Assembly: GCA_945865375.1 (NCBI GenBank) | Contig: CAMBEJ010000003.1 | Coordinates: forward strand, 9,862-73,861 | Direction of reading: 5' to 3' | DNA length: 64,000 nt | Source: Akkermansia muciniphila | Lineage (GTDB): Bacteria; Verrucomicrobiota; Verrucomicrobiia; Limisphaerales; F1-80-MAGS106 | Part shown: positions 1 through 64,000 of the stretch, in pieces | How positions within the stretch are numbered: the stretch's first letter is position 1 | Layout: each line of letters begins with the position of its first letter | Position numbers and translations under genes: made by a program | Notes under the pieces: model-generated | What the model saw: the letters and a program-made list of their open reading frames with translations, nothing else | Told to the model about the DNA's origin: nothing | Database searches by the model: none

Positions 1-768
1 GCCGGTTTTGGAGCCGGGATCTGGAACGCGGTTCACACCGACATCCACCACCACGGCGCCGGGCTTCACCATATCCGCTGTCACAAACCGAGGCACTCCC
101 ATCGCCGCAATCAGGACGTCCGCGCGCCGACAATGCGCCGCAAGCCCACGGGTACCCGAGTGACAAAGGGTCACCGTGGCATTGGCTCTCTTGTCCTTCT
201 GAACGAGGATCGCTGATATCGGCTTGCCCACAATATTGCCCCGACCCAACACCACCACCTCCGCTCCGGATAAACGGACACCGCTGCGTATCAGCAACTC
301 ATGAATCCCTCCCGGTGTGCATGGGACAAACCCGGTCGGGTCCCCAAGCATCAGCTTCCCAACGTTGATCGGATGGAATCCATCGACGTCTTTGGCGGGC
401 TTCACGCTGGCATACACACAGGTCTCACGGATGTGCTTTGGGAGCGGTGCCTGAACCAGTATCCCATGCACGTTCGAATCCTCGTTCAACTTGAGGATCA
501 AGTCCACCAATTCAGCCTCCGTCGTGGATTCCGAAACCACGATGGTCTCGCTGGCCAAGCCCAGCCGCTTCGACGTCTTCTCCTTCATCCCCACGTAGAC
601 CCTGGACGCCGGATCCTCCCCAACCCGCACAAAAACAAGCCGTGGCTGTATCCCCCGCCTCGCCAAGGTGGCCACTCGGTCCGCTGTGTTCGCGTGGATC
701 TGTTCCGCGATCGCCTTGCCTTCGATGAGCTGACCTCGCCCCCCAGTTTCTGTGTGAAGCAAGGTCAT
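1..768 (-). CDS. folD: Bifunctional methylene-THF dehydrogenase / methenyl-THF cyclohydrolase FolD (C-terminus runs off the window start)
   Basis: Absent from the ORF track because it is open at position 1. Manual minus-strand translation from ATG 768-766 gives MTLLHTETGGRGQLIEGKAIAEQIHANTADRVATLARRGIQPRLVFVRVGEDPASRVYVGMKEKTSKRLG, then DSNVHGILVQAPLPKHIRET, then VVVLGRGNIVGKPISAILVQKDKRANATVTLCHSGT. These are canonical FolD motifs. Confidence 0.85.
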   Translation of the reverse strand, partial: MTLLHTETGGRGQLIEGKAIAEQIHANTADRVATLARRGIQPRLVFVRVGEDPASRVYVGMKEKTSKRLGLASETIVVSESTTEAELVDLILKLNEDSNVHGILVQAPLPKHIRETCVYASVKPAKDVDGFHPINVGKLMLGDPTGFVPCTPGGIHELLIRSGVRLSGAEVVVLGRGNIVGKPISAILVQKDKRANATVTLCHSGTRGLAAHCRRADVLIAAMGVPRFVTADMVKPGAVVVDVGVNRVPDPGSKTG

Positions 769-825
769 CTTTGGGATCTGAAAATGGGGATCAAACTGAT
801 GACAACAAGTCGGGCACAACCAAAT

Positions 826-1923
826 TCAAGGAACCAAGTCCAGGCTTTCCACCTCCAACACGGGCGTCGATGCCCACCGTCGATCTATGAATTCCTCCCC
901 GGTCACCAGCACTTTCCGACCCTTGTAGGATTCTAATTTGATGCCCAGCTTGCCGGCGTGCAAAAAGTTGATCAACCGCCCACCTTGCGCCGTGCGCAAA
1001 CCAAAAAAAGTGGGAGCCTGAATGCTGTCGAAAAACGTTCCGCTCACCAACCCTTCACGGGTCACGATTCGACGGGTCAATTTTCCCTCGATAACAACCG
1101 CTCCGGGAACGGGCCGAAAGGTCTCCGACCGCAGCGGCACGGCGACAGCAGGGGGAGCCTCGGAAACAACCGCCGCCGCGCGCGAAGGAGACACCCCCGC
1201 CAGAACGGGGTCCGATGGCAGCGATTGAACCGCTGGAGGCGTCTCCACCACAACGACCACCTCTGTGTTGGGTTCGGCCGGTTTCTCAACAGGGATCACG
1301 ACCACCGCCGGTTCTGCCGCAGCATTCACCACTGCTGGCGCTGCCGGTTTCGTCGTCTCGACCGTGGTTGAGACGCCCTCTTTTTCTGGAGGAGCAGGCG
1401 TCGATCGCGAGCCCTTCGCCATCATCCCACCCACAAATTCAACCAGGTCCGCAGACACAAAAGCATAGGCGCCAGCGGGGGCCACAATCTCCATCCATTC
1501 CTCTTTCCGTCGAAGCTCCTGGACTGCGGTTCCTTTCTCGATTCGTCCTAAAACGCTAAAATTCTCGCCAGCGCCTGATCGGAGATTCAATCGTTGCAAT
1601 GCCGTTCTTCCTGTTTCATCCAAAAACCCGGCATGCACCCACACGGGAGTGTTCAGGGGCAGCGCTATCCGGAACCACCGGGACGCCTCATCCGCCTTCA
1701 GCTTTGCCGGTGTCAGTTCTTCCAGAATCGTGACTTTCTCTCCTCTCTGAAGGCGGGTGACAACCTCGCTTGCCAGCGTTGCCTTCCCACGGACATTCAC
1801 ATGGTCGCCCACAATAGTGCCGACCCCAAGGGCCGGACTCTCAGCCCCATGCGTCGCGCCCAAGGTGTGCAAAAAGACTGCGGCAAACACCCCGAAAAAT
1901 CCCGCATTCTGGCCAAATCTCAT
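826..1923 (-). CDS. Secreted SH3b (bacterial SH3-type) domain protein
   Basis: ORF track 826..1971. The likely start is ATG 1923 (Met17), giving a signal-like N-terminus MRFGQNAGFFGVFAAVFLHTLGATHG. Two SH3b-like segments (GDHVNVRGKATLASEVVTRLQRGEKV; LNLRSGAGENFSVLGRIEKGTAV..EWMEI) and a Pro/Ala/Val-rich linker. Confidence 0.7.
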   Translation of the reverse strand: MRFGQNAGFFGVFAAVFLHTLGATHGAESPALGVGTIVGDHVNVRGKATLASEVVTRLQRGEKVTILEELTPAKLKADEASRWFRIALPLNTPVWVHAGFLDETGRTALQRLNLRSGAGENFSVLGRIEKGTAVQELRRKEEWMEIVAPAGAYAFVSADLVEFVGGMMAKGSRSTPAPPEKEGVSTTVETTKPAAPAVVNAAAEPAVVVIPVEKPAEPNTEVVVVVETPPAVQSLPSDPVLAGVSPSRAAAVVSEAPPAVAVPLRSETFRPVPGAVVIEGKLTRRIVTREGLVSGTFFDSIQAPTFFGLRTAQGGRLINFLHAGKLGIKLESYKGRKVLVTGEEFIDRRWASTPVLEVESLDLVP

Positions 1924-2162
1924 AAAGTTCCAACGCGTGCGCCGACAACGTGTCATCGCCTGCGACCACAAACAGCCTCGATCTCACACACCAATACCAA
2001 CCCAGCCTTGCAGCAGGTCGCTCCTGTGCGACAACACCGTTGATCCCCAATTTAGTGCCCGCTCGTTTGACTGTCCACGAAATCCTCAAAAAACCGTGAG
2101 CCCCATCCAGGCATGGGTACCATTTCTCAAAATGGGGCGGACGCCAGGCCACCCGCAAAGGC

Positions 2163-5100
2163 TCATTGGTCGGGACCAAATGTGGCCATCGATTTGCCGC
2201 TCCCATCAAACACGCGTAACACTCCCTGGCCACCGCCGGTCACCACACGGTCCCCATCGGTCGTGATCTCCGCGCTCTGCAGGTAGTCCCCTCCGACATC
2301 GAATGAGCGCAGCTTCTCGCCTTTCTCATTGTTCACCCGGAGTTGGGCGTCCCCCGAGGCGCTTAAAGTGTGGTCAGCCAGACCCACAAAACGCACCGCC
2401 GTGACCTCTTTCGTCGCCCCATCCACGTTCCTTTTTCGATCCCCAGTGGCGACATCCCAAACTTTAACAATCCCGTCCGCGCCACCTGTCGCCAGGCCTC
2501 GGCCATCGGCTCGCCATCGGACGCTCAAAACATAGTCCGTATGCCCCTCAAACGTTTTTAAAATCTTGCCATCCGAGAGGTCTGTCACCTTCGCAAAGCG
2601 GTCGGCGGAGCACGTCGCCAGAAGTTTGCCGTCGGGTGAAAAATCCAGGCCGAAGACCACGTCGCTGTGAACATTCGTTAAATCCTTGTGCAAGGTTCCT
2701 CGAACGACATCCCAAATCTTCACCTCCCCGCCCCGGCTCGGCTGCCCTCCACCCGTGGCAAGGAATTTGCCATCGGGGCTGAATCCCAAGGCCGTAATCC
2801 GATCCGCAAAGACTCCATTGGTGCTAGTCCCGGCAATCACCCGTTCTAAATGCCAACCCAAACCGCGATGCCACACCCGAATAGAACGGTCCGCGCCCAC
2901 AACCACCCACTTTACGCCGCCCTCCAGCACGGCCGCTCCGCGTGCGCCTCCGGGAGAACTTTGATGGGCCTCAATCGGCCGGGGCGCACCCATCGCCCAA
3001 ACCTGCACGGTGCCCGCGTCATCCACGGTGGTGAGGCTTTTGCCATCGCCCGCAAAGGCCACACTTCGAACAGGCTTTGCCGCTCTTTTCATGGCGGTTT
3101 CAGCCTTCGCGATCGCTTCAGTCGCCTCTGTTACTCCAGTTTCTGACCCGCGAAGCACCTCCTCCGCAACGGCCAAGGCAAGACGAGATTTCTCGACGGA
3201 TGTCACAGCCAAGGCGCGCTCGTTTTCCGCGTTCGCAGAAGCCATCCCCGTTTTCTTCTGTTCCGCCGCAGCCGCGTCCGCCGCCTTGGTGGCCTCCGTG
3301 GACCGCTCCGTTACAGGCTTCCTTTTCTCCGCAACCAAAGCCTGCGCCTTGTCAGCATAGGCTTTATACTCCGCCGCCAACTTCGCCCCATCCACGGCGG
3401 CGGCCACCAACTTTTGTACCGTCTCCAAAGACTCAGCCACCGATTTAGACTGCTTTTCAAAGGCTTCCAACGCTGCGGCAGCCGTCGCCTTGGCACCATT
3501 CGCTTTGTCCAGCGCAACGCGCTTTTCTTGGTCGGATTTTTCAGCGGCAGCCACCGCTTCCACTGCCTTTTTGTGACGCTCCAATTGTCCGTTCAGTTCG
3601 TTGGTCGAGCTCTGCACCACACCCTTCGAGTAGGCGACGGTGTTTGTGGCCAACCTTGCCGTACGCTCCGCTGTCCATTGCGCGATCAGCAGCTCCCGAT
3701 AACCTCGGCCTTCAAACACGGGTTCTTTTTTCCCCAGTTCCCAAACCTTCAACGAGCCGTCTTCGGCCGCCGAGGCTACCCGCTTGGCATCGGGACCAAA
3801 AACCGCTGCGCTCAAGGGAGTTCCGTGTTGAAATCGCTGCACGAGTTTCCCGTTTGCCAGCTCCCAAAGCCCTACCGAACCGTCCGCACCGCCGGTCAAC
3901 AAGCGTGAACCATCCGCGGAGACTTCAACCACCGTCACCGAGTTCGTGTGCGCCACAAAATCCACATCAGGATTCCCCGCAGGGATCTTTGCCAAACTCC
4001 AGACCTGAACCGCGCCGCTTCCAAATCCGAAAACAGCACCCGCCGACTCCCCGAACAATGCCCCTGAGGAAACCTTCCCGGAAAGCTTCACGACACTGAT
4101 CAGTCTGCCGCTCGACGTCTCCCAGAGGCACGCCAAGCCATCGTCTCCGACGGTCAACAAACGATCCTCTCCCGTTGCAAAATTCAGCGCGGCTACGCGC
4201 CCTTTGTGAGCCCCCTTCCTCCAAATCGATTTCCCTGACGCAAGATCGAAAACCTGAACAGAACCCTTCGCTCCACACACTGCGGCGAACCGCCCTTTCG
4301 CGGAAACCGTTGCCATGGCAGCATCCTCTCCCACCTTCTTCATTTCACGAACCAAAGTAGGACGGAGACGACTCCAAATCCTCACCTCGCGGTAACCCGC
4401 CGAAGCAAGACGTTCCCCATCCGGGCTGAAACAGAGGGCGTTGACCCAATCACGGTGGGGATTGGCCGCTAAGGTCTGCTCTAAATCCCTCTCGGATCCC
4501 CTAAGATTCTGGGGAGGCAGCCGGGATCGCCCGGTGCCTTGGGTGGTCGAAACCAGGACTGCTCTCTCCCTGACCAGTGCGGGGTGTTTCGGCGGAACCT
4601 CGGGCAAAGCCATCGCCTTCTCGCCACTCAACTTTGCCCCGAGTGCTTGTCGGCCCAAATCGTAAACAGAAATTCGATTCCCACGTGCGCACGCGGCAAA
4701 CGTCGCATCAGGACTGACCGCAACGGCGTAAATCCCCTTCAGAGACGAGGGCAGGGGCTGCCAGGTGAGCACGATTTCGCCGCGCACTTCTCCTTTGGCT
4801 CCTTGATCGATCCACAACTGGATCAGACCCAACTGCTCAGGTGTGAAATCGACCGCCGATACCTTATTCTCCTTCGGGGGCATGCGAGGCTTGGCCTCAT
4901 GGGTTGCCAATTTGAACAACAGGCTCTCGGCCGATTTCCCGGGGACCACGGCAGGCCCGGACTCCCCCCCCTTTAGAATCGTTGCGGGCGTTTCCAAAAT
5001 CAGATCGGCTTTGGTGGTGGTTTTGTTATGGCAAGCCAGGCAGTTAGCCTTCAGCAGGGGAAGGATCTCACGCTCAAAATCAACGGTTGTTTTGCGCGCC

Positions 5101-5261
5101 AACGGCTTGACAGGAAGAACGCCTTTGGAGGCCTCCGAGGCAACCTGAGCCAAACTCCTCGCACAACCGAACTCCGCCAGGGCGACGATCAACAGGAGCA
5201 GAGCAGGCCAAACTCCTACTTCGAAGCCGGGCCCACTAGCTGTTCTCTTTAGCGTCATCAT
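2163..5261 (-). CDS. Planctomycete-type cytochrome c (PSCyt1-like, CxxCH) domain protein with WD40 repeats and a central coiled coil
   Basis: ORF track 2163..5321. The probable start is MMTLKR at 5261, followed by a TM/signal segment. Heme-binding motif in LLKANCLACHNKTTTKADL. Multiple WD40-like units (FSPDG..LATGG, VKVWD, VRVWH) are split by an ~230-aa Ala/Lys/Glu-rich coiled-coil segment. Confidence 0.8.
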   Translation of the reverse strand: MMTLKRTASGPGFEVGVWPALLLLIVALAEFGCARSLAQVASEASKGVLPVKPLARKTTVDFEREILPLLKANCLACHNKTTTKADLILETPATILKGGESGPAVVPGKSAESLLFKLATHEAKPRMPPKENKVSAVDFTPEQLGLIQLWIDQGAKGEVRGEIVLTWQPLPSSLKGIYAVAVSPDATFAACARGNRISVYDLGRQALGAKLSGEKAMALPEVPPKHPALVRERAVLVSTTQGTGRSRLPPQNLRGSERDLEQTLAANPHRDWVNALCFSPDGERLASAGYREVRIWSRLRPTLVREMKKVGEDAAMATVSAKGRFAAVCGAKGSVQVFDLASGKSIWRKGAHKGRVAALNFATGEDRLLTVGDDGLACLWETSSGRLISVVKLSGKVSSGALFGESAGAVFGFGSGAVQVWSLAKIPAGNPDVDFVAHTNSVTVVEVSADGSRLLTGGADGSVGLWELANGKLVQRFQHGTPLSAAVFGPDAKRVASAAEDGSLKVWELGKKEPVFEGRGYRELLIAQWTAERTARLATNTVAYSKGVVQSSTNELNGQLERHKKAVEAVAAAEKSDQEKRVALDKANGAKATAAAALEAFEKQSKSVAESLETVQKLVAAAVDGAKLAAEYKAYADKAQALVAEKRKPVTERSTEATKAADAAAAEQKKTGMASANAENERALAVTSVEKSRLALAVAEEVLRGSETGVTEATEAIAKAETAMKRAAKPVRSVAFAGDGKSLTTVDDAGTVQVWAMGAPRPIEAHQSSPGGARGAAVLEGGVKWVVVGADRSIRVWHRGLGWHLERVIAGTSTNGVFADRITALGFSPDGKFLATGGGQPSRGGEVKIWDVVRGTLHKDLTNVHSDVVFGLDFSPDGKLLATCSADRFAKVTDLSDGKILKTFEGHTDYVLSVRWRADGRGLATGGADGIVKVWDVATGDRKRNVDGATKEVTAVRFVGLADHTLSASGDAQLRVNNEKGEKLRSFDVGGDYLQSAEITTDGDRVVTGGGQGVLRVFDGSGKSMATFGPDQ

Positions 5262-5407
5262 CCTGGTTTGACGCCACCTTACAGCTTCCTCTTCAGAGTC
5301 GTCCAGCCCGACTTGCAGCAATCCAGCAGTCCTGGCCCCAAGTGGCTCCCAATGGGCTCTCAGATGGATCGATCCCTGGAGTCAGTCGATGAATTACGGA
5401 GAAAACC

Positions 5408-6712
5408 GTGGACATGGCACGTCGAATCTCTAGCCTTCGTGCCACGCACTCATTCATGGTTCGACGGCTCTCATCATCTCTGTTTCCGTGGCTTGCAGCC
5501 ATGCTTTCGATCCTTCCCGGATGCGGGCCTGGCATGCAGCCCCTCTCCAAATCTGGCGGGGATGCCCAGTCTGCCGCACCCCGTTCGGTCCGCGTGGCGA
5601 CTGTGACTGTCGGCTTTCTCGATCGAGCAGTGCAAGTGACAGGCACGCTCGCCCCCATCGATCTGGCCACGCTCAGCACCAAGGTCGCAGGCCGCCTCGA
5701 AACCCTCCCGGTTGATCTGGGGAGCGATGTCCGAAAAGGCGACGTGATCGCACGCCTCGAATCTCGTGACTATGAGCTCCGTCTTCTCCAAGCACAGGCT
5801 CTCTTGGCGCAGGCTCGGGCTCCCTTGGGACTGCCTCTTGCCGGCGAGGATGATTCTGTGGCTTTGGAAAAGACCAGCATCGTCAAACAGGCCCGCGCCC
5901 TTCTCGACGAATCCCTCAAAGCTCGGGACCGCGCCCTGAAACTCCGGGCACAAGGCATTCTTCCCGACGCCGAACTCGAGTCCGTCGAGGCCAGTTTTCG
6001 CGTGGCCGAAACCAAGGACCAGCTCGCCATCGAAGAGGTCCGTCAAAAACAAGCCATCCTCGCCCAGCGAAGAGCGCAGGTCGAGATCGCCAAGCAAGAG
6101 CTTGCCGATACGCGGATTGCCGCGCCTTTCGATGGCAAAGTGGTTGATCGCCGCGCGCAGCCTGGCGAGATCCTGGCCGTCGGTTCCCCCGTGATCTCCA
6201 TTGTTCGCATGGACCCTCTCCGCCTCCGGGTCGACGTCTCCGAGCGAGACGCTCCAAAAATCAAGATCGGCCAGCGCGTCCGCATCACGATCGATGGCGA
6301 CACCAACCGATTTTCAGGCGAACTCAAACGGCTCAGCCCGGTCATCAGCGACCAAAGCCGGACTCTCACAGCGGAGGCGGATTTCCCGAACGAGGGCTCC
6401 CTGCGTCCGGGAGCATTCGCCCGCGCAGAAATCATCGTCGCCGCCCAGGAGCGGGCTCTCATGGTTCCGACCCAGGCCATCGCCACCTTCGCCGGCCTTG
6501 AGAAGGTGTTTTTGGTCAAGGATGGCAAAGCCCTGGAGCGCAGCGTCATCACTGGACGGACGGAAGGAGCCAACGTGGAGATTCTGTCTGGAGCCAGGGA
6601 AAATGACGTCGTCGTTCTCGATCCGGGCAGCCTCCGGACCGGCCAGCCGGTCACGGTTGATAATCAGCCACCCAAAGGCACGGCACACTCCCCAAAGCGG
6701 CCCAGATCGTAA
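5408..6712 (+). CDS. Efflux RND transporter periplasmic adaptor subunit (HlyD/MFP family)
   Basis: 434-aa ORF with a lipoprotein-like N-terminus (LSILPGC). Has the biotinyl-lipoyl-like, coiled-coil hairpin and beta-barrel pattern typical of MFPs (GDVIARLESRDYEL; IAAPFDGKVVDR). Its stop overlaps the start of the RND permease. Confidence 0.85.
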   Translation: MDMARRISSLRATHSFMVRRLSSSLFPWLAAMLSILPGCGPGMQPLSKSGGDAQSAAPRSVRVATVTVGFLDRAVQVTGTLAPIDLATLSTKVAGRLETLPVDLGSDVRKGDVIARLESRDYELRLLQAQALLAQARAPLGLPLAGEDDSVALEKTSIVKQARALLDESLKARDRALKLRAQGILPDAELESVEASFRVAETKDQLAIEEVRQKQAILAQRRAQVEIAKQELADTRIAAPFDGKVVDRRAQPGEILAVGSPVISIVRMDPLRLRVDVSERDAPKIKIGQRVRITIDGDTNRFSGELKRLSPVISDQSRTLTAEADFPNEGSLRPGAFARAEIIVAAQERALMVPTQAIATFAGLEKVFLVKDGKALERSVITGRTEGANVEILSGARENDVVVLDPGSLRTGQPVTVDNQPPKGTAHSPKRPRS

Positions 6713-9700
6713 TGCAGAAACTTGCGGAAATAAGCATCCGACGGCCGGTCTTCGCCTCCATGATCATCCTGGCGCTTGTGGTCACGGGTACCACCGCCTA
6801 CTTCCATCTGAACGTCGATCGCACACCTTCCGTCGATATCCCCACGGTCTATGTGAGCACCACCATCCCTGGCGCCTCCCCGGTCGAGATGGAATCGATG
6901 GTGGCGCAGCGCATCGAAGAGAACGTCAATACGGTTGAGGGCATCGCGGAACTCCGGTCCTTTTCGGGAGTGGGCCGCTCTTTTGTCATCATTCGGTTCA
7001 ACTTGAGCCGCGACGCCAACCAAGCCGTCGAGGACGTGCGTAACCGCGTGGCCTCCACCATTGACGAAATGCCCCGCGAGGCGGATCCCCCCAGGGTTAC
7101 AAAATTTGACACCGATGCCTCCCCCATTTTGGGCTTGGCTCTCGCGGGCGACCGTTCGGTGCGCGAGCTCACTGAAATGGCGGATAAGATTGTCAAAGTT
7201 CAGATCGAGCGCTCCGACGGAGTGGGCGACGTAGAAGTGTTTGGAGGGCTCCCGCGATCGATCAACATCTGGGTGGATGCCGACCGCTTGGCGGCATACC
7301 AACTTCCCATCACAGCGGTGCGGGAGGCCATTGTGCGCCAGAACGCCAATGTCCCTGGAGGTAATGTGACGGGGCGCAAACAAGAGCAGACGCTGCGCAC
7401 GCTGGGGCGCATGACCCATCCCGCAGAATTCAACGACCTCGTGATCGCCACGGTCAAAGGCATCCCAATCCGGATCCGCGACATCGGGTGGGCTGAGGAC
7501 GGCACCAAAGAGATGCGCTCCTTCGCGCGCCTGAACGGTCAGACGACCGTGAGCCTGGACATCCGCCGCCAGTCCGGAGCCAACACCGCCCAGGTGATTG
7601 AGGGCCTCAAAGCCAAGATCCCCTCCATCCTGGCGCAACTTCCGCCGGATGTCCGCCTGGAAGTCATCCGCGACCAGTCGCGCTACATCCATGAGGCCCT
7701 GAGCGAGATCAAACTCCATCTCGTTCTAGGCAGCATTCTCGCGAGCCTGGTGGTGCTGGTGTTCATGAAAAGCTGGCGCTCCACCCTCATCGCCGCCGTC
7801 GCCATCCCAGCATCGGTCATCTCTACATTCGGCATGATGTGGGCTCTGAACTTCACGCTCAACAGCGTCACGATGCTCGCTCTCGTCCTCATGGTGGGCA
7901 TCGTCATCGACGACGCCATCGTGGTGCTCGAAAACATCTTCCGGTTTATAGAGGAAAAGGGCATGTCCTCATTCGACGCCGCACGGGCCGCCACCAAAGA
8001 GATCGGCCTAGCGGTCATGGCCACCACCTTCAGTCTGGTGGTCATCTTTGTGCCTGTCTCTTTTATGTCGAGCGTCGCGGGACGATTCCTTTTCCAGTTC
8101 GGCCTCACGGCGGCCGTCGCGGTCCTTGTCAGCTTGCTGGTCTCCTTCACGCTCACACCCATGATGTCGGCCCGGCTTCTCCGCGCCAGTGACGTGACTC
8201 TCGATCCTCACGGCAGAACCCGGTCGCGCGGCGGGTTTTATTCATGGATCGATCGTGGTTATTCCCGCTCCCTTGTATGGTCCATGAAACACCGCTGGTT
8301 CATCGGCACGCTCGCCTTGGCGGTCATGCTCTCCTCAATTCCACTTTATAAAAAAGTTCCGCAGGAGTTCACCCCCGGCAATACCGACGAAGGGGAATTC
8401 GAAATCAGCGTGAGCGCCAAAGAAGGCACCGGTCTGGAAGTCATGAACTCGGTCATGCAACGCGTCGAACAGGAGCTGCAGACTATCCCCACCATTCGGG
8501 TGATGCTCACCATGGCCGGTGCCGGCGGGGGGCCATCCGCAACCCCTAACAACGGGCGGATCTACGTGCGCCTCGCGCCTCATGACGAACGAGGTTTTTC
8601 GCTCAAACGGCTCTTCTCCTCAAAGCCTCTCGAGGCGTTCAGAAAGCGCATCACTCAGCGCGATGTCATGCAGGAAGTCCGTAAACGGCTCAAACCCTTC
8701 TCAGACGTTCGCGTCAGCGTTCGCAACTTGGCGTCCTCAATCAGCCTGGGCGGCCCAAACTGGGACGTCGATTTTGCGCTCCTCGGGCCCGACCTCGAAC
8801 AGCTATCCGCTTACGCCGAGGCTCTGCGGGAAAAGGGCCCCGAGCTCGGCCTCCTGGACCTGGACACTTCTCTCAAGCTCGACAAACCGGAGTTACGCGT
8901 GCAGATCGACCGCGAACGCGCCGCCGCCCTGGGTGTGGACACCCAGGACATCGCCAACGCGCTGCGCATCATGGTGGGGGGCGATCCCAGGGTCTCGCGC
9001 TTCCGCGACAACAGTGTGAATGACGACTACGATGTGCAACTCCGGCTCACCGACCACGATCGAAATGATGTGTCCGCAATCTCGCGGCTGTTTGTTCCAA
9101 AAAAAGGAGGCGGGTTGGTCCGTCTTGATAACGTCGTGCAGATTGTGCGAGCCCAGACCGCCTCGCGCATCGAACGTTTGGAACGGCAGCGCAGCATCAG
9201 CGTTCGCGGTGCCGTCGCGCCCGGATTTGCCCTCGGCGATCGTCTCGACGCGCTCCGCGACGCCGCCAAAGCCCTGAACATGCCCCCCGCCTACAGCTAC
9301 AAAGTGTCCGGACGCGGACGCGAGCTCGAGGCCACTTTCAAGGAGTTTCTCTGGGCGTTTCTTTTCTCGATCGTGTTCATGTACATGATCCTCGCTTCCC
9401 AATACGAAAGCCTTGTTCATCCTCTCACCATTCTGCTGTCGCTCCCCTTGTCTCTTCCGTTTGCGCTGCTTTCGTTGTGGTTGTCTGGAAACACCCTGAA
9501 CCTCTACTCCGCGCTCGGGCTTCTCGTGCTGTTCGGAGTGGTCAAGAAAAACGCGATCCTTCAAATCGATCACATGAATACTCTGCGCAAACAAGGCATG
9601 GAACGTCTGCCCGCCATTCTCCAGGCGAACAGGGATCGTCTCCGCCCTATTCTCATGACCACCCTCGCGCTGGTGGCGGGGATGCTCCCTCTGGCGGCGG

Positions 9701-9906
9701 GATCGGGCCCCGGAGCGGAGGAACGACGCGCCGTAGCCGTGGTCGTCATAGGCGGCCAGAGCTTGTGCCTCCTCCTCACCCTGCTCGTGACGCCTGTCGC
9801 CTATTCCTATCTCGATGACCTCGGCACCTGGCTCCGCTCCCGTTTGTGGAGTCAAACCACGCCAGCCCACAGCCTTCCCGCCCCAGCCGGGTCTGACCGC
9901 CGTTGA
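6712..9906 (+). CDS. Efflux RND transporter permease subunit (AcrB/CzcA family)
   Basis: 1,064-aa ORF with 12-TM AcrB-type organisation. N-terminus is MQKLAEISIRRPVFASMIILALVV; conserved VGIVIDDAIVVLENI and KNAILQIDH motifs. Confidence 0.95.
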   Translation: MQKLAEISIRRPVFASMIILALVVTGTTAYFHLNVDRTPSVDIPTVYVSTTIPGASPVEMESMVAQRIEENVNTVEGIAELRSFSGVGRSFVIIRFNLSRDANQAVEDVRNRVASTIDEMPREADPPRVTKFDTDASPILGLALAGDRSVRELTEMADKIVKVQIERSDGVGDVEVFGGLPRSINIWVDADRLAAYQLPITAVREAIVRQNANVPGGNVTGRKQEQTLRTLGRMTHPAEFNDLVIATVKGIPIRIRDIGWAEDGTKEMRSFARLNGQTTVSLDIRRQSGANTAQVIEGLKAKIPSILAQLPPDVRLEVIRDQSRYIHEALSEIKLHLVLGSILASLVVLVFMKSWRSTLIAAVAIPASVISTFGMMWALNFTLNSVTMLALVLMVGIVIDDAIVVLENIFRFIEEKGMSSFDAARAATKEIGLAVMATTFSLVVIFVPVSFMSSVAGRFLFQFGLTAAVAVLVSLLVSFTLTPMMSARLLRASDVTLDPHGRTRSRGGFYSWIDRGYSRSLVWSMKHRWFIGTLALAVMLSSIPLYKKVPQEFTPGNTDEGEFEISVSAKEGTGLEVMNSVMQRVEQELQTIPTIRVMLTMAGAGGGPSATPNNGRIYVRLAPHDERGFSLKRLFSSKPLEAFRKRITQRDVMQEVRKRLKPFSDVRVSVRNLASSISLGGPNWDVDFALLGPDLEQLSAYAEALREKGPELGLLDLDTSLKLDKPELRVQIDRERAAALGVDTQDIANALRIMVGGDPRVSRFRDNSVNDDYDVQLRLTDHDRNDVSAISRLFVPKKGGGLVRLDNVVQIVRAQTASRIERLERQRSISVRGAVAPGFALGDRLDALRDAAKALNMPPAYSYKVSGRGRELEATFKEFLWAFLFSIVFMYMILASQYESLVHPLTILLSLPLSLPFALLSLWLSGNTLNLYSALGLLVLFGVVKKNAILQIDHMNTLRKQGMERLPAILQANRDRLRPILMTTLALVAGMLPLAAGSGPGAEERRAVAVVVIGGQSLCLLLTLLVTPVAYSYLDDLGTWLRSRLWSQTTPAHSLPAPAGSDRR

Positions 9907-9962
9907 CTCTCTCGCCGCTTCGAGCGCGGTCAGCGGGCAGCGCGCGCCAGTAACGAAGGCTC

Positions 9963-10031
9963 TGAACTCAGTAAAACGACCCTGTTTAGCCGGATTCCAG
10001 ATCTCGATGTCAACCGCTTTTACTGAGGTCT
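9963..10031. mobile_element. MITE-like element, family 2, short form (69 bp)
   Basis: Imperfect terminal inverted repeats TGAACTCAGTAAAACG / CGCTTTTACTGAGGTCT. Flanked by an exact 8-bp direct repeat GAAGGCTC (9955-9962 and 10032-10039). The same termini recur at 16547 and 23011. Confidence 0.7.
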
Positions 10032-10037
10032 GAAGGC

Positions 10038-11828
10038 TCAACCTGCCCCGCTCTGGTTGCTTTCGAAGAGATGCGGCGCGGAGCGACGTCCCAAATCCCT
10101 GGATCGAGCCAGGATTTCCACATCGGATTCGCAGGCCAACGCAAATGTAGCCAGAGCCTTGGCTTCTTTCATCTTCGATCGCCGGATCAATGCCTTGATT
10201 TCAGGAACGACAGACGGCGTCGCACTCAGTTCGTCCACCCCCAGCCCCAGCAAGAGTAACGTCACGTCCCTGTCTCCCGCCATCTCGCCGCAGACTCCCA
10301 CCCAAATCCCATGCCGGTGCGCCGCTTCCACAGTCTGGTGGATCGCTCGGATGAGGGCTGGATGCGTGGCCTGGTAAAGGTGCGCCACTCGCTCGTTCAT
10401 TCGGTCCACGGCAAGGGTGTACTGGATCAGATCGTTGGTGCCGATACTGAAGAATTTAACCCGTTTGGCGAGGCTGTCTGCGATCGCAACCGCCGATGGG
10501 ACTTCAATCATAATCCCGACCTCGATTTCTGAGGCGTAGGGGATGCTCTTGCTTCGAAGTTCCGCCTGGCATTCAGCCAAAATCTTGTTGGCCTCCTCCA
10601 GTTCCTGAAGGCAGGAGATCATCGGATACATGATCTTGATATTGCCGACCACGCCCGCGCGGAGGATGGCGCGAAGCTGGGAGCGGAACATGCCCTGCTC
10701 CTGAAGACACAAACGAATGCCCCGCCACCCCAAGAAAGGATTGCTCTCGATTGGGTTCTGGATGTGGCTCGGGAATTTATCACCTCCGATATCGAGCGTG
10801 CGGATGATCAGAGCATTGGGCTTTGCGGCTTCAGCAACGCTGCGATAGGCCTCGTACTGCTCTTCCTCCGTTGGCAAGGCGTCGCGGTTGATGAACAGGT
10901 ATTCGGTTCGATACAGCCCGACCCCTTCGGCTCCGCAAGAGTCGATAGAGGGGCCGTCCTCGGGTTGGTCAATGTTTGCTGAAAGCACGACCTTGACGCC
11001 ATCGAGGGTCACAGCCGGCTTATCCCGAAGACCCTGGAGTTTGACATCGAGGCTCGAGTGCCTTTCGACCAGTTGCCCGTATTCAAACAGCGTTTGGTCC
11101 GTCGGGTTCAGAATAACCAGCCCGTTATAGCCGTCCACAACCACGTGGTGGCCGGTTTCGAGGTGCTGGCTCAGGTCCTTAAGCCCAACCACTGCGGGGA
11201 TATGCAGGGAGCGGGCGAGGATGGCCGTATGGGACGTGCGCCCGCCTGTTTCCGTGGCGAATCCGAGCACCATCTTCCTGTCCAACTGAGCTGTGGTGCA
11301 GGGGCTGAGCTCGTGGCTGATAAGAATGCAGGGGTCTTTGAACTGCTTGAGGTGAAGAAGATCGCCCTTCCCTTGCAAGTTGTGAATGACGCGGCTGGTC
11401 ACATCCCGAATGTCAGACGCCCGCTCTCGGAGGTATTCGTCATCCACAGCCCCCAAAGCGGCTGCGTAGCGCTCGGACACCTGATGAAACGCCGCCTCGG
11501 AATTGAGCCGCTTCTGCTGGATGGCACGAACGACTTCGTTGATGAGGGTCTGATCTTCGAGAACCAACAGGTGCGCGTCAAAGATGCTCGCATCCTCCGC
11601 ACCCATGGCTTCCGAGACGTGCCGCTGCACATCCGCGATTTGCAGGCGGGTCTCCACAAGGGCACGCTCCAAGCGATTCACTTGTTCATGCACGCCGTCC
11701 TCTGATACCTCGTAATCTGGAATGGAGCTGGCCAGCCTTCCGAGAAGGAAGACTTTTCCATGGGCGACCCCCGCCGAGACGGCGATGCCTCGGAATACTT
11801 TCTCCCCTGTGCGCGAGGAATCAGGCAT
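10038..11828 (-). CDS. ptsI: Phosphoenolpyruvate-protein phosphotransferase (PTS enzyme I)
   Basis: 596-aa ORF with the phosphohistidine motif GGRTSHTAILARSL, the PEP-utilising motifs FFSIGTNDLIQYTLA and GVCGEMAGD. Confidence 0.92.
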   Translation of the reverse strand: MPDSSRTGEKVFRGIAVSAGVAHGKVFLLGRLASSIPDYEVSEDGVHEQVNRLERALVETRLQIADVQRHVSEAMGAEDASIFDAHLLVLEDQTLINEVVRAIQQKRLNSEAAFHQVSERYAAALGAVDDEYLRERASDIRDVTSRVIHNLQGKGDLLHLKQFKDPCILISHELSPCTTAQLDRKMVLGFATETGGRTSHTAILARSLHIPAVVGLKDLSQHLETGHHVVVDGYNGLVILNPTDQTLFEYGQLVERHSSLDVKLQGLRDKPAVTLDGVKVVLSANIDQPEDGPSIDSCGAEGVGLYRTEYLFINRDALPTEEEQYEAYRSVAEAAKPNALIIRTLDIGGDKFPSHIQNPIESNPFLGWRGIRLCLQEQGMFRSQLRAILRAGVVGNIKIMYPMISCLQELEEANKILAECQAELRSKSIPYASEIEVGIMIEVPSAVAIADSLAKRVKFFSIGTNDLIQYTLAVDRMNERVAHLYQATHPALIRAIHQTVEAAHRHGIWVGVCGEMAGDRDVTLLLLGLGVDELSATPSVVPEIKALIRRSKMKEAKALATFALACESDVEILARSRDLGRRSAPHLFESNQSGAG

Positions 11829-11918
11829 GGCCCGTGTATAATATAAAAAGGAGGCTTATGGAAACGAAATTTGCAATCGTGACGCTTCCAGCCATTCTAA
11901 GAGTCGAAAGAGGCCACA

Positions 11919-12791
11919 TTGCAGACTAAGACACAGACGGCGGGGCACCTTGGGCTGCCTTTGACTTTCCGCAGCATCGCTGCCTATTCGCAAGCTTCGC
12001 CTGCGCGGTGCGCTCTTTGGTATGGGGTCTGGGCTGCGGCTTGCGCGGTGTTATGCGTAGGGGCGATCCACCGCGCATGGATCCCGGGGGTCGAACTGGC
12101 CCTCAGCAGGCTCCCGGAGAAAGTCTCTTTCCGCGACGGCCGCTTGGGGTGGCCCACTCCCCATCCGGTTGTGCTCGCCAACGACCGCTTTCTCTCCCTC
12201 ATCGTGAACCCGGGAGCGGAAACGACGGTGGACCGCTCGGCCGACATTCAAATTGAACTGGGAGTGCGGGAACTCCGATGTCGCTCGCTTTTGGGATGGA
12301 TGGAGTGCCCTTTCCCTGCCTTTCTGGACGGGGATTTCGGTCGCAGCTCCGCTCTCCCTTGGTGGGATGCCTGGAAACCGAGCCTTCTCATGGTTCTGGC
12401 TTTGGTCCTTTGGGTCGCCCTTTTGATCTCCTGGGCGTTGGTTGCGTCCGCTTACACCGGACCCGCGTTTTTATTCGCCCGGATGTTGGGAAAACCCACG
12501 ACGTTGTCACAGGTCTGGCGGAGTTGTGCGGCAGCGTTACTCCCTTCCGGAGCTCTTGTCACTGCGGCAGGAATGGCCTACGCCTGCAACCAAATCACAC
12601 TGCTTCTCCTGGGCGTGTTTTGGCTGGGCCACTGGCTTGTGGGTTGGGTTTACTTGATCGGAGGCATCGTGCGTTTCCCCAAAGCCTCACCTTTGACTGA
12701 TCCAGCTTCTACCCCAGACCCTTTCGCAACGGCGGTTGGCCCCCATCCAATTGAAACCAAAAAGAATCCATTTCATGACTCTCGAAAATGA
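11919..12791 (+). CDS. Hypothetical integral membrane protein
   Basis: 290-aa ORF with a TTG start in the track (start uncertain; no in-frame ATG until well into the ORF). Several hydrophobic helices (LMVLALVLWVALLISWALV; LLLLGVFWLGHWLVGWVYLIGGI). No recognisable family motif. Confidence 0.5.
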   Translation: MQTKTQTAGHLGLPLTFRSIAAYSQASPARCALWYGVWAAACAVLCVGAIHRAWIPGVELALSRLPEKVSFRDGRLGWPTPHPVVLANDRFLSLIVNPGAETTVDRSADIQIELGVRELRCRSLLGWMECPFPAFLDGDFGRSSALPWWDAWKPSLLMVLALVLWVALLISWALVASAYTGPAFLFARMLGKPTTLSQVWRSCAAALLPSGALVTAAGMAYACNQITLLLLGVFWLGHWLVGWVYLIGGIVRFPKASPLTDPASTPDPFATAVGPHPIETKKNPFHDSRK

Positions 12792-12893
12792 TATTAAGAT
12801 TAACGTTAACTTTCACAATCTCCTGATTGTTTTCGAGTGCTTTTTAAAGTCTTGGTTTGACTTTCGCACTCAAATAAAGTAAAAAAAATGAAG

Positions 12894-15785
12894 TTAATTG
12901 AGGTTTTTTGCCTCGGTTTCTTCCAAATCCAGCGTCGATTGTGCATTGTCGGCGCTGGGTTTTTTTATTCGCCAACCGCACCGTGTCATCAGGTTCAGCA
13001 GGGCGGGAAGAAACGTGAGGGCGGCGATCATGCAAGTGGATGTCCCCACCGCCATCACAAAGCCCAGACTGGCGATGCCCTGGTGTTTGGCCAGCAGCAG
13101 ACTGCCGAACCCCGCCACGGTGGTGAGTGCTGAGATCAGCACGGCTTTCCCAGTGCTTTTTGCCAGGATGCTCGGGCTTTGCTCCTCAGCAAAACGGTTC
13201 AGGATATGGATCCCGCTGGTGACACCGATCCCGATCACCAACGGCAGGGTCATGATGTTTGCCGGGTTGAAGTCGATCCCACGCCACCCCATCAACCCCA
13301 CCATCCAAAGAGTGCCGAAACCGACGGGCAGCAGGGAAAGAACCACGCAAGTCAACGTTCTAAAGTGGGTAAAGACCAGGATTGCGATCGCTCCCAGGGC
13401 GTACCAGGCGGCCTTTTCGTAGCTGTCTTTGAGAAGCGTTGTGTATTCGTAGAGTTGAACGGGCGTGCCCGTCACGTCCGGTGCGACGGTCCTGAGTTCC
13501 TTCACGAAGCTCTCCTGTGGTCCTCGACTCCACACATCTTCTTTTGGATAAACCTGGAGAAGATATTTTTGTCCGCTCTTGCCTATAAACCGGTTACGGA
13601 GCGCCGCCGGAAGATCGCGAGCGGTCAGGGCTGAGCGGTTGTCCTGGTTGCGGATGGCGGCGAAGGTCTCGTGAATATCCCTGAAGAGCGCTTGCTGGAA
13701 CAAGCCCATTTTTTGTTCTACCTCCGCCCTCCCCATGGTGCTCATGCGATGCCTCAGATCGCCGAGTGCCGCCTTCAGATCCTTGATCTGCGCCCACAAA
13801 GACTTCAGTTTTTCGACATCCGCCCTCCCTCCTGCTGCATCGGGCTTGGAGCTCGCGGCTTCAATCTCACCCTGGACGGCCTGGGAGGCCAGCCCCAGGT
13901 AACCCTGCAGTGACCACAGCGTTTGGTTGAGTTCTGTGACCTTGGAATCCTCCATGTCGATCTCCGCGAAGTGGATGCTGGAGACTTCTTTGCGGATGGC
14001 ATCAATTAATTCGAGGGGTCTTTTGGAATCCACCTCCAGATACGGTGCCATGGAATCGACGCTGGCCACGGTGGTGAGGTTCGTCAGGCGGGACTGAAAC
14101 GCACGCGCCGCGTCGAGAGAGTCGGCCACCACCGCGCCATAAAGAACCGACTTGCCGGCGCCGAGGATCAGCTTTTTTTCAAACTCCACCGCAGGCAGTC
14201 CTTCAGATTGCATGTGGAGCAAGTTGTAGTCGAAGCCGACTTTGCCCATCTGCAATGCGGCAAGCACGGAAACAGTGAGGGTGGCTCCCATGACGAGGCC
14301 CGGTCTGTCCAGCCACAGTCTTTCCAGTCTCTCGCGTCTGTCGATGCCGGGCAGGGATTGGGTTTTAGGATGGAGCGAGTGGTCGAGCGCGTTCTGCCTG
14401 CCACGCAGAAGGAGCACAGGCAACAAAGTCATCATGGGCACCACGCAAATCAGGAGCCCGCCACCGCAAATGATGCCCATCTCTTGGATTCCCTTGAAGT
14501 CCGTCATCCCCATCGCAAAAAAAGCTCCGGCGGTGGTGAGGCACCCTGTAAAAATCCCTTGCCCGGAATACGTCATGGCTTTTTCAATCGCCTGATGCTC
14601 GCTTCGTCCGCCGCACAGTTCCTCTTCGTAGCGTGATATCAGGTGCACCCCAAAATCGATCGCCAAACCGATCAACATGGGAACGAACGTGATGGTGAGA
14701 ATGTTGAGGTGGCCCACGACGGCGGTGGTGTAGGCCATGGTATAACCGAGCCCTACGATGAGGCACACGGTCGCTTTGATGGGGCGTCCGGTCTCCCTGT
14801 AGGCGAAAACGAACAGCAAAACCACAACGATCAAGGAAACGATCGACGCCAGGATGGAGTCATCCTGAGACTGGGCCATTTCATCCATCTCCAGAACGGG
14901 TTCCCCGGTGACCCCCGCGTTGACGCCTGGAACCTCGGTTTGCACACGGTGTACCAACTCCCGAAGCTTGTGAACCGCTGCTTCGTTTTGGCCCTCCGTG
15001 CGCGCCTTCGCTGAAACCAGGTATATCCGGCCTTCAGCGAACGTGATGTATTTCTGCCTTTCCGCCTCCGCTCCCGCGCCGAACAATGCATCAATCCCAG
15101 GCGACGGAGGGGGCCCCGGCCGCCTTAGCGAAGCCTCCGCCTGCCGAACGATCCGAGCCAGCGCAGGAAAGGCCTTGATCAGCGAGTCGGTCTCCGCGTT
15201 TTGCTCTTTGCGCGCGGAGTAAAAACGGCGGTTCACTAGATCGAAAAGAGACGTGAGATTGGTGGCCTGCGAAAACTGCTCCACAAAAGGGCGGTAGTCC
15301 TTCAAAGTCTGTAACAATTCAGACAGGGTTTCTTCGGGCAAGAAGAGGAGGGCCTTAGGTCCCATCAGCTTGAGGTCACCCTTGTAAAACACTTCCGAAA
15401 AAACATTGGTCTGCTCCTCGAGGCGCTTGCCCAACCGCTCCACAAACTGGCGGTTCTTCTCCATGTCCTCGCTCTCCACGACCGCAATCAGGTCGTCCTG
15501 GCCAGGAAACTCCAGCTTGAATTTTAGGAAATTCTGGTGGTACTGCTTTTCGGCTCCCACCAGATCGTTGCGGCTGGTGCTGAACTCCATCCGCTCCACC
15601 GTGTAAAGGATGGAACAAAGCAGAAGCGCGGCCTGGGGATAAAAAAATAGGCGCGGATACCGAATGATCGACTGCGTCAGCAGGGTCAGGAGCCGGAACG
15701 CGATCGATGGAGAGGCTGCGCCGCCAGGGTCATTCCTGAAAGTCGGCATTCGTGTAAATCTCTTTGACGTCGTCGTGCTCCTCAA
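12894..15785 (-). CDS. MMPL / RND-superfamily exporter (HpnN-like architecture)
   Basis: 963-aa ORF with two 6-TM bundles, each preceded by a large soluble domain, and an SSD-like segment. The start is either 15785 or ATG 15749 (MPTFRNDP); both overlap the 3' end of yebC. Confidence 0.8.
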   Translation of the reverse strand: MRSTTTSKRFTRMPTFRNDPGGAASPSIAFRLLTLLTQSIIRYPRLFFYPQAALLLCSILYTVERMEFSTSRNDLVGAEKQYHQNFLKFKLEFPGQDDLIAVVESEDMEKNRQFVERLGKRLEEQTNVFSEVFYKGDLKLMGPKALLFLPEETLSELLQTLKDYRPFVEQFSQATNLTSLFDLVNRRFYSARKEQNAETDSLIKAFPALARIVRQAEASLRRPGPPPSPGIDALFGAGAEAERQKYITFAEGRIYLVSAKARTEGQNEAAVHKLRELVHRVQTEVPGVNAGVTGEPVLEMDEMAQSQDDSILASIVSLIVVVLLFVFAYRETGRPIKATVCLIVGLGYTMAYTTAVVGHLNILTITFVPMLIGLAIDFGVHLISRYEEELCGGRSEHQAIEKAMTYSGQGIFTGCLTTAGAFFAMGMTDFKGIQEMGIICGGGLLICVVPMMTLLPVLLLRGRQNALDHSLHPKTQSLPGIDRRERLERLWLDRPGLVMGATLTVSVLAALQMGKVGFDYNLLHMQSEGLPAVEFEKKLILGAGKSVLYGAVVADSLDAARAFQSRLTNLTTVASVDSMAPYLEVDSKRPLELIDAIRKEVSSIHFAEIDMEDSKVTELNQTLWSLQGYLGLASQAVQGEIEAASSKPDAAGGRADVEKLKSLWAQIKDLKAALGDLRHRMSTMGRAEVEQKMGLFQQALFRDIHETFAAIRNQDNRSALTARDLPAALRNRFIGKSGQKYLLQVYPKEDVWSRGPQESFVKELRTVAPDVTGTPVQLYEYTTLLKDSYEKAAWYALGAIAILVFTHFRTLTCVVLSLLPVGFGTLWMVGLMGWRGIDFNPANIMTLPLVIGIGVTSGIHILNRFAEEQSPSILAKSTGKAVLISALTTVAGFGSLLLAKHQGIASLGFVMAVGTSTCMIAALTFLPALLNLMTRCGWRIKKPSADNAQSTLDLEETEAKNLN

Positions 15786-16455
15786 AAGCTTCGATGAGTT
15801 TGCTCACCGCCCTTGAGTCGGATGGCCTCACGGGGACCAGGATCTCAGGGATGAACGTGATGGCGGCGGCTTCGCACCGGATGCCCTTCGAATCGATGGC
15901 CTTGTGAACCGCTTCAAAATGAGCGGGATCGGTCAGTATCTCGTAGCCCTCCGGCTCCGCCCTAAAATCTTCGGCGCCTGCCTCCAAAACTATTTCCATC
16001 ACGGCGTCCTCGTCCGCGCTTTGCCGCGCGATGATGATCTGGCCTTTCCGGTGGAACAGCCGTGTCACCGCCCCGGAAGTCGCGATGCTTCCCCCGTTTT
16101 TCGCCAGAATGCTCCGTATCTCGGCGGCCGCGCGGTTCCGGTTGTCGGTGCTCACCTCCCCAAGGATGGCCACCCCATGCGGACCGTAAACCTCGTAGGT
16201 GAGCTCTTCATAACTCGCCTCGTCGCCTCCGCCCGCCCCGCGTTTGACTGCTCTTTCGATGTTGTCGGAAGGCATGTTGGCGTTCCGGCACTTGAGCAGC
16301 ACCATCCGCAGTCGTGGATTTAAGTCCGCATCCGCCCCGCCAATCTTGGCGAGGATGCTGAGTTCTCGGGATAATTTTGCGAAAATACGGGCGCGCTTCG
16401 CATCGATCGCCCCTTTGAAATGCTTGACCTTCGCCCATTTGCTATGTCCGGCCAT
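15730..16455 (-). CDS. yebC: YebC/PmpR family DNA-binding transcriptional regulator
   Basis: 241-aa ORF beginning MAGHSKWAKVKHFKGAIDAKRARIFAKLSRE, the hallmark YebC N-terminus. Confidence 0.93.
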   Translation of the reverse strand: MAGHSKWAKVKHFKGAIDAKRARIFAKLSRELSILAKIGGADADLNPRLRMVLLKCRNANMPSDNIERAVKRGAGGGDEASYEELTYEVYGPHGVAILGEVSTDNRNRAAAEIRSILAKNGGSIATSGAVTRLFHRKGQIIIARQSADEDAVMEIVLEAGAEDFRAEPEGYEILTDPAHFEAVHKAIDSKGIRCEAAAITFIPEILVPVRPSDSRAVSKLIEAFEEHDDVKEIYTNADFQE

Positions 16456-16546
16456 AAAGTCTGTGTTGGTTTGCCAACGCGTTTGTCGACTGAAACGGCG
16501 CCGCTTTCAATCCAAAATCGAAAGTGCCCCTCTGGATCCCACCCAC

Positions 16547-16915
16547 TGAACTCAGTAAAACGACCCTGTTTAGCCTGATGCTCGAGCAACTCCAATTCCC
16601 TGCTCCTAATCGTAATCGTAATCGTAATCGTAATCCACCCCTCTGTTTCAAGGGCAACACCCGAGGATTACGATTACGATTAGATTCTTAAATCCTAAAT
16701 CTCGATGAATTATCTCTCAGATTTTGAACCACAGAGGCACAGAGGCACAGAGAAGAACAAACAATGAAACCAAACTTTTCCTCCTCTCTTTTCCCCCTCT
16801 GTGTCTCTGTGTCTCTGTGGTTCAAATTTCAAATCTGTTTGGCTAGGATTAGGAAAAACGGAGGAATTGGGGTTGCGCGCCCAGATCACGATTTCAACCG
16901 GTTTTCCTGAGGTCT
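16547..16915. mobile_element. MITE-like element, family 2, long compound copy containing two tandem-repeat-stem hairpins
   Basis: Left end TGAACTCAGTAAAACGACCCTG and right end GGTTTTCCTGAGGTCT match the family-2 termini. Flanking ACCCAC occurs on both sides (16541-16546; 16917-22). Contains a (TAATCG)5 hairpin at 16607-16687 and an additional nested hairpin at 16726-16823. Confidence 0.6.
16726..16823 (+). repeat. Tandem-repeat-stem hairpin (unit CACAGAGG), 27-nt arms
   Basis: 5' arm is GAACCACAGAGGCACAGAGGCACAGAG and 3' arm is CTCTGTGTCTCTGTGTCTCTGTGGTTC. 25 of 27 positions are Watson-Crick, and both exceptions are G opposite T on the + strand. The 44-nt loop starts AAGAAC and ends CTCTCTTTTCCCC. 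Confidence 0.85.
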
Positions 16916-16926
16916 GACCCACGCCG

Positions 16927-17001
16927 CGCGGGGCCAGAGGCCCCCGCGACTGGCAGACCTGGAGGTTTGCCCCACTTCGCGGACCAAAATGAGAACTGCT
17001 G
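16927..17001. repeat. Partial copy (one arm) of MITE-like family 3
   Basis: GCGGGGCCAGAGGCCCCCGCGACTGGCAGACCTGGAGGTTTGCCCCACTTCGCGGACCAAAATGAGAACTGCTG aligns with the reverse complement of 21660-21733. Confidence 0.6.
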
Positions 17002-17045
17002 CCATCCGAGTTGCAATTCTTGGCGCGTGTTCCCAAAGTCCGTCC

Positions 17046-17765
17046 ATGGCTAATTTGGTGTTTGATATCGAGACGACGGCGCTGCCGCTGGATTCGTTTG
17101 ATGAGGTTCAACTGGAATACCTCTTCCGGGAAGCCTCGAAACTTCCGGACGCGACCGCGCAGGAGGCCCGCCGTGCCCAAATCGAGGACCAGTTCAGCTT
17201 GTGGCCGTTGACGGGTCAGGTGGTTTGCCTGGCGATGTTGAACGCCGACACCGGCCGTGGCCAGGTGCTGTTTGTCGCGGAGGATTACGAGCCCGGAGAA
17301 ACGGAGAATGCCTCGGTGGAGTTCGTGGCTTGCGTGGACGAAACCGAAGCGCTGACCGCCTTTTGGGACATTGCAAAACATTACGAGACCATCACCACGT
17401 TCAACGGGCGAGGATTCGATGTGCCGTTTCTGTATTTGAGATCAGCGGTTCTCAACGTGCCCATCACTCGTAAGGATTGGCTCGGCTACAGATTTCAGAC
17501 CCAGCCCCACTGTGACCTCGCGGAACAGTTCTCTTTTTATGGAGTGAGTGGCCGGGACGGGGCTGCGCGGCGCTACAATCTCGACTTTTATTGCAAGGCT
17601 TTCGGCATTGCGTCGCCGAAAACTCAGGGGATCACGGGGCATAACGTCAAGGACATGATTGCCGCCGGAATGCACCGGGAGGTTGCGGAATACTGTCTTC
17701 GCGATGTCAGGGCAACTGTGGAACTCCATCGAGTCTGGCGTGACCGGCTTTCGGGGATCAAATGA
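17046..17765 (+). CDS. RNase H-like 3'-5' exonuclease (PolB-exonuclease-like family)
   Basis: ORF track 16989..17765, but its first 19 codons lie in the repeat. The likely start is ATG 17046 (MANLVFDIETTALP, ExoI DxE motif). Later motifs are TFNGRGFDVPFLYLRS and YCLRDVRAT. Confidence 0.75.
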   Translation: MANLVFDIETTALPLDSFDEVQLEYLFREASKLPDATAQEARRAQIEDQFSLWPLTGQVVCLAMLNADTGRGQVLFVAEDYEPGETENASVEFVACVDETEALTAFWDIAKHYETITTFNGRGFDVPFLYLRSAVLNVPITRKDWLGYRFQTQPHCDLAEQFSFYGVSGRDGAARRYNLDFYCKAFGIASPKTQGITGHNVKDMIAAGMHREVAEYCLRDVRATVELHRVWRDRLSGIK

Positions 17766-18946
17766 AACTATCGGCTCATCGGTTCTTCCTGATGATGCTG
17801 GCCTGCGCCGCCATCGGTGCCCTTGGGTTTGGTGTCGCCCGGTCGCTGGAGCCCGATTTTGAAGGCAGACCTTTGCGGCTTTGGATCCACGATCTACACG
17901 CCTCGGACACGCGGGTCCGAGACCGGGCAATCGAGGCGGTTTGTGCCATCGGAAAACCAGCGGTCCCCGCGCTCATGGTGCGGCTGAGACGGACGGATTC
18001 CGTGGCTGACACTGCCGTGACTTGGGCGCGGGCGCGGGGGCCGGAATGGGTCCAGCGGCGATTCCAAAGCTGGTTGATCTCCTCCCAAATCAGGGCTGTG
18101 GCCGCGCTGGCGTTGCGCCGGATGGGCCCGGATGCCGAGCAGGCGGCACCACAGTTGATTTGGGCTCTGGGCGATGGCGACACGTCAGTGGCCCGCCTCG
18201 CGGAATATGCCCTGGGCACCATTGGCGCGCCAGCCGTGCCGGAACTTTCACAAGCCGTTGCGGGCCCACACAGGAGCCGTCGCATAGCAGCCTTGAGAAT
18301 CCTCTCGCAGCTAGGTCGCGCGGCGGAGGCTTCCGTTCCCGCAGTGAGATCCGCTCTCCACGATTCCGACCCTCGCATTCGATTGCGCGCCGCCGAGGCT
18401 GTTTGGAGAATCCTCGGAGACGCGGGGTCCGCAACGCCTGCTTTGCTGCATTTAGCCCAGTCCGGGGATCCCACGATGCAGCGCGAGGCTCTGGCTGTCC
18501 TGGTCACCATCGGGCCCGCAGCGCATGACGCGGTCGAAGTGCTGGAGGGTCTGGCATCCTCTCCGAATCACTACGTTCGAATGAAAGCGGCGGAGGCGGT
18601 CGCAGCGATCAGCGGAGACGCCCGCGCCGCCATCAGAGCCTATCAGGACGCTCTGAAACATTCGGACACAAACATTCGCTGGCACGCGGTAGCCGGTTTG
18701 GAACGTCTTTTGTCGGTGGCTCGAACCATTCTCCCATCGCTTATCAAAGCCACAGAGGATTCCGACCGCTATGTGCGCGCCGCAGCGGTGACACTCCTGG
18801 GAAAGATGGGGCGGGATGCTGAGCCCGCCGTGCCCGCACTCAGGGTTGCCGTTGCCGACGCCGACACGTTGGTCCAGTCCAGCGCGGCAGAATCGTTGTG
18901 GAGGATCGACCCTCTCCACAACCCCGCCCCACGCGCCATCGAATGA
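17762..18946 (+). CDS. HEAT-repeat (PBS-lyase HEAT-like) protein with N-terminal membrane anchor/signal
   Basis: 394-aa ORF. Its ATG overlaps the upstream stop (ATGA at 17762-17765). Repeated units of the form D.D..VR..AA.ALG.IG..A..A.P.L...L. Confidence 0.75.
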   Translation: MKLSAHRFFLMMLACAAIGALGFGVARSLEPDFEGRPLRLWIHDLHASDTRVRDRAIEAVCAIGKPAVPALMVRLRRTDSVADTAVTWARARGPEWVQRRFQSWLISSQIRAVAALALRRMGPDAEQAAPQLIWALGDGDTSVARLAEYALGTIGAPAVPELSQAVAGPHRSRRIAALRILSQLGRAAEASVPAVRSALHDSDPRIRLRAAEAVWRILGDAGSATPALLHLAQSGDPTMQREALAVLVTIGPAAHDAVEVLEGLASSPNHYVRMKAAEAVAAISGDARAAIRAYQDALKHSDTNIRWHAVAGLERLLSVARTILPSLIKATEDSDRYVRAAAVTLLGKMGRDAEPAVPALRVAVADADTLVQSSAAESLWRIDPLHNPAPRAIE

Positions 18947-18999
18947 ACCCATAACATTCATTGACTAGGCTGGAGAAGATGTAGGACCGTCGAGACCCC

Positions 19000-20112
19000 A
19001 TGAGCTGGTTCTATCAAAACGCGGTGCGTCCGCTGCTATTTTCCGGCGACTCCGAGGAAATCCATCGTGTCACCCTCGCCGGGTTGGGCTCGGTGTCACG
19101 CGTGCCTCTACTCTGCGATGCGGTCCAAACTTTTTGTGGCAGCGAGGAACTGCCTGTGGACGTCTTCGGGATGCGCTTCCCGAATCCGGTCGGGCTTGCG
19201 GCGGGGATGGACAAATACGCCGAGGCTGTGCCGGTCTGGCGTTCCCTGGGATTTGGTTTTTCCGAGCTCGGTGGGGTCACTTCACATGAACAAACAGGCA
19301 ACCCGGTTCCTCGCTTGTTTCGAGGTGTGGAGGATGGAGCCCTGGTGAACCGAATGGGGTTCAACAACCCGGGCGCCCAAAGAATGGCCGAGATCCTAGG
19401 TTCGTGGAAAGGGTGCGGACGGTGGCCCGAGCATCCGGTCGGTGTGAACCTCGGCAAATCAAAGGTCACGCCGTTGGAGGACGCCGCCCGCGATTACGCC
19501 GATTCATTCCGGTTGCTCAAACCGTTCGCCGACTTTTTCGTGGTGAATGTCAGCTCCCCAAACACTCCCAATCTTCGCCAACTCCAAGACAAAGCTGCCC
19601 TCGACTCGATCCTGGCAGCGATTCAGAAAGAGAATCGCCCTTCCGCATCGGGAGGATTCGCCAAACCTTTGCTCGTGAAAGTGGCTCCGGATCTCTCTTG
19701 GGAAGCCCTTGACGATATCGTCGACCTTGTGCTGGCGCGCAAAGTATCGGGCATCGTGGCGACCAACACCACGGTGTCGAGGCCGGAGTCGGTGTCCTTG
19801 AGTTTAAAGCAAACGTATGCTGAGGCGGGCGGATTGAGCGGGAGACCGCTTCGAGCGCGGAGCACCGACATCGTCCAACATTTATGGAAGCAGACAAAAG
19901 GCAAGGTGCCGATTATTGGGGTCGGAGGGATTTTTAACGCGGCGGATGCCTGGGAAAAGATCGTTGCGGGAGCGACGCTGGTGGAAGCCTACACCGGCTT
20001 GGTATATGAAGGCCCTACCCTTGCGCGGCAGATCGTTGAGGGTCTGAGGAAGCGGCTTGAGGAATGCGGCTTCGAATCCATCCAGGACGCCGTCGGGTCA
20101 GCCAACAAATGA
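19000..20112 (+). CDS. pyrD: Dihydroorotate dehydrogenase (quinone), class 2
   Basis: 370-aa ORF with motifs GFNNPG, GVNLGKSK, NVSSPNTPNLR, GIVATNTT, GGLSG and IIGVGGI. Confidence 0.92.
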   Translation: MSWFYQNAVRPLLFSGDSEEIHRVTLAGLGSVSRVPLLCDAVQTFCGSEELPVDVFGMRFPNPVGLAAGMDKYAEAVPVWRSLGFGFSELGGVTSHEQTGNPVPRLFRGVEDGALVNRMGFNNPGAQRMAEILGSWKGCGRWPEHPVGVNLGKSKVTPLEDAARDYADSFRLLKPFADFFVVNVSSPNTPNLRQLQDKAALDSILAAIQKENRPSASGGFAKPLLVKVAPDLSWEALDDIVDLVLARKVSGIVATNTTVSRPESVSLSLKQTYAEAGGLSGRPLRARSTDIVQHLWKQTKGKVPIIGVGGIFNAADAWEKIVAGATLVEAYTGLVYEGPTLARQIVEGLRKRLEECGFESIQDAVGSANK

Positions 20113-20122
20113 CCGCTCCCGC

Positions 20123-20173
20123 CAGTAATTCTCATTTTCGCCGACGAAGTGGGTAGACCTCCAAGGTCTGCCA
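20123..20173. repeat. Partial copy (terminal arm) of MITE-like family 3
   Basis: CAGTAATTCTCATTTTCGCCGACGAAGTGGGTAGACCTCCAAGGTCTGCCA aligns with 21660-21710 (CATCAGTTCTCATTGTGGTAGGCAAAGTGGAGTAGACCTCCAGGTCTGCCA). Confidence 0.55.
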
Positions 20174-20214
20174 TTGGAGTTTGGACATTAAGGAGACATC
20201 TCTGGCCTTCCTTC

Positions 20215-20285
20215 GGGGCGGGGACGGCTTCGTCCCCGGTTCGAGTGACTAACCGAGAGGACCTGGGGACGAGCCGTCCCCGCCC
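20215..20285. repeat. GC-rich long hairpin (about 22-bp stem)
   Basis: GGGGCGGGGACGGCTTCGTCCCC ... GGGGACGAGCCGTCCCCGCCCC, with a single-base bulge in the stem. Lies in the pyrD 3' spacer next to the family-3 fragment. Confidence 0.7.
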
Positions 20286-20437
20286 CGCTTCCTAGGGCCA
20301 GTGTCTGCTCAGCAGTTTTGTCCTCTTTCCATTTTTTATGAACTTCACCCTGAAACCGCCAGCGCGCACCCGACTTTGGTTCGAAGATCTGTCAGTCGCG
20401 CTCCCGAGCCGGTTAGAAATCGGCGCTCCGGCAAAAT

Positions 20438-20746
20438 TCAGTGTGCGGCGGCCATGATCTCAGCCGATTCGGATGCGATGTCGAGGGCATTTTCCAAACT
20501 GACCAAGCGACGCAGCAAGGATCGATAAAGGCGGTAGGCTTCCGGGCCATGTTCGGCGACCAAGAGATCGTAAAGTTGGTGTTCGGGCAACGGGCAGGGA
20601 AAAGCCGCTTGAGGGATTTTAACACCACATCGCGCGAGCCGCGGAGCGGCAATCAATACGAGCAAAGCGGCGACACTGCGAATGCCGCTCTCGAGGTCGC
20701 GAAGGCCGTCGTGGAGGATCTCTCCACCCGGTAATTCTTCATGCAT
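20438..20746 (-). CDS. Hypothetical small helical protein (partner of the upstream NTase-like gene)
   Basis: ORF track 20438..20797. The probable start is ATG 20746 (MHEELPGGEILHDGLRDLESG), which overlaps the upstream gene end by 8 nt. No recognisable motif. Confidence 0.5.
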   Translation of the reverse strand: MHEELPGGEILHDGLRDLESGIRSVAALLVLIAAPRLARCGVKIPQAAFPCPLPEHQLYDLLVAEHGPEAYRLYRSLLRRLVSLENALDIASESAEIMAAAH

Positions 20747-21242
20747 TGGCAAACCCTCCCAAAAACTCCTTAACGCGCCGGATAAATGACTCGGCATCGA
20801 TGGCGGGATAGCGATTGAAGCCCGGGATCAATGCTTCGGCGTGAGCCAATAGTTCCTGCGCCGCCACCAGTTTCAGCCGCAGCATCTCGGTCACATCCAG
20901 CAGGTCTTTGGCGTGTCCACGTTCCAGTTTCGACAAGCTCTGTGCATAAAAGTCGTAGTGGTAAACCTGGAGCTTGCCAAAGCTGCCCACAAACCGGCTT
21001 CTCTCCCGCCATGCCGTCAGCGGAGGGATGAAATCAGCCGGTGACGCCAACTCGACGTTGATTGACAGCGCTCGCTTCAAAGCGGGGATTGCTTCGAACA
21101 CGCCATCGGGCTCCGGGTCGAAGCTCAGACCCACGTCAATCGTCGTGTCCCGCCAGCCCAACAGAATCGCGCTGCTCCCGCCCGTAATAAAACAGACGCC
21201 CGGAGTCTTCGCGCTGGCGCCCAATCGGGAGAGGAAATCCAA
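20739..21242 (-). CDS. Nucleotidyltransferase-fold-like protein (resembles the DUF6036-type family; tentative)
   Basis: 167-aa ORF with a TTG start in the track. The segment CFITGGSSAILLGWRDTTIDVGLSF resembles the minimal-NTase G[GS]x9-13DxD strand-turn. The reading frame stays open upstream to 21314, but without an ATG or GTG. Confidence 0.55.
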   Translation of the reverse strand: MDFLSRLGASAKTPGVCFITGGSSAILLGWRDTTIDVGLSFDPEPDGVFEAIPALKRALSINVELASPADFIPPLTAWRERSRFVGSFGKLQVYHYDFYAQSLSKLERGHAKDLLDVTEMLRLKLVAAQELLAHAEALIPGFNRYPAIDAESFIRRVKEFLGGFANA

Positions 21243-21334
21243 CAGCTTTTCTTTCGTTAGTTTTTCGACCAGCCTTCGAGTGTAGCGTAGCGACCCTTCG
21301 TCGTCATGCCCTGTTTAATAAGTCACTCAGCAGC

Positions 21335-21558
21335 GGGTGCAACTCACGGTTTCCGGGAGGTGTCGTTCGGAGGACAATACCTACCGCAGAATGGGAAGAG
21401 TTAACCACGGATGACACGGATAGCACGGATAAAGTACCCCTCTCCGCTCCCTTTCCTCATCCGTGTTATCCGTGTCATCCGTGGTGTCACTTCAGCGTGG
21501 TTAAGCGGCGGGATACCCGCGTCAGGGGAGGCGACCTCGGATAACGTGAGTTGCACCC
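21335..21558. mobile_element. MITE-like element, family 1, copy 1 (224 bp)
   Basis: Perfect 14-bp terminal inverted repeats GGGTGCAACTCACG / CGTGAGTTGCACCC. Flanked by an exact 9-bp direct repeat CTCAGCAGC (21326-21334 and 21559-21567). Central tandem-repeat-stem hairpin at 21404-21485 (unit CACGGATA/G). Confidence 0.85.
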
Positions 21559-21659
21559 CTCAGCAGCGAGCAGTTCACCGGTTTGCATTCTGGCCGTTCG
21601 ACTACGGCACTCACAAAAGGGATCTAACACCGACAACGGTTTTCGTTTCCTCGCGCAGC

Positions 21660-21804
21660 CATCAGTTCTCATTGTGGTAGGCAAAGTGGAGTAGACCTCC
21701 AGGTCTGCCAGTCGCGGAGGCCTCTGGCCCCGCACGGAGTGGGACACTCCGCGAACCGGCAGGTCGGAGACCCTGCCCCACCGTGTTCAAAATGAGAACC
21801 GCTG
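21660..21804. mobile_element. MITE-like element, family 3, full copy (145 bp)
   Basis: Termini CATCAGTTCTCATT / AATGAGAACCGCTG match at 12 of 14 positions as inverted repeats. Flanked by an exact 9-bp direct repeat TCGCGCAGC (21651-21659 and 21805-21813). Internal palindrome AGACCTCCAGGTCT. Confidence 0.8.
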
Positions 21805-21823
21805 TCGCGCAGCGGGAGTCGAT

Positions 21824-22834
21824 TTATTTCCTAGCGCACATCATGGCAGTGCATGCCTTGATCACACTCTGGGAATCGATCGTTTCCATGAGAAATTCTC
21901 CGGGACCGTTCCCGCCGTACGGGTCGCCGACTGGCAGAACGATTTGGTGAGGCACCTTCCACGGCGCCCACTGGCTGACAACAGAAGGACCGAACAACGC
22001 CACAATAGGGCACTGGCAGGCGGCGGCAAGATGCATCGCCGCCGTGTCCACGCCGACGAACAATTTGGCCCGATGCAACACCCAGGCCAGGTGCGCCCAT
22101 GTGAGGGTGCCTTGGGTGGAAATGGCCCTCGACCCCAACTCTGCTGTGAGTCGTGCCGCGCTTTCAACCTCCTCGGTGTCGGGCCCAGCGCTGATCACGA
22201 TTCGCGGTACATGATTCAAAAGTGATCGGCCAACCTCAACCCACCGGTCGTGCAGCCACCGCTTCCTCTTCCACCGTGTTCCCGGGTGAAGCACCACAAA
22301 GTCCGCATCGCCTTCGAGTTTGTCCCATTTCATGGTTCTCGAACGATCAAAAACCATCGGAGGCGGCGCAGCACCGATCGGAAGAAAGTCGCGCACCGTA
22401 AAGAAATCTTTTTCAACGCGGTGCCCCTGAGCCCACTCGTGATGCGACCGGCCGTTGAACCAGAGGCGCCACCAGGGGTTGAGTGAGTAAAACGATGTGT
22501 TGGCGCACCGTCTGCAGGCCGCGCTCAGGCCAGCAACCCATCGACCCCGATCCCCATCGGTGAGTTCGAAGGCGTAATCAAACCTCTGTCGTCGGAGTTC
22601 CAAACCTAGCTTGACCTCGGACCACCACTCCACCCGGGAACGGTTCCCCGCTTCAGGCGCCGCCGCCGTCAGAACCCGGTCGATGACGGAACAACCCTCA
22701 AGAACACCCTCGGTTCCTCTCCGAACGACCACCCAGATCAAGGCATTCGGGTCGAATTCACGAACCGCCTGCAAGGTCGGCGTCAACAGCAACGCATCCC
22801 CTATGTGTTTCAGTTTGACAAATAAATACCGCAT
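21824..22834 (-). CDS. Glycosyltransferase family 9 (LPS heptosyltransferase-like)
   Basis: ORF track 21824..22981. The likely start is ATG 22834 (MRYLFVKLKHIGDALLLTPTLQAVRE, the typical GT9 N-terminus). C-terminal motif is FVGVDTAAMHLAAA. Confidence 0.85.
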   Translation of the reverse strand: MRYLFVKLKHIGDALLLTPTLQAVREFDPNALIWVVVRRGTEGVLEGCSVIDRVLTAAAPEAGNRSRVEWWSEVKLGLELRRQRFDYAFELTDGDRGRWVAGLSAACRRCANTSFYSLNPWWRLWFNGRSHHEWAQGHRVEKDFFTVRDFLPIGAAPPPMVFDRSRTMKWDKLEGDADFVVLHPGTRWKRKRWLHDRWVEVGRSLLNHVPRIVISAGPDTEEVESAARLTAELGSRAISTQGTLTWAHLAWVLHRAKLFVGVDTAAMHLAAACQCPIVALFGPSVVSQWAPWKVPHQIVLPVGDPYGGNGPGEFLMETIDSQSVIKACTAMMCARK

Positions 22835-23010
22835 CGCGCGATCTATCAGGGCAGAGCTCCTGCAGGGTGGGAAGCGGAAAATGCTCTGAACGCAGCAGTT
22901 CCGCCCGCTGGCGCGCGGGCGGGGACGACGCAGCGCACCGTCCCTACCTGATGTCTTTCGGCCGAGGGGGGTGCGATCCATTTTCCATGCGGTCAGGAGT
23001 TCTGAGCCTC

Positions 23011-23229
23011 TGAACTCAGTAAAACGACCCTGCTCTCGAGCAACTCCAATTCCCTGCTCCTGCTCCTGCTCCTGCTCGTAATCGTAATCGTAATCGTAAT
23101 CGTAATCCTCCCCTCTGTTTCAAGCGCAACACCCGAGGATTAGGATGAGGATTACAATTACGATTACGACAAATGGAGGAATTGAAGTGGCTCGTCCGGT
23201 TGCGATTCCAACCGCTTTTGCTGAGTTCT
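23011..23229. mobile_element. MITE-like element, family 2, long copy with hexamer-repeat hairpin
   Basis: Termini are TGAACTCAGTAAAACGACCCTG and CGCTTTTGCTGAGTTCT. Internal (CTGCTC)4 at 23054-23077 and (GTAATC)5 at 23078-23107 pair with GAGGATTAGGATGAGGATTACAATTACGATTACGAC. The loop CCCCTCTGTTTCAAGCGCAACACCCGAGGA is nearly identical to that at 16638-16667. Flanks show no clean duplication. Confidence 0.65.
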
Positions 23230-23282
23230 GAGCTTGGTGCAGGAGCCCATCTCGAAGGGCCGAGGGATGGACAGCCGACCAC

Positions 23283-23514
23283 GGGTGCAACTCACGGTTT
23301 CCGGGAGGTGTCGTTCGGAGGACAATACCTACCGCAGAATGGGAAGAGTAACCACGGATAACACGGATAGCACGGATAGCACGGATAAAGTACCCCTCTC
23401 AGCTCCCTTTCCTCATCCGTGTTATCCGTGTCATCCGTGGTGTCACTTCAGCGTGGTTAAGCGGCGGGATACCCGCGTCAGGGGAGGCGACCTCGGATAA
23501 CGTGAGTTGCACCC
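23283..23514. mobile_element. MITE-like element, family 1, copy 2 (232 bp)
   Basis: Same 14-bp TIRs as copy 1. Flanked by an exact 9-bp direct repeat GCCGACCAC (23274-23282 and 23515-23523). The central hairpin 5' arm carries one extra 9-nt unit relative to copy 1. Confidence 0.85.
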
Positions 23515-23593
23515 GCCGACCACGCCTCATGCTTTTTGAACTTATCAAACCATCGGAGTTTTGAAAGGATTGCGAGAGAATGATGCGATCCCT

Positions 23594-24667
23594 ATGAAAC
23601 TGGCCTTGATTCGTCGAAAGTTCGACGCGGGCGGTGGCGCGGAACTTTACACGCAACGCCTCCTCACCGCGTTGGTGGAGGCAGGTCACGACGTGCATCT
23701 GTTCGCCGAATCCTGGGCTGAAGCCCCTGCCCAGGTTCGATTCCATCCGGTCGGCGTCCGAGCTCCCCGAGCAAGTCGCGCTCGGATGTTTGCCGAAACT
23801 GTCCAGGCTCAATTGCGTTCAATCCATTTTGACTGCGTCTTCAGCCTCGAGCGGACACTCCGACAAGACGTGTATCGGGCTGGGGACGGGGTTCATCGTG
23901 TGTGGTTGGAACGTCGGCGCGAGTTTGCTCCCTGGTGGAAACGATGGCTCATTGGGCGAGGCCGTTTCCACCAGAGCATGCTGGCACTGGAGCGGGAAAC
24001 CTTCTCGCCTTCAAACACACGCCATATCATTGTCAATTCGGAGATGGTTCGACATGAGATCCAGAGGTGCTTCGACTTTCCTGACGAGCGGATCCATCTG
24101 GTTCGAAATGGCGTGTGTGTTGAACGATTTCAAAATCTGGACCGCCGCGCCGCACGATCTCGATTCGGATTTTCCGAGTCCGACTTCGTCCTGTTGTTCG
24201 CCGGGTCTGGTTGGGATCGGAAAGGTCTCCGGTATGCGATCGAGGTTGCCCGGCGTCTCCAAGGAGCTCAAGTCAAACTCCTGGTCGCAGGCAAGGGAAA
24301 AGCCCCCTCTAATTCGCCATCGAATGTGTTGTTCACAGGCCCCCTGAGGGATGTGGAGACTGCTTATGCGGCTGGGGATCTCCTCCTGTGCCTCCCCACT
24401 TACGAACCGTCGGCGAATGTCGTGTGCGAAGCGCTCGCCTCGGGGTTGCCTGTCGTCACCTGTATTCAAAATGGCGCCGCGGAATGGATACAGAGAGGTG
24501 TGACTGGGTCCATCGTTGACAATCCCGCCGATGTTTCCTCCGTGCTGGCCGCTGTCGAACCTTGGCTCCTGCGTCCCCGAAAACCCTTCCCGATCGAACT
24601 GGACGACCTCCGCTTAGAACGCAATGTGAGAGAGACGCTCGCAGTCATCTCACTCTGTCGGCAGTGA
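23594..24667 (+). CDS. Glycosyltransferase family 4 (GT-B, WaaG-like)
   Basis: ORF track 23561..24667. The likely start is ATG 23594 (MKLALIRRKFDAGGGAELYTQRL). C-terminal GT-B motif is EPSANVVCEALASGLPVV. Confidence 0.85.
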   Translation: MKLALIRRKFDAGGGAELYTQRLLTALVEAGHDVHLFAESWAEAPAQVRFHPVGVRAPRASRARMFAETVQAQLRSIHFDCVFSLERTLRQDVYRAGDGVHRVWLERRREFAPWWKRWLIGRGRFHQSMLALERETFSPSNTRHIIVNSEMVRHEIQRCFDFPDERIHLVRNGVCVERFQNLDRRAARSRFGFSESDFVLLFAGSGWDRKGLRYAIEVARRLQGAQVKLLVAGKGKAPSNSPSNVLFTGPLRDVETAYAAGDLLLCLPTYEPSANVVCEALASGLPVVTCIQNGAAEWIQRGVTGSIVDNPADVSSVLAAVEPWLLRPRKPFPIELDDLRLERNVRETLAVISLCRQ

Positions 24668-24826
24668 GGATCGGCCTCAGGTCGTTCACCCGGGTGTGTG
24701 ACCGCAAAGTAACCTGAGAGTGAGGATTTGGCCTCCGTTGTGGTTTTGGAAACAGGGTGCCATGCTCGTGTGCTGCAAGATTGGTCCCTTGACGATCGAT
24801 CCTGAATCCGGCAGATCGATTCACCT

Positions 24827-24940
24827 CAAAGAACGCAAAGAACGCATAGGGAAAGAGTTGCGAACATCCAAAGCATCACCCGGCAGGGGACCCTTTAATA
24901 ACTTGGTAAGTTCTTGTCTTTGCGTTCTCTGCGTTCTTTG
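24827..24940 (-). repeat. Tandem-repeat-stem hairpin (unit AACGCAAAG), opposite orientation to the others
   Basis: Arms are CAAAGAACGCAAAGAACGCA and TGCGTTCTCTGCGTTCTTTG. The single mismatch is A opposite C on the + strand, which is G-T on the - strand. On the - strand the loop starts AAGACAAGAAC and ends CTCTTTCCCTA, like the loops at 16753 and 21431. Confidence 0.8.
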
Positions 24941-25060
24941 CGGTTAATTCAACTGCTCTTTCCAGGATGGTCAGTTCGAACAAATCTTCGCCGATTAGCA
25001 GGGTAGGACCGTATTTGTCCCACCCTCTCTCGTAGGATCCACATAAAACAGAGGATCACT

Positions 25061-25255
25061 ATGAACAAGAAACAACTTGAATTGTTGATGGTAAACCGAA
25101 CGCTGCGTGGGTTGCGCACGGAGCTCCGTGCGGAACGTCGCACCTTCGTCGCAAGGCTTTGGTTTCAACGGATGCACCACATCGTCGACCGCACCCTGGA
25201 ATGGAACAGAGCCCCGGGCGAGCGTCCTGAGCAGGGGACACTGACCTTGACTTGA
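25061..25255 (+). CDS. Possible small basic coiled-coil protein (64 aa)
   Basis: ATG preceded by AGAGGA 7 nt upstream (a good Shine-Dalgarno). Arg-rich helical sequence with no homology recognisable by eye. Lies in an otherwise non-coding 690-bp spacer. Confidence 0.3.
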   Translation: MNKKQLELLMVNRTLRGLRTELRAERRTFVARLWFQRMHHIVDRTLEWNRAPGERPEQGTLTLT

Positions 25256-25289
25256 AATTCAACGAGGGCAGGGCGAGCCGCTAAAACGG

Positions 25290-25352
25290 ATGACTGATGA
25301 CTGATGACTGATGACTGATGACTGCTCACTGCTCACTCCTCACTCCTCACTG
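25290..25352. repeat. Two abutting heptamer tandem arrays: (ATGACTG)5 then (CTCACTS)4
   Basis: Direct reading: 25290-25324 is five exact ATGACTG units, and 25325-25352 is CTCACTG CTCACTC CTCACTC CTCACTG. Lies immediately 3' of the 25361 gene stop. Confidence 0.9.
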
Positions 25353-25360
25353 GGGGGTTC

Positions 25361-26353
25361 TTAGCGGTCCTTGCCTTTGCCCGAAACTTTGCCGCGAAAT
25401 TCCTTGAGAAGAATCTCAATTTTGTCCGGGTTTGGGGAAATGGTCTTGAGTAACTCCAAGTGTCCAACCCCCTCCTGCCATCGGCCTTCACTCTCATCCA
25501 GACGCACCAAAGCTGTCACGATCTGTCCCAAACCGAACACATCAGGCTCCGCTTTTCCCATCTCACCTTTGCGCCATTTTACAATCGCCAGTTCCAAGAC
25601 ATTTCGAGCCCGCACCGGATCATTTCGATTTTCAGCAAACACTTTTCCCAGCTCGCAAAGAATCTGGTGCGCATCCGGATTCAGCAGCCAGCCCTCGCGC
25701 AAAAACTGAATGGCTTCATCGGGTTTGCCAAGACGCGTTCTCAACCAAAACGCGGCCACCGTATACACCTCTACTTTGTTGGGATCCAGTTCTGCCGCAA
25801 GCCGCAACCATGGCAGTATTTCTTCCTGACCAGTCGCCCTCTCCAAATGACTATGTTCTGACGGAAAAAAATGCCTCCCAAACCGGTCGATCCAATCCGA
25901 CGCCTTGCCCAGAAACTTCAGTTCATCCTCTTGATCATGCCGATCTCCATCGCTCTCTCCTTGGCCATGACCGTGATCATGATCATGATCGTGATCTTGT
26001 TCTTTGTCTTTGCCTTTGACTGGCTCATGGGCCGGGTCCTGATGCTCTTCCTTGCTTGCCGCATCGTGTGGATCAGATTCCTGCTCTGAAACCAGGTGGA
26101 CGTCCCCGCGGACCTTGCCTTCGTCTTTGACGTCGAAGATGCTCGGATAATAGCCACTGTGAAAGTAGGCGTCTGCTTTCAGAAAAAAATGATTCGCGAA
26201 AAGCCTGCGGCTGTCCCCCAAAACCACCGATAACAAATCCCCCCGGCCCGGCCGCCGTCCGTTTCTCTCCGCGAAGCGAGGGGCGAGCACGGTCGAAGCG
26301 GTGAAACAGGACGCAAACAAAGCCATCAAGGCAAAATAGGCTAATCTGTTCAT
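25361..26353 (-). CDS. Membrane-anchored TPR-like protein with a His/Asp-rich insert
   Basis: 330-aa ORF with an N-terminal hydrophobic anchor (YFALMALFASCF). Contains an acidic His-rich tract, DKEQDHDHDHDHGHGQGESDGDRHDQEDE. The C-terminal half is helical-repeat-like. Last gene of the ABC operon. Confidence 0.7.
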   Translation of the reverse strand: MNRLAYFALMALFASCFTASTVLAPRFAERNGRRPGRGDLLSVVLGDSRRLFANHFFLKADAYFHSGYYPSIFDVKDEGKVRGDVHLVSEQESDPHDAASKEEHQDPAHEPVKGKDKEQDHDHDHDHGHGQGESDGDRHDQEDELKFLGKASDWIDRFGRHFFPSEHSHLERATGQEEILPWLRLAAELDPNKVEVYTVAAFWLRTRLGKPDEAIQFLREGWLLNPDAHQILCELGKVFAENRNDPVRARNVLELAIVKWRKGEMGKAEPDVFGLGQIVTALVRLDESEGRWQEGVGHLELLKTISPNPDKIEILLKEFRGKVSGKGKDR

Positions 26354-26373
26354 TCAACCGCCTGTTTCAGCCG

Positions 26374-27153
26374 CTACAGGGTGAGCGCCTTCCTCCGGAA
26401 TACCAGCCATGTCGCACACAAGAAAAAAGCTGAATAAAGCATTGCGTATCCCAAAGCGCCCAAGAACCATGCGAAGGAAATCGCGGCCCTATTGTGAACA
26501 AGCATGTCTCGCATGTCAAAAAACTCCAGGTGTGGCATCGTAAAGTACACCAGTTGCAACAGCGTTCTCACCGGTTCATCGAGCCGTTGGGCGATCTGAC
26601 CGAGGTGGCGACCCACGAACAGAACGGAACCCGCTACGATGAGAGAAAGTGTGGTGTTCGCGGAGGGCGTGCTGATCGTGACGGATCCCAGAAGCGTCAT
26701 GGCGATGACCACGGCCGCGAAGGCCGCTTGCAGAACCAGGGCATACGCATAGTTCGCAAAGACGATCTCCTTCTCCCGCGCGGCGCTCACGACTCCAAAA
26801 AACAGGTAAAAGACGGCCAAAGCGATGCAGGAAGCTGCCCAGCAGCCCAGGAATTTTCCAAAAACCAGATGCCAGCGTGTTACTGGCTTGGCGAGGAGCG
26901 GGAAAATGGTCCTCTGCTCCATCTCAGCGGGGATCTGCCGCGCCGTTGTCGCGATGGCGATCACCATCACGGAGATCCAGATCAGCAGAAGGCATAGTTC
27001 CTTCAAATACCGCGCAGCGCTAATGTCGCCGAAGAAATTCATGCTCCCCAGCAGGATCGTCAAGACTGCGGTCAGCACGAAAAGGACGTAGAAATCCTTC
27101 CTCCGATACAACTCCTTAACCACCAGACCGCCTATGGCCCATGATGTTCTCAT
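26374..27153 (-). CDS. ABC-2 family transporter permease
   Basis: 259-aa ORF with six predicted hydrophobic helices. Located 24 bp downstream of the ABC ATPase gene. Confidence 0.8.
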   Translation of the reverse strand: MRTSWAIGGLVVKELYRRKDFYVLFVLTAVLTILLGSMNFFGDISAARYLKELCLLLIWISVMVIAIATTARQIPAEMEQRTIFPLLAKPVTRWHLVFGKFLGCWAASCIALAVFYLFFGVVSAAREKEIVFANYAYALVLQAAFAAVVIAMTLLGSVTISTPSANTTLSLIVAGSVLFVGRHLGQIAQRLDEPVRTLLQLVYFTMPHLEFFDMRDMLVHNRAAISFAWFLGALGYAMLYSAFFLCATWLVFRRKALTL

Positions 27154-27177
27154 ATCCGGGTGTTGAATGAAAAAGCC

Positions 27178-27921
27178 CTAAACACAAACACCGACTACCT
27201 TAAGAAAAATCTGTTCCAGATTGCAATGGTAACGATCGATCAACTCACTCACACGCCCTTGAATTTTCAACTCCCCTTCGTTGAGGATCCCCACTCGATC
27301 ACAAACGGTCTCGACTTCGCCGAGTTCGTGGGAAGAAAAAAACACTGTTTTCCCTTCGGATTTCAGACGCTGGATGATGGCGCGCACCTGCATCCTTCCG
27401 ATCGGGTCTAAACCGCTGGTGGGTTCATCGAGTATGAGAAGATCGGGATCATTGATCAACGCCTGGGCGAGACCCACGCGTTGCTGCATGCCTTTGGAGT
27501 AGGACTTGATGGGACGCCGTCTCGCATGCTCCAGCTCCACAAGCTTGAGAATCGTGTCGATCCGGGATTCGGCAACCGCCTTCTCAATACCGAATACCTT
27601 GCAGTAAAACCTGAGCAACTCCTCAGCCGTCAGGAATTTGTAATAATAGGTCAACTCCGGCAGATAGCCAATGCGTTGACGCGCAACCGGGTCACGAACG
27701 TTCACGCCGAAGATGGAGGCTTGTCCTCGCGTCGGGTTCACAAACCCGAGAAGAACATTCATCGTCGTGGTTTTGCCAGCCCCGTTAGGACCGAGAAAAC
27801 CAAACACCTCGCCCGCATTCACCGAAAGGACCAAGTCGCGAACCGCAAGCTTTGGGGGTTGCCCAATTTCCTTGCTGACATACTCCACACATAACTTTTC
27901 AATCTTGATAATCCCAGGCAT
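27178..27921 (-). CDS. ABC transporter ATP-binding protein
   Basis: Walker A GPNGAGKTTT, signature YSKGMQQRV, Walker B LLILDEPTSGLD and H-loop SSHEL. Confidence 0.93.
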   Translation of the reverse strand: MPGIIKIEKLCVEYVSKEIGQPPKLAVRDLVLSVNAGEVFGFLGPNGAGKTTTMNVLLGFVNPTRGQASIFGVNVRDPVARQRIGYLPELTYYYKFLTAEELLRFYCKVFGIEKAVAESRIDTILKLVELEHARRRPIKSYSKGMQQRVGLAQALINDPDLLILDEPTSGLDPIGRMQVRAIIQRLKSEGKTVFFSSHELGEVETVCDRVGILNEGELKIQGRVSELIDRYHCNLEQIFLKVVGVCV

Positions 27922-27958
27922 GAGAAAGACGTTGGAATTCAGATCATAAACGACTCAC

Positions 27959-27986
27959 GAAAAAACCCGGCACAACCTGTGCCGGG
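27959..27986 (-). terminator. Rho-independent terminator after the 28025 pseudopilin gene
   Basis: Minus strand reads CCCGGCACAGGTTGTGCCGGG followed by TTTTTTT. This is a 9-bp GC-rich stem, a 3-nt loop and a 7-T tract. Confidence 0.8.
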
Positions 27987-28024
27987 TCTGATGGATAATC
28001 AAGAATAGAGTACTGACCACGCGG

Positions 28025-28369
28025 CTAAAGAGAGTGAGTTTGTTCGGTGCATGTCACCGACTGGCCGACAGTCAAATAATCGTAAGTGCCTCCCGCAGGG
28101 CATTCGGGAGCAGTTTTTAAGAACAGGAGCGGCCCCACAAGATCCGCCGGAGTGGCCAAGTCACCGTTCTTCTTTCCGGCTTGCATTGCCCACATTTGTT
28201 TGGCGGATTCGATTTTGGTAAGGTTTTGTATGCAGACCTGGGTTCTCGCGATCTGCCTTGATTTAAGAAAGTTCGGAATGGCTACCGCTGTAATCATGAC
28301 GATTATAGCCACCACAATCATAATTTCAACTAGCGTGAAAGCACTCCTAGCGCTTGGCGATGCACGCAT
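28025..28369 (-). CDS. Prepilin-type N-terminal cleavage/methylation domain protein (pseudopilin-like)
   Basis: 114 aa. N-terminus is ARSAFTLVEIMIVVAIIVMITAVAIPNF (class III signal peptide). Conserved C.QNL..I...K..W, CPAGGTY, and C-terminal C....HSL. Confidence 0.88.
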   Translation of the reverse strand: MRASPSARSAFTLVEIMIVVAIIVMITAVAIPNFLKSRQIARTQVCIQNLTKIESAKQMWAMQAGKKNGDLATPADLVGPLLFLKTAPECPAGGTYDYLTVGQSVTCTEQTHSL

Positions 28370-28408
28370 AGGCTTTTATGTTAGTGTTAGAATCCCCGAA
28401 GGTTCAAC

Positions 28409-28439
28409 AAAAAGAGCTTAGAAGTTGCCCCCTAAGCTC
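28409..28439 (-). terminator. Rho-independent terminator after the 28490 pseudopilin gene
   Basis: Minus strand reads GAGCTTAG GGGGCAACTT CTAAGCTC followed by TTTTTG. Confidence 0.65.
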
Positions 28440-28489
28440 ATCAAGTGCTGACCACCAGAAATACGGGAACAGACTATTTCAGCCCCCAA

Positions 28490-28870
28490 TCACAGAGTAT
28501 GGAGACCGCCCGTGGAGCAAGTCGGATTGTCAGCCACCGTCGCCAGAACGTATGTTCCACCAGCAGTGGGGCAGGTGATGCCGCCGGTCGTCCCATTGAC
28601 CAGTTGCTTGAGATGCTTGGTGGCGTCACCGGAAATGTCGGCCGCTGTCACCGCAGAGGTGGATCCCTTTTTGTTTTCCAGAGCCCACTGTTCAATGGCT
28701 CCTTGAATTTGCTTCATATTTGCAATGCAGGCATTGGTCTGAGCCTGGGTGCGCGCTTTCACGAAGTTAGGAATCGCGATCGCGGCAAGCAAGCCGATGA
28801 TGGCGACGACGATCATGATTTCAACGAGGGTAAACCCTGAACGACGACTCTGATTAAGGTTGGTTTTCAT
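28490..28870 (-). CDS. Prepilin-type N-terminal cleavage/methylation domain protein (pseudopilin-like), paralog of 28025..28369
   Basis: ORF track 28490..28918. The likely start is ATG 28870 (MKTNLNQSRRSGFTLVEIMIVVAIIGLLAAIAIPNF). Same Cys pattern as the paralog (NACIANMKQI, CPTAGGTY, C-terminal C.....HTL). Confidence 0.88.
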   Translation of the reverse strand: MKTNLNQSRRSGFTLVEIMIVVAIIGLLAAIAIPNFVKARTQAQTNACIANMKQIQGAIEQWALENKKGSTSAVTAADISGDATKHLKQLVNGTTGGITCPTAGGTYVLATVADNPTCSTGGLHTL

Positions 28871-29089
28871 ACGATTTTTATTATTGAACTGTATTCTGAC
28901 TTGCACGGTGTGAACCACTCAGGGGGTTTTTGTTATTTATTATTGCGTTTGTTTGTTCACCAGTTTACCCCTGCGAACCGCACACCCTCAAAATAGCAGC
29001 CTTGGTGCCAAAGTCAAATTTGATTTGATTGCTTGTTGTCCTCCTCAGTGCTCTGGCTACACTCTCCCTCGAAATCCAGATGCCGTCTC

Positions 29090-32000
29090 ATGAAGAAGCC
29101 CGTTACGCCAATTTACTTGGTTGCTCTTGTCTGCCTGTTCCTTTCCGGGATCTCCGGCCTCATTTATCAGGTCGTCTGGGCTCGCTACCTTGCCCTTTTC
29201 CTAGGCCACGCCAGCTATGCTGTCGTCGCGGTCCTCACCGCGTTCATGGGCGGCCTCGCCCTGGGCAGCCTGCTTTTTGGCAAGTGGGCCGATCAGACGC
29301 GACGCCCTCTCCTTGTTTACGCCTGGCTGGAAGCGGGCATCGCGGTCTGCGCGTTCCTCTTTCCTTCCTATTACGAGCTCTGCAATCAGGGCTACTTGAG
29401 TCTCGCAAAACGTTTGGCGACCTCAGACACGGGTTTGCTCGCGCTTAAATTCATTTTCAGCGCCGCTTCGATTCTTATCCCCACCACTCTCATGGGGGGC
29501 ACCTTGCCTGTGTTGGCGAAACTTGTCACCCGATCCCTGGGCGAACTTCAGGGACGCGTCGCAACGCTTTACTTCACGAACAGTCTCGGGGCCGTCGCCG
29601 GGTGTGTTATCGCCGATTTTTGGTGGATCCCCTCCATAGGACTCCCGTCCACACTCCTCTTCAGCGGAGCGATCAACGTCGCCGTGGCTGCCCTCGCTTT
29701 CTTTGCCTGCCGTTTCGAAGTCCCGGCCCATGTCGATTCCTCCTTTGAACACACGCCGCATTCGTCCACAAACCCACCCGATCCAGCCATTGATCCAGCC
29801 GCATCCGCGTTGGATTACCGCCTCGCCCTCGTGGGGATCGGAGTGTCCGGGTTTGCAGCGATGCTTTACGAGGTCGCCTGGAACCGGATGCTCTGCCTCG
29901 CGCTCGGCTCCAGCACGCATGCTTTCTCGATCATGCTCATCACGTTCATCGGAGGCATCGCGATCGGCGCTCGGATCGTCTCATTCTGGAGGTCAATCGG
30001 GGACAGCCTCCGAGCCTTTGCGTGGTGTGAGATGGCTCTGGCTGGCTCCCTGTTTTTCTCCATGTTTTTCTATGATGAGATCCCCTACTGGTCCATCAAA
30101 ACTGTCAGCTTGCTGGTGCGGCAGGAAGACGCCTACATCCTGCATCAGTTCGTTCAGATCGGTGTCTGTCTCGCGGTCATGTTCGTTCCCACCGTCTGTC
30201 TCGGCATGACTCTCCCCCTCGCGAGCCGCGCCACGACAACCCAACTCCATCGCACGGGACGTTCGGTGGGCTTGGTTTTTGCCGTGAACACCGCCGGCAC
30301 TGTACTTGGAGCCGCAGCCTCCGGATTGTGGCTGATGCCCGCTCTTGGGCTTGCTCGTCTCCTTGCCCTCGGCATCGCTCTCAATGCGTCCGTCGCCATC
30401 GCCATCCTGCGCCGGGACTGGTTCACCCAAAAGCCAAAGCGCTGGCTCGCCCTTCCGGCCGCCACAGCGGTGTCAGTCATCCTCAGCGGGTTCCTTTTCG
30501 ACAGCGATTGGCAGCACTCCTTCAGCATGGGTCTCTTCCGGGGTTCTGCCCCCGCAAGTCTGGAGGCGTTCAAAAAGGAGGCCAACCGTTATGAGCTTCG
30601 GTATTATAAGGATGGCGCGGGATCCACCGTCAGTGTCCAAAGTTATGTGGAAGATAACACGGAAAAGTTGTTGTTGAGGGTCAACGGAAAAGTGGACGCA
30701 AGCAGCCGTGGCGATGCCACAACTCAGCTTCTTTTGGGCCATATCCCCCTGTTTCTCCAAACTAACGCCACAGCCACCCTGGTCATCGGACTCGGCAGCG
30801 GGATGACCTGCGGCGCCATGCTCCAACACACCTCGGTAACCCATCTGGATGTCGTCGAAATCTCTCCCGAGGTGGCCCAAGCAGCCCGCATTTTTGAAGC
30901 CCACAATGGCAAGGCGCTCGATGATCCCCGGTTGCACCTCCACCTGGATGACGCAAAATCCTTCCTTCAGCTCACGTCTCGTTCCTATGACGTGATCATC
31001 AGCGAACCCTCCAACCCCTGGATGGCGGGTGTTGCCGGCGTGTTCAGTCGCGAACACTTTGGTCACTGCAGGGACCGACTCAAAGCGGGAGGCATCATGG
31101 CACAATGGGTGCACATGTATGAGATCAGCGACGAAGCTCTCCAAACTATCTTGGCCACCTTTTTTTCTGTATTCCAAACCGGTGCCATCTGGCAGACCGC
31201 CCCGGGGGATCTGGTGCTCATCGGCTCTGCCCAAGCCAGTCGGCCGGACTTCGAAAATATGGCCGCCAAATTTAACGAGCCAGCCGTGAAAAAGGATTTC
31301 GAACGGATCGACATCTTTCGCCTGTCAACTCTGCTTTCGCTACAGATCGTTTCAGAACAACGGGCACCGTTCATCACAGCCGATGGCACGCCGATGCAAA
31401 GCGATCTTTATCCCACGTTGGAATACGTCGCTCAGAAAGCCTTCTTCATGCGAGCCGGAAGCTCCCTGCTCGCCTCCTACGCGGAATCCTCTTCGCCGCG
31501 CGCCGGAACCCTCCTGGCACAGTACGCCAAAATCAAACCAATCCATCCGCTCGATCTGCGCGGACTGGTCCTGTTTTTTAACTCCTACGGCATCCCAGAG
31601 AGCCCGATCGCTCGCTCCTATCTGCACCGGTGGCGAGCCGAAGCTCCGGAGGCGCAAATGCCTCTCGAATTCCTTGCCTCGGTAAACAATAACAACGCCC
31701 AGGCCGAACTGAATGTGGCAATCCTAAAGCCGCTCCGAGACTCCATCCTGTCAGGGGCCACCAACCAGGTGGAGCTGCTAAAATGGTACGGCCAATCCCT
31801 CTTGCAAACTTACCGCGGACAACGCTCCACCCTTTTTCTCCCACCCTCTGAAGAACTCAAATCCGCGCTGCATCGCCTCATGGAATCCGACCCAAACAAC
31901 CAGCGCGTCTACCGCCTCCGCCTGGCCGAACTGGCATGGGATCGAAGCGACGACGCCGAATGCCTGGCATTTGGCCAGCTCGCGCTCCACCCCGATAGCT

Positions 32001-32239
32001 CAAAACATGGCCCCAACTCGTTCGCAATCGAACCCTCGGCCCCCGGCCGGGTCTTTCACTACATGATCGAGACCCTGCTCTCCAAAGGCGACGTTGAAGG
32101 GGCCACGCAGTTGTGCAAAGAAGCGTTCAAAAACAATTTTGCAGGCCCTCGAGCCTACCCTGTTTCACCCTTGCTCGAGTTGTCTTGCAGAAAAGTCCTC
32201 ACCCTTGTAGCAAAGCAAAACGCAGACAGAAAAAAGTAG
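29090..32239 (+). CDS. Fused polytopic membrane domain / spermidine-synthase-like methyltransferase-fold / C-terminal helical-repeat protein
   Basis: ORF track 29033..32239; the likely start is ATG 29090 (MKKPVTPIYLVAL). About 12-14 hydrophobic helices occupy the first ~480 aa. This is followed by a spermidine-synthase-like core (LVIGLGSGMTCGAML..VTHLDVVEISPEV..DDAKSFL..YDVIISEPSNPWMAG) and then a ~350-aa helical tail. Confidence 0.85.
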   Translation: MKKPVTPIYLVALVCLFLSGISGLIYQVVWARYLALFLGHASYAVVAVLTAFMGGLALGSLLFGKWADQTRRPLLVYAWLEAGIAVCAFLFPSYYELCNQGYLSLAKRLATSDTGLLALKFIFSAASILIPTTLMGGTLPVLAKLVTRSLGELQGRVATLYFTNSLGAVAGCVIADFWWIPSIGLPSTLLFSGAINVAVAALAFFACRFEVPAHVDSSFEHTPHSSTNPPDPAIDPAASALDYRLALVGIGVSGFAAMLYEVAWNRMLCLALGSSTHAFSIMLITFIGGIAIGARIVSFWRSIGDSLRAFAWCEMALAGSLFFSMFFYDEIPYWSIKTVSLLVRQEDAYILHQFVQIGVCLAVMFVPTVCLGMTLPLASRATTTQLHRTGRSVGLVFAVNTAGTVLGAAASGLWLMPALGLARLLALGIALNASVAIAILRRDWFTQKPKRWLALPAATAVSVILSGFLFDSDWQHSFSMGLFRGSAPASLEAFKKEANRYELRYYKDGAGSTVSVQSYVEDNTEKLLLRVNGKVDASSRGDATTQLLLGHIPLFLQTNATATLVIGLGSGMTCGAMLQHTSVTHLDVVEISPEVAQAARIFEAHNGKALDDPRLHLHLDDAKSFLQLTSRSYDVIISEPSNPWMAGVAGVFSREHFGHCRDRLKAGGIMAQWVHMYEISDEALQTILATFFSVFQTGAIWQTAPGDLVLIGSAQASRPDFENMAAKFNEPAVKKDFERIDIFRLSTLLSLQIVSEQRAPFITADGTPMQSDLYPTLEYVAQKAFFMRAGSSLLASYAESSSPRAGTLLAQYAKIKPIHPLDLRGLVLFFNSYGIPESPIARSYLHRWRAEAPEAQMPLEFLASVNNNNAQAELNVAILKPLRDSILSGATNQVELLKWYGQSLLQTYRGQRSTLFLPPSEELKSALHRLMESDPNNQRVYRLRLAELAWDRSDDAECLAFGQLALHPDSSKHGPNSFAIEPSAPGRVFHYMIETLLSKGDVEGATQLCKEAFKNNFAGPRAYPVSPLLELSCRKVLTLVAKQNADRKK

Positions 32240-32336
32240 AATTGGAGCTCACTGTCAACTCGTCATCCCTTATTCCTAATACGGAGTGCTTAGGGGATAA
32301 GTAAAATTGCCTGGTTCAACCGTAGCTTTTTAAACG

Positions 32337-35063
32337 ATGTCATTTTTTCACCACGGAATGGCATTGTGGGCACTATGCTTGCTCGCTCCCCGCTGCGGTG
32401 CGCAGCATCCAGCACCACGCATGGAGCTTTTTGAGTTCCGCGAACCGCAGCGAACTCGGTATTCCGTGACTCCAGATTCATCCACATCTCCCACCTCGAC
32501 CACGGCAAGAGCTAATTCCCAATGCTCGTGGATCAAAGCGTGGCCTGATGGGGCCTCACGCGATGGTTTTGTGGAATTTGCCAACCGCCTCGTCGTGCAG
32601 CTCGACAACGATCTTGCCTTGCCTTCTTTGTTGAGCACTCAGACGCTTTCCGTGGCACGGCAACTGAACTCGCGCACCTTCATTCTGGTAGCCCGTGATA
32701 CCAAGGCCGCTTTGAGGCAGGCGCAATGGCTGTCCAAACAGCCCGGGGTGGTTGCGTCCTACCCTGTTCCACGCCGTCAGGCGCAACATTTCGGCAGATA
32801 CTCAGATCGACCGAACGATCCCTACTTCTTTCTCCCGAGCAAACCGAACACAGAATGGCAAGCCTACCTCGAAAACCGGGATGCCACCGGCGCGCGACTG
32901 GGAGCGGACTTGAATGTCCGGGCCGCGTGGGGAATTAGCCGTGGACAAGGCATCATTATTGCAATCTGCGATGACGGCTTTGAAATGGACCATCCTGATC
33001 TGCTATCCCAAGTCGCAGGGCCACCTCACCTGGACTTCAGCACACTCTCAACAAACGTCGGCCCTAGCGGCCCATTGTCGAACCACGGAACCGCTGTAGC
33101 GGGCTTGGCCGCCGCCGCCGGGGACAATGGCATTGGCATTTCAGGCGTGGCTCCTGGAGCACAACTGGCGAACTGGGTGGTCTTCGACAAAGATGGAAAG
33201 GTGCCTGATGCCGAAAGGCTCATGGACATGTTCCAATTGCAATCCAACAGAGTCGGAATCCAAAACCACAGCTGGGGAAAAGTGGGAGATAAACAGCTGC
33301 GACTCACCCTTCCGGAGGACATAGGCATTTCCAACGCGGTGACCTTTGGACGCGAAGGCCGCGGTGTGATTTTCGTGCGCGCCGCAGGCAACGGACGAAA
33401 GCTCGGGCACGACGCCAACGATGACGGCTACCAAGCCGATTATCGTGTCATCTCCGTCGCGGCGATGCGGCTCGATGGCCGAGTGGCGAGCTACAGCAAC
33501 CCGGGCGCGTGCATTCTGGTGGGAGCTCTCAGCGGCGATGACACGGGTGAAAATAGTCCTTGCCTTCAAGATTCGCCGAAACTGCTGACCACGGACCGAC
33601 AAGGATCGGCGGGCTTCAACCGAACCACCGACGAGGGCGACCTCTCGAACTACGCGTTCGGAGTCAACGGGTTGAGCGGGACCTCCGCTGCCGCGCCGCA
33701 GATAAGCGGAATCGTCGCGCTCATCCTCGCCGCAAACCGGACCCTCGGCTACCGGGACGTGCAACAGATCCTGGCGGCTTCATCCCGCCATTTTTATTTG
33801 GAGGACCCAAAGCTACGCACCAATGGCGCGGGGTTTGTCATCAGCCACAATCTTGGTTTCGGCGTCCCAGACGCGGGCTTGGCCGTCTCCCGCGCGCAAA
33901 GCTGGATCAACCGACCGAAGCTGGAAATTGTCAGAGATACCCGTGCCCTGAACTCTCCGATTCCCGACCTCGGCCTAAGTGTCGAAGTGGATGGAACGAA
34001 TGTCCCGCCTGCCCTACAATCGATATCCGCGCTCGCGGGCGCGGGGATGCATCCTGACAAAAGCACCGCATCGCTGCCCATGAAAGACCTGGGCAGAGCG
34101 CTGCGACAAGTCACCGAAGATCTCCCTGGCTACTCCGCGCTCATCCAGCGTGACACCGGTTACTTTTGCGAAAAACTGCAAAGGGTCTCCGACGCGGGAG
34201 CCTCCTTTGCTATCGTGCACAATGACCGCGACGCCACGCAACGCATCATCATGGACGCAGCCTGGTGGGTTCCCATTCCTGCGGTCATGATCAACCAAAC
34301 CGACGGAGAGGCCCTGCGATCGTTTCTCTCCAATCAACCCACTGCCAGAGTTCGGCTGAGGTTCGAACCGTTTCGCCACATCTTCAACGTCACCGAGTCG
34401 TTGATTTGTGAGCATGTTGCCTTGCGTGTCGATACCGACCACACCCGGCGAGGCGACCTGCGCATCACCTTGGTTTCACCCGCAGGCACCCGAAGCGTTC
34501 TGCAGCATGCGAACCTGGACGACAGCCCTGGCCCTATCGATTGGACCTACTACTCCGTGCACCATTTCTTTGAGAGCAGCGCCGGGCTGTGGACGGTTGA
34601 AATCAGCGATGAGGAGGAGTTTGGGAGAGGTGCCGTCAAGCAGCTTTGTCTGACAATCCAGGGCGTGCGGATAGCCGACTCCGATCACGATGGATTGGAT
34701 GATGCGTGGGAAATATTGTACTTCGGCAACCTATCCTCGGGGGCGCGCGACGACCCAGACGGAGACGGCTACAACAACGCTCAAGAGCAGTTGTTCGGGA
34801 CGTCACCTACGCAAGCTCCTGAGGGACCTCGGCTCGATATTTTCCTCTGGAGCGATTCCGTCGCACGCCTGAGTTGGTCAAGTCTGGTGAACAAGACTTA
34901 TTTCCTCATCGAACGCAGCCAAGCCAACGGGCCACCTAATCCCATAGCCACGGTGAGAGGAACATTTCCTGAGACTGAATACTTCCTTCCCTTCCTCCCC
35001 ACTCAAAATCACTTCTTCAGCCTCAGAGCCAGTAACATACCGGCGCTCAGGCTCAGTCCCTGA
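32337..35063 (+). CDS. S8 family serine peptidase, kexin/proprotein-convertase-like (PA insert, P-domain, Asp-rich Ca-type repeats)
   Basis: 908 aa with a signal peptide. Catalytic triad contexts are IAICDDGFEMDHPDL (D), HGTAVAGLAAA (H) and GLSGTSAAAPQISGIVALI (S). There is a PA-like insert (GASFAIVHNDRD..IPAVMINQTDGEAL), a P-domain-like block (EHVALRVDTDHTRRGDLRITLVSPAGTRSVL) and the Asp-rich repeats DSDHDGLDD and DPDGDGYNN. Confidence 0.88.
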   Translation: MSFFHHGMALWALCLLAPRCGAQHPAPRMELFEFREPQRTRYSVTPDSSTSPTSTTARANSQCSWIKAWPDGASRDGFVEFANRLVVQLDNDLALPSLLSTQTLSVARQLNSRTFILVARDTKAALRQAQWLSKQPGVVASYPVPRRQAQHFGRYSDRPNDPYFFLPSKPNTEWQAYLENRDATGARLGADLNVRAAWGISRGQGIIIAICDDGFEMDHPDLLSQVAGPPHLDFSTLSTNVGPSGPLSNHGTAVAGLAAAAGDNGIGISGVAPGAQLANWVVFDKDGKVPDAERLMDMFQLQSNRVGIQNHSWGKVGDKQLRLTLPEDIGISNAVTFGREGRGVIFVRAAGNGRKLGHDANDDGYQADYRVISVAAMRLDGRVASYSNPGACILVGALSGDDTGENSPCLQDSPKLLTTDRQGSAGFNRTTDEGDLSNYAFGVNGLSGTSAAAPQISGIVALILAANRTLGYRDVQQILAASSRHFYLEDPKLRTNGAGFVISHNLGFGVPDAGLAVSRAQSWINRPKLEIVRDTRALNSPIPDLGLSVEVDGTNVPPALQSISALAGAGMHPDKSTASLPMKDLGRALRQVTEDLPGYSALIQRDTGYFCEKLQRVSDAGASFAIVHNDRDATQRIIMDAAWWVPIPAVMINQTDGEALRSFLSNQPTARVRLRFEPFRHIFNVTESLICEHVALRVDTDHTRRGDLRITLVSPAGTRSVLQHANLDDSPGPIDWTYYSVHHFFESSAGLWTVEISDEEEFGRGAVKQLCLTIQGVRIADSDHDGLDDAWEILYFGNLSSGARDDPDGDGYNNAQEQLFGTSPTQAPEGPRLDIFLWSDSVARLSWSSLVNKTYFLIERSQANGPPNPIATVRGTFPETEYFLPFLPTQNHFFSLRASNIPALRLSP

Positions 35064-38000
35064 CCCGATAGAACTTCTGCGGGTTCTCGTCCGTGCGGAT
35101 CTGCAGGGTTTGCGAAGGCCCGGCAGGCACGTCCTTCCAAGGTCCAGTGATGGTGTCGGAGACTTGAAGGGTTTGTGAACTGGACCAAGTTATCGAGGCG
35201 GGTCCCTGGGATGCCCTGGTCAGCCCGATTCTTGGGCATGTCACAGTCACCGTGAAAGTGCAAACCAAGGCTGGAGTCACACCATTATAGCGACAGGTCA
35301 CCCGGGTTGTGCCGACGGGGAAAAGGCTTCCCGAAGGCGGACTAGACTCCATGGGGACCACGTCACACCCCACCAGCACAAAGGCATCGAACGTCGCCAC
35401 GGCTCCAGAGTTATTGACGCAGGAGACCACAATGTCCTGTGGACAGCGGGCCACGGGCGCTGCTGTGGAAACTTTAGTTGGAGCAATCACGATCAGGTGA
35501 ACCACACAAACTCCCGTGTTTCCGCGGGCGTCAGTGACCTCAATGAGGATCTCGTGATCACCGGGCCCAACCAACGTTCCAGGCGGTGGTGTCTGGGTAA
35601 TGACTTCGGCGCCAAGCGGACCTGCTGTCGAGTTGGCGGTTCTCGGGCAATTGTCCGTGAAAGAGATCTGCGGTCTGAAATCAGGCACCGGAGTTTGACA
35701 TGCCGGGAATCCCGTGGTTGTCGGTGCTGAATTCAGATCCACGGTCCTCGTTGGCGGACAGTTGACGACTGGAGGCGTTGTGTCTCCGAAGAAGAAACAG
35801 GCGGGCCATCCGTACGATTCATATTTCCCCCATCCGTAGACCGTGACCCCGATCGGGAGCGACGCGGTCACCTTGTGAGATCCGGCGGTAACGGCGACGC
35901 TCGATCCCAAAAAGCCGCTGGCTCCAATCGCCGTGAAAAGCCCCGCCGAGACCGCGACTCCATCCAGCAGGACAGAACCAGAACTCACGGCGGCGGCAGG
36001 GGCGATGATGTTGATGAAGTGCGATGAAAAATCTGTGGCCGGGGTGCAAAACATCTGTGAATGGCTGAACAAGCCTCGGTGCGGCACCTGGAGCATGAAG
36101 GGATCTGCCGACTCCACCAGATCGAAATCGGAACTGTTGGCATACTGGGTTAAATGAACTGGATGACTCGCTGTGATGCGAACCGCCGCCGTCAGCAAAG
36201 TCTGATAGGATTCTCCTCGGTCCAAGGTGGCGACGTTGACGCCATTGATGAACACCTTGGTCTCATCATAAGCGGCCAACACCCGGTAGGTATCCCCGTT
36301 CAACCGAGTTTTGAGGGGGAAAGTGAGATAATCCACGCCCCAGGTTTTGACAGGCAGCAACTGCTCCACGAGGTAATCGCAAAAACCGAGCGCCGCAGAC
36401 TGAACATTGGCGCAAGCATGGCTCCCGAACACCCCGATGGGTTTGTCCGATGAGATGGCCGTGCCAGCCAAATCAGCGGGCAAGCCGTTCAAATTTCTAA
36501 GCTGATAAGTCTGACCGCGTTGCATTTTTATTTGGTATGGAAAACCAGAATCATGACCTTGAGTGACCACGGAAGGGACGATTGTCACCGTCGTGTCGTT
36601 TTCCGTCGCCACCAGGGCAAACTGGCTGCCGTTCAACTCAGGGACATCGGTGTAAACGTTGGAATAACTTTGAACCACGTACTCGTTGCCAAGGGCTTCC
36701 GTTTGGATGCCGAGGAAACCATCCGAGCTGTATTGAACTTTGCTGAGCCCATGAACCACAATGGGCGAAGTGGAAGTGATATGAACACCTTTTGACTCGA
36801 TGATGTCGTTCGCCAACCCCAGATCCGCCGCTTTTGGCAAATCGATCGTGACAGAACCTGAGGCGGGAATCGCGACCGTTTTAGTGAAGTTAAGCCCGGC
36901 AATTTCAACGGTGACCTGCGCGCCAGGATTGCCCAGAGCACACACGCTGGGTTTCACCGGATTGGTCGGATCGGGGGCGTAATTTCTGGGGAACGCGAGC
37001 CAGAAATCAACGCCCATGCATGACAGATCGCAATTGCTGGGCTTCTCAATCGTGACACGGTAATCCTCCACCTCGCCGATTGGCGCAGCGCCTGAGAAAT
37101 TTAATCCTCCCTCTCGACTGAACCGAAAACGCGCAAAAGTCGGCCCTGACTTGGCTTGGGGCGGCACATGGATGCTCAGCAAATTGGAACCCGGAGCCAA
37201 CTCTTTGCTCACAACAATACGATCGAATTCGTCACTCCAATTCCCATTTCCGAGGAAATCGATCCAGGCATCGAGCCTCCCGGAGGTGGATGCGATGACC
37301 TCCAAACGCGCATCCTTGTCGGGGACGAGCGGGGTGAGGAAAATCACCCCGTCCTCATCATCCAACGAGCTTGCATCATCGCCGAGCGCGGCGGAATGAG
37401 GCTGCCCATCCAACTCTTCATCGATTAGTTTTCCGAGATGAAATTCCTGGGTGATGCCGTGGCGGGATCCATTGTTCGACAGCAATGTCGGGTAGGGCGC
37501 GGGGGCATCGCCATAGTCTAACTTCCCAGCCACTGGCGTCTCGATTTTGAAGAGATAATCTTCGATCTCACCGCCTGGCTGGCTGGTGCCATCAAAACGA
37601 TAGCCTCCTTCCCGGCTCAAACGAAATCGAGCAAAGGCATTGCCCAATTTGGCCGCAGTCGGCACGGTGAATGTCAATAAGTTGTCGCCAGGAACCAGGG
37701 ATTGTTTGCTGAAAATGTTCTCCCCAGGGTCAGCCCAAGTTCCATTCCCGTTGAAGTCGATCCACGCGTCGAGCCGACCTGTCAAACCAGCGGCGTCGGA
37801 CAACAAAAGACGCAGTTGCACGACCTTGCCAGGGATCAGGGGAGTGATGGAGGTAATACCATCATCATCCGTGCCCTCCGCCGAAGCATCGGCAGACGGC
37901 TGCCCATCCTTTTCCCCGTCAATCAACTTGCCCAGCGAGAAGCCTTTTACGATGCGAACGCGCGCACCATTGTTTTTCAAGGTCGTTGGGAATGTGGGGT

Positions 38001-40317
38001 CGGGGGCATCGCCAAAATCCAATTCGACGGGCTGCACGGTCAGAAGCGCCGGATTGCTGGTGGTTGATCCGTTCGGGTTGGTGACGACGACATCGTAGTT
38101 CCCAGACTGATTGAGTTGGACGTTTGCGAGCCCCAACCTGACGTCTGTTTGGGCCGAAAGCGGAACCTCATTTCGGCGCCATTGGTAGGTCAACGTGGGA
38201 TCTCCGGAGGCCGCCACCACAAAAGTGATGCTGTCGCCCTCATCGACGGTCTGCGATCCAGGGTGTGTCGTGATGAGGGGCGGTGATGCTTTTTTGATGA
38301 CGGTGAGCAGGAAAGTATCCGTGGCAGAAGCGCTGCCGTCGTTCACATCAAACGTCACAGTGGTGCTGCCGCTTTGTCCCGGAGCGAGCCTGATTGAAAG
38401 TGTCCGACTGGCACCTGATCCGCCCATCGTGATGTTTGCATTGGGCACTAGAACTTGATTGCTCGATTTACCAGTCACGCTCAACGCGGTCAGGGCCGAG
38501 TCAATGTCCCCTACCGTAAAGGAAATCGGAGCCACTGTACTGTCTTGATTCGCGGTCTGGTTTGGGATGTCCGACAGGGTTGGGGGATCGTTCACCGGGC
38601 TGACTGTCACCGTAAAGGCTGTGGAGACGATATTGTTTACCGGGCCCCCATCGTCCACACTCACCGTGATCACGGCTGTTCCATTCGCATTCGGAGCTGG
38701 CTTGAGACTCAAGCTCCCTGTCGCCGCAGGACTCGTGTAGCTGATCGACGGGTGGGGTATCAGGCTCGGATTGCTGGACGTGGCAGTGATCGCCAGGATC
38801 TGGCTCTCAACTCCGGAACCGGAGCTAATCCCAGCGATCGCAACACCCTTGGCTGGATCATCCTCATTCAAAACAAGATTGGCCAAGGTTCCAATGGTGG
38901 GAGGTTTGTTCACGGCATTGAAGCTCACCGAGAATGTCCGGCTGAATACATTGTTGGCACCCCCTCCATCGTTGACTGTCACGGTGATGATGGCGGTGCC
39001 CCCCGTGTTGGGTGCCGCAGCCAGGGCGAGTGACCCCGCAGCATTGGGGCTCACATAGCTCACCACCGGATCAGAAATCAACGCTTTGTTGCTGGACGAG
39101 GCCGTGACCGTCAGCGTTTGGTTTTCATTCGCTGCACCGGAGCTAATCCCAGTCAGGCTCACCGTCTGCGCGCTCGTTCCATCGCTCAAGGACACATTGG
39201 AAATCGGTCCGAGCGTGGGTGGATCATTGACCGGGTTGACCGTAATCGTGAATGTCTGCGCCGCCGAGGTGTCGGCCCCTCCGTCAGCCACGCCTCCGTT
39301 GTCGTGCAACTGCACTGTCACCGCCGCCGCCCCGCTGGCATTGGAAGCAGGCGTGTAGATCAGCGTGCCGCTCGATGACACCGCTGGTTGAGCCGAAAAC
39401 AGGGCGCTGTTGCTGTTGCTCACCACAAAATCCAACACCTGGGCGGCTTCGTCAGCAGGCCCGGCGCTCATCCCCAAAGCCCAGCCGGCGACTCTCTGGG
39501 CGCCAGCGTCTTCATTCACACTTTGATTCCCTCCGGCCCTGAAACTCGGCGCGTCATTGACCGAGCTCACGGACACAACGAACGTCGTGCTCTTCGTGCT
39601 GTTCGCAGTGCCCCCATCGTCAACGCTCACAGTAATTGTGGCGGTGCCATTGGCATCGGCCAAAGGCGCGAAACTCAGCTTGCCAGTTGAGTTTGGACTG
39701 GTGTAAGTCAAGGATGGGTCTGGAATCAGGTTTGGATTGCTCGACGTGGCCGTCACTCGAAGCGTTTGGATTGCGTTTTCTGCACCCGACGTAATCCCGG
39801 TTAGATTGATGCTTTGGGCGAGGCTATCCTCCAGTATTGAGCTATCCTGAATCCGATCGATGGTGGGCGCGGTATTGGGCTGGTTCACCACCACCAAAAA
39901 CTGATCGCCAGCGGAAAGCCCTCCTGCATCCGTGACAGTGATGGTGACGGTGCATTGGCCTGCCAAGCCGCGAGTGGGTGTTACCTTCACGGTGTAGCCG
40001 GGTCCACGACCCACCAAGGCAATGCTGATACGACTCAGAGGAACCAAGCGCTGGTCTGTGGAGTCCGTGGTCAGCCTGAGCAAGTCGGTTGCTGTTTCCG
40101 CATCACCGATGGTGAAGCCGAGGAGCCCTGTGTCGGTGGAGACGGCGATGGTTTGGTCCGGGATATCGGTAATGGTAGGGGTCGTATTCGAAACTCTGGC
40201 GAACGCTTCCGCCGTTGTCAGCAGAAGGGCCAGCCAAAGGATTTGGAGCAACCTGGGTCTAGAGACCCCGATCTTAATCGGATCCATGTCGCATTTTGCT
40301 CTGCCGCGCGTGCTCAC
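35053..40317 (-). CDS. Large secreted surface protein: cadherin-like x~6, Ig I-set-like, GEVED-type x2, IgGFc-binding-N-terminal-like region, HYR-like modules
   Basis: 1,754-aa ORF (GTG 40317; alternative ATG 40287, MDPIKIG) with a signal peptide LLLTTAEAFA. Has recurrent VN(D/K/Q)xPT module ends and an I-set-like block (PPLITTHPGSQTVDEGDSITF..YQWRRN..SGNYDVVVTN). Two DFGDAP...GE(V/I)EDY modules, the GVDFWLAFPRNY region, and Cys-bearing HYR-like modules near the C-terminus. Confidence 0.85.
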   Translation of the reverse strand: MSTRGRAKCDMDPIKIGVSRPRLLQILWLALLLTTAEAFARVSNTTPTITDIPDQTIAVSTDTGLLGFTIGDAETATDLLRLTTDSTDQRLVPLSRISIALVGRGPGYTVKVTPTRGLAGQCTVTITVTDAGGLSAGDQFLVVVNQPNTAPTIDRIQDSSILEDSLAQSINLTGITSGAENAIQTLRVTATSSNPNLIPDPSLTYTSPNSTGKLSFAPLADANGTATITVSVDDGGTANSTKSTTFVVSVSSVNDAPSFRAGGNQSVNEDAGAQRVAGWALGMSAGPADEAAQVLDFVVSNSNSALFSAQPAVSSSGTLIYTPASNASGAAAVTVQLHDNGGVADGGADTSAAQTFTITVNPVNDPPTLGPISNVSLSDGTSAQTVSLTGISSGAANENQTLTVTASSSNKALISDPVVSYVSPNAAGSLALAAAPNTGGTAIITVTVNDGGGANNVFSRTFSVSFNAVNKPPTIGTLANLVLNEDDPAKGVAIAGISSGSGVESQILAITATSSNPSLIPHPSISYTSPAATGSLSLKPAPNANGTAVITVSVDDGGPVNNIVSTAFTVTVSPVNDPPTLSDIPNQTANQDSTVAPISFTVGDIDSALTALSVTGKSSNQVLVPNANITMGGSGASRTLSIRLAPGQSGSTTVTFDVNDGSASATDTFLLTVIKKASPPLITTHPGSQTVDEGDSITFVVAASGDPTLTYQWRRNEVPLSAQTDVRLGLANVQLNQSGNYDVVVTNPNGSTTSNPALLTVQPVELDFGDAPDPTFPTTLKNNGARVRIVKGFSLGKLIDGEKDGQPSADASAEGTDDDGITSITPLIPGKVVQLRLLLSDAAGLTGRLDAWIDFNGNGTWADPGENIFSKQSLVPGDNLLTFTVPTAAKLGNAFARFRLSREGGYRFDGTSQPGGEIEDYLFKIETPVAGKLDYGDAPAPYPTLLSNNGSRHGITQEFHLGKLIDEELDGQPHSAALGDDASSLDDEDGVIFLTPLVPDKDARLEVIASTSGRLDAWIDFLGNGNWSDEFDRIVVSKELAPGSNLLSIHVPPQAKSGPTFARFRFSREGGLNFSGAAPIGEVEDYRVTIEKPSNCDLSCMGVDFWLAFPRNYAPDPTNPVKPSVCALGNPGAQVTVEIAGLNFTKTVAIPASGSVTIDLPKAADLGLANDIIESKGVHITSTSPIVVHGLSKVQYSSDGFLGIQTEALGNEYVVQSYSNVYTDVPELNGSQFALVATENDTTVTIVPSVVTQGHDSGFPYQIKMQRGQTYQLRNLNGLPADLAGTAISSDKPIGVFGSHACANVQSAALGFCDYLVEQLLPVKTWGVDYLTFPLKTRLNGDTYRVLAAYDETKVFINGVNVATLDRGESYQTLLTAAVRITASHPVHLTQYANSSDFDLVESADPFMLQVPHRGLFSHSQMFCTPATDFSSHFINIIAPAAAVSSGSVLLDGVAVSAGLFTAIGASGFLGSSVAVTAGSHKVTASLPIGVTVYGWGKYESYGWPACFFFGDTTPPVVNCPPTRTVDLNSAPTTTGFPACQTPVPDFRPQISFTDNCPRTANSTAGPLGAEVITQTPPPGTLVGPGDHEILIEVTDARGNTGVCVVHLIVIAPTKVSTAAPVARCPQDIVVSCVNNSGAVATFDAFVLVGCDVVPMESSPPSGSLFPVGTTRVTCRYNGVTPALVCTFTVTVTCPRIGLTRASQGPASITWSSSQTLQVSDTITGPWKDVPAGPSQTLQIRTDENPQKFYRVRD

Positions 40318-40335
40318 GTTTTGTAGGCGCCTTGT

Positions 40336-43300
40336 TCAGCGTACTCGAAAGAATTTCTGTTTCGATTCCGACGTGCTTTTCGTCACGATCTCCCCTGTGC
40401 TCGAAATGTCCACCCACGGGCCGGAAGGGCTGTCCGCCATCTGCAACGTCGTTCCGCCCTCCCATTCCAGCATCAGTTTTGCTTGATCCAAATTGGCGAC
40501 AACCTGGGCGCAACTCACGATGATATTGAAGGAGCACTGGATCGGTGGGGCGGAGCCTGGCACTGTGCATGTGACCACGGTCAAGCCCACTGGGAACAAA
40601 CTTTTTCGGGGAGGGCTGCCGTCCAACACCACCTGCTGGCAACCGACGGTGGCGAAGGCTTGATAATCGACAACGGCTCCGTTGCTGTCACCGCACTTCA
40701 CGAGCAAATCGCTCGGGCAATGCAACTCTGGCAAAGCACTTGGGTTTGGGCTGGGATCGATGACCGTGAATGTTGTGGTGCAATATCCAATGTTACCGCG
40801 AGCATCAGAGACGCTGCACGTGATCTCATGCACCCCCGGTCCAACGAGCGTTCCCGCAGGAGGATCCTGCGTTGGCACGCTACCCACCGGAACCAAAACA
40901 GAGGACCGAGGACAGTTGTCGGTGTAGATGACCTTTGAAGCAAAATCTGGAACGAGAGCTTGGCAAGGTTTCACTCCGCTGGTGTTAGCCCCACCCCCGA
41001 GCGTCACGGTCACGGGTGGCGGGCAACTCAAAACGGGAGGTGTGATGTCACCAAAGAAAAGGCAGGCGGGCCAACCGTAGGACTCGTATTCGTTCCATCC
41101 GTAGACGGTAACGCCGATGGGCAAAGAGGACGTCATCGAATGCACGCCCACAGTGACAGTGGCGGTTGCCGCAGAAAAACCGGAAGCACCCACCGCGCTA
41201 AAGCCAACCACCACCAACCCATCCAGCTTCACGGTACCCACCGCTGAGGTCGGTGCGATGATATTGACATGATGCGTCAGAAATCCGGACGATGGCACGC
41301 AGAACCTTTGTTGTGGGCTAAAAAGCAAACGCCCAGGCACCAGCGTCATGAAAGGGTCGCTTTTCGGCGTATTATCAAAGTCGCTGCTGTTCGCGTATTG
41401 AGCCACCAGCACCGGACGCGTGGCGGTGATCTGCGTGGTGGCTACCAACGCCAAGGTCGGTCTGAGAGTTTCATAGAACTGGCCCGCCGCCAAGGTTGTC
41501 ACGGCGGCACCGTTGACTGAGACCACCGTGTTGTCGTAGGCCGCTAAAACTCGAAATGTGTCCCCCTTCGACCGCGTAGAGAGCCGACGCGCGTAAAATT
41601 CCGTTGCCCATTGACTGACCGGTGTCATCTGTTCGACCAGATAGTCGCAGAAAGATGAGGATGCCGATCGCACATTCGCGCAAGCGTGCCCGCCGAAAAC
41701 AGCAATGGGCTTGTCCGATAACACCCGAGTTCCAGTCAGATCTGATCCGGCCCCTGGGGTGGTCCGCAACTGGTAAACATCCCCCGCGCCCAAGTTGACC
41801 TTGAAGGGCTCGCCGGCGTTGTGGGTTCCCGTGACGACGCTCGGGATCACAGTGATGGTCGTGTCGGCTTCGGGCGCGACCACGGCAAATTCAGAGCCGT
41901 TGAGTTCAGGAATTCCCAACTGTTCATCACGGTAAGCGAGCACATAATATTCGGTGCCCAGAACTTCCGTTGGCAACCCAAGGTAACCGTCGCTCGTGAA
42001 TTGCGCCTTGCTCAACCCATGGATTCCAACGGGTTCAGACGCGGTCACATGGATGCCCTTTTGCTGCACTTTGTCGTTGGCATCTCCAAGATCCGCCCCT
42101 TTCGGGAGTTCAACATTCACGCACAAGCTCGCCGGGATCACGACCGTCTTCGAGTAGCCCAAGCCGGCAATGCCAACGGTCACCGTGGTGCCCGCATTTC
42201 CTAGCACCCAAAGACTTGGCCTGACTGGATTGGAGGGATCGGGCGTGTAGTTCCCCGGGAATGTCAACCAGAAGTCCGTGCCCGAACAGCTCAGATCGCA
42301 CCGTGCCGGTTTCTGGATCTGCACGGCGTAATCTTCGACTTCTCCCGCTCCACCGTCGCCGTCGAAGCTGAGTCGGCCCTCATGGCTGAGGCGGAACCGC
42401 GCAAAGATGGTGCCGTACTGCGAGGACACGGGCACCGAAAAACTCAACAAATTCACGCCAGCCACCAATGTTTGAGCAGTAAAAATCCGTTCTCCTGAAT
42501 CAACCCAGTTGGAATTGCGATTGAAATCCACCCAGGCATCCAGACGACCTCCTGCTGTTGTGGTCACCTCGACTTGCGCCAATGTCCCAGGAACCATCGG
42601 AGAGAGAAACCGTACGCCATCCTCATCACTCGCCCCACCGCTGACGTCGTCACCTGTTGCCGACGCATTGGGCAGGCCATTGGGCTCTCCATCTTCGGTC
42701 TTACCCAGATGAAACCCAGTCTGAATCTGATGACGCGCCCCATTGCGAGCCAAGGTTGTCGGAAACCCAGTCGTTTCAGTTTCAGGCGCATCTCCGAAAT
42801 CCAACTGCCCGGACTCGATGTTGACGCTGTAATCTTCGACCTCGCCGTCAGAGGCTAATCCCGTGAAGGAAAGCTTGGATTGATGACTGAGTCTAAATCG
42901 AGCAAAGGTGCGTCCGGGCTTTGCCGATGCGGGCACAAAAACATTCAAAACATGCGGGCCTGGACCCAGGCCGAGATCCGCAAACACCTGATCCTCGGCA
43001 TCGGCCCAACTTCCGTTTGAGTTGAAATCGAACCAAGCGCTCAGCCGTCCCTCGCCAACGATCCTCACCGTGAGGGTCGTCTTCAGACCCGGCAGGAACG
43101 AACCGTTAAAAGCAACACCGTCCTCGTCGTCCACTGCGCCAACTGGAGAGCCATCATCACCTGTCGCATCGGAGTTGGGTTTCCCGTCTATCTCCGCATC
43201 CACTTTCTGGCCCAGGCTGAAACCCGGTAGAATCCCATGGCGCGCCCCATTGTTCTTCAACGTGGTCGGATAAGGCCCGTCTGGAGCATCGCCAAAATCG

Positions 43301-43395
43301 AAGGCTGTGGGCTGAGTCTGAGCCGAAGCCACGATGGCCCAAACCATGGCAAGCGAAGCACTGAGGCAAACTCTATGGAAACAGTTCACATTCAT
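40336..43395 (-). CDS. Secreted GEVED-type x2 / IgGFc-binding-N-terminal-like / HYR-like protein (shorter paralog of 35053..40317)
   Basis: 1,019-aa ORF with signal peptide MNVNCFHRVCLSASLAMVWAIVASAQ. Its ATG overlaps the stop of the giant ORF (ATGA at 43392-43395). Same module order as the C-terminal 1,000 aa of the downstream gene. Confidence 0.88.
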   Translation of the reverse strand: MNVNCFHRVCLSASLAMVWAIVASAQTQPTAFDFGDAPDGPYPTTLKNNGARHGILPGFSLGQKVDAEIDGKPNSDATGDDGSPVGAVDDEDGVAFNGSFLPGLKTTLTVRIVGEGRLSAWFDFNSNGSWADAEDQVFADLGLGPGPHVLNVFVPASAKPGRTFARFRLSHQSKLSFTGLASDGEVEDYSVNIESGQLDFGDAPETETTGFPTTLARNGARHQIQTGFHLGKTEDGEPNGLPNASATGDDVSGGASDEDGVRFLSPMVPGTLAQVEVTTTAGGRLDAWVDFNRNSNWVDSGERIFTAQTLVAGVNLLSFSVPVSSQYGTIFARFRLSHEGRLSFDGDGGAGEVEDYAVQIQKPARCDLSCSGTDFWLTFPGNYTPDPSNPVRPSLWVLGNAGTTVTVGIAGLGYSKTVVIPASLCVNVELPKGADLGDANDKVQQKGIHVTASEPVGIHGLSKAQFTSDGYLGLPTEVLGTEYYVLAYRDEQLGIPELNGSEFAVVAPEADTTITVIPSVVTGTHNAGEPFKVNLGAGDVYQLRTTPGAGSDLTGTRVLSDKPIAVFGGHACANVRSASSSFCDYLVEQMTPVSQWATEFYARRLSTRSKGDTFRVLAAYDNTVVSVNGAAVTTLAAGQFYETLRPTLALVATTQITATRPVLVAQYANSSDFDNTPKSDPFMTLVPGRLLFSPQQRFCVPSSGFLTHHVNIIAPTSAVGTVKLDGLVVVGFSAVGASGFSAATATVTVGVHSMTSSLPIGVTVYGWNEYESYGWPACLFFGDITPPVLSCPPPVTVTLGGGANTSGVKPCQALVPDFASKVIYTDNCPRSSVLVPVGSVPTQDPPAGTLVGPGVHEITCSVSDARGNIGYCTTTFTVIDPSPNPSALPELHCPSDLLVKCGDSNGAVVDYQAFATVGCQQVVLDGSPPRKSLFPVGLTVVTCTVPGSAPPIQCSFNIIVSCAQVVANLDQAKLMLEWEGGTTLQMADSPSGPWVDISSTGEIVTKSTSESKQKFFRVR

Positions 43396-46300
43396 GGAAT
43401 AGAACTGGGGTCGACCAAGTTGACCACCGCGATGCCGGAGAACGTCACCGGCTTATGGCCCGGTGTTGTCAATGTGGTTGCAGTTTGAGCTGTGACACCT
43501 CCCAAAGTGTCGTAATTCAGCACATCTTCCAATCCTCCTCCCCCTTCAATCTGGAGGGGCATCACGGCGGATGGAGTTATAATAAACGTGTCGCTACCAG
43601 AACTCCCAACAATCTTTTCGACTGTGTCATCCGCAAAGCTCACTGAATTCACGCCAATATTCGAGACGACTTTCGACCCGACCCCGGGTTTCAACGTGGC
43701 TGTGATTGAGTCAGAAGTGAAAAGGATCTCGTCGACATCCGAGATGATCGCGGGTGTTTCGACCACCAAATCAACGCCCCAACTGGGACCGAAAACATAG
43801 ACGTCGCCGCCGGCTCCGCCGCCCAGAGTGTCGTTGCCACGTCCGCCATTCAGCCGGTCGTTTCGCGAACCCCCTTTGAGGTTGTCATCCCCGGGCCCGC
43901 CATCGAGAACCACGCTACCCAAGCCAAAGTTCGTGGCATCCAAGTGGTTGTTGCCATCACCGCCAGTCAACTCTGCTGCCCGAATCCCAATGAGCGTGTC
44001 CGTCTCCGCTCCAATCTGCAACGAGCCGTTCAGCAGAACAAAATTAGCATCGCGGATTTCGAACACTTTATCGAGACCTGCGGGGCCCCCATCCAGCACA
44101 TCATTGCCCAAGCCACCCACCAGGATGTCGTCCCCGCTCCCACCACGAAGCGTGTCAGCGCCGTCCCCGCCTGCCAGAAGCACGGGGCCCAGCGTGAATC
44201 CCGCCGCAGATATTGAGTTGGGACCCGCACCACCAACGAGCGTGGCGCGTTCGATGCCCGTGATCGAGTCTGTCTCCAAACCGATCTGCAATGTGCCATT
44301 AGTAAGGACCATGTTGGCATCCCGAACAGCCACTACTCTGTCTTCAGCAGAGGCACCTCCGCGCAGAATGTCATTGCCCAACCCGCCGTCCAGCGTCACC
44401 GCGCCGAGCGTGAACCCAGACGCATCAAGGGTGTTCGAGGCGGCACCTCCCGTCAGAATCGCTCCTTCCATGGAGCTGAGGCTGTCGGATTCACTCGGCC
44501 CAATCTTCAATGTGGCGTTCGAGAGTTTAAAATCACTGTCGCGCGTCTCGGTGACGAAATCCACCCCGTCTCCGCCGATGAGCGTGTCGTTCCCAGGCCC
44601 GCCCGTCAGCGAATTGTTGAGGGCGTTGCCGATGATCTTGTCTGCTTTGGCACCGCCGATAACCGACTCGATGCTTTCAGGATTTCTAATTTCCAAAGCT
44701 AGATGAATGGTCGCATCTGGCAAAGTGGTCTCATCGATGACGACGATTTGCCGCGTCACCTGGGCAAGATCGACGCGTATCGAAAGCCCGGTTGTCTGAG
44801 AGAAATCGAGGGTGTCAACGCCACCACCAATCCCAGAGGTTTCGAGGATGATGTCGCTGCCTAGAATCAGGTCGCCATCGAACACATAACGGTCGTTACC
44901 CGGTCCCCCTGCCAGGTGATTCTCAAGGGAGTTGCCTTGAATCACATCGTCACCCGATCCCCCGATGACATTCTCGATGCGATCATTCGCAAGAAGATTG
45001 AGGAACAACCCCGGCTTGACCTGTTGCGGAAGAGCGTTGCCAAGGTTGATGCTGATGCCAACCCCAGTGGTCTGCGAAAAGTCGAGGGTGTCAATCCCCC
45101 CGTTCACGGATTCCACAATCGTCGCTGTCCCGGTTTCGGCATCCCCATCAAAACGGTAGGTGTCATTGCCCGCTTGACCGGCAAGGTTATCGTTCCCACC
45201 TTTGCCCTCCAGGATATCATCCCCAGCTTTGCCCGCTAAGACATCAGGGCCGCTGCCGCCCACAATCAAGTTGTCCAACGAATTACCCGTGAGGACACTG
45301 CCAAACTGGCCCCCCAGGACGTTTTCGAGGGATTCTCCAGACGAAAGGTTCAGAGCGAGGTTGACGTTGACGACTTGCGCGGGCGGGGTGTCATGCGAAA
45401 GGTCCACATTCGTTGGCAGGCTGGTTGTCGTCGAAAGATCCAAGGTGTCTACCCCGCCCTCCACGTCTTCGGCCTCGACAACGGTATCGGTCCCCAAGGG
45501 GAAGTCTGCATCAAAAACATAGGTATCGTTCCCGCGTCGGCCTGCGAGACCATCGTTCCCGCCCAAACCGCTTAGCCGGTTCTTGAGGCTGTTCCCGATC
45601 AAAAAGTCGTTCCCGCTGCCACCGATCAGGCTCTCGACGCCGTGGGCCACTATAAGGCGTAGAGACAAGTTTGGATTCACGACCTGTTTGATGCCGCGGC
45701 CCAGGTTCACCGTGACCGATGAGCTCGTCAGGACGAAATCAAGCGTGTCATTTCCTCCGGTGCCTACCTCCTCCCAAATATGATCAAACCCGAGCGGCCC
45801 GTCAGCGTCGAAGAGGTAAAGATCATCCCCATCGCCACCCTCCATCCAATCGTCACCAGCCAACCCCAGCAAGAAATCGTTACCAGCACCACCCAGGATT
45901 CGGTTGTTCAAACTGTTCCCGCTGAGCACATCGTTCAGCGAGCCGCCAATCACATTCTCAATGGAAATACCGCTGAAAAGATCCAACGTGTGCCGAGTCA
46001 AGGGTCCAGGAGCTGGGGTTCGAGCCGCGATCTGGGCGGTGTCCAGCAAAAGGCTGACCGAGACAATGGCGGTGGACGTTCCTGCATAATCGAGCGTGTC
46101 GATACCCCCACCAACGAGTTCATTTAGAGTATCGGTTCCCAGATCATTGTCAGCGTCGAAGCTGTAGGTGTCGTCGCCGCCTGAGCCTGTCAGCGAGTCA
46201 TTTCCCGCGCCTCCGATGAGAACGTCATCCCCGCTCCCACCCAGGAGGACATCGTCGGCACCGCGGCCATCGAGCGTGGCGGAGCCCGTGAATGCGGTCG

Positions 46301-49300
46301 CGTTGAGAGTGTTGTTGCTGACTCCTCCGATGAGTGTGGCAGCTTCGATTTCGATGATTGAATCGGTTTCACCACCGCCAAACACGAGCGAACTGTCAGT
46401 GAGCACCATGTTCGCATTACGTTCTTCCAACACCCGATCCACGAACGGTTTGCCGAATTGGTCGATGCCAACGCCGCCGTTCAGCACGTCATTTCCCTTG
46501 GCCCCAGTCAGGGTGTCGCTGCCTCTCAGACCCTCAATCTGGTTGACCAAATCGTTGCCTAGGAGCCGATCGTTGTTCTGGCCGCCGATAATGTTTTCGA
46601 AGACATCCCTAGCGGAGAGCCTCAGTTTGAGATTGATGTTGATGGTCTGCGCCAGTGCTGACCCGAGGTCCAAGGTGATTCCTAAACTTGTGGTTCCAGC
46701 GAAATCCAGGGTGTCAACACCTCCCGTGGTGGACTCTATGAGCAAGTCGCCCCCAACGTTGGAGAGTGGCGAGTCGGTGTCGAAGTAGTAGACATCGGCG
46801 CCATCCCGGCCTTGAAGGCTGTCATCACCGGCTCCACCAATCAGTTCATCAGGTCCATTGGTGCCTATTAAAGTATCGTTGCCACCGCGTCCATCCAACC
46901 GGGCTGTCCCCGTCGTGAAAGCAGCCGCATCCAGGAGGTTATCGCCTTCCCCACCCGTCAGTTCAACCCGTTCAATGGTTCCAAAATACGTATCCACTTC
47001 GCTCAACCCCACCTTCAGCTGCGAGTTGGTGAGTGTGAAATTGGCATCCCGTTCTTCAAAGATCGTATCGAGGCCATTCCCGGTGAGGCTGTCATTGCCC
47101 GAGCCACCCGATAGGAAGTTCTGACCAGAACCTCCGATCAGCGTATCGTTGCCGCCGCGCCCTTCCAACCGAACCTCGCCGCCAAAAGTCTGAGCATCCA
47201 GGGTGTTATCGCTGTCATCACCCACGAGGCTGACGTTCTCAAAGTCCGCGTAAGTGTCGGTTTCGCCGGCGGAGATCAAGGTGAGGGTAGTGTCGGTCAA
47301 GTTGAACCCGCCACCTCGTTCCTCGACAAGCGTGTCATTGCTGGTGTCCCCGGGCGGGCCGCCATCGACCTGGTCATTTCCTTCACCGCCGCGAATTCGG
47401 TTGTTCCGCTTGTTGCCGATCAGGACGTCGTTGCCAGTTCCTCCATAGAGATTTTCAATCCCTAGCGCGGAGGAGAGCGTGAGACTCAGATTCCCATTCA
47501 CCACCTGTGAGATCGTCTGGCCCAGGTCGAGCTTGAGTGCCAGCGTGGTGGTTTTAGAGAAGTCAACCCTGTCCTGATCTCGGAACGTCCCGAGGCTTAA
47601 GGATTCAACCACCCTATCGTGTCCCAAAATCGTGTCGGCATCGAAATAGTAGGTATCAGAACCAGGCCCTCCCCTCAAATCGTCATTGCCGCCCTTGCCC
47701 TCGAACTGATCATTCCCAAAACCCCCACTCAAAAGGTTGTCCAGACTGTTTCCACTCAGGACGTCATTTTGGTCTCCACCGATCGCATTCTCGATCACAT
47801 TGCCAGCAGGAAGGGTCAAAGAAAGTGTGGTTGTCACCTGCTGCAACAAAGTACTGCCGAGGTCAAGACTGATGGCGCGGCTGCTGGTTTGAGACAAATC
47901 GAGGGTGTCATTCCCGCCAAACGGTGAAGCGACCTCAATAATCAAATCGTTGCCGAGGTTCTTGTCGCCATCAAACAGGTAGCTATCATTCTCGCCACCG
48001 CCATTGAGAGTGTCATCGCCAACGCCGCCCTCGATGCGATCATTGCCGCCTTCTCCATACACCGTATCCGCGCCGGTGCCCGCCACCAAAACGTCATTGC
48101 CAACCCCGCCCAACAGCTGGGCAAGCCCGGCATTGCTGAAGTATCCGAAATCACCCAGGATGATGTCATCGCCATCCTGCCCGTAGATCGTATCGTCGTC
48201 GGGGCAAGGATTGTCAAAAATAAGCACGATCGCCTCAGGCAGGTTGCCATAAACCGGCCCTCCCGTTGGGTTTTTGAGGAATAATTTGAAATACTCGGGT
48301 GGCGTTTCGGTCAGAGCATCTTTCTTGATGGGTATGATGAAGGACAGTTCGTTCTCATCCACTCCGAAGCCGATTGTGCGCCTGCCAGGAACGCCTGCGG
48401 CACCGTTCTCCCAGATCCCGGTGTAATCAAGTCCGGATGTGGCCGTCACTCCCTGCGTCCAGTAAGTGCCCACAGGCTGCGTGCTGCCTGGCGTGCGAAG
48501 GATCGTGATCGTGGCGAAACCGTCTGTTTCCCGCACGCTGTAGACCAAGTGACTGAACTGGAGGCTCCACGGTCCTGCGGTGCCAGGCGCGACCGGGTGC
48601 AGTCCGGCATCGACGTTGCCCAGAGTCTGCCCGGCGGCGACCACGACTGGGTCCGTCAAGCCAGTAATGCCATTCGCATCGCTATCGCGGTCGTCGGTAC
48701 CCACATTGGCCGTCGCCAAGGTATAGCCGGCTGGCACTAGGAATTGGACCTGATAACTGCACGCAGCCAATTTTTCAAATTTATAGATTCCGACTGCGTC
48801 GGTATAGGTGATCCCCACCAAAACCCATTCCGAATCAAAGAGGTTAACCTGGACGTCTTTCACGCCAACCTCCGCGACAGCGCGTCGGTTGTCAGCGGGA
48901 TTGTTGTCAAGCCAGACACGCCCCGTAATCGTCGCGGGGGCGGGGATGGAAGCGGGGTCGACGTAGATTCGATTTCCATCCGGAAAGTCCGCCTGTTTCA
49001 AGGAGGCTGAGTAGGGTTTACCGGTGCAGCCGTATGCCGGCCCAAGCCAGTGCCCGCCAACCAGCCAGTCGTTGCCCGGGCCTCCATCCAATACATCGCT
49101 CCCTGGTCCGCCATAAACCACGTCATTGAAATAGGCCAACCCATTACCAGTCGAGGTATCCGGCTTTCCCTTTTTCGGCGGGGTCACAAACCCGAAATCG
49201 CGCAGTTTGAGGACGGTGGTGCTCACTTCGGCTATGAGCGGGTTGTTCCCCGTGGTCAGGGCGCTGTCAACCGGGGTTGTGCTCTCATCGACGGTGACCA

Positions 49301-52300
49301 CGAGCGTGCCGAGATAAACATTGGCCTTGTAGGAGCCGTCGGCCTCAGTCTTGACGGTGTACTCATTCTGGAAATCTTTGAGCTTCACGGTCACATTGGG
49401 CAAACCCCAGTCTGTGTCGGCGTCAAAGAACCCATCGTTATCAACGTCGTAGAACACCCGGCCGCTGACCAACGAAAAGTCGTTGTCGTAGATATAAGTC
49501 GTGTCCTGAAAGTAAACGATCTCGGCGTTGACCGGGTTGCTGATCATGCCAATCACGCTCTCAAGTCCCTCCGAGAGGCCGTCGTCAATAATGGGCACTT
49601 TCACCTGGAGAATCTTGGTGCCCGAGAACACCCCAAAGTTCAGCGTGCCCCCGGACGGAAGGAAGTCGAGAGGGGCGATCGCAGTCCCGTTGAGTGCGAT
49701 CCAATCTATTTTGACGGGGACCTCGGTTTTACCCTCTGCGATCACATCAAAAAGCAGGAACGCAGGATCAAAATCCCCCGGCGGCGGCACGGGATCTTCT
49801 TCAGAGTTCCCGTCGGGAAGATCGGGCCCCATGTTATTGACCGCGAAGATCTGCAGTGTCGGCAGCGGATCATCCTCCTGGATTGTGATTATGGTGGTCG
49901 GATTCAGCCCCCGCACAGGACCGCCTGTGGGGTTGAGCAGATTGAGAATGATCGTTTCATCCCCCTCATAGGCATCGTTGTCCACGATCGGGACCGTGAA
50001 CACTTTCGCGGTTTCTCCCACCTCGAAACGCACGAAGCCTCGAGGTCCGCTGGTTCCCTTTTCCCAGATACCCGTGTAATCCGAGCCTGCGGTGGCGGTT
50101 CCTCCAACACTCCAATACACCGCCACTGGCTCAGAGCTTCCTTCAGCCCTCACCAAGGTAATATCCAGGGAACCTTCCGATTCTTTGACCTCGTAATGCT
50201 TTCTCGCGAACTCGACATACCACGGGCCTGGATCTCCAGACTCATCGTTTTTAATCGTGATGACGGCGTGGTTCAAATCAGCGGCGATGACGTTCAGTCG
50301 ACCGTTGGTGGCACTCAATAAGTTAACAAAGAAGTACTCATCCGGCTCAAGGTGAGTGTCGCCTACCACCTCAAACTCGATGGCACTGTCCGTCGAGCCT
50401 TCCTTTATCGTCACGGTCTCGAATTTGTAGACGTAATCAGGCAACTGCCCGGTTGGCGCGGCATTCGATGCCGTTCCGGGCGACGTATTCCAATTGATGA
50501 CCACATCGCGACCACTGACCGCGCTCAAATGCACGTTCAGGGTCACGGGGGTGTTTCCAGCATGCCCTTCTAAGACGGTTTTGGTGATCGTTGGGAAAAA
50601 CTCAACAAATGGACGCGGATCATCATCCAGTATGCGGGCGGTCGCCACGGGCCGCACGACTTTGGCCGCATCCGAAGGCGTGCTCGGATCCAGCTGAATT
50701 CGAAGTTGGAACTGCTCATCATACTCGCTCAACGCATCTCCGAAAATCGGGATCACGACCGTCTTCTCAACTTCCCCGGAAGCGAAAGTCATCACTCCCG
50801 GCACGGTCTCCACAACAGCCGAATAGTCGAGGATTGGCCTGGCAGCGTCCACAACCCTGCGACCGCTCGAATCGACGACCTGCTGGGTCAAGTACTGGAT
50901 CTTGATGGGCTGCCAGCTCGGGTGGCTCAAGCGCACCACAAATGTCATCCCGGTGGCTTCGGGCACCGGGTTGATGAGGCTGAGCTGAACCCCATCCACG
51001 GCGCTGACTCCCGGGGCATCATCATCGTCGACAATGGTGCCAACGCCTTCCTTGTGCGCGGGGTCAAGCTCCGCATTCCACGGATCGTAAAGTTTCACTG
51101 TGAACGTCTGATCGGGTTCATCCATGAAATCACCGAGGATGGGAACTTCGATGCTTTTCTGGGTTTCTCCCGGTCTGAAAACCAACGTGTAGTCAACCGT
51201 GGAGTAGTCTGCGATATTCGTCGCCGTGCCCTTCACGGATTCATACGCCACGGTGATGATCTGGTCTGACACGCTCGTCAGCGTGACTGTAAACACCAGG
51301 AGTTGCTGACCTGTGTCCGCTTCGGTAATCGACGGGTTGTCGATCACGAGCAGAGGCTGGGTGCCTTTGACTCCCGCATCCCGCGAATAATCAATCTGTG
51401 CATCATTCAAGTGGAATGTTTCGGTCAAGCCAGTCCCCGTATTAACGTCGCTGTCGGCTTCGTCATCGGAACCTGTGTCTTTGTTGACGAAAGCCAAACC
51501 CGTCGGAAGTGTATAGCGGAGTTTGTAATCCCCGCCTTTGAGGCCAGTGAACTTAAACAAGCCACCCGTGTCAGTGGTGGTTTTTCCAACCACTGCATCC
51601 GTCGAATCCAACAGTTCGACTTTGATTCCTGGCACTCCCATTTCATGGCTGTCACGAACGTTATTTCTAATCCCATGAGCATCGAGGGAATCGAACCACA
51701 CCATGTTCCCGATATTGGCACCTGGGAAAGTCGTGAGGGCAGCGCTGTGGGCGTCGTCGGCGTAGATGATGTCATCCTGATCACCCCCATCGATGAAGTC
51801 CTGGGTATCGGTATCGGTATCTCCGGGTGTGGCCTTGCCGCTCACCAACAACGTTCCACCATACAGCGCATCTCGACCGCCCGCGCCAAAAAGCACATCC
51901 GTACCGGGGCCGCCAGCCAGCAAATCGTTGCCATTGCCATCGACGCCGGTGGCTTGAAGAAAGCTGACGATGGTTCCGTTGTCACCCAGAATGATGTCGT
52001 TACCTAACCCCCCGTCGATGTTGTCGTCGCCATCTCCGCCGACCAACCTGTCAGCGCCCAATCCACCGGTGATGGTGTCGTCCCCGGCACCGCCACTGAC
52101 GATGTCATCGCCTTCATCCCCGTCGATGGTATCGGCACCCTCGTTGCCCTCAATGACGTCATCTCCCAGCGAGCCGTAGAGTTTGTCATTTCCCGTCCCA
52201 CCCCACAAATGATCATTGCCAGCCCCCCCAAACAAGGTGTCGCTCCCGTCATCCCCATAAAGATTGTCATCGCCCTCCAGGCCCGTGAGCTCATCGCTCC

Positions 52301-55300
52301 CGGCTCCCCCGTGAAACTCATCGCCCCGGCCGTCGTATCCGTCAGCCACATCCTCGGCAGAAATAATGTCGTTGCCGTTATCTCCATCATAACGCCCGCC
52401 TCCACGACCCGCATAGAGTTTGTCGTTCCCATCGTCGCCATGAAGGCCTCGCTCCGGCTTTGAACTGTCCACGGGGGAGGTGACTGTCCTTAGATTGATG
52501 ACATCGTTTCCGGCACCGCCTCTGCCCCAAATCTTCTTCACCCCACGATAGGTCTGCTTGATCCCACCAAAGCTGACATCCACGGTTTCTCCCGCAGCGG
52601 TGTCTTCCACATGCACCACCTTGTAATTCTCGTTGCCGTCGGTGGTATCCCCTATTTCTCTTTCGTTGGCGTATTTGCCAATGTTAAGCCTCAGGCTTCC
52701 ACCTGCATCCGCCGCGTCGAGCTCATTTCCCGAGGCGTCCACGTAATCAGCCAATTTCGGCTCCGGACAGGTAATATCGAACTCCAGCAAAGTGATCTCG
52801 GCGAAGCGAAACGTGGCATCTATTTTGAAGAGGAGCAAATCGACGATCAAATAGGCTTCAAGGAATGCGGTGAACTTTCCGTGGATATCGAAGATGCAGC
52901 GAATATCCTTCTTCGCGTTGGCGACGATCTCCGAGATCCGCACTCGGCCATCGTCATCAGGATCGTTCAAATTGAAATCAACCTGCACCTCCAACCCTCC
53001 CCGAACTCCGGCTTCAGCGATCACAATATCAATCGAACCCGCTGCGTACAGTTGTCCAAAGAAGGAGAGCTCTGGAACATCCTTTCCGTCTTTATCGACA
53101 TCCTTGATATAAAAACCATCAAAGATGTCCAACGCGTTCTTGTCCTCGCTGCTAAAAAACTTCTGGATGCCAAAGGTGTCGTAGCCAATGGTCAGATCGG
53201 CGTAGGCTCCAATCTTCCCCCCGAACTTCACGTACAACGGGCCGATGATGGGGATCGCTATTTCAAATCCCGCCTGGAAGTCCAACACCGGGAGGTGATA
53301 TTCGAAGAGGCTGATGGGTTTGCCCAGAAAGAGTTTTGAGATTTCTCCAATCGACAGAAACGGCAGCGTGATGCCGATTTTTTCAAGATCATCCAGGAAG
53401 CTCAAGATGCCTCCCGAAACATTCTCTTTTCCCACGGCTTGTCCCGCGTTTGCCGGGGAGATTTGGGACCCGGTAACCCAGCCAGGAGCCACGATGAATT
53501 TCCCGACATCCCCAATGCCCACTGTGGCCCCGTCGACCTGGCCTGCTTTGCGTTGCAGATTGCCAAATTTGTCCATCTCAATGTCGAAACTCCCCAGAGG
53601 AAGGAGTATGGAGCCATCGTTCGCCACCGTGGAGTTCGCCAAGCGTATCACCACCACGAGCACATCGATGAACTCCCTTGTGCTCGGTGTGATCATGCCG
53701 AAGGCTTCGGCGAGGTCGAGCAGGCTGTAATCCCTTCCGGCTATATCAGAGATGATAGGGAGCGGCGCGGTGATGACATCGACAACAGGCTCCAACGGCC
53801 CCGTAATCTCCTTGAGCTCCTTGAAAATCGGACCCATGAACTGGGAGATAAAGGAGCCAATATCCAGCGATACGTTGTGGAATCCGAATGCCAACGAGCC
53901 TGCGCCGTCTCCTCCAAGCACCCACGACCATTTCAAATCGAACTCCGCCACAATTCTTGGGAAACGGGTGTCCCCGCCGAAACTCAGGCTCAGATCCAGG
54001 GCGAGGTTGGCTTCGGCTCCCAGCTTGGCTTCGATAAATTTGTCAAAGCTGAAAGCGCTGCTGGTCATGTCGCCTATCGTCAGCTTGTTTCCGCTGCCCA
54101 CGGGGTCCTTGAGATCGACCGAGAAATACCCCGTAAAACGAGAAGATTCGCGCGTCTCACCCACGAGGCTCTTGCCGTCGGATTCGTCGCTGACATCCAA
54201 CTGAAGGAACAGCAGTTGTCCTTTGGCCTTCAAACCGGGGATCGTCACGTTGAAGTCCAGCCGCAACTCCTCCGGATCCGAGGTGTCAAAATAAAATCCG
54301 TCGGTGGCGCTCACCACGAACTTCAGCTTAAGATCGAACCCCGCTTCGATCTTCACGTTGCCATCCACGCTCAACCCCAAGCCCGGAATGCCGATGTCGA
54401 AATCAATGGGGTTGCTGCTCGTGTCGAGCAGTTTGGCTGCTTTCTTAAGTCGGATATTGAACTTGACCGCGTTGCCCACGCATTGGATGTCCACTTGGTC
54501 GACATTTGTAATGGGGGATCCGTCGACTCCGGCCAGGATGTCCAACCCAGGAGTTCCCAGGGCGTTGAAAATTGCCTGTTTTGCAAGCGAGATGGGATCC
54601 CCTCCTTCAGCCAACGTCTGGCGGAACTCCGCCAGCAGCCCGGTCCTGAACTCCATGATGAAGTCGGCGGCTTTCCCAAACTGGCCCCCTACCAAAGGCA
54701 TGTTGCGTGACAGTTTGCTCCCCAAACCGTCCTGAATGACGCCGAGAAGGGCGTCCAGTCCATCCACCAAAATGTCGGGGTTCGCAATCAGGTCGCACGC
54801 ATTGATGTCGTCAAAAAGGCTGGAGATATCAGGCGCGCGGACCAAGACCAAGCTGGTATCGCCAGAGAACAACTTGTCCAACGGCCCCGACTGGAACACC
54901 AACCAGTTGTCAGGTTCGTTGCCCGCGTCAGGACCATCGGTGGCACCGCCAATTGGGAGGCTGTCCAACGCAAACAGAGGAAGATTCGCGCTCGCCGCGC
55001 CCGTGAGGGTCATCCCGATATTGTCGGAATCGAAGAACTTTTCACCGCTCCTGAAGTAGTGTCTCCCGTCCCCATTGTTGTCCTTAAACCCGACGGCAAA
55101 CGTGGCGCTGTCCGTGGTGGTGGGGTCGCCGTCCTTGTCGAGGGTGACCGTCCCATTCTTGACCGAGACCTTCAGGCTGCCGATGCCGGCCGAAAGGTTT
55201 ACGCCTGTGGCCCTCACGGCGGCGGAGAGAGTCATGGCGGTGGTGTCGTAGAGAAAAGGAATAAGGTTGCACCCACCGCTCAGATCCAAACCGAAGTCCA

Positions 55301-58300
55301 AATCGAGCGTGGCGCTCGCGGTCACATTCAGTTTGGCATCGCCTTCCACTTGGATGATCTGGCTCACTCCTTCCAAGAGGGCGCGAGCCGGGTGACCTGG
55401 GGGGAGAAGATTGACTATCTCACCCAAGCTGAACTGCAACGGCAACGTGTTCCCGTAGGAGAGCCCAAATTGCAAATGAAACTTCAGCGCCGTCTCGGTG
55501 ATTGTGTTCGACCCATTGTTCGTGGGCCCGTCACCCACAGGCCCAGCGCTGGTGTCGAGGGACGCGGTGAATGGGCTGGTGGCGCTGCTATTGACCTTGA
55601 GGCGGACCGTCTCCGCCTTGGTATAGGTTGCGTTGTAATGGATCGTCAGCGTTTTCTTGACCGCATCGGCGAGGACATCCGCAGCATCAGTTCCGCTAGG
55701 CAACGAACCGTCATCGTCATAAACAATTTTCCACTGGTTGAACTCAGTCCCTGTGTTCTTGGCGGTGAACAACAACGCATTTTTCGCCCCGGAAGGATTA
55801 AACCAAGCGACGGCTCTCACGGCGGCGGAGCCACCTGCAGGCCCAGACTTTCGCGCATCATCCAGCGTGATTGAGAACTTGCTCGGGCTCAGGCCCAAGA
55901 AGTTCTCGATATCCGTTTCCAACTGCGTAATGGCCGCGCCATCGCCCTGCGAAAGCTTCTTGAACAGCCTGGAAAGATCCCCGGCAAAATCCAGAACATC
56001 GCTGACGCTCACGTTGACTAGCGGCAGTGGTTCACTGAGAAATGAGAACGCCTTGAGCCCTTCCAGCTCGTCGCTCAACGAGTCGAGAATGGCGACGACA
56101 TCCAGGAAGGTCGTGCAGCGGAAATCTCCAAACGAGCCGATCGCAGGGAAGGTGACGAAGACACCCTTTTTATTGGTCGCGACGTCGTAGGGGTCTGGGT
56201 TGAAGTGGATGTCATGGAAGTCCGGAACGAAAATCCCGAGCTGCGACCCCGCCGGTATGAGAGGGTTGCCAGAAGCCGTGGGCAGATCGGGAAGCACTTT
56301 GATGTTCTTGAGCTGGATATCGACGAAACCGCTCGTCTGTGTGTCTGGGGTCACATAACTTCCCAAATCGTTCATGTGCCTCAGCAGGACATCCAAGTCC
56401 AACCTGGTCGGATGGAGAGGGTCCGCAGCATGAGGGTTGCTCAGTTTAAGCGTCACCGAAAGGGCTCCGCTGGCGGTCCCACCGCTGGTCGAAATCTCAA
56501 AAATCGCAAACCTCGCCTTGGCTTTCAGATTATTGGCAGCCACCGCAAGCGTCCCTCCCAGATTCACATTCTCGAGGAACATCCCCCAACTCCCTGACCG
56601 GGCGGGGATCACGTTATTGAACCCCAACTCCGTCACGATGGGATCGTTGTTGGCCGATTCAATGGCGATGGAGCCGACCTTTCCGAGCCAACTATCTAGC
56701 TTCAGGTTGTTCTTGAAGAGGGGGTCATCAATCAGGACGTCTTCGTTCACATCGAGACGTCCGTCCGCATCCAGGTCTTCCGCAGCATCCAGGACGTGGT
56801 TGCCATTTGTGTCCTCGTTCACTTTGTCCAATTTGCCGTCAGCGTCGAGATCCTCGTTCACCGCCTCCAAAATGAGACCGGGGCCTGAAGTCGTAGCCGT
56901 GAAGTGAATAACTTGTCGCAACGGCGTTCCCCGGAAATCTGCCGCCCCCGCCAACAGACCGTTCAGATCGTTGATCAACTCCTGGAGGCTTGCCCGCGTT
57001 TTCTTGGGCAGCAAAAACCCAGCCCGATATTCCCCGTCGTTTAGATTGATCCCGAAGGTGGCCACCGCAGTGGTGCTGCCGCTCGACGGCGGCGGCAAAG
57101 TTGGCGAAGTTATTAACTTTGGAGCTGTGGCGTCCTTCAGGTCCACACCGATCGTCAAGGCCACGCTGGCGTCGCCGGTGATGGTGAAGATCCCGCTGGC
57201 TGAGACATCAGCCAAGTCTCCCAATCCAATATCGGAGTCATACTGGAACGGAGTCGTCTTGATGACGTGGTACCCGAAGCTAAGATCCAAGGCAAACGTC
57301 TTGTTCGCGATGTCCACCCTGGGATTGATATCGAATGGCGCGATGGCTTTTTTCAACTCGGCAACCACTTGCTGCAACGAAGGGAATTTAGGCAGTGACA
57401 TCCCTCCGTCGTCCCGCGTGAATCCGATTTCGGTGAAGGCCGGATTGGAGGCCTCACCCGTGATCTTTAGGCTTCCGCCAGCGATGAGTCTCAAGGCGAT
57501 TTGGGGCCCCTTCAAAAACGCCTGCGCCTTGCCGGCCAACCCGGCCGCCGTCAACGCTTCATTGATGTCCTTTACCAGGTCCGCGAGGGTGTTGTTTTTG
57601 TCAGCTCCGGTGTCCGTGCTGGCTTTTGTCACGGTCACAGTTTTGGCCGGCGCATTATCGATGGTCAGGGCGAAGACTGCATTGGCCGTGAGTTGCCCTT
57701 GAGCCAATTTACCGGTGGCATTGCCGTTGCCCGTGCTCGCCACAATCTGGATGTCCACGAGTTTGGCAAAGATCTTGTCGAGGAAGGCTCCAGAGAAGTC
57801 AAAAGAAGCTCCGACATCGAGGCCAGATCCAAACGGCAGCTCCAAACCCAGCATGGCGCTGCCGCTGAGTCCGCCGAGCCCGTTGATCGTCCGTTTCAGC
57901 TCTGAATAAAGGTCATCAATTCGAAAGTTAAGCAACCGATACAAGATTTCCGCAGGGCCTCCCACCGGCTTCACCGTCACCTTGAGTGGATCGTTAATTT
58001 CCGGCCAAATGAGCTGGACGGTGGCCAGGGGGAAATCGAAAAGGGGCGGTCCGCCGGGCTCCATGGCGGCGACCCGAATTCCCATCTGGAGAACCAGATC
58101 GTCCGCCAACGCGTCCGTCGCCAGACCGATGTTGAAGAAGGATACAGGGTTGTTGAGGAACTCGTAGAGGCGGATCTTCCCATCGCTCACATGGCCAAAA
58201 GGATCAACAGGCTCGGTGATGTCGATCTTGATTCCGACTCCGCTGGCCAAGTTGATGGTGGCGTTTTCAAGCGTCACGGCGAGCAGTCCGAAATTTCCTG

Positions 58301-61300
58301 ACGCCGTCAACGATCCGTTGACTTTCAGGTTCCGAAGCGTGAACTCGGGGAGGGCGGATGCGTCGGTCGCCACGTAGAACCCGCGTGCGTCGGCTCCCAT
58401 CTTGAGCATGAAATCGAAATCCGCAGACATCTCCAGATTACCATGAATTCTCAGCAAACCTCCCAACAAATCCAGGTTGATAGGCACCTCGAACGCGACG
58501 TTTCTTCGGAAGGGCTTGGCGGGGTTGCTGAGGTCCCCAAGGATCAGCTCGTTGGGGTCGTCATCGACCGTGACATTGGAAGGGATGTTATCCAACGATT
58601 CCAAGACCGCCTGGAAGTCGCTCGCGGAATTGATAAGCGTCCCCAGATCCGCCGGTCGAAATTTGCTGCCAGATTCAAAAAGCCGACGCCATAAGGAGTT
58701 GGTATCCCCGCCACTCCCTCCAGGCACAGGAGCGCCTGGGCCGCCGGAAGGAAATCCAATCGGGTTTTTCTTAGCGAAATCCGCCCCGTTTAATCCGCTC
58801 CCCAGGGCATCTCCAATCACCGGCAAATCAGGGCTCAGCGCATCCCCTATCGCTCCGAAAAACCCGGTGATGCTGTCCCAGATATTTCTCCAGAACGATA
58901 CGAAATCCTCGAAGGATGTCGTGTCATTGAAAGTCTCGACATGACGAGCGTAGACTTTCTGCAACCCTAGCTGCCGTATTTCGATCTCTCCTTCAGTGGC
59001 CACTTCCAGCTTGCTGGCGGCTGGGCCTTGGAAGTCTAATTCATCTCCCGGTGCGGCAGCGATTTGGTCTCCCCCATCAAATTCTATTCCCCCGGGAACC
59101 ACGATCTCACCGTGGACGCTATCGAGGATCAGTTTGTCGTTCCCGCCGCCTGTGTGAATCGAAATACGCCGAACGGTCGAAAGCATCACCGACTCCAAAA
59201 GGACCTCATCCACCAGGATCTCGAGTTCGGCAGGAGCCGCAGCAGCCTCCTTTAACCGAAGTTTTACGATGTCATTCCCAGCGCCCGTTTCGATTCTGAG
59301 CACCACGTCATGCACCAACAACCGGCTGATATTCGATAGACTCCAGGCACCTCGTCCTTGGGTTCCGGCCACCAAAATGTCATCCACCGCATCGTAAACC
59401 AAATCAGGGACCGACACATTCGGCATATCCTCACCCAACCTCGACCAGTCGACCAAGCCGAGAGCTACTAATCCCAAATCATCGGCGCTGGTCCAATAAA
59501 CACCGTTATGTGTGCCCGCAGCAATGTAAAGGTTTTCGCCGCTCCGCCAAACCTCCACCGCCTCGAATCCCCCTGTGATCGTTTTTAGATTAGCGGTGGC
59601 ATCTCTGACTGTCAGCGAACCGTTGTCCTCCACTCGAACGTACCATATATGGTTTCTGTCCACGGCAAAAGCGCTGCGCCAATCATTAGGATCCAAGGCG
59701 ATGCTCGTGATCGCACCCGATCCAGGTGCCGTCACGCTTTGGAACTTGGCACCGTCGTCTGAACTCACGGAGATCATCGCCCCGCGAGCCACGTAGATGA
59801 TTCCCGGTTCGTCGGTATTGCTCTCACGCCCGCCGTAAGCCAAGGCGGTCACATCCCGGTTATTTGACGCCAGCGCCGTGAGGACTCGGATCTCATTTCC
59901 TTCGTCCGTGCTCACATACACCATCGTGCGCCCCATGAGCAGCCATTTCTGGTTGATTGCGTTGACCACAAACGGGATGTTTTGGAAACCTTTGAAACCG
60001 CGATCCGTGGCAGCCGTCCCCCCCACTTGCTGAGCATTGTCCAATCCGCTGTTGTTGGCCGCGTTGGATATTGATTTGAGGGTCAAAGTCGTGGCATCGC
60101 TGAAATCATCGGCATCGGAAGGATCGGTAAAGCGTCGCAAAAAAAAGCCGTTGAAATTGTTCGACATGAAGAAGCGCGTGCTCGTCGTACCATCGTAACC
60201 GACCCCCACGTTGTTCCCGTCGCCTCCCGTGAGCGAGTCCCATACCTGGCCACCAGCGGTCTGGCGCACGACCCCGACATCCTGAGTACCCGCGAAGATC
60301 GAGTTGGTGTTATGGTCGTAGGCGACGGAGTGAGCGATCTCAGTCACTCGCAATCCTTGGCCGATGAATTGCCATTTGGGAGCGGGATTGTCCGCTCGTG
60401 GATTGCTCAACCGGTAAGGTCCGCCGTCACTGACCAATGATAGGTCATTTTTGTTAATGGAAAAAACCAGTCCCCTGACGTCACCATGAGGTGCTGACGT
60501 GTTGGCTCCTGGACCGCTGCCATCATCGCTGGTGATGGGCGACCAAGTCGAGGCGTTGCTGTCCCAACGATAGGCTGTGGCCACATACGGGTTAGTGGAG
60601 TAAATGGCGCCTGCGATGTAGACCCTGTCATCACTCAACGGGTCAGCCGCAATCGCGAAGTGCTTGTCACCCTGTCCCGTAGGATTCGTCTGGGGAACAT
60701 CAGACGATGTGGCGCTGGGGAATTTACCTAAGGGGAGCCACGCTCCACCTTGATTTATGGAACGGAAAACCCCTGCAAGCATCGGGCTGTTGGCCTTCGA
60801 GGGGTTTGGACCAATGATGGCCACATACACGGACTTGGTCCCCAACCCGCTCACCGCCAATCGAATTCGGCTGGCCGCGTCGACGGTCTCACCTGCTTCC
60901 GAAGCGACTCCGTCGTTGTCGTAGTCGGGGGTCAGTCCAGCGGTCACATTAGCCCAGGAAATGGAGGCGACCAAGGGTGCATTGGCATTATCCGCCCGGA
61001 AAACGCCCTTCACTCCGGGAGCGCCCAGGACACTCGCAGAGCTGATGGCCACATAAAACCGGCCAGCGCTCCCAGGTTCCTCTGCCACATCGGACACATC
61101 AAACTCGGGCAACGCGGGGGTGCCAATTCCAGACAAACGATCCCAACGCTCCCCGTCATCAAGAGACCGATACAAGCCCCCTCGCCCAGGAACGGAAGCC
61201 GAACTGGATACTTGGTCAAACGTGGATACCAAAACCAAGCCTGCCGTCGTTGAGGAAGGCACTATTCGGGTGATCCTCAGCCCATCGAAACTGCCGACCT

Positions 61301-62567
61301 CCTCCCAGGTGAGCCCGTCATCCAGCGACCGGAACACGCCCGCTGATTGTCCCCCTTTACCGGCGCTGCTGAATGTCCCCGTTCCCACGAACACCGTTCC
61401 GGGATTCACGGGGCTCACCGCCAAGGCTCCGATGGACAACGAAGGAAGATGGTCGCCGATGGGGGTCCAAGTCGGGCTCGCCGTGTTGAAATTCGTCGAT
61501 TTCCAAACCCCTCCGCTCGCTGCCCCCAGGTAAGCGACGGCGGCATCCGTCGGATGAGGAACCAAAGTTTGAACTGCCCCGATAACAGGATTGTTTGGCG
61601 AGACCAGCGTGTTCGCGTTATTGATGATGCTGAAAGGGCCCTCCTCCTTCCATGTCACGGCCTCGTTCAGGAGGGTGACTGAGGGCAGGCTCGGAACAAA
61701 CCGAAGCACCAAATCCTTGCTGTTCGTAGATATATCCAGAAGAAAACTGCCGGAGCCCAGATCGTTGACGCTCGCGAAGGCGGAGGCATCCAACGTAAAC
61801 TTGCTGCGCTCGAATCCCTGAATCCCTTGGGTGGTGTGCAGGATCCTCCAACTGCCAGCCGCTGTCTTGTCGAAATGTTCGGCTGAAGTCGCGATACCAA
61901 CGCCGTTTACGGAGTTAATTTCGATTTTGAAAGTACTTGCGGCTGTAGCGCTTATAGTTAATATCCCATGCACCTCAACAAGGTCCCAGCCCGGAGACTC
62001 CCCTTCAACACCCGCTGCGTCATCCATATCCCAGACGTAATTCTCGGTTCCGCTCCAAGCTTCATCCGTCGCCACAGACTCCTTGCCCGACAATTGGGTC
62101 GCTGAACTCGTTGATTCGCTCACTAAAGTTCGGCGAATCGAACCGGAATTGGGAGAGTTTAGATCGAAGGCAGGGGGCCCATTGGCGGACCGGAGTGTTT
62201 CAACGATTTGCTGAATGGTCGGATTCAATATCTGGCCCACATCCCCCTCGGAGACACTTTTCTCAAGGGTTGGCTGTGAACCAGACTCTTCATCGAGTAG
62301 TTTAGCCGCTTCCAGGTGCCCGGCAACTCCTCTGTCATCCAAACCGATGTCATCCGAAGCAATCGACGAAGCGGGCTCCGGAGTCGCGGTCGGAGTCGGA
62401 GTCGGGGCTACCAAGGGTTCGTAGGTGCTAAAATCTGACTCAAACAATTTCTCGGCATCACCCAATGAAAGCTGTTGAGAAATGTCTGCATGGGTTCGTT
62501 GTTCGGCTTCGGTGACAGGAACAGGAAGCAGGGGGCCTGGGAACGCGTCTCCCGACGGCGAGAGCAA
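43392..62567 (-). CDS. Giant (at least 6,391 aa) repetitive extracellular protein: Asp-box/BNR propeller, long unassigned region, RTX Ca-binding repeats, Calx-beta-like x6, SdrD-B/CnaB-like x3
   Basis: Single uninterrupted ORF. The track start is TTG 62567, but the frame stays open to 62675 (see findings). Asp-box motifs are RSLDDGLTWEE and RSLDDGERWDRL. There are many GGxGxDxL nonapeptides. Calx-beta-like blocks have the form GTAT.G.DY......F..GET.K...V.I..D...E..E.F. SdrD-B-like blocks include GRVWLDNNPADNRR..GVKDVQVNLFD. Confidence 0.9.
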   Translation of the reverse strand: MLSPSGDAFPGPLLPVPVTEAEQRTHADISQQLSLGDAEKLFESDFSTYEPLVAPTPTPTATPEPASSIASDDIGLDDRGVAGHLEAAKLLDEESGSQPTLEKSVSEGDVGQILNPTIQQIVETLRSANGPPAFDLNSPNSGSIRRTLVSESTSSATQLSGKESVATDEAWSGTENYVWDMDDAAGVEGESPGWDLVEVHGILTISATAASTFKIEINSVNGVGIATSAEHFDKTAAGSWRILHTTQGIQGFERSKFTLDASAFASVNDLGSGSFLLDISTNSKDLVLRFVPSLPSVTLLNEAVTWKEEGPFSIINNANTLVSPNNPVIGAVQTLVPHPTDAAVAYLGAASGGVWKSTNFNTASPTWTPIGDHLPSLSIGALAVSPVNPGTVFVGTGTFSSAGKGGQSAGVFRSLDDGLTWEEVGSFDGLRITRIVPSSTTAGLVLVSTFDQVSSSASVPGRGGLYRSLDDGERWDRLSGIGTPALPEFDVSDVAEEPGSAGRFYVAISSASVLGAPGVKGVFRADNANAPLVASISWANVTAGLTPDYDNDGVASEAGETVDAASRIRLAVSGLGTKSVYVAIIGPNPSKANSPMLAGVFRSINQGGAWLPLGKFPSATSSDVPQTNPTGQGDKHFAIAADPLSDDRVYIAGAIYSTNPYVATAYRWDSNASTWSPITSDDGSGPGANTSAPHGDVRGLVFSINKNDLSLVSDGGPYRLSNPRADNPAPKWQFIGQGLRVTEIAHSVAYDHNTNSIFAGTQDVGVVRQTAGGQVWDSLTGGDGNNVGVGYDGTTSTRFFMSNNFNGFFLRRFTDPSDADDFSDATTLTLKSISNAANNSGLDNAQQVGGTAATDRGFKGFQNIPFVVNAINQKWLLMGRTMVYVSTDEGNEIRVLTALASNNRDVTALAYGGRESNTDEPGIIYVARGAMISVSSDDGAKFQSVTAPGSGAITSIALDPNDWRSAFAVDRNHIWYVRVEDNGSLTVRDATANLKTITGGFEAVEVWRSGENLYIAAGTHNGVYWTSADDLGLVALGLVDWSRLGEDMPNVSVPDLVYDAVDDILVAGTQGRGAWSLSNISRLLVHDVVLRIETGAGNDIVKLRLKEAAAAPAELEILVDEVLLESVMLSTVRRISIHTGGGNDKLILDSVHGEIVVPGGIEFDGGDQIAAAPGDELDFQGPAASKLEVATEGEIEIRQLGLQKVYARHVETFNDTTSFEDFVSFWRNIWDSITGFFGAIGDALSPDLPVIGDALGSGLNGADFAKKNPIGFPSGGPGAPVPGGSGGDTNSLWRRLFESGSKFRPADLGTLINSASDFQAVLESLDNIPSNVTVDDDPNELILGDLSNPAKPFRRNVAFEVPINLDLLGGLLRIHGNLEMSADFDFMLKMGADARGFYVATDASALPEFTLRNLKVNGSLTASGNFGLLAVTLENATINLASGVGIKIDITEPVDPFGHVSDGKIRLYEFLNNPVSFFNIGLATDALADDLVLQMGIRVAAMEPGGPPLFDFPLATVQLIWPEINDPLKVTVKPVGGPAEILYRLLNFRIDDLYSELKRTINGLGGLSGSAMLGLELPFGSGLDVGASFDFSGAFLDKIFAKLVDIQIVASTGNGNATGKLAQGQLTANAVFALTIDNAPAKTVTVTKASTDTGADKNNTLADLVKDINEALTAAGLAGKAQAFLKGPQIALRLIAGGSLKITGEASNPAFTEIGFTRDDGGMSLPKFPSLQQVVAELKKAIAPFDINPRVDIANKTFALDLSFGYHVIKTTPFQYDSDIGLGDLADVSASGIFTITGDASVALTIGVDLKDATAPKLITSPTLPPPSSGSTTAVATFGINLNDGEYRAGFLLPKKTRASLQELINDLNGLLAGAADFRGTPLRQVIHFTATTSGPGLILEAVNEDLDADGKLDKVNEDTNGNHVLDAAEDLDADGRLDVNEDVLIDDPLFKNNLKLDSWLGKVGSIAIESANNDPIVTELGFNNVIPARSGSWGMFLENVNLGGTLAVAANNLKAKARFAIFEISTSGGTASGALSVTLKLSNPHAADPLHPTRLDLDVLLRHMNDLGSYVTPDTQTSGFVDIQLKNIKVLPDLPTASGNPLIPAGSQLGIFVPDFHDIHFNPDPYDVATNKKGVFVTFPAIGSFGDFRCTTFLDVVAILDSLSDELEGLKAFSFLSEPLPLVNVSVSDVLDFAGDLSRLFKKLSQGDGAAITQLETDIENFLGLSPSKFSITLDDARKSGPAGGSAAVRAVAWFNPSGAKNALLFTAKNTGTEFNQWKIVYDDDGSLPSGTDAADVLADAVKKTLTIHYNATYTKAETVRLKVNSSATSPFTASLDTSAGPVGDGPTNNGSNTITETALKFHLQFGLSYGNTLPLQFSLGEIVNLLPPGHPARALLEGVSQIIQVEGDAKLNVTASATLDLDFGLDLSGGCNLIPFLYDTTAMTLSAAVRATGVNLSAGIGSLKVSVKNGTVTLDKDGDPTTTDSATFAVGFKDNNGDGRHYFRSGEKFFDSDNIGMTLTGAASANLPLFALDSLPIGGATDGPDAGNEPDNWLVFQSGPLDKLFSGDTSLVLVRAPDISSLFDDINACDLIANPDILVDGLDALLGVIQDGLGSKLSRNMPLVGGQFGKAADFIMEFRTGLLAEFRQTLAEGGDPISLAKQAIFNALGTPGLDILAGVDGSPITNVDQVDIQCVGNAVKFNIRLKKAAKLLDTSSNPIDFDIGIPGLGLSVDGNVKIEAGFDLKLKFVVSATDGFYFDTSDPEELRLDFNVTIPGLKAKGQLLFLQLDVSDESDGKSLVGETRESSRFTGYFSVDLKDPVGSGNKLTIGDMTSSAFSFDKFIEAKLGAEANLALDLSLSFGGDTRFPRIVAEFDLKWSWVLGGDGAGSLAFGFHNVSLDIGSFISQFMGPIFKELKEITGPLEPVVDVITAPLPIISDIAGRDYSLLDLAEAFGMITPSTREFIDVLVVVIRLANSTVANDGSILLPLGSFDIEMDKFGNLQRKAGQVDGATVGIGDVGKFIVAPGWVTGSQISPANAGQAVGKENVSGGILSFLDDLEKIGITLPFLSIGEISKLFLGKPISLFEYHLPVLDFQAGFEIAIPIIGPLYVKFGGKIGAYADLTIGYDTFGIQKFFSSEDKNALDIFDGFYIKDVDKDGKDVPELSFFGQLYAAGSIDIVIAEAGVRGGLEVQVDFNLNDPDDDGRVRISEIVANAKKDIRCIFDIHGKFTAFLEAYLIVDLLLFKIDATFRFAEITLLEFDITCPEPKLADYVDASGNELDAADAGGSLRLNIGKYANEREIGDTTDGNENYKVVHVEDTAAGETVDVSFGGIKQTYRGVKKIWGRGGAGNDVINLRTVTSPVDSSKPERGLHGDDGNDKLYAGRGGGRYDGDNGNDIISAEDVADGYDGRGDEFHGGAGSDELTGLEGDDNLYGDDGSDTLFGGAGNDHLWGGTGNDKLYGSLGDDVIEGNEGADTIDGDEGDDIVSGGAGDDTITGGLGADRLVGGDGDDNIDGGLGNDIILGDNGTIVSFLQATGVDGNGNDLLAGGPGTDVLFGAGGRDALYGGTLLVSGKATPGDTDTDTQDFIDGGDQDDIIYADDAHSAALTTFPGANIGNMVWFDSLDAHGIRNNVRDSHEMGVPGIKVELLDSTDAVVGKTTTDTGGLFKFTGLKGGDYKLRYTLPTGLAFVNKDTGSDDEADSDVNTGTGLTETFHLNDAQIDYSRDAGVKGTQPLLVIDNPSITEADTGQQLLVFTVTLTSVSDQIITVAYESVKGTATNIADYSTVDYTLVFRPGETQKSIEVPILGDFMDEPDQTFTVKLYDPWNAELDPAHKEGVGTIVDDDDAPGVSAVDGVQLSLINPVPEATGMTFVVRLSHPSWQPIKIQYLTQQVVDSSGRRVVDAARPILDYSAVVETVPGVMTFASGEVEKTVVIPIFGDALSEYDEQFQLRIQLDPSTPSDAAKVVRPVATARILDDDPRPFVEFFPTITKTVLEGHAGNTPVTLNVHLSAVSGRDVVINWNTSPGTASNAAPTGQLPDYVYKFETVTIKEGSTDSAIEFEVVGDTHLEPDEYFFVNLLSATNGRLNVIAADLNHAVITIKNDESGDPGPWYVEFARKHYEVKESEGSLDITLVRAEGSSEPVAVYWSVGGTATAGSDYTGIWEKGTSGPRGFVRFEVGETAKVFTVPIVDNDAYEGDETIILNLLNPTGGPVRGLNPTTIITIQEDDPLPTLQIFAVNNMGPDLPDGNSEEDPVPPPGDFDPAFLLFDVIAEGKTEVPVKIDWIALNGTAIAPLDFLPSGGTLNFGVFSGTKILQVKVPIIDDGLSEGLESVIGMISNPVNAEIVYFQDTTYIYDNDFSLVSGRVFYDVDNDGFFDADTDWGLPNVTVKLKDFQNEYTVKTEADGSYKANVYLGTLVVTVDESTTPVDSALTTGNNPLIAEVSTTVLKLRDFGFVTPPKKGKPDTSTGNGLAYFNDVVYGGPGSDVLDGGPGNDWLVGGHWLGPAYGCTGKPYSASLKQADFPDGNRIYVDPASIPAPATITGRVWLDNNPADNRRAVAEVGVKDVQVNLFDSEWVLVGITYTDAVGIYKFEKLAACSYQVQFLVPAGYTLATANVGTDDRDSDANGITGLTDPVVVAAGQTLGNVDAGLHPVAPGTAGPWSLQFSHLVYSVRETDGFATITILRTPGSTQPVGTYWTQGVTATSGLDYTGIWENGAAGVPGRRTIGFGVDENELSFIIPIKKDALTETPPEYFKLFLKNPTGGPVYGNLPEAIVLIFDNPCPDDDTIYGQDGDDIILGDFGYFSNAGLAQLLGGVGNDVLVAGTGADTVYGEGGNDRIEGGVGDDTLNGGGENDSYLFDGDKNLGNDLIIEVASPFGGNDTLDLSQTSSRAISLDLGSTLLQQVTTTLSLTLPAGNVIENAIGGDQNDVLSGNSLDNLLSGGFGNDQFEGKGGNDDLRGGPGSDTYYFDADTILGHDRVVESLSLGTFRDQDRVDFSKTTTLALKLDLGQTISQVVNGNLSLTLSSALGIENLYGGTGNDVLIGNKRNNRIRGGEGNDQVDGGPPGDTSNDTLVEERGGGFNLTDTTLTLISAGETDTYADFENVSLVGDDSDNTLDAQTFGGEVRLEGRGGNDTLIGGSGQNFLSGGSGNDSLTGNGLDTIFEERDANFTLTNSQLKVGLSEVDTYFGTIERVELTGGEGDNLLDAAAFTTGTARLDGRGGNDTLIGTNGPDELIGGAGDDSLQGRDGADVYYFDTDSPLSNVGGDLLIESTTGGVDTLDFAGTTSLGITLDLGSALAQTININLKLRLSARDVFENIIGGQNNDRLLGNDLVNQIEGLRGSDTLTGAKGNDVLNGGVGIDQFGKPFVDRVLEERNANMVLTDSSLVFGGGETDSIIEIEAATLIGGVSNNTLNATAFTGSATLDGRGADDVLLGGSGDDVLIGGAGNDSLTGSGGDDTYSFDADNDLGTDTLNELVGGGIDTLDYAGTSTAIVSVSLLLDTAQIAARTPAPGPLTRHTLDLFSGISIENVIGGSLNDVLSGNSLNNRILGGAGNDFLLGLAGDDWMEGGDGDDLYLFDADGPLGFDHIWEEVGTGGNDTLDFVLTSSSVTVNLGRGIKQVVNPNLSLRLIVAHGVESLIGGSGNDFLIGNSLKNRLSGLGGNDGLAGRRGNDTYVFDADFPLGTDTVVEAEDVEGGVDTLDLSTTTSLPTNVDLSHDTPPAQVVNVNLALNLSSGESLENVLGGQFGSVLTGNSLDNLIVGGSGPDVLAGKAGDDILEGKGGNDNLAGQAGNDTYRFDGDAETGTATIVESVNGGIDTLDFSQTTGVGISINLGNALPQQVKPGLFLNLLANDRIENVIGGSGDDVIQGNSLENHLAGGPGNDRYVFDGDLILGSDIILETSGIGGGVDTLDFSQTTGLSIRVDLAQVTRQIVVIDETTLPDATIHLALEIRNPESIESVIGGAKADKIIGNALNNSLTGGPGNDTLIGGDGVDFVTETRDSDFKLSNATLKIGPSESDSLSSMEGAILTGGAASNTLDASGFTLGAVTLDGGLGNDILRGGASAEDRVVAVRDANMVLTNGTLQIGLETDSITGIERATLVGGAGPNSISAAGFTLGPVLLAGGDGADTLRGGSGDDILVGGLGNDVLDGGPAGLDKVFEIRDANFVLLNGSLQIGAETDTLIGIRAAELTGGDGNNHLDATNFGLGSVVLDGGPGDDNLKGGSRNDRLNGGRGNDTLGGGAGGDVYVFGPSWGVDLVVETPAIISDVDEILFTSDSITATLKPGVGSKVVSNIGVNSVSFADDTVEKIVGSSGSDTFIITPSAVMPLQIEGGGGLEDVLNYDTLGGVTAQTATTLTTPGHKPVTFSGIAVVNLVDPSSIP

Positions 62568-62818
62568 GCCGTCCGAGGAAAGATAGACGCGAGATTCTAG
62601 AAGTTGAAGCTCGAAAGTTTGAATAAGCCTTTTTCTGTTAAATGCCGCCAGGACACAAGGGGCTAAATTGAGCCATTAGTCAAGACCGGCCCGCCCCCGC
62701 CAGCCCGGCAAATCTCACGATCCCGTCAGGTCACGAACTCTGAGGCTTGCAGCAAAACAGCGATGGCGCTCTGAATTGAAGCACCATCCCCGCCGCCGAC
62801 ATCAACATCAATTAGGGT

Positions 62819-64000
62819 TTATTGCCCTTCGATCACCCGATAGAACCGCATGGGGTTCTTGCCCGTATCTTTATCGGTGTAATCGATCACACCGGTGGCT
62901 GTGTTCTCGCTCGCCAGAGTCTGCCATGTCAACAGATCCGTCGAACCCTGCACTCGATACGGCCCGGCTGCCGATGTGAAGCGCAGGACAAACCCGTTCG
63001 CGCTGAGCGAAGCCGTCAGCTTAGTGGGCAACACCACCTTCGTCGTCACTTTCAGCACAGCTTCGTCGCTCGTCGCCGTCCCAGCCGAGCTCTTCACCAC
63101 GACCGAGTACTTCCCCGCGTCCGCGAGCGTCACCTTCGCGAAACTCAGCGTTCCGCCCGTCCGGCTCGTCACATCCTGCCCATCCTTGCGCCACTGGAAC
63201 GTGAACGGCCCGGTCCCGCGTGCTTGCACGAAGAACGCCGCCGCTTCGCCCTCCAGCACTGTCACAGCCTGCGGCTGCGTCGATATCACCGGCGGCGTCG
63301 AAGCTATCGTCACCCCAAAGCTCGTCGTCGCTGTCGCCCCGCCATCGTCGATCGCGGTCAGCGTTATCACCGCTTTGCCGGTCTTCGCCGCGCTCGGATA
63401 CACGGTTACCGTTCGTTGAGCTCCGTTCCCGCTCACCAGAATACCCGCGTCCGCGACAAGCGTCTGAGTGTCGGACCGTGCCAAAACACTGATGGAATCC
63501 AAGGGGGAATCGATGTCGCCCACCGTGAAACTGACGGATTCGGTGGGTGTGCCGGCTTTGCCCGCGACATCCGTGATCGTCGAGATCGTGGGAGAATCGT
63601 TCACGGTCACCACCGACAACGTCACCGTCGCGGGTGCCGAATCCAGGGCGCCGTCATTGACCCGGTACGTGAATTGATCGTTGCCGAATGTGTCGGCGCT
63701 GGCTGTATAGGTCAACTTGGGAACAGTCCCGCTAAGCTTGCCCTTGAGTGGCTGAGTCAGTACGGTAAACGTCAGTGCTTTACCCTCCGGATCCCTCCCA
63801 GCCAGCACCAATGCCTGGGCCGTGTCCTCGGCCAAGGAGAGATTCAGGTCGCTGGCCTCAGGCTGCTGGTTGACCGCCTCCACCGTCACCTTGAAGTTTC
63901 CGCTGGTCACATTTGCCCCGTCCTCAACCAGCAGTGTCAACGTCGCTGTGCCCGTCTTGTTGAACTCAGGCGTCAACAAGATGGTTCGATCCGTGCCGCT
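62819..64000 (-). CDS. Cadherin-like / Ig I-set-like surface protein (N-terminus beyond the window end)
   Basis: The ORF is open to position 64000. Module junctions are VNQQPEA and VNDSPTI. Has an I-set-like block (PPVISTQPQAVTVLEGEAAAFF..FQWRKDG..AGKYSVVVKS). C-terminal module ends in RFYRVIEGQ. Confidence 0.85.
   Translation of the reverse strand, partial: SGTDRTILLTPEFNKTGTATLTLLVEDGANVTSGNFKVTVEAVNQQPEASDLNLSLAEDTAQALVLAGRDPEGKALTFTVLTQPLKGKLSGTVPKLTYTASADTFGNDQFTYRVNDGALDSAPATVTLSVVTVNDSPTISTITDVAGKAGTPTESVSFTVGDIDSPLDSISVLARSDTQTLVADAGILVSGNGAQRTVTVYPSAAKTGKAVITLTAIDDGGATATTSFGVTIASTPPVISTQPQAVTVLEGEAAAFFVQARGTGPFTFQWRKDGQDVTSRTGGTLSFAKVTLADAGKYSVVVKSSAGTATSDEAVLKVTTKVVLPTKLTASLSANGFVLRFTSAAGPYRVQGSTDLLTWQTLASENTATGVIDYTDKDTGKNPMRFYRVIEGQ

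Follow-up and report, generated by a model that had tools for sequence, protein, structure and literature searches.

Two repeats of 224 and 232 bp in a Verrucomicrobiota bacterium are genuine MITEs. They are best explained as non-autonomous elements that derive from insertion sequences (ISs) of the ISKra4 family and that are mobilised in trans and targeted to promoters; for this explanation as a whole, a probability of about 0.88 is estimated. The repeats were found in a 64-kb stretch of DNA, here referred to as the window. In a preliminary description of this DNA, a non-autonomous MITE with footprints of transposition had been proposed, and this is now supported by ends that recur elsewhere, by target-site duplications (TSDs), and by a transposase-encoding partner element. 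The partner family, the promoter-anchored choice of targets, and the tandem stacking of copies in other samples were not included in that description.

Structure of the two MITE copies

The positions of both copies and of the features around them are given in Table 1. On re-reading, the coordinates and the perfect 14-bp terminal inverted repeats (TIRs) agreed base for base with what had been described. Copy 1 starts with GGGTGCAACTCACG and ends with CGTGAGTTGCACCC, and both copies open with the former sequence and close with its reverse complement. The two ends match at 14/14 positions, and at 19/21 positions when the full 21 nt are compared (GGGTGCAACTCACGGTTTCCG vs GGGTGCAACTCACGTTATCCG). 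Throughout the 64-kb window, the exact 14-mer terminus is present at these four ends only; a match with one mismatch at 40506 was rejected as chance, as it falls within a region of coding repeats and is not paired with a second end. The interiors had been called near-identical, and an alignment of the copies bears this out with 222 identities, one substitution, and 10 gap columns (~99% identity outside the indels), nine of the gap columns being due to an extra 9-nt unit in copy 2.

Each copy is flanked by an exact 9-bp duplication, and the duplicated sequences differ between the two sites (CTCAGCAGC and GCCGACCAC), as was seen again when the flanks were read directly. The chance of finding two independent perfect 9-bp flanking repeats is ~(4^-9)^2, i.e., ~1e-11. 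A composite transposon, with the left end of copy 1 and the right end of copy 2 carrying the GT9 gene between them, was considered as well. The outer flanks of the pair match at only 3/9 positions, and the copies therefore represent two independent insertions rather than a composite transposon. A REP/REPIN mobilised by RAYT was also rejected, as such elements are recognised by palindromes of 20-40 nt, the lack of a TSD, and a RAYT partner, whereas the present repeats are 224-232 bp long, have 9-bp TSDs, and share their ends with an IS partner of a different type. The copies have no coding capacity, since the ORFs that overlap them all extend into non-homologous flanks, and both are below the size limit of ~600 bp that is used for bacterial MITEs. 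The window had been said to contain no transposase; a tblastn search of the window with the cognate transposase and its companion ORF gave nothing (best E 0.5).

Table 1. Positions of the MITE copies and neighbouring features in the window, and of the DruA-like ORFs in partner ISs
Feature	Position	Strand	Details
Left TSD, copy 1	21326-21334		CTCAGCAGC, identical to 21559-21567
MITE copy 1	21335-21558	+	224 bp; inverted repeats at 21335-21355 and 21538-21558
Central hairpin, copy 1	21404-21485	+	arms 21404-21430 and 21459-21485, 96% complementary; three 9-nt CACGGATNN / NNATCCGTG units each
Right TSD, copy 1	21559-21567		CTCAGCAGC
Left TSD, copy 2	23274-23282		GCCGACCAC
MITE copy 2	23283-23514	+	232 bp; inverted repeats at 23283-23303 and 23494-23514
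Hairpin arms, copy 2	23343-23377 and 23415-23449		four units left, three right
Right TSD, copy 2	23515-23523		GCCGACCAC; same 9-mer separates the tandem copies of other assemblies
167-aa ORF downstream of copy 1	20739-21242	-	TTG start; weak DUF6036 nucleotidyltransferase-like match
Promoter-like target by copy 1	21279-21307	-	aTGACg 21307-21302, TAcAcT 21284-21279, 17-nt spacer
GT9 heptosyltransferase gene, between the copies	21824-22834	-	336 aa, ATG at 22834
-35-like boxes facing GT4	23536-23547	+	TTGAAC 21 nt and TTATCA 27 nt outside the right inverted repeat of copy 2
GT4 glycosyltransferase gene downstream of copy 2	23594-24667	+	357 aa, ATG at 23594
DruA/DUF4338 ORFs of partner ISs	L047:1602-2504; L054:826-1728; L108:5082-6056		

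Distribution of the family outside the window

One genome per species was scanned with the 21-nt terminus GGGTGCAACTCACGNTNTCCG, and 28 stretches were matched, most of them in six Verrucomicrobiota MAGs; a scan of metagenomes with the same terminus added 59 further loci (87 loci in all). Matches of the 21-mer in contigs of Cupriavidus, Ralstonia, Polyangiaceae, Hyphomicrobium, and Opitutaceae were excluded as chance: they lack a second end and appear to be part of coding or conserved chromosomal DNA. Beyond the window, the termini recur together with consistent 9-bp TSDs at many sites; with the window copies included and MITEs and ISs taken together, perfect 9-bp duplications were found at 11 independent insertions with this terminus. 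In the related MAG CAMAWP01, the element of the window (family 1) is present at ~93% identity, with copies on four contigs and partial ones at contig ends. A complete family-1 copy (L007:2303-2529) has TCAATCGTG as its TSD on both sides. Other elements have only the ends in common with family 1, e.g., a 222-bp MITE type (L014:56-277) with the TSD GGTTGCGTG, and elements of 132-133 bp with perfect 9-bp TSDs (L042, L052, and L081). Imperfect TSDs were seen at L005:5808-6019 (7/9) and at L050 (8/9).

In MAG binchicken_co66_256, thirteen contigs end 53-54 nt into an element with these termini, a pattern that marks it as a repeat of high copy number at which assemblies of short reads break off. No transposase was found beside the ends in two loci of the high-copy MAG, L025 and L016. 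Of these, L025 (3786-4021) has the appearance of a small element between genes, one of its ends being degenerate; the L016 pair at 3452-3535 was set aside as doubtful, its second end having three mismatches and its flanks not matching. In addition, two contigs of the related MAG have family-1 arms that run into the same unrelated sequence (GTAGAGTAGGCGAAGCGGACGG...) in place of the hairpin (L003:4764-4844 and L028:4387-4514). Both contigs end within this sequence, which may represent either another element, nested in the MITE and with long inverted ends, or a replacement of the core.

The autonomous partner

A longer element with the same TIRs was sought and found. In ~12 metagenome loci, inverted matches to the terminus lie 2.5-2.6 kb apart and enclose two ORFs each. 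One of these encodes a transposase of ~490 aa that is recognised by the NCBIfam model NF033572 (ISKra4 family transposase), with 225.3 bits for the protein of L047 against a cut-off of 205; the transposase of L054 is borderline at 203.6 bits against the same cut-off. Weaker matches were obtained to the related ISLre2, ISH6, and IS256 models. The other ORF, of 300 aa and located upstream of the transposase gene, matches Pfam DruA/DUF4338 (6.9e-32), a domain that is a signature of Druantia defence systems. By tblastn, the transposase and DruA-like genes were found between the ends in roughly twenty loci.

Full IS copies with perfect 9-bp TSDs are present in L054 and in L106 (GCTATCAAT), L107 (GACATTGGA), and L108 (TATTCCCGG); the latter three were obtained via transposase homologues on long contigs and served as held-out full ISs. 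The inverted repeats of the partner ISs are ~21-26 bp long and start with GGGTGCA. The first 21 nt of the MITE are identical to the IS ends and the similarity extends over 29-39 nt, while the interiors are unrelated. At the level of sequence, each window MITE is shown to keep only about 21-30 nt of each end of a 2.5-2.6-kb ISKra4-family IS. Among the 87 loci, no IS type other than the ISKra4 type was found with these ends.

Many short metagenome contigs consist of little more than a full IS, with flanks that do not match; probably, different copies of a multicopy repeat were joined into chimeras during assembly. In neither the window nor any contig assigned to the source species was an autonomous copy found, and the partner ISs come from metagenomes, so that mobilisation in trans is a reading of the shared ends only. 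As a separate observation, the full IS of L107 (4900-7620) lies inside a tandem TCCAATGTC/CAAGAG-like tract that resembles the tandem-unit hairpins of the MITEs.

The central hairpin and other repeats of the window

Each copy is predicted to fold into a terminal stem, formed by the inverted repeats, and a long central hairpin. Relative to shuffled sequences, z is -8.3 for copy 1 (as DNA) and -7.7 for copy 2 (as RNA). The hairpin had been described as composed of 9-nt units with one more in copy 2, and this holds, the left arm having three units in one copy and four in the other. Across same-species contigs and the window, the number of left-arm CACGGATNN (CACGGAT) units is 3, 4, 5, or 9 (e.g., window 23343-23377, L097:2272-2553, and L088) and the right arm always has three; the hairpin is therefore not kept symmetric. 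It looks like a slippage-prone tandem repeat without demonstrated function. A resemblance of the 9-nt unit TTATCCGTG to the DnaA box, TTATCCACA, amounts to 6/9 positions, and this idea was dropped.

A very stable predicted fold (z ~ -8) in copies that are intergenic and close to gene ends, with similar tandem-unit hairpins in other repeat families of the window and its relatives, might also suggest a duplicated gene for a structured ncRNA or a regulatory/terminator hairpin module. Such a repeat would not be mobile, and its flanking 9-mers would stem from local duplication. This is hardly credible, given that different perfect 9-bp duplications flank the element at 11 sites and that its ends are shared with an element encoding a transposase. 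Moreover, no Rfam 15 covariance model matched at gathering score anywhere in the window, a terminator scan of the region gave no terminator from the MITE hairpin, which is not followed by a T-run, and the variation of one arm only (3 to 9 units) argues against a constrained structure. A mobile element remains the preferred reading.

Further repeats are present in the window. A second MITE-like family (9962-9995, 16546-16711, and 23010-23183) has ends like CTGAACTCAGTAAAACG and a hairpin of CGTAAT hexamer units, and one of its copies shares the intergenic region of MITE copy 2, at a distance of ~100 bp. In the related MAG (L003:4160-4340), a frame of the family-2 type encloses CACGGAT 9-nt units in its hairpin rather than CGTAAT, which suggests that the families exchange such tandem-unit hairpins as modules or have acquired them convergently. 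A third, short repeat of 87 nt (21660-21746 and 16915-17001, 86% identical) is found between MITE copy 1 and the GT9 terminator, and includes the inverted repeat 21660-21676 / 21788-21804. Lastly, 43850-52260 is a long, internally repetitive coding region with repeat families of 51-61 nt across ~8 kb, and is probably the gene of a giant, repeat-rich surface protein.

Target choice relative to promoters

For the analysis of target choice, 85 non-redundant element-genome junctions, MITE and IS pooled, were oriented outward from the inverted repeat. A TTG starts at offset 27 in 22/85 junctions, against ~2.2 expected per position (binomial P ~3e-16); a secondary peak is present at offset 21 (13/85), and a small bump at 14-15. 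A simple -35/spacer/-10 score was then applied to 79 flanks with a threshold of at least 8/12. This threshold was reached by 11/79 flanks at offset 27 and by 18/79 at offsets 26-28, and by 0-1 at the remaining offsets, except for four at offset 21 and two at offset 14. In the subset with TTG at 27, an A/T-rich block ending in T is found at the expected -10 position. Of the three full ISs that had been held out, two have their TTG at exactly 27 as well, and either end of the IS may face the promoter. It is thereby shown statistically that the family inserts with its end 27 bp (the 9-bp duplication plus 18 bp) upstream of the -35-like TTG of a sigma-70-type promoter, in either orientation. Insertion at this offset leaves the core promoter intact. 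In the flanks of L042, L078, L033, and L044, TTG occurs at 15, 21, and 27 together (TTGNNN three times, every 6 nt), so the recognised feature may exceed a single -35 box.

That both copies in the window are located just upstream of genes is explained by this promoter-anchored choice of targets. For copy 1, a -35-like aTGACg begins at a distance of exactly 27 nt from the left inverted repeat, on its outer side, and is directed towards the gene of a 167-aa protein, the promoter-like boxes being 36 nt upstream of its start codon. The preliminary description had called this gene NTase-like and stated that it lacks a canonical start; the remark is not meaningful because the ORF begins with TTG, which is a legitimate bacterial start codon. 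The 167-aa product was called identically by gene callers on other assemblies, and its match to Pfam DUF6036 (E 0.0035, 17.6 bits) is under the cut-off of 23.6. Copy 2 is located in the divergent promoter region of GT9 and GT4. Its best -35-like box is at offset 21, not 27, and has no convincing -10; the TTGAAC/TTATCA block before GT4 is conserved in a relative with 78% identity. A consensus promoter scan of 21150-23700 gave no site of at least 9/12. As neither site is a strong consensus promoter, promoter anchoring has statistical backing at the level of the family and is no more than suggested for the copies of the window.

The offset also bears on the identity of the transposase. The MITEs might be moved by another transposase family that makes 8-9-bp duplications (e.g., IS256, IS1, or IS4/Tn5-like), in which case the identity of their ends with those of an ISKra4-type IS would be coincidental or convergent. 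The lack of a cognate transposase in the window would fit this, as would the weak similarity of the partner enzyme to the ISLre2, ISH6, and IS256 models, since related families share properties. It is nevertheless very unlikely: the MITE and the IS have their first 21 nt in common, are similar over 29-39 nt, and make duplications of the same length, the 27-bp offset is found in pooled MITE and IS junctions as well as in held-out ISs, and no different IS type with these ends is present among the 87 loci. An ISKra4-type enzyme is thus retained as the partner.

Filled sites and tandem stacks

A comparison of empty and filled sites in related strains had been envisaged in the preliminary description. 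In the relative represented by L092/L094 (78% nucleotide identity, GT9 79% identical), GT4 and GT9 have the same divergent arrangement. The gap between them is 77 nt vs 647 nt in the window (~570 nt less), and conservation resumes within ~12 nt of the right TSD. This supports the view that copy 2, and the repeat of the second family beside it, were inserted there, but the relative is too diverged to reveal the exact empty site, i.e., a single unduplicated GCCGACCAC.

Contigs of the same species were identified by an identical GT9 or GT4 protein. In these, the copy 2 site is always filled, with one to at least three copies, as compared with one in the window. Two to three copies, not identical to each other, are stacked head to tail in L088:1-700 and L096:1-460 (corresponding to window 23274-23523), in the order MITE-GCCGACCAC-MITE-GCCGACCAC-MITE, and the stacked copies differ among themselves by SNPs and by the number of hairpin units. 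The contigs with arrays were assembled from short reads by MEGAHIT, and the arrays run up to their ends. In three further contigs (L097:1-2271, L099:2100-2690, and L103:1677-2697), the MITE at the GT9 or GT4 side is joined to unrelated flanks that encode DNA polymerase III delta, a 944-aa protein, and a XerC-like integrase. These joins indicate repeat-induced chimeras or rearrangements, and also at least three more genomic copies of family 1 in the source species, in addition to the two of the window.

The 9-bp-spacer junctions of L088 and L096 fit circles or arrays alike. The divergence between stacked copies fits repeated promoter-anchored insertion, and so does the constant 9-bp spacer, since the duplicate next to the promoter stays equally far from the -35 box. 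The alternatives are rated about even with this: the 9-bp duplications could just as well have undergone unequal crossing-over or replication slippage, and the MITE-9bp-MITE junctions could also stem from excised circles among the reads or be artefacts of the assembly graph. Unequal exchange predicts copies in the same orientation, which is what all stacks show, and circles with flank-derived spacers of 6-10 bp are known in related families (PMC3942029). The short-read contigs stop inside the array, and the three contigs of the same species with foreign flanks are clearly chimeric across MITE copies. However, the stacked copies differ (SNPs, unit number) as much as dispersed ones do, which is unexpected if the array arose by recent duplication or represents a circle formed by the resident copy, and the junction 141-mers, which must be in the reads, were recovered in two different samples.

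Discussion

In the mechanism proposed here, an ISKra4-type transposase, supplied in trans from elsewhere in the genome or the population, would bind the GGGTGCAACTCACGNTNTCCG ends. The element would be inserted via a 9-bp staggered cut, and 9-bp duplications would follow from it. Transposition may pass through an excised circle, in which the ends are joined by a few flanking bases, as has been reported for IS256, ISLre2, and TnGBS. On the promoter side, insertion would regenerate the same promoter-anchored 9-bp target, so that repeated hits could stack copies head to tail with the same spacer.

Prokaryotic Mutator-like transposases were defined by Guerillot et al. 2014, with ISAzba1, ISMich2, and ISKra4 forming p-MULT 4 (PMC3942029). 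The published inverted repeats are 18-39 bp long with a conserved terminal C, the direct repeats are 8-9 bp, and related families have circular intermediates with ends separated by 6-10 bp of flank (PMC3942029). For members of the ISKra4 group, direct repeats of 9 bp are listed together with ends such as GGGTGCATTTAA (PMC3942029 Table S1), and members with nearly symmetric inverted repeats insert upstream of sigma-A promoters at 13-17 bp, with either side of the element (PMC3942029). Verrucomicrobiota are not among the phyla listed in the 2014 survey, nor are non-autonomous derivatives mentioned in it (PMC3942029). No account of MITEs derived from ISKra4 elements, or of comparable MITEs in Verrucomicrobiota, was found in a literature search.

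The present elements resemble the ISKra4 group in that the partner passes NF033572, the direct repeats are 9 bp, the inverted repeats of ~21-26 bp start with GGGTGCA like those of ISAcce1, and nearly symmetric repeats are inserted in either orientation upstream of sigma-70-type promoters. These values agree with the published features of the family, which are inverted repeats of 18-39 bp that start with GGG (a terminal C on the other strand) and 9-bp repeats; perfect 9-bp TSDs are present in L054, L106, L107, and L108. Differences from the group are the host phylum, the DruA/DUF4338 (GNAT-like) ORF upstream of the transposase gene, the existence of MITE derivatives, and the distance from the end to the -35 box, for which the main peak is at 27 bp here vs 13-17 bp in the published elements, although the published measure may be defined differently. 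The discrepancy may be a real difference of about one helical turn, or be partly a matter of definition.

Bacterial MITEs include Correia/NEMIS of Neisseria, RUP of Streptococcus, and the IS-derived MITEs in ISfinder. The window copies are like these in being small, non-coding, multicopy, intergenic, and strongly folding, with TIRs that match an IS and a TSD of fixed length. Unlike them, they have a target that is defined by a fixed distance from a promoter rather than by a short sequence such as TA, an interior that is unrelated to the IS and contains a hairpin with a variable number of 9-nt units, and head-to-tail stacks with a common 9-bp spacer. TnGBS and ISLre2 (p-MULT 3) have related Mutator-like transposases, as reflected in the weak ISLre2 model match of the partner, and likewise make 9-bp duplications at a fixed distance upstream of -35 boxes; they are also known to use circular intermediates (PMC3942029). 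However, they form a separate clade, insert in a fixed orientation at 15-17 bp from the -35 box, and include some ICEs. Eukaryotic non-autonomous MULEs and Pack-MULEs are also derivatives of the Mutator superfamily with 9-bp duplications and a preference for the 5' ends of genes (PMC3942029), but they are eukaryotic, much larger, and often contain gene fragments, and no direct relationship is evident beyond the transposase superfamily.

What is added to these systems is an ISKra4-family MITE in Verrucomicrobiota. The 27-bp spacing, the stacks, and the GNAT-like DruA homologue of the partner are worth following. DUF4338 has been described as GNAT-like (PMC10853773), and a search of the literature on DUF4338/DruA with transposase or insertion sequences found no paper linking them. 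It is a tentative and rather doubtful proposition that the family combines a new promoter geometry (27 bp) with self-renewing stacks upstream of one promoter and a possible role of DruA/DUF4338 in targeting or its control.

With these results, an anonymous repeat has become a defined mobile element with a named partner family, and its position upstream of genes is explained. In practical terms, these MITEs break or mis-join Verrucomicrobiota metagenome assemblies, several contigs being chimeras joined through MITE copies. Provided that the fixed 27-bp spacing and the stacks are real, the family would offer a compact natural system for promoter recognition by a DDE transposase, and each insertion would mark the position of a promoter in a phylum whose promoters are poorly mapped.

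What the first reader, a model, noticed from the sequence alone, without database searches (positions are those of the whole stretch)
35053..64000. Minus-strand operon of four very large surface proteins, with a translationally coupled GEVED / IgGFc-binding-like / HYR paralog pair and no secretion machinery in sight
Seen in sequence: four same-strand ORFs run 64000<-62819 (cadherin-like/Ig, partial), 62567<-43392 (giant), 43395<-40336 (1,019 aa) and 40317<-35053 (1,754 aa). The giant ORF's TGA overlaps the next gene's ATG (ATGA at 43392-43395), and the following gap is 18 bp. The two downstream proteins are paralogs with the same module order. First come two ~150-aa modules reading DFGDAP..NGARH..DDEDGV..GRLDAW(I/V)DF..NG.W..FARFR(L/F)S..GEVEDY. 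Then comes a ~350-aa region opening with (T/V)DFWL(T/A)FP.NY, then Cys-bearing HYR-like modules, then a short terminal module. The longer paralog adds ~6 cadherin-like modules and an Ig I-set-like module that recurs in the 62819 protein. Both paralogs have Sec signal peptides; the giant protein shows none. Inference: these could be accessory, tip or anchoring subunits co-produced with a giant RTX/Calx-beta adhesin or fibre. I do not know this gene combination as a described system. The window contains no T1SS (ABC/MFP/TolC), T5SS, T9SS, sortase or exosortase genes.
Basis: partly seen in the sequence, partly recalled or inferred. Interest (0 to 1): 0.7.

Follow-up and report, generated by a model that had tools for sequence, protein, structure and literature searches.

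The report
Giant surface protein with conserved partner
A 6,391-residue calcium-binding surface protein of a soil or freshwater Verrucomicrobiota bacterium is always followed, often with overlapping stop and start codons, by a secreted partner built around the mucus-protein domain FCGBP_N; this two-gene unit appears undescribed and is present in cultured strains where it can be tested.

Summary
The window comes from a Verrucomicrobiota metagenome-assembled genome.

The main result is conservation. I fetched 77 related loci from one-genome-per-species assemblies. In all 42 where the start of the FCGBP_N (Pfam IgGFc_binding) gene could be seen and the locus was of this type, a giant RTX/Calx-beta ORF ends within -179 to +127 bp of it. 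Twelve have the same 4-bp overlap. These 42 come from 37 assemblies, including two cultured Limisphaera strains; L. ngatamarikiensis shows the same arrangement. None of 22 FCGBP_N homologues outside this locus type has such a neighbour. Flanking genes differ between loci.

- The conserved unit is the giant plus one partner. A tandem second partner occurs in six lineages only.
- The constant part of the partner is FCGBP_N, HYR and a 55-residue C-terminal module. N-terminal heads vary (GEVED, cadherin-like, Kelch, NHL, LamG).
- The fourth, upstream gene is probably a separate transcript.
- The giant is Cys-poor, acidic and lacks a signal peptide. The partners are Cys-rich with Sec-type N-termini, so the export routes differ.

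Best reading: a co-produced two-component surface fibre or adhesin. A physical complex and type I secretion are inferred, not shown. I rate it a new variant of a known kind, of moderate interest.

The parts
43392..62567 (-). Giant protein gene (6,391 aa, TTG start, no signal peptide, 9 Cys, pI 4.2)
   Evidence: ORF. RTX x22, Calx-beta x6 and SdrD_B x3. Composition. Hydropathy. The same 6,391-aa gene call appears in public assemblies.
59328..61580 (-). Giant residues ~330-1080: Sortilin-Vps10/BNR-type beta-propeller region
   Evidence: Weak Pfam Sortilin-Vps10 and NCBIfam F510_1955 hits. 299 homologues carry PF15902/PF02012 at 23-31% identity over ~70% of the query.
52668..59267 (-). Giant residues ~1100-3300: non-repetitive region with no recognisable family
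   Evidence: No Pfam hit at E<=5 apart from noise. No PDB sequence match. No internal repeats.
48198..52550 (-). Giant residues ~3340-4790: first RTX block, then SdrD_B / Calx-beta stalk modules
   Evidence: Pfam stretches. GGxGxD positions. Internal similarity.
43395..48197 (-). Giant residues ~4790-6391: about fifteen ~100-residue RTX-containing repeats and the C-terminal tail
   Evidence: Self-comparison. Pfam HemolysinCabind and Peptidase_M10_C. Alignment of C-terminal ends across loci.
43392..43395 (-). ATGA stop/start overlap between the giant and the short partner
   Evidence: The same 4-bp overlap occurs in 12 of 42 related loci, and 18 of 42 overlap in some way.
40336..43395 (-). Short partner (1,019 aa): signal peptide, 2 GEVED modules, FCGBP_N, 2 HYR-like Cys modules, C-terminal module
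   Evidence: Full-length model with pLDDT 80, all-beta. 20 Cys.
41026..42312 (-). FCGBP_N (Pfam IgGFc_binding) domain of the short partner, residues 362-790
   Evidence: Pfam E 8e-68. Domain model pLDDT 94.2 and pTM 0.94. No PDB fold match above TM 0.17. No PDB sequence match.
40339..40515 (-). C-terminal ~55-residue module ending ...KFFRVR
   Evidence: Conserved at the end of nearly all family members. No Pfam model. 10,686 cluster representatives match the profile.
35053..40317 (-). Long partner (1,754 aa from GTG, 1,744 aa from ATG 40287): signal peptide, 6 cadherin-like modules, I-set, 2 GEVED, FCGBP_N, HYR, C-terminal module
62568..62818 (-). 251-bp spacer upstream of the giant, with a terminator-like hairpin (62788-62762) and a promoter-like site (62623-62594)
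   Evidence: These are consensus matches only.
62819..64000 (-). 3' end of an upstream cadherin-like/Big_9 + I-set protein that ends in the same C-terminal module; probably a separate transcription unit

Best explanation
The locus encodes a conserved bicistronic surface-protein module of subdivision-3 Verrucomicrobiota (Limisphaerales/Pedosphaera group).

Shown:
- A ~6,000-6,800-residue RTX/Calx-beta/SdrD_B protein is always followed on the same strand by a gene for a secreted all-beta protein.
- The gap is nil or short.
- The constant core of that protein is FCGBP_N, HYR and a 55-residue C-terminal module.

Inferred mechanism:
- The two genes are co-transcribed, and in many lineages translationally coupled. 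The partner would then be made when and where the giant's C-terminus is completed.
- The giant is acidic, nearly Cys-free, has no signal peptide and is RTX-rich at its C-terminus. It would leave the cell by a Sec-independent, type-I-like route and fold with calcium outside.
- The partner has a Sec-type N-terminus and 1-2% Cys. It would go through the periplasm and form disulfides.
- The partner's constant core docks on the giant or at its base. Its variable N-terminal head (GEVED, cadherin-like, Kelch, NHL or LamG) supplies binding specificity. Together they form a two-component adhesive fibre.

In this window a duplicated second partner adds a cadherin-like/I-set stalk.
For: Conservation:
- 42 of 42 testable loci from 37 assemblies have a giant-like ORF ending -179 to +127 bp from the partner start.
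- 12 have the exact 4-bp overlap and 31 have gaps of 30 bp or less.
- Six independent look-ups show giants of 5,968-6,841 aa with the same Pfam order.
- Flanking genes are not conserved in those look-ups, so the pair itself is the unit.
- Four assemblies carry 2-3 separate modules.

Specificity:
- None of 22 FCGBP_N homologues outside this locus type has such a neighbour.

Constant core and variable head.

Opposite export signatures:
- Giant: 9 Cys in 6,391 residues, pI 4.2, 48 GGxGxD motifs, no hydrophobic N-terminus or transmembrane segment.
- Partners: 20 and 18 Cys, with hydrophobic N-terminal cores.
- 83 of 109 family members that start with Met have such a core.

Domain context:
- GEVED was defined in the fibrillar adhesin CshA (PMC10952558).
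- Calx-beta and Ig-like extenders with C-terminal RTX repeats are the architecture of RTX adhesins (PMC12153261).
- BapP of P. tunicata also has an N-terminal beta-propeller, which its authors propose as an anchor (PMC12153261).
Against: - No physical contact, co-transcription or surface location has been shown.
- No T1SS ABC, MFP or TolC gene lies in the 43 kb of the window on the partner side of the giant. None lies near the module in the related loci, where probes with the window's own ABC ATPase, MFP and RND proteins gave one unrelated ABC hit. Known T1SS adhesins are usually encoded next to their ABC and MFP genes (PMC12153261).
- The region upstream of the giants could not be examined outside this window.
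- How a Sec-exported partner would cross the outer membrane is unknown.
- The census started from the partner. Giants that lack a partner would not have been seen.
- All three cultured Limisphaera species carry the module, but L. ngatamarikiensis is reported not to aggregate (PMC13608581). The module therefore does not simply predict aggregation.
Confidence: 0.5

Rival explanations
1. The two proteins are co-regulated but independent surface adhesins. The genes stay together only because they are expressed together, as a surface-protein island, and the products do not touch.
For: - Both are built from generic extracellular modules.
- The upstream neighbour is a third adhesin-like protein.
- Several modules can occur per genome.
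- No interaction data exist.
Against: - Co-regulation alone rarely preserves immediate adjacency with start/stop overlap in 42 of 42 loci while every flanking gene changes.
- The constant FCGBP_N core with a swappable head suggests the core has a role specific to the giant.
Confidence: 0.22
2. The partner is a periplasmic or outer-membrane-associated maturation, anchoring or export factor for the giant, not a distal subunit. It would be analogous in logic to SprF for SprB, or to the retention and processing partners of LapA.
For: - There is strict one-to-one linkage, with translational coupling in many lineages.
- The partner enters the periplasm by Sec while the giant does not.
- FCGBP_N has strongly conserved H, C, D and E positions: H570 (90% or more of sequences), and invariant C572, C583, D584, E588, D672 and D674.
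- No secretion genes are nearby.
Against: - The partner is a long string of adhesin-type beta-sandwich modules with variable lectin-like or propeller heads. That arrangement suits ligand binding better than a housekeeping assembly factor.
- It has no beta-barrel, POTRA, protease or lipoprotein signature.
- The two conserved Cys are ten residues apart and may simply form a disulfide.
Confidence: 0.15
3. The pair forms a surface-layer or matrix, or a polysaccharide-capture scaffold, rather than an adhesin. The giant's N-terminal Sortilin/BNR propeller and the partner's lectin-like heads would bind glycans for these polysaccharide-degrading bacteria.
For: - Homologues of the propeller are annotated as BNR-type 'glycosyl hydrolase'.
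- Partner heads include LamG, Kelch and NHL.
- Limisphaera strains use many polysaccharides, and aggregated cells of one strain sit in a fibrillar matrix (PMC13608581).
Against: - No catalytic family was detected.
- No polysaccharide-utilisation genes are conserved next to the module.
- This reading is largely compatible with the main explanation and differs only in the ligand.
Confidence: 0.1

Closest known systems
Giant RTX (Bap/LapA/SiiE/MpIBP-type) adhesins secreted by type I systems
   Same: - Very large, acidic and Cys-poor, with no Sec signal.
- Non-repetitive N-terminal region, Ca-binding Ig-like/Calx-beta extender and C-terminal RTX repeats.
- An N-terminal beta-propeller, as in BapP (PMC12153261).
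   Different: - No ABC/MFP/TolC genes were seen next to it.
- No LapA-type retention module or LapG/LapD was detected.
- 2,200 residues have no recognisable family.
- It has an obligate downstream Sec-exported partner, which is not part of any described RTX-adhesin locus I know of or could find.
SprB-SprF type pairs of Bacteroidota (giant gliding adhesin with a cognate adjacent partner gene); comparison from my own knowledge
   Same: A giant surface adhesin gene is followed by a cognate partner gene, and there are several such pairs per genome. FCGBP_N also co-occurs with SprB and CHU_C domains in Bacteroidota (PMC4948705).
   Different: SprF is a PorP-like outer-membrane protein and the system depends on T9SS C-terminal domains. 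Neither is present here. The partner here is a 1,000-2,500-residue soluble multi-domain protein.
FCGBP_N / Pfam IgGFc_binding (PF17517) proteins of animals and bacteria
   Same: A clear family match (E 8e-68). The proteins are secreted and of unknown function (PMC4948705).
   Different: - The domain here is internal, not N-terminal.
- It is fused to GEVED and HYR and linked to a giant RTX gene.
- Verrucomicrobiota were not among the groups highlighted in 2016.
- Homologues in other phyla lack the giant neighbour.
CshA-type fibrillar adhesins with a GEVED domain
   Same: GEVED modules in an extracellular multi-domain protein (PMC10952558).
   Different: - No NR2 domain.
- No LPXTG anchor.
- A diderm host.
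- GEVED is dispensable in other lineages of this module.
SwmA/SwmB of marine Synechococcus (an RTX-containing surface protein plus a giant surface protein); comparison from my own knowledge
   Same: A giant protein and a smaller Ca-binding surface protein work together at the cell surface.
   Different: The domains are unrelated, the genes are not adjacent or coupled, and the function there is swimming motility.

Membership tests
T1SS-secreted RTX adhesin (LapA/SiiE/MpIBP class) | C-terminal RTX nonapeptide repeats | tested here: met
   22 HemolysinCabind stretches at E 3e-106. 48 GGxGxD motifs, concentrated at residues 3350-3561 and 4820-6321.
T1SS-secreted RTX adhesin (LapA/SiiE/MpIBP class) | No N-terminal Sec signal, low Cys content, acidic pI | tested here: met
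   Maximum 12-residue hydropathy is 1.1 in the first 150 residues, and there is no transmembrane-like window. 0.14% Cys and pI 4.2.
T1SS-secreted RTX adhesin (LapA/SiiE/MpIBP class) | Dedicated ABC exporter / membrane-fusion protein (and TolC) encoded nearby | tested here: not met
   None in the window. The MFP at 5408-6712 is paired with an AcrB-type RND pump, and the ABC at 26374-27921 is ABC-2 type. None recurs in the flanks of related loci. The side upstream of the giant was not visible in other genomes, and such genes can lie elsewhere in a genome.
T1SS-secreted RTX adhesin (LapA/SiiE/MpIBP class) | N-terminal retention module with LapG-type processing | tested here: inconclusive
   No family hit in residues 1-330. 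No LapG or LapD-like gene in the window. A ~750-residue propeller follows and could act as a plug, but that is inference only.
T1SS-secreted RTX adhesin (LapA/SiiE/MpIBP class) | Demonstrated secretion and surface display | not testable with these tools
   Needs experiments in Limisphaera spp.
FCGBP_N (Pfam PF17517 IgGFc_binding) | Match to the family profile above the gathering score | tested here: met
   229 and 219 bits against a cut-off of 25.6.
FCGBP_N (Pfam PF17517 IgGFc_binding) | IgG-Fc binding, as the name implies | not testable with these tools
   Not reproducible even for human FCGBP, according to PMC11796319. The name should not be read as a function.
GEVED domain (PF20009) | Match above the gathering score, with the GEVED motif | tested here: met
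   95 and 83 bits against a cut-off of 24.4, two stretches each. The GEVEDY and GEIEDY motifs are visible.
HYR domain (PF02494) | Match above the gathering score | tested here: inconclusive
   Long partner: 22.2 bits against a cut-off of 21.7, with no stretch individually significant. Short partner: no hit. Most homologues carry PF02494 in precomputed annotation, and L058 scores E 9e-30.
Two-partner secretion (TpsA/TpsB) | Partner is an Omp85-type beta-barrel with POTRA domains; the exoprotein has a Sec signal and a TPS domain | tested here: not met
   The partner is a chain of beta-sandwich domains with no ShlB or POTRA hit. The giant lacks a signal peptide and a TPS domain.
T9SS cargo (SprB-like) | T9SS C-terminal domain (Por_Secre_tail / CHU_C) | tested here: not met
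   No such hit in any of the four proteins.

The most novel reading that the evidence does not exclude
FCGBP_N-HYR proteins are cognate docking subunits with interchangeable ligand-binding heads for a lineage-specific class of giant RTX fibres. This would be a new two-component surface organelle of Verrucomicrobiota. It would also give the first functional context for the FCGBP_N domain shared with animal mucus proteins. In addition, the unnamed ~55-residue C-terminal '...FFRVR' module would be a widespread surface-anchoring or sorting tag of this phylum, comparable in role to T9SS C-terminal domains or PEP-CTERM.
Probability: 0.25. Interest if true: 0.75.

Novelty: new variant of a known kind. 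Interest (0 to 1): 0.6.

Why it matters
- Giant RTX-type surface proteins are common but are usually treated as single-chain adhesins serviced by an adjacent type I system. Here the adjacent conserved gene is instead a large Sec-exported protein, tied to the giant in every testable genome. That points to a two-chain architecture or a dedicated assembly partner.
- This is the first strong genomic-context clue for FCGBP_N. The domain is shared by bacteria and animal mucus proteins, its function is unknown, and I found no solved structure of similar sequence or fold.
- Three cultured Limisphaera species carry the module, so knock-outs, surface proteomics and imaging are feasible.
- The locus also exposes a very common unnamed C-terminal module (more than 10,000 protein clusters) that may explain how Verrucomicrobiota retain or sort surface proteins.

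Tried and rejected
- **Homologue search with the giant's N-terminal 1,100 residues.** It returned only distant Sortilin/BNR propeller proteins and not even the query's own protein. Very long proteins seem absent from that index, so orthologous giants and their N-termini could not be collected.
- **Homologue search with the partial upstream protein.** It gave only generic Big_9/I-set proteins and no self hit. The upstream neighbourhood could not be walked.
- **Metagenome scan with the giant's N-terminus.** It gave three weak propeller hits and no orthologous giant. What lies upstream of the giants in other genomes, including any T1SS genes, is still unknown.
- **Foldseek of the full-length partner model against the PDB.** It matched only generic strings of macroglobulin/Ig-like domains (TM ~0.14), which is uninformative.
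- **PDB sequence searches with the partner, the FCGBP_N profile and two giant segments.** Nothing useful.
- **Subtilase at 32337-35063 as a processing enzyme for the module.** Rejected, because it is absent from all other lineages.
- **One fused protein made by frameshifting at the ATGA.** Rejected, because the partner begins with its own signal peptide in most family members.
- **Chance adjacency.** Rejected by 42 of 42 loci.
- **The C-terminal module as a strictly terminal sorting signal.** Weakened, because it also occurs in internal tandem arrays.
- **Rfam and tRNA scans of the window.** Nothing found.

Full report
**What is in the sequence**

- The giant ORF (43392..62567, 6,391 aa) ends in a TGA that overlaps the ATG of the next gene, as ATGA at 43392-43395.
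- The third gene follows after 18 bp if it starts at GTG 40317. It follows after 48 bp if it starts at ATG 40287. Public gene calls use the ATG, and it yields a textbook signal peptide.
- The two downstream proteins are collinear paralogues with 51% identity over 1,009 residues.
  - two GEVED domains and one IgGFc_binding domain in each paralogue;
  - six cadherin-like (Big_9, Cadherin_5, tandem-95) modules and an I-set domain in the longer one and in the 62819 protein;
  - RTX x22, Calx-beta x6 and SdrD_B x3 in the giant.
- HYR is only borderline in this window but is regular in the family.
- The 62819 protein aligns collinearly with residues 437-761 of the long paralogue (35% identity).

**Origin and surroundings**

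- The identical short partner is encoded on contigs of assembly GCA_947484475.1 and several ENA and Logan assemblies.
- Its relatives are almost all Verrucomicrobiota of the Limisphaerales/Pedosphaera group.
- The rest of the window holds an RND pump with its adaptor, an MMPL protein, an ABC-2 exporter, a large WD40-repeat protein, housekeeping genes and a convergent subtilase.
- It holds no T1SS-type ABC exporter, TolC, T5SS, T9SS or sortase-like gene.
- No Rfam family and no tRNA were found.

**Conservation, the decisive result**

*Look-ups of individual homologues*
- Six partner homologues at 43-65% identity were looked up in public assemblies. Each sits directly behind a giant of 5,968-6,841 aa with the same Pfam order.
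- The downstream genes are all different in these six.
- One of the six is the cultured Limisphaera ngatamarikiensis.

*Genome scan*
- I scanned one genome per species with an alignment of the family and analysed the 77 loci returned by ORF tracing and tblastn.
- In every one of the 42 loci of this type where the partner's start lies inside the contig, an ORF homologous to the giant's C-terminal half ends between -179 and +127 bp from that start. In 40 of them this ORF runs off the locus edge.
- These 42 loci come from 37 assemblies and include Limisphaera sp. VF-2 and 4302-co.
- Twelve have the same 4-bp overlap, 18 overlap in some way, and 31 have gaps of 30 bp or less.
- The 13 loci scored as uninformative are all cut by a contig end inside the partner gene.
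- None of 22 FCGBP_N homologues outside this locus type has such a neighbour. Their records are labelled Actinomycetota, Bacteroidota, Myxococcus, Nitrotoga and others.
- Four assemblies carry two or three separate modules.

1. *The conserved unit is the giant plus one partner.* A tandem second partner occurs in the window and five other lineages only.
2. *The invariant part of the partner is not GEVED.* It is FCGBP_N, followed in most lineages by HYR(-like) modules and a ~55-residue C-terminal module.
   - In other lineages the N-terminal portion is a Kelch propeller (L058, L068), an NHL propeller (L067, which also carries a LamG domain C-terminal to FCGBP_N), LamG (L041) or a lamin-tail domain (L050).
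   - The C-terminal module is present in its standard form in 11 of the 13 other-lineage partners tested. In L090, L041 and L050 only a divergent ending (...FLRLKLK) is visible.
   - A constant core with a swappable head is the pattern expected of a docking part plus a specificity part.
3. *The upstream 62819 gene is probably a separate transcript.* It is separated from the giant by 251 bp. These contain a 10-pair hairpin with a T-run about 30 nt after its stop, and a promoter-like TTCAAA-18-TAGAAT about 30 nt before the giant's start. These are weak consensus evidence only.

**Anatomy of the giant**

| Residues | Content |
|---|---|
| 1-330 | No hydrophobic segment and no family hit |
| ~330-1080 | Related at 23-31% identity to Sortilin-Vps10/BNR propeller proteins |
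| ~1100-3300 | Non-repetitive, no Pfam or PDB relative |
| ~3340-3600 | First RTX block |
| ~3610-4790 | SdrD_B and Calx-beta modules |
| 4790-6391 | About fifteen ~100-residue RTX-containing repeats |

- The protein has 9 Cys (0.14%), pI 4.2 and 48 GGxGxD motifs.
- Giant C-termini fall into two conserved types:
  - window clade: ...DVLNYDALGLATTQT...GFE.V.VLN plus a variable tail;
  - Limisphaera clade: ...STVE(Y/F)SF at the very end.

**Anatomy of the partner**

- The full-length model is all-beta (pLDDT 80).
- The FCGBP_N domain alone (residues 362-790) folds as one compact unit with pLDDT 94 and pTM 0.94.
- It has no convincing match among solved structures, by fold (best TM 0.17) or by sequence.
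- The partners have 2.0% and 1.0% Cys and Sec-type N-termini. Of 109 family members that start with Met, 83 have such a hydrophobic core.
- The giant and the partner therefore carry opposite export signatures.

**What the literature says**

- FCGBP_N was defined in 2016 as a domain shared by animal FCGBP and many secreted bacterial proteins of unknown function. Those were mostly Bacteroidota and Myxococcales, where it co-occurs with CHU_C, PKD and SprB domains (PMC4948705).
- IgG binding by FCGBP could not be reproduced (PMC11796319).
- GEVED was defined in the CshA fibrillar-adhesin family (PMC10952558).
- RTX adhesins are normally encoded next to their ABC and MFP genes. BapP has an N-terminal propeller that its authors suggest may anchor it (PMC12153261).
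- Limisphaera strains VF2 and 4302-co are cultured and form aggregates. Aggregated VF2 cells are surrounded by a fibrillar matrix (PMC13608581).
- Searches for GEVED, PF17517, HYR, Calx-beta or RTX terms together with Verrucomicrobia found no description of this gene pair.

**How it most likely works**

*Shown*
- Strict adjacency.
- Frequent start/stop overlap.
- A constant core with a variable head.
- Opposite export signatures.

*Inferred*
- The genes are co-transcribed and translation is coupled.
- The giant leaves by a Sec-independent, type-I-like route and folds with calcium.
- The partner passes through the periplasm and then associates with the giant through its FCGBP_N-HYR core.
- The result is a two-component adhesive fibre whose binding specificity lies at least partly in the partner's head.

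I put about 0.5 on this. Rivals:
- co-regulated but non-interacting adhesins (0.22);
- a periplasmic or outer-membrane assembly or anchoring factor, in the logic of SprF for SprB (0.15);
- a glycan-capture or matrix scaffold (0.1), which overlaps with the main reading.

Main weaknesses:
- no interaction or expression data;
- no T1SS genes seen on the sides I could inspect;
- no view upstream of the giants in other genomes;
- no known route for the partner across the outer membrane;
- a census that started from the partner only.

**Seen in passing**

The 55-residue C-terminal module (L.L.W..g..LQ.A....GPW..V....SPY........FFRVR) has no Pfam or NCBIfam model.
- A profile of it finds 10,686 protein-cluster representatives at E<=1e-3.
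- In the best 148, single-copy cases are at the extreme C-terminus in 44 of 48. Others carry tandem arrays.
- Passenger domains are diverse: LamG, RCC1, I-set, GH115_C and Golvesin_C.
- It could be a surface-retention or sorting module of this phylum. That is untested.

**Verdict**

- The module is real, conserved, apparently undescribed, and testable in culture.
- It is best filed as a new variant of the giant RTX-adhesin theme, not a new category.
- Interest 0.6.

Noticed in passing
window 40339-40515, 35056-35241 and 62822-63025 (all minus strand): An unnamed ~55-residue C-terminal module ending in (F/Y)(F/Y)R(V/L)(R/K) has no Pfam or NCBIfam model. Its profile matches 10,686 protein-cluster representatives. 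It is terminal in 44 of 48 single-copy cases, also forms tandem arrays, and is attached to very diverse passenger domains.
   Followed up: partly
window 41026-42312 (minus strand): The FCGBP_N (IgGFc_binding) domain gives a very confident compact model (pLDDT 94, pTM 0.94). It has no solved structure of similar fold (best TM 0.17) or sequence.
   Followed up: yes
L058, L067, L068, L041 and L050 (partner genes directly after the giant): In other lineages the partner keeps FCGBP_N, usually with HYR, but replaces GEVED with Kelch or NHL propellers, LamG or a lamin-tail domain. The heads look interchangeable.
   Followed up: partly
window 32337-35063 (+): A subtilase with PA and proprotein-convertase P domains converges on the long partner and overlaps its 3' end by 11 bp. 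It is not conserved next to the module in other lineages.
   Followed up: partly
window 62568-62818: The 251-bp spacer upstream of the giant holds a terminator-like hairpin (62788-62762) and a promoter-like site (62623-62594). This suggests the upstream cadherin-like gene is a separate transcript.
   Followed up: partly
L025/L026/L053, L033, L047, L056 and L068 (record titles): Contigs carrying this Verrucomicrobiota-type module are labelled Akkermansia muciniphila, Bifidobacteriaceae, Methylomirabilota, Acidoferrum or Omnitrophota. These are probably binning or labelling errors in the source MAGs.
   Followed up: no
L095 10001-14575 (protein P0121): A planctomycete-like protein fuses a Sortilin-type propeller, SdrD_B, GEVED, cadherin-like modules and a dockerin in one 1,524-residue chain. 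Domains that are split between giant and partner here are joined there.
   Followed up: no
giant C-termini in L007-L090: There are two conserved types of giant C-terminus. Those ending ...STVE(Y/F)SF come with gaps of 8-127 bp. Those with GFE.V.VLN plus a variable tail usually overlap the partner's start.
   Followed up: no
window 2163-5321 (-) and 29033-32239 (+): A 1,052-residue protein made of eukaryote-like WD40 propellers, and a 1,068-residue protein with a central spermine/spermidine-synthase domain.
   Followed up: no
L083 9764-15048: In Myxococcus xanthus the FCGBP_N protein (with Big_1 and PKD domains) is followed by a MacB-type permease (MacB_PCD + FtsX), not by a giant RTX gene.
   Followed up: no

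Follow-up and report, generated by a model that had tools for sequence, protein, structure and literature searches.

In CyaA, a distinct catalytic head stands at the N-terminus and a conserved non-RTX region lies immediately before the RTX block. Giant RTX proteins are usually annotated by their Ca2+-binding repeats alone and are presumed to be adhesins or toxins of type I secretion systems (T1SS). In RTX adhesins, repeats stiffened by Ca2+ are known to act as extenders, and some domains of these proteins are 'split', with further domains projecting from them (PMC7493085, PMC12077191). A second group of giant proteins is marked by the LEPR-XLL motif, which has been proposed as a new type of export signal at the N-terminus and is present in eight of the ten longest proteins (4,016-10,566 aa) of a planctomycete (PMC8567305).

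We analysed a 64,000-nucleotide stretch of DNA (the window) and consider it fairly probable that its giant open frame represents an intact gene from a freshwater, Pedosphaera-like member of the Verrucomicrobiota and encodes a Ca2+-dependent extracellular or cell-surface protein of ~6,400 aa that belongs to the giant PVC LEPR-XLL/Planc_extracel class, an estimate that includes the stalk, export and partner proposals given below. From N- to C-terminus the architecture runs from an export motif, a linker, a small beta domain and a putative Asp-box propeller through a centre of ~2,280 aa to RTX block 1, an SdrD_B/Calx-beta array and RTX block 2. HMM searches in tiles bore out the domain order given by an initial sequence-only reading, and none of its coordinates differs from those below by more than a few tens of bases.

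43392..62675, minus strand: giant open reading frame of 6,427 codons and a stop
62571..62639, minus strand: degenerate LEPR-XLL/Planc_extracel-like motif (NRKRLIQTFELQLLESRVYLSSD), aligning with the canonical motif of the orthologs
62364..62408, minus strand: Thr/Pro linker (APTPTPTATPEP), from the translation
61671..62063, minus strand: small beta-rich domain of ~130 aa, 55-60% identity in close orthologs
59346..61538, minus strand: putative Asp-box (BNR/Sortilin-Vps10-like) beta-propeller region, from motifs and sub-threshold HMMs
55476..59300, minus strand: first part of the central region (residues 1126-2400), from hhalign, unit HMM and small-domain HMM
52476..55475, minus strand: pre-RTX module (residues 2401-3400), from cluster search, RTX adjacency, conservation and an AF2 model
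52929..52964, minus strand: EF-hand-type Ca2+ loop DPDDDGRVRISE (residues 3238-3249, unit 5), from a regex match
51726..52475, minus strand: RTX block 1, from PF00353 (E 2.9e-30) and nonapeptide positions
48213..51713, minus strand: array of SdrD_B, five Calx-beta, SdrD_B, mini-RTX, SdrD_B and Calx-beta, from Pfam
43791..48200, minus strand: RTX block 2, ~15 serralysin-C-terminal-like composite units, each 70-110 aa long
43395..43790, minus strand: non-repetitive C-terminus of 132 aa, 31-44% identity in close orthologs
40336..43395, minus strand: downstream gene for a 1,019-aa GEVED and IgGFc_binding protein, its start overlapping the stop of the giant ORF (ATGA)

The ORF listing places the first canonical in-frame start at a TTG at 62567, which gives an ORF of 6,391 aa (43392..62567, minus strand), while the translation stays open for 36 further codons 5' of this TTG, ending at a stop immediately 5' of 62675; both the unbroken frame and the upstream codons, as first described, are thus confirmed. 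Residue numbers are counted here from 62675, and those of the sequence-only reading are lower by 36. Stop codons are expected at a frequency of ~3.6% at 57% GC, an estimate from base composition, and an open run of 6,427 codons therefore excludes a chance origin of the frame. It is highly unlikely that the ORF is an assembly artefact or that this copy is a decaying pseudogene. The sequence does come from a MAG, the degenerate N-terminal motif has no canonical start upstream, and the ATG at 62676 sits in the +1 frame. Against this, the stop-free codons are collinear with orthologs over the whole length, no near-identical or long DNA repeats able to collapse or expand in assembly were found within the ORF, and its translation is coupled to that of a conserved gene downstream. 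The collinear orthologs are themselves intact and occur in independent Verrucomicrobiota MAGs, at lengths of 6,012-6,567 aa (L010, 6,567 aa; L012, 6,106 aa; L013, 6,421 aa; L017, 6,012 aa), and the homolog P0100 aligns over residues 79-6420. As judged from these sequence comparisons, the 19-kb gene is real and intact and is not an assembly artefact.

Like the giant PVC proteins of the LEPR-XLL (NF012209) and Planc_extracel (PF07595) type, the protein has a PVC-group host and exceeds 4,000 aa: its length is 6,391-6,427 aa, and its nearest relatives are Pedosphaera and Verrucomicrobiales. It further resembles the class in its Calx-beta and Ig-like content and in that other giant surface-protein genes adjoin (PMC8567305), and the closest named ortholog is annotated as 'LEPR-XLL domain-containing protein [Verrucomicrobia]'. 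The N-terminal motif of the class, of the RRLxxExLExRxLL type, is canonical in the orthologs (MSFQRQFEIELLEPRLLLS) and degenerate in the window protein. The LEPR-XLL-like motif that had been read at the N-terminus is indeed present and aligns with the orthologs; its placement had to be corrected, however, since it lies 5' of the first canonical start codon, and no in-frame ATG, GTG or TTG precedes it. While the orthologs P0101, P0125 and P0098 score 22.5-30.2 bits against NF012209 (cut-off 17 bits), the window's own N-terminus gave no match to this model even at E<=10. The window protein thus differs from the class in a motif that falls below the model and has no canonical start upstream, and export of this particular copy is uncertain for these two reasons. 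The class is, moreover, defined by the motif only and is uninformative on the central module, which also occurs in non-PVC proteins without a LEPR-XLL motif.

Behind the linker, Pfam searches with the small beta-rich domain returned a noise-level match only. The propeller region contains four S-x-D-x-G-x-x-[WF] Asp-boxes, at residues 450, 504, 639 and 971. Its match to Pfam Sortilin-Vps10 (12.7 bits, cut-off 33) is below threshold, as are further matches to Kelch_3 and F510_1955. In the homologs P0002, P0003 and P0092, Sortilin-Vps10 and BNR_2 likewise stay sub-threshold, Sortilin-Vps10 reaching 23-24 bits. The Asp-box motifs on which a propeller had been proposed were therefore found, but no family HMM rose above its gathering score, and the assignment, which draws on the motifs and these scores, is putative.

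The C-terminal half is better covered by known families, with Calx-beta (133.5 bits) and SdrD_B (97.1 bits) above the Pfam gathering scores and RTX/HemolysinCabind (PF00353) matching at E as low as 5e-42, together with 43 matches to the nonapeptide GGxGxDxUx. SdrD_B copies lie at residues 3655-3768, ~4405-4500 and 4582-4692, and the six Calx-beta copies at 3793-3884, 3943-3994, 4043-4144, 4153-4268, 4311-4396 and 4705-4821. RTX block 2 is present as described, but it is built of composite units and does not form a continuous nonapeptide run. These units match the serralysin-type beta-roll (Peptidase_M10_C; PF08548, NF035945), while, unlike serralysins, the window protein has no protease domain; the NCBI name of the homolog P0001, 'M10 family metallopeptidase C-terminal domain-containing protein', reflects the repeats only.

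The RTX repeats near the C-terminus had been taken to imply export by a T1SS, an inference to which the gene context gives no backing and which is unproven. A classical T1SS-secreted RTX adhesin would leave the cell C-terminus first through an ABC/MFP/TolC system; its C-terminal signal would stay uncleaved, Ca2+ would drive a folding ratchet, and the centre would serve as its extender. We regard this reading as rather unlikely, while acknowledging real similarities to LapA, MpIBP, SiiE, FrhA and the Aeromonas RTX adhesin: the giant size, the abundant C-terminal RTX repeats, which stop 132 aa before the end, domain types that, as far as identified, all bind Ca2+, and, as described for the adhesins above, a repetitive extender stiffened by Ca2+ and a domain that is split by an insert, as unit 2 is here. 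However, no T1SS ABC, MFP or TolC genes are present in the 64-kb window, where the sole HlyD-like gene is part of an RND pump of the AcrB type, and none were found within 10 kb of six homologs, although an unlinked system may exist. None of the NCBIfam T1SS C-terminal target models matched the C-terminus at E<=0.1, for a signal that lacks a reliable consensus. In contrast to a T1SS substrate, the orthologs carry an export-type motif at the N-terminus; the extender consists of novel beta units and helices and has no BIg repeats, the putative ligand-binding head is N-terminal and not near the C-terminus, and no retention module was recognised. Moreover, Actinobacterial and Chloroflexi proteins that combine the module with RTX repeats, relatives from single-membrane bacteria, have Sec-type signal peptides (judged by eye), which indicates that the RTX repeats of this family are not tied to T1SS. 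Export by the N-terminal PVC-type signal would be likelier than export by a dedicated neighbouring T1SS, the Sec pathway presumably taking this role in the single-membrane relatives.

The centre had been singled out as a region of ~2,280 aa not assignable to any characterised family, and our searches support this. Residues 1281-3460, searched in tiles, gave no Pfam or NCBIfam match at E<=0.1; Pfam searches with family consensus sequences of the centre gave no characterised family above cut-off; sequence and profile searches of the PDB gave no family match; and two AlphaFold models of the centre, compared by Foldseek with the PDB (one also with BFVD), gave nothing at E<=0.001. The region is, however, not the single novel block that had been envisaged. 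Its C-terminal 650-1000 aa are widespread, while its N-terminal 1,270 aa repeat these building blocks as paralogous copies that are restricted to the lineage. Cryptic internal repeats, as suspected, emerged with unit HMMs and hhalign, which show the centre to be made of five diverged beta units of ~130 aa that alternate along the chain with helical bundles and small inserted domains. The unit HMM recovered its training copies at residues 1391-1519 (unit 1; 2e-26), 2440-2561 (unit 3; 9e-25) and 2750-2880 (unit 4) and, beyond the training set, matched both parts of the split unit 2 at 1809-1849 (1e-5) and 2041-2095 (6e-4), as well as 3155-3258 (5e-5). An HMM from unit 4 alone matched 1403-1510 (2.5e-12) and 2444-2538 (1.5e-9), and hhalign aligned the first central part with the module at probabilities of 96-97.6%. 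This first part, modelled by AF2 at pLDDT 66, also holds two small alpha/beta domains found by the small-domain HMM (residues 1659-1775 and 1865-1945), an Asp-rich stretch (1942-1990), a degenerate beta-roll-like cap and helical bundles; depending on the stretch it has ~8 to 60 homologs, mainly Verrucomicrobiota relatives.

As a gene for a giant surface protein it is of an ordinary, known kind, but it contains a large uncharacterised domain family, the pre-RTX module, which possibly has a new fold. The single-copy module (~650-1000 aa) comprises unit 3, a helical bundle, unit 4, a Pro-rich conserved helical segment (2940-3020), a variable loop, unit 5 within a beta domain (3087-3340) and a cap (3340-3400). 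Counted as protein clusters at 50% identity, it is found in 2,371, 1,701 and 863 cluster representatives at E<=1e-3, 1e-10 and 1e-30, respectively, across at least six phyla (Verrucomicrobiota, Planctomycetota, Cyanobacteriota, Pseudomonadota, Chloroflexota and Actinomycetota), and RTX repeats follow it directly in 160 of the 171 evaluable proteins. The heads that precede it vary, with DUF4347, PF26766, LCAT, PG_binding_1, FG-GAP, P_proprotein, Dockerin and OmpA in precomputed Pfam lists. Among orthologs it is the most conserved region of the protein (78-79% identity, zero gaps), and Pedosphaera sp. and Verrucomicrobiales MAGs show 61-78% module identity. The part that is blank in the databases is the most conserved part, and naming and solving a family of ~1,700 to 2,400 clusters would provide annotation for very large proteins that now stand in their thousands as 'hypothetical' or 'calcium-binding'.

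The AF2 model of the module (pLDDT 75.8) is beta-rich, with unusually long amphipathic beta-hairpins whose strands are predicted at 15-28 residues. A variable head, a conserved module and then RTX repeats is a layout generally known from CyaA and the RTX cytolysins, where the conserved non-RTX region likewise adjoins the RTX block on its N-terminal side, and the module could by analogy be membrane-active, a pore-former or translocator that delivers or anchors the variable heads. Foldseek ranks gasdermin, MACPF, LukGH and alpha-hemolysin in their pore states highest, though none of these matches is significant, and the high conservation of the module would also fit. We nevertheless hold this to be improbable. 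With E>=0.0086 (best 0.0086-0.04), probability <=0.35 and TM-score <=0.15 the pore matches are at noise level, and since lipid binders and barrels of the outer membrane reach equal scores, the signal may be a generic one of 'long beta-sheet'. Reading the sequence by eye, hydrophobic helices are not apparent, and the two most hydrophobic hairpins (3262-3301) resemble a buried core. In contrast to the cytolysins, the beta-rich module has no hydrophobic helical domain, the NCBIfam RTX_toxin and EhxA models match the repeats only, far below cut-off, and no HlyC-type acyltransferase gene is nearby. A lipid-binding beta-groove of the BLTP/AsmA/TULIP type is scarcely credible for the centre: the three independent signals that point to it, Foldseek matches to LPD-3 (E 0.05, probability 0.06), lipovitellin and LptD, a further one to LBP (E 0.04), and a Pfam match of the unit consensus to LmeA-like phospholipid-binding (E 0.04), are all non-significant, Pfam searches gave no AsmA, TamB or DUF490 match, hhalign of the module profile with E. 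coli TamB gave a probability of 0.1%, and Ca2+-binding loops in an extracellular context are unlike known members.

The loop in unit 5 matches the pattern D-x-D-x-D-G-x-[ILV]-x-x-x-E. Four of its residues, D, D, G and E, do not vary across the family (D859, D863, G864 and E870 of alignment A3). A Cys pair, C3260/C3303, flanks the loop and is kept in the family consensus. PDB profile searches returned EF-hand loops only, among them that of neuronal calcium sensor 1 (E 0.025). While the 12-residue DxDxDGxIxxxE loop is that of an EF-hand, the helix-loop-helix context is absent, a beta-strand and not a helix leading into the loop in the AF2 model, and Pfam EF-hand_1 stays below its cut-off on the consensus (E 0.017, 15.1 bits against 25.4). 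The family consensus suggests that other units may carry similar Ca2+ loops.

After export, Ca2+ would be bound by the EF-hand-type loop or loops, the RTX rolls and the Calx-beta and SdrD_B domains, folding and stiffening the chain into a long stalk, at whose end the N-terminal propeller may be displayed as a head that binds glycans or ligands. Within this stalk we infer the module to be a conserved chassis for folding of the adjoining beta-roll and not an enzyme, since Gly, Pro, Leu and Asp account for nearly all of its invariant residues; its standing as the most conserved part argues for a role more specific than that of a spacer. A bolder reading, to which we attach little probability, sees an undescribed fold and the functional core of cross-phylum giant secreted proteins, a Ca2+-triggered, membrane- or envelope-engaging long-beta-hairpin device that would anchor or deliver exchangeable N-terminal heads and would operate with any export route available in the host (PVC signal, Sec or T1SS); if true, RTX repeats would be uncoupled from T1SS in this class. 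Work on the module would put to the test the assumption that type I secretion follows from RTX repeats in these lineages, and its structure could show a new Ca2+-dependent principle by which metre-scale surface fibres of bacteria are built.

The giant protein probably acts together with the product of the translationally coupled GEVED/IgGFc-binding gene, which is a conserved neighbour of the orthologs.

The central region of the giant protein (residues ~1126-3400), which the sequence-only reading could not place, is a diverged repeat array whose C-terminal part (residues ~2400-3400, hereafter the module) is a widespread, unannotated and strongly constrained segment lying directly before RTX block 1. 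The gene was called at 43392..62567 on the minus strand (6,391 aa, TTG start), and translation of 43392-62690 added 36 open codons, limited by a stop just upstream of 62675. Residues are numbered here from 62675, so that the numbering of the earlier reading equals ours minus 36. With stops estimated at ~3.6% of random codons at 57% GC, a frame of this length cannot have arisen by chance. Tandem Repeats Finder (TRF) and a repeat finder detected no near-identical DNA repeats inside the frame, the best being a family of 51-nt segments with 61-75% identity, and thus collapse or expansion of repeats during assembly is unlikely. The uninterrupted frame reported from sequence was thereby confirmed, open from 43392 to 62675, with orthologous frames of 6,567, 6,106, 6,421 and 6,012 aa intact in independent assemblies. 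A cluster representative of 6,442 aa (P0100) aligned over residues 79-6420 with 46% identity, and a single-protein scan found counterparts of the module at 61-78% identity in Pedosphaera sp. and Verrucomicrobiales MAGs. The closest named ortholog, P0098, annotated as 'LEPR-XLL domain-containing protein [Verrucomicrobia bacterium]', has a module 61% identical to that of the window. One housekeeping protein of the window was identical to its counterpart in MAG GCA_947446415.1.

Tiles of 900 aa were scanned against Pfam and NCBIfam and combined with self-searches, and the coordinates obtained agreed closely with the domain map drawn earlier by eye. The N-terminal third contains four Asp-boxes, and its Sortilin-Vps10, Kelch_3 and BNR-type matches were all sub-threshold. 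The features downstream of the central region were as follows.

Domains of the giant protein C-terminal to the central region (gene on the minus strand), from Pfam/NCBIfam tiles and self-searches
Residues ~3401-3650: RTX block 1
Residues 3655-3768, ~4405-4500 and 4582-4692: three SdrD_B modules
Residues 3793-3884, 3943-3994, 4043-4144, 4153-4268, 4311-4396 and 4705-4821: six Calx-beta modules
Residues 4516-4541: mini-RTX
Residues ~4826-6295 (window 43791-48200): RTX block 2, ~15 composite serralysin-C-terminal-like units of 70-110 aa
Final 132 aa: non-repetitive C-terminal tail

The nonapeptides of RTX block 2 do not form one unbroken series: each unit is composed of 2-4 of them and a non-RTX segment with a terminal …IENV.GG-type strand.

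That the central region cannot be assigned to a family was borne out in Pfam and NCBIfam, where tiles over residues 1281-3460 gave no match at E ≤ 0.1; its C-terminal part is nonetheless widespread. A word-indexed search with residues 1101-3440 returned 97 large proteins, nearly all of which matched only from residue ~2400, 2640 or 2757 to 3400 and then continued into RTX block 1 (local BLAST, phmmer). An exhaustive HMMER search of 1.84 billion cluster representatives with residues 2640-3395 recovered 2,371 representatives at E ≤ 1e-3 (1,701 at E ≤ 1e-10 and 863 at E ≤ 1e-30). Named carriers belong to the Verrucomicrobiota, Planctomycetota, Cyanobacteriota, Pseudomonadota (Burkholderiaceae, Magnetococcales), Chloroflexota and Actinomycetota, and their precomputed Pfam annotation consists of PF00353 alone besides variable head domains. 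Cultured carriers include Zavarzinella formosa (L020), Anabaena azotica (P0031) and Kribbella sp. (P0039). The module occurs once per protein, is preceded by differing N-terminal heads (DUF4347, PF26766, LCAT, PG_binding_1, FG-GAP, P_proprotein, Dockerin, OmpA) and is followed by at least 3 nonapeptides within 260 aa in 160 of the 171 evaluable proteins. Among orthologs it is the best-conserved segment (78-79% identity, zero gaps); other structured regions showed 52-67% identity, and the N-terminal linker and C-terminal tail less. No publication on the module emerged from literature searches covering LEPR-XLL, DUF4347 and giant RTX proteins of PVC bacteria, and the module is new to the databases searched, although the protein class itself is known.

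Two lineages of carriers showed features of their own. In Anabaena azotica (locus L007), the module-bearing DUF4347 protein P0031 is flanked by genes for a rotamase (peptidyl-prolyl isomerase) and a DsbA-like thioredoxin, periplasmic folding factors consistent with the module's conserved Cys pair (C3260/C3303) and Pro-rich motif. The actinobacterial members P0039, P0045 and P0052 (Kribbella, Nocardioides, Rhizocola; locus L004) have in common a distinct conserved C-terminal domain, …GHGTG.AYP.TPGHFDD..C.

Homologs of residues 1126-2400 are far scarcer than those of the module, numbering between about 8 and 60 for different stretches and coming mostly from Verrucomicrobiota. The description of this region as a near-orphan, based on the single protein returned by the word-indexed search, was dropped once exhaustive HMMER and local BLAST had yielded these homologs. 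The cryptic internal repeats for which a search had been proposed were invisible to self-BLASTP of the central region but were found by profile methods. The family alignment over residues 2755-2880 yielded an HMM that matched residues 1403-1510 (2.5e-12) and 2444-2538 (1.5e-9), and a combined HMM of this ~130-aa beta unit added 1809-1849, 2041-2095 and 3155-3258 (1e-5 to 6e-4), giving five units, the second of which is split. The insert within the split unit comprises a small alpha/beta domain (1865-1945) and an Asp-rich stretch; this domain is homologous to another at 1659-1775 (HMM i-E 1e-10; window 56841-57699). Comparison of the two halves of the central region by hhalign gave three register-shifted matches with probabilities of 96-97.6%. 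In two paralogous metagenomic proteins, P0092 and P0094, the putative propeller and the opening section of the central region recur together with LEPR-XLL and a peptidoglycan-binding OmpA domain; Pfam detected no RTX in P0092, and the architecture suggests an envelope-anchored variant.

Structure prediction, also proposed earlier, yielded models without an assignment. AlphaFold2 models of residues 2380-3420 (38 sequences; pLDDT 75.8, pTM 0.51) and 1126-2325 (20 sequences; pLDDT 66, pTM 0.49) both predicted helical bundles in alternation with very long beta-hairpins, whose strands span 15-28 residues, and Foldseek searches against PDB and BFVD returned nothing at E ≤ 0.001. A likeness to FliD D2-D3 (Foldseek probability 0.92, E 0.039, TM-score 0.39) was not taken as an assignment and probably stems from the small inserted alpha/beta domains. 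Homology of the module to TamB was rejected; a lipid groove is an unlikely reading of it, and a membrane-active role is possible but unsupported.

The loop DPDDDGRVRISE (residues 3238-3249) is by sequence a perfect EF-hand-type Ca2+ loop, whose D, D, G and E show no variation within the module family. Nothing else was recognised when a profile was searched against the PDB (neuronal calcium sensor 1, E 0.025), and Pfam scored it as EF-hand_1 at E 0.017 on the family consensus, where only sub-threshold EF-hand, LmeA, VipA and FliK noise was obtained. The D-P bonds in the Ca2+ loops raised the possibility of FrpC-type Asp-Pro self-processing, which was rejected, as neither sequence nor profile searches of the PDB gave a match in its favour. 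The giant gene probably encodes an extracellular or surface protein of the PVC LEPR-XLL class that depends on Ca2+. In this protein the module may act as a stalk stabilised by Ca2+ and as a platform for beta-roll folding, which would present the N-terminal propeller.

The RTX layout had been read as that of a type I secretion (T1SS) substrate, a view which gained no backing, as T1SS ABC, MFP and TolC genes were found neither in the 64-kb window, where the only HlyD-like gene belongs to an RND pump, nor within 10 kb of six homologs. Sec-type signal peptides were judged by eye to be present in actinobacterial (P0039, P0045, P0052) and Chloroflexi module-RTX members, and export need not proceed through a T1SS. 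In orthologs, ATG or GTG stands directly ahead of the canonical N-terminal motif (e.g. MSFQRQFEIELLEPRLLLS), which passes NCBIfam NF012209 with 22-30 bits (cut-off 17 bits); PF07595 (Planc_extracel) describes the same signature. [quoted passage not shown] The window's motif, NRKRLIQTFELQLLESRVYLS, can be aligned with those of the orthologs and fails the NF012209 model. No in-frame ATG, GTG or TTG lies upstream of it (window 62567-62678, minus strand), the in-frame alternatives being CTG (62651) or ATT (62624) only, and an ATG at 62676 opens a +1 frame closed after 12 codons. The window copy may start at a non-canonical codon, carry a 1-nt indel or have an N-terminus in decay.

The neighbouring genes were as follows.

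Genes adjoining the giant gene
29033-32239, plus: 1,068-aa protein with a spermidine-synthase-like domain, adjoining the subtilase
32337-35063, plus: subtilase with PA and P-domain, converging on the surface-protein operon
35053-40317, minus: GEVED + IgGFc_binding paralog, 1,754 aa, downstream of the 1,019-aa protein
40336-43395, minus: GEVED + IgGFc_binding protein, 1,019 aa, its start overlapping the giant ORF stop (ATGA)
62819-63979, minus: ORF with Big_9, cadherin-like and I-set Ig domains, upstream of the giant gene

The 1,019-aa protein is also encoded directly downstream of the orthologs at four loci in other genomes (L010, L012, L013 and L018), which, together with the ATGA overlap, indicates that the two genes form a conserved pair. 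The ORF at 62819-63979 probably represents the 3' end of a further surface-protein gene of very large size that extends beyond the window.
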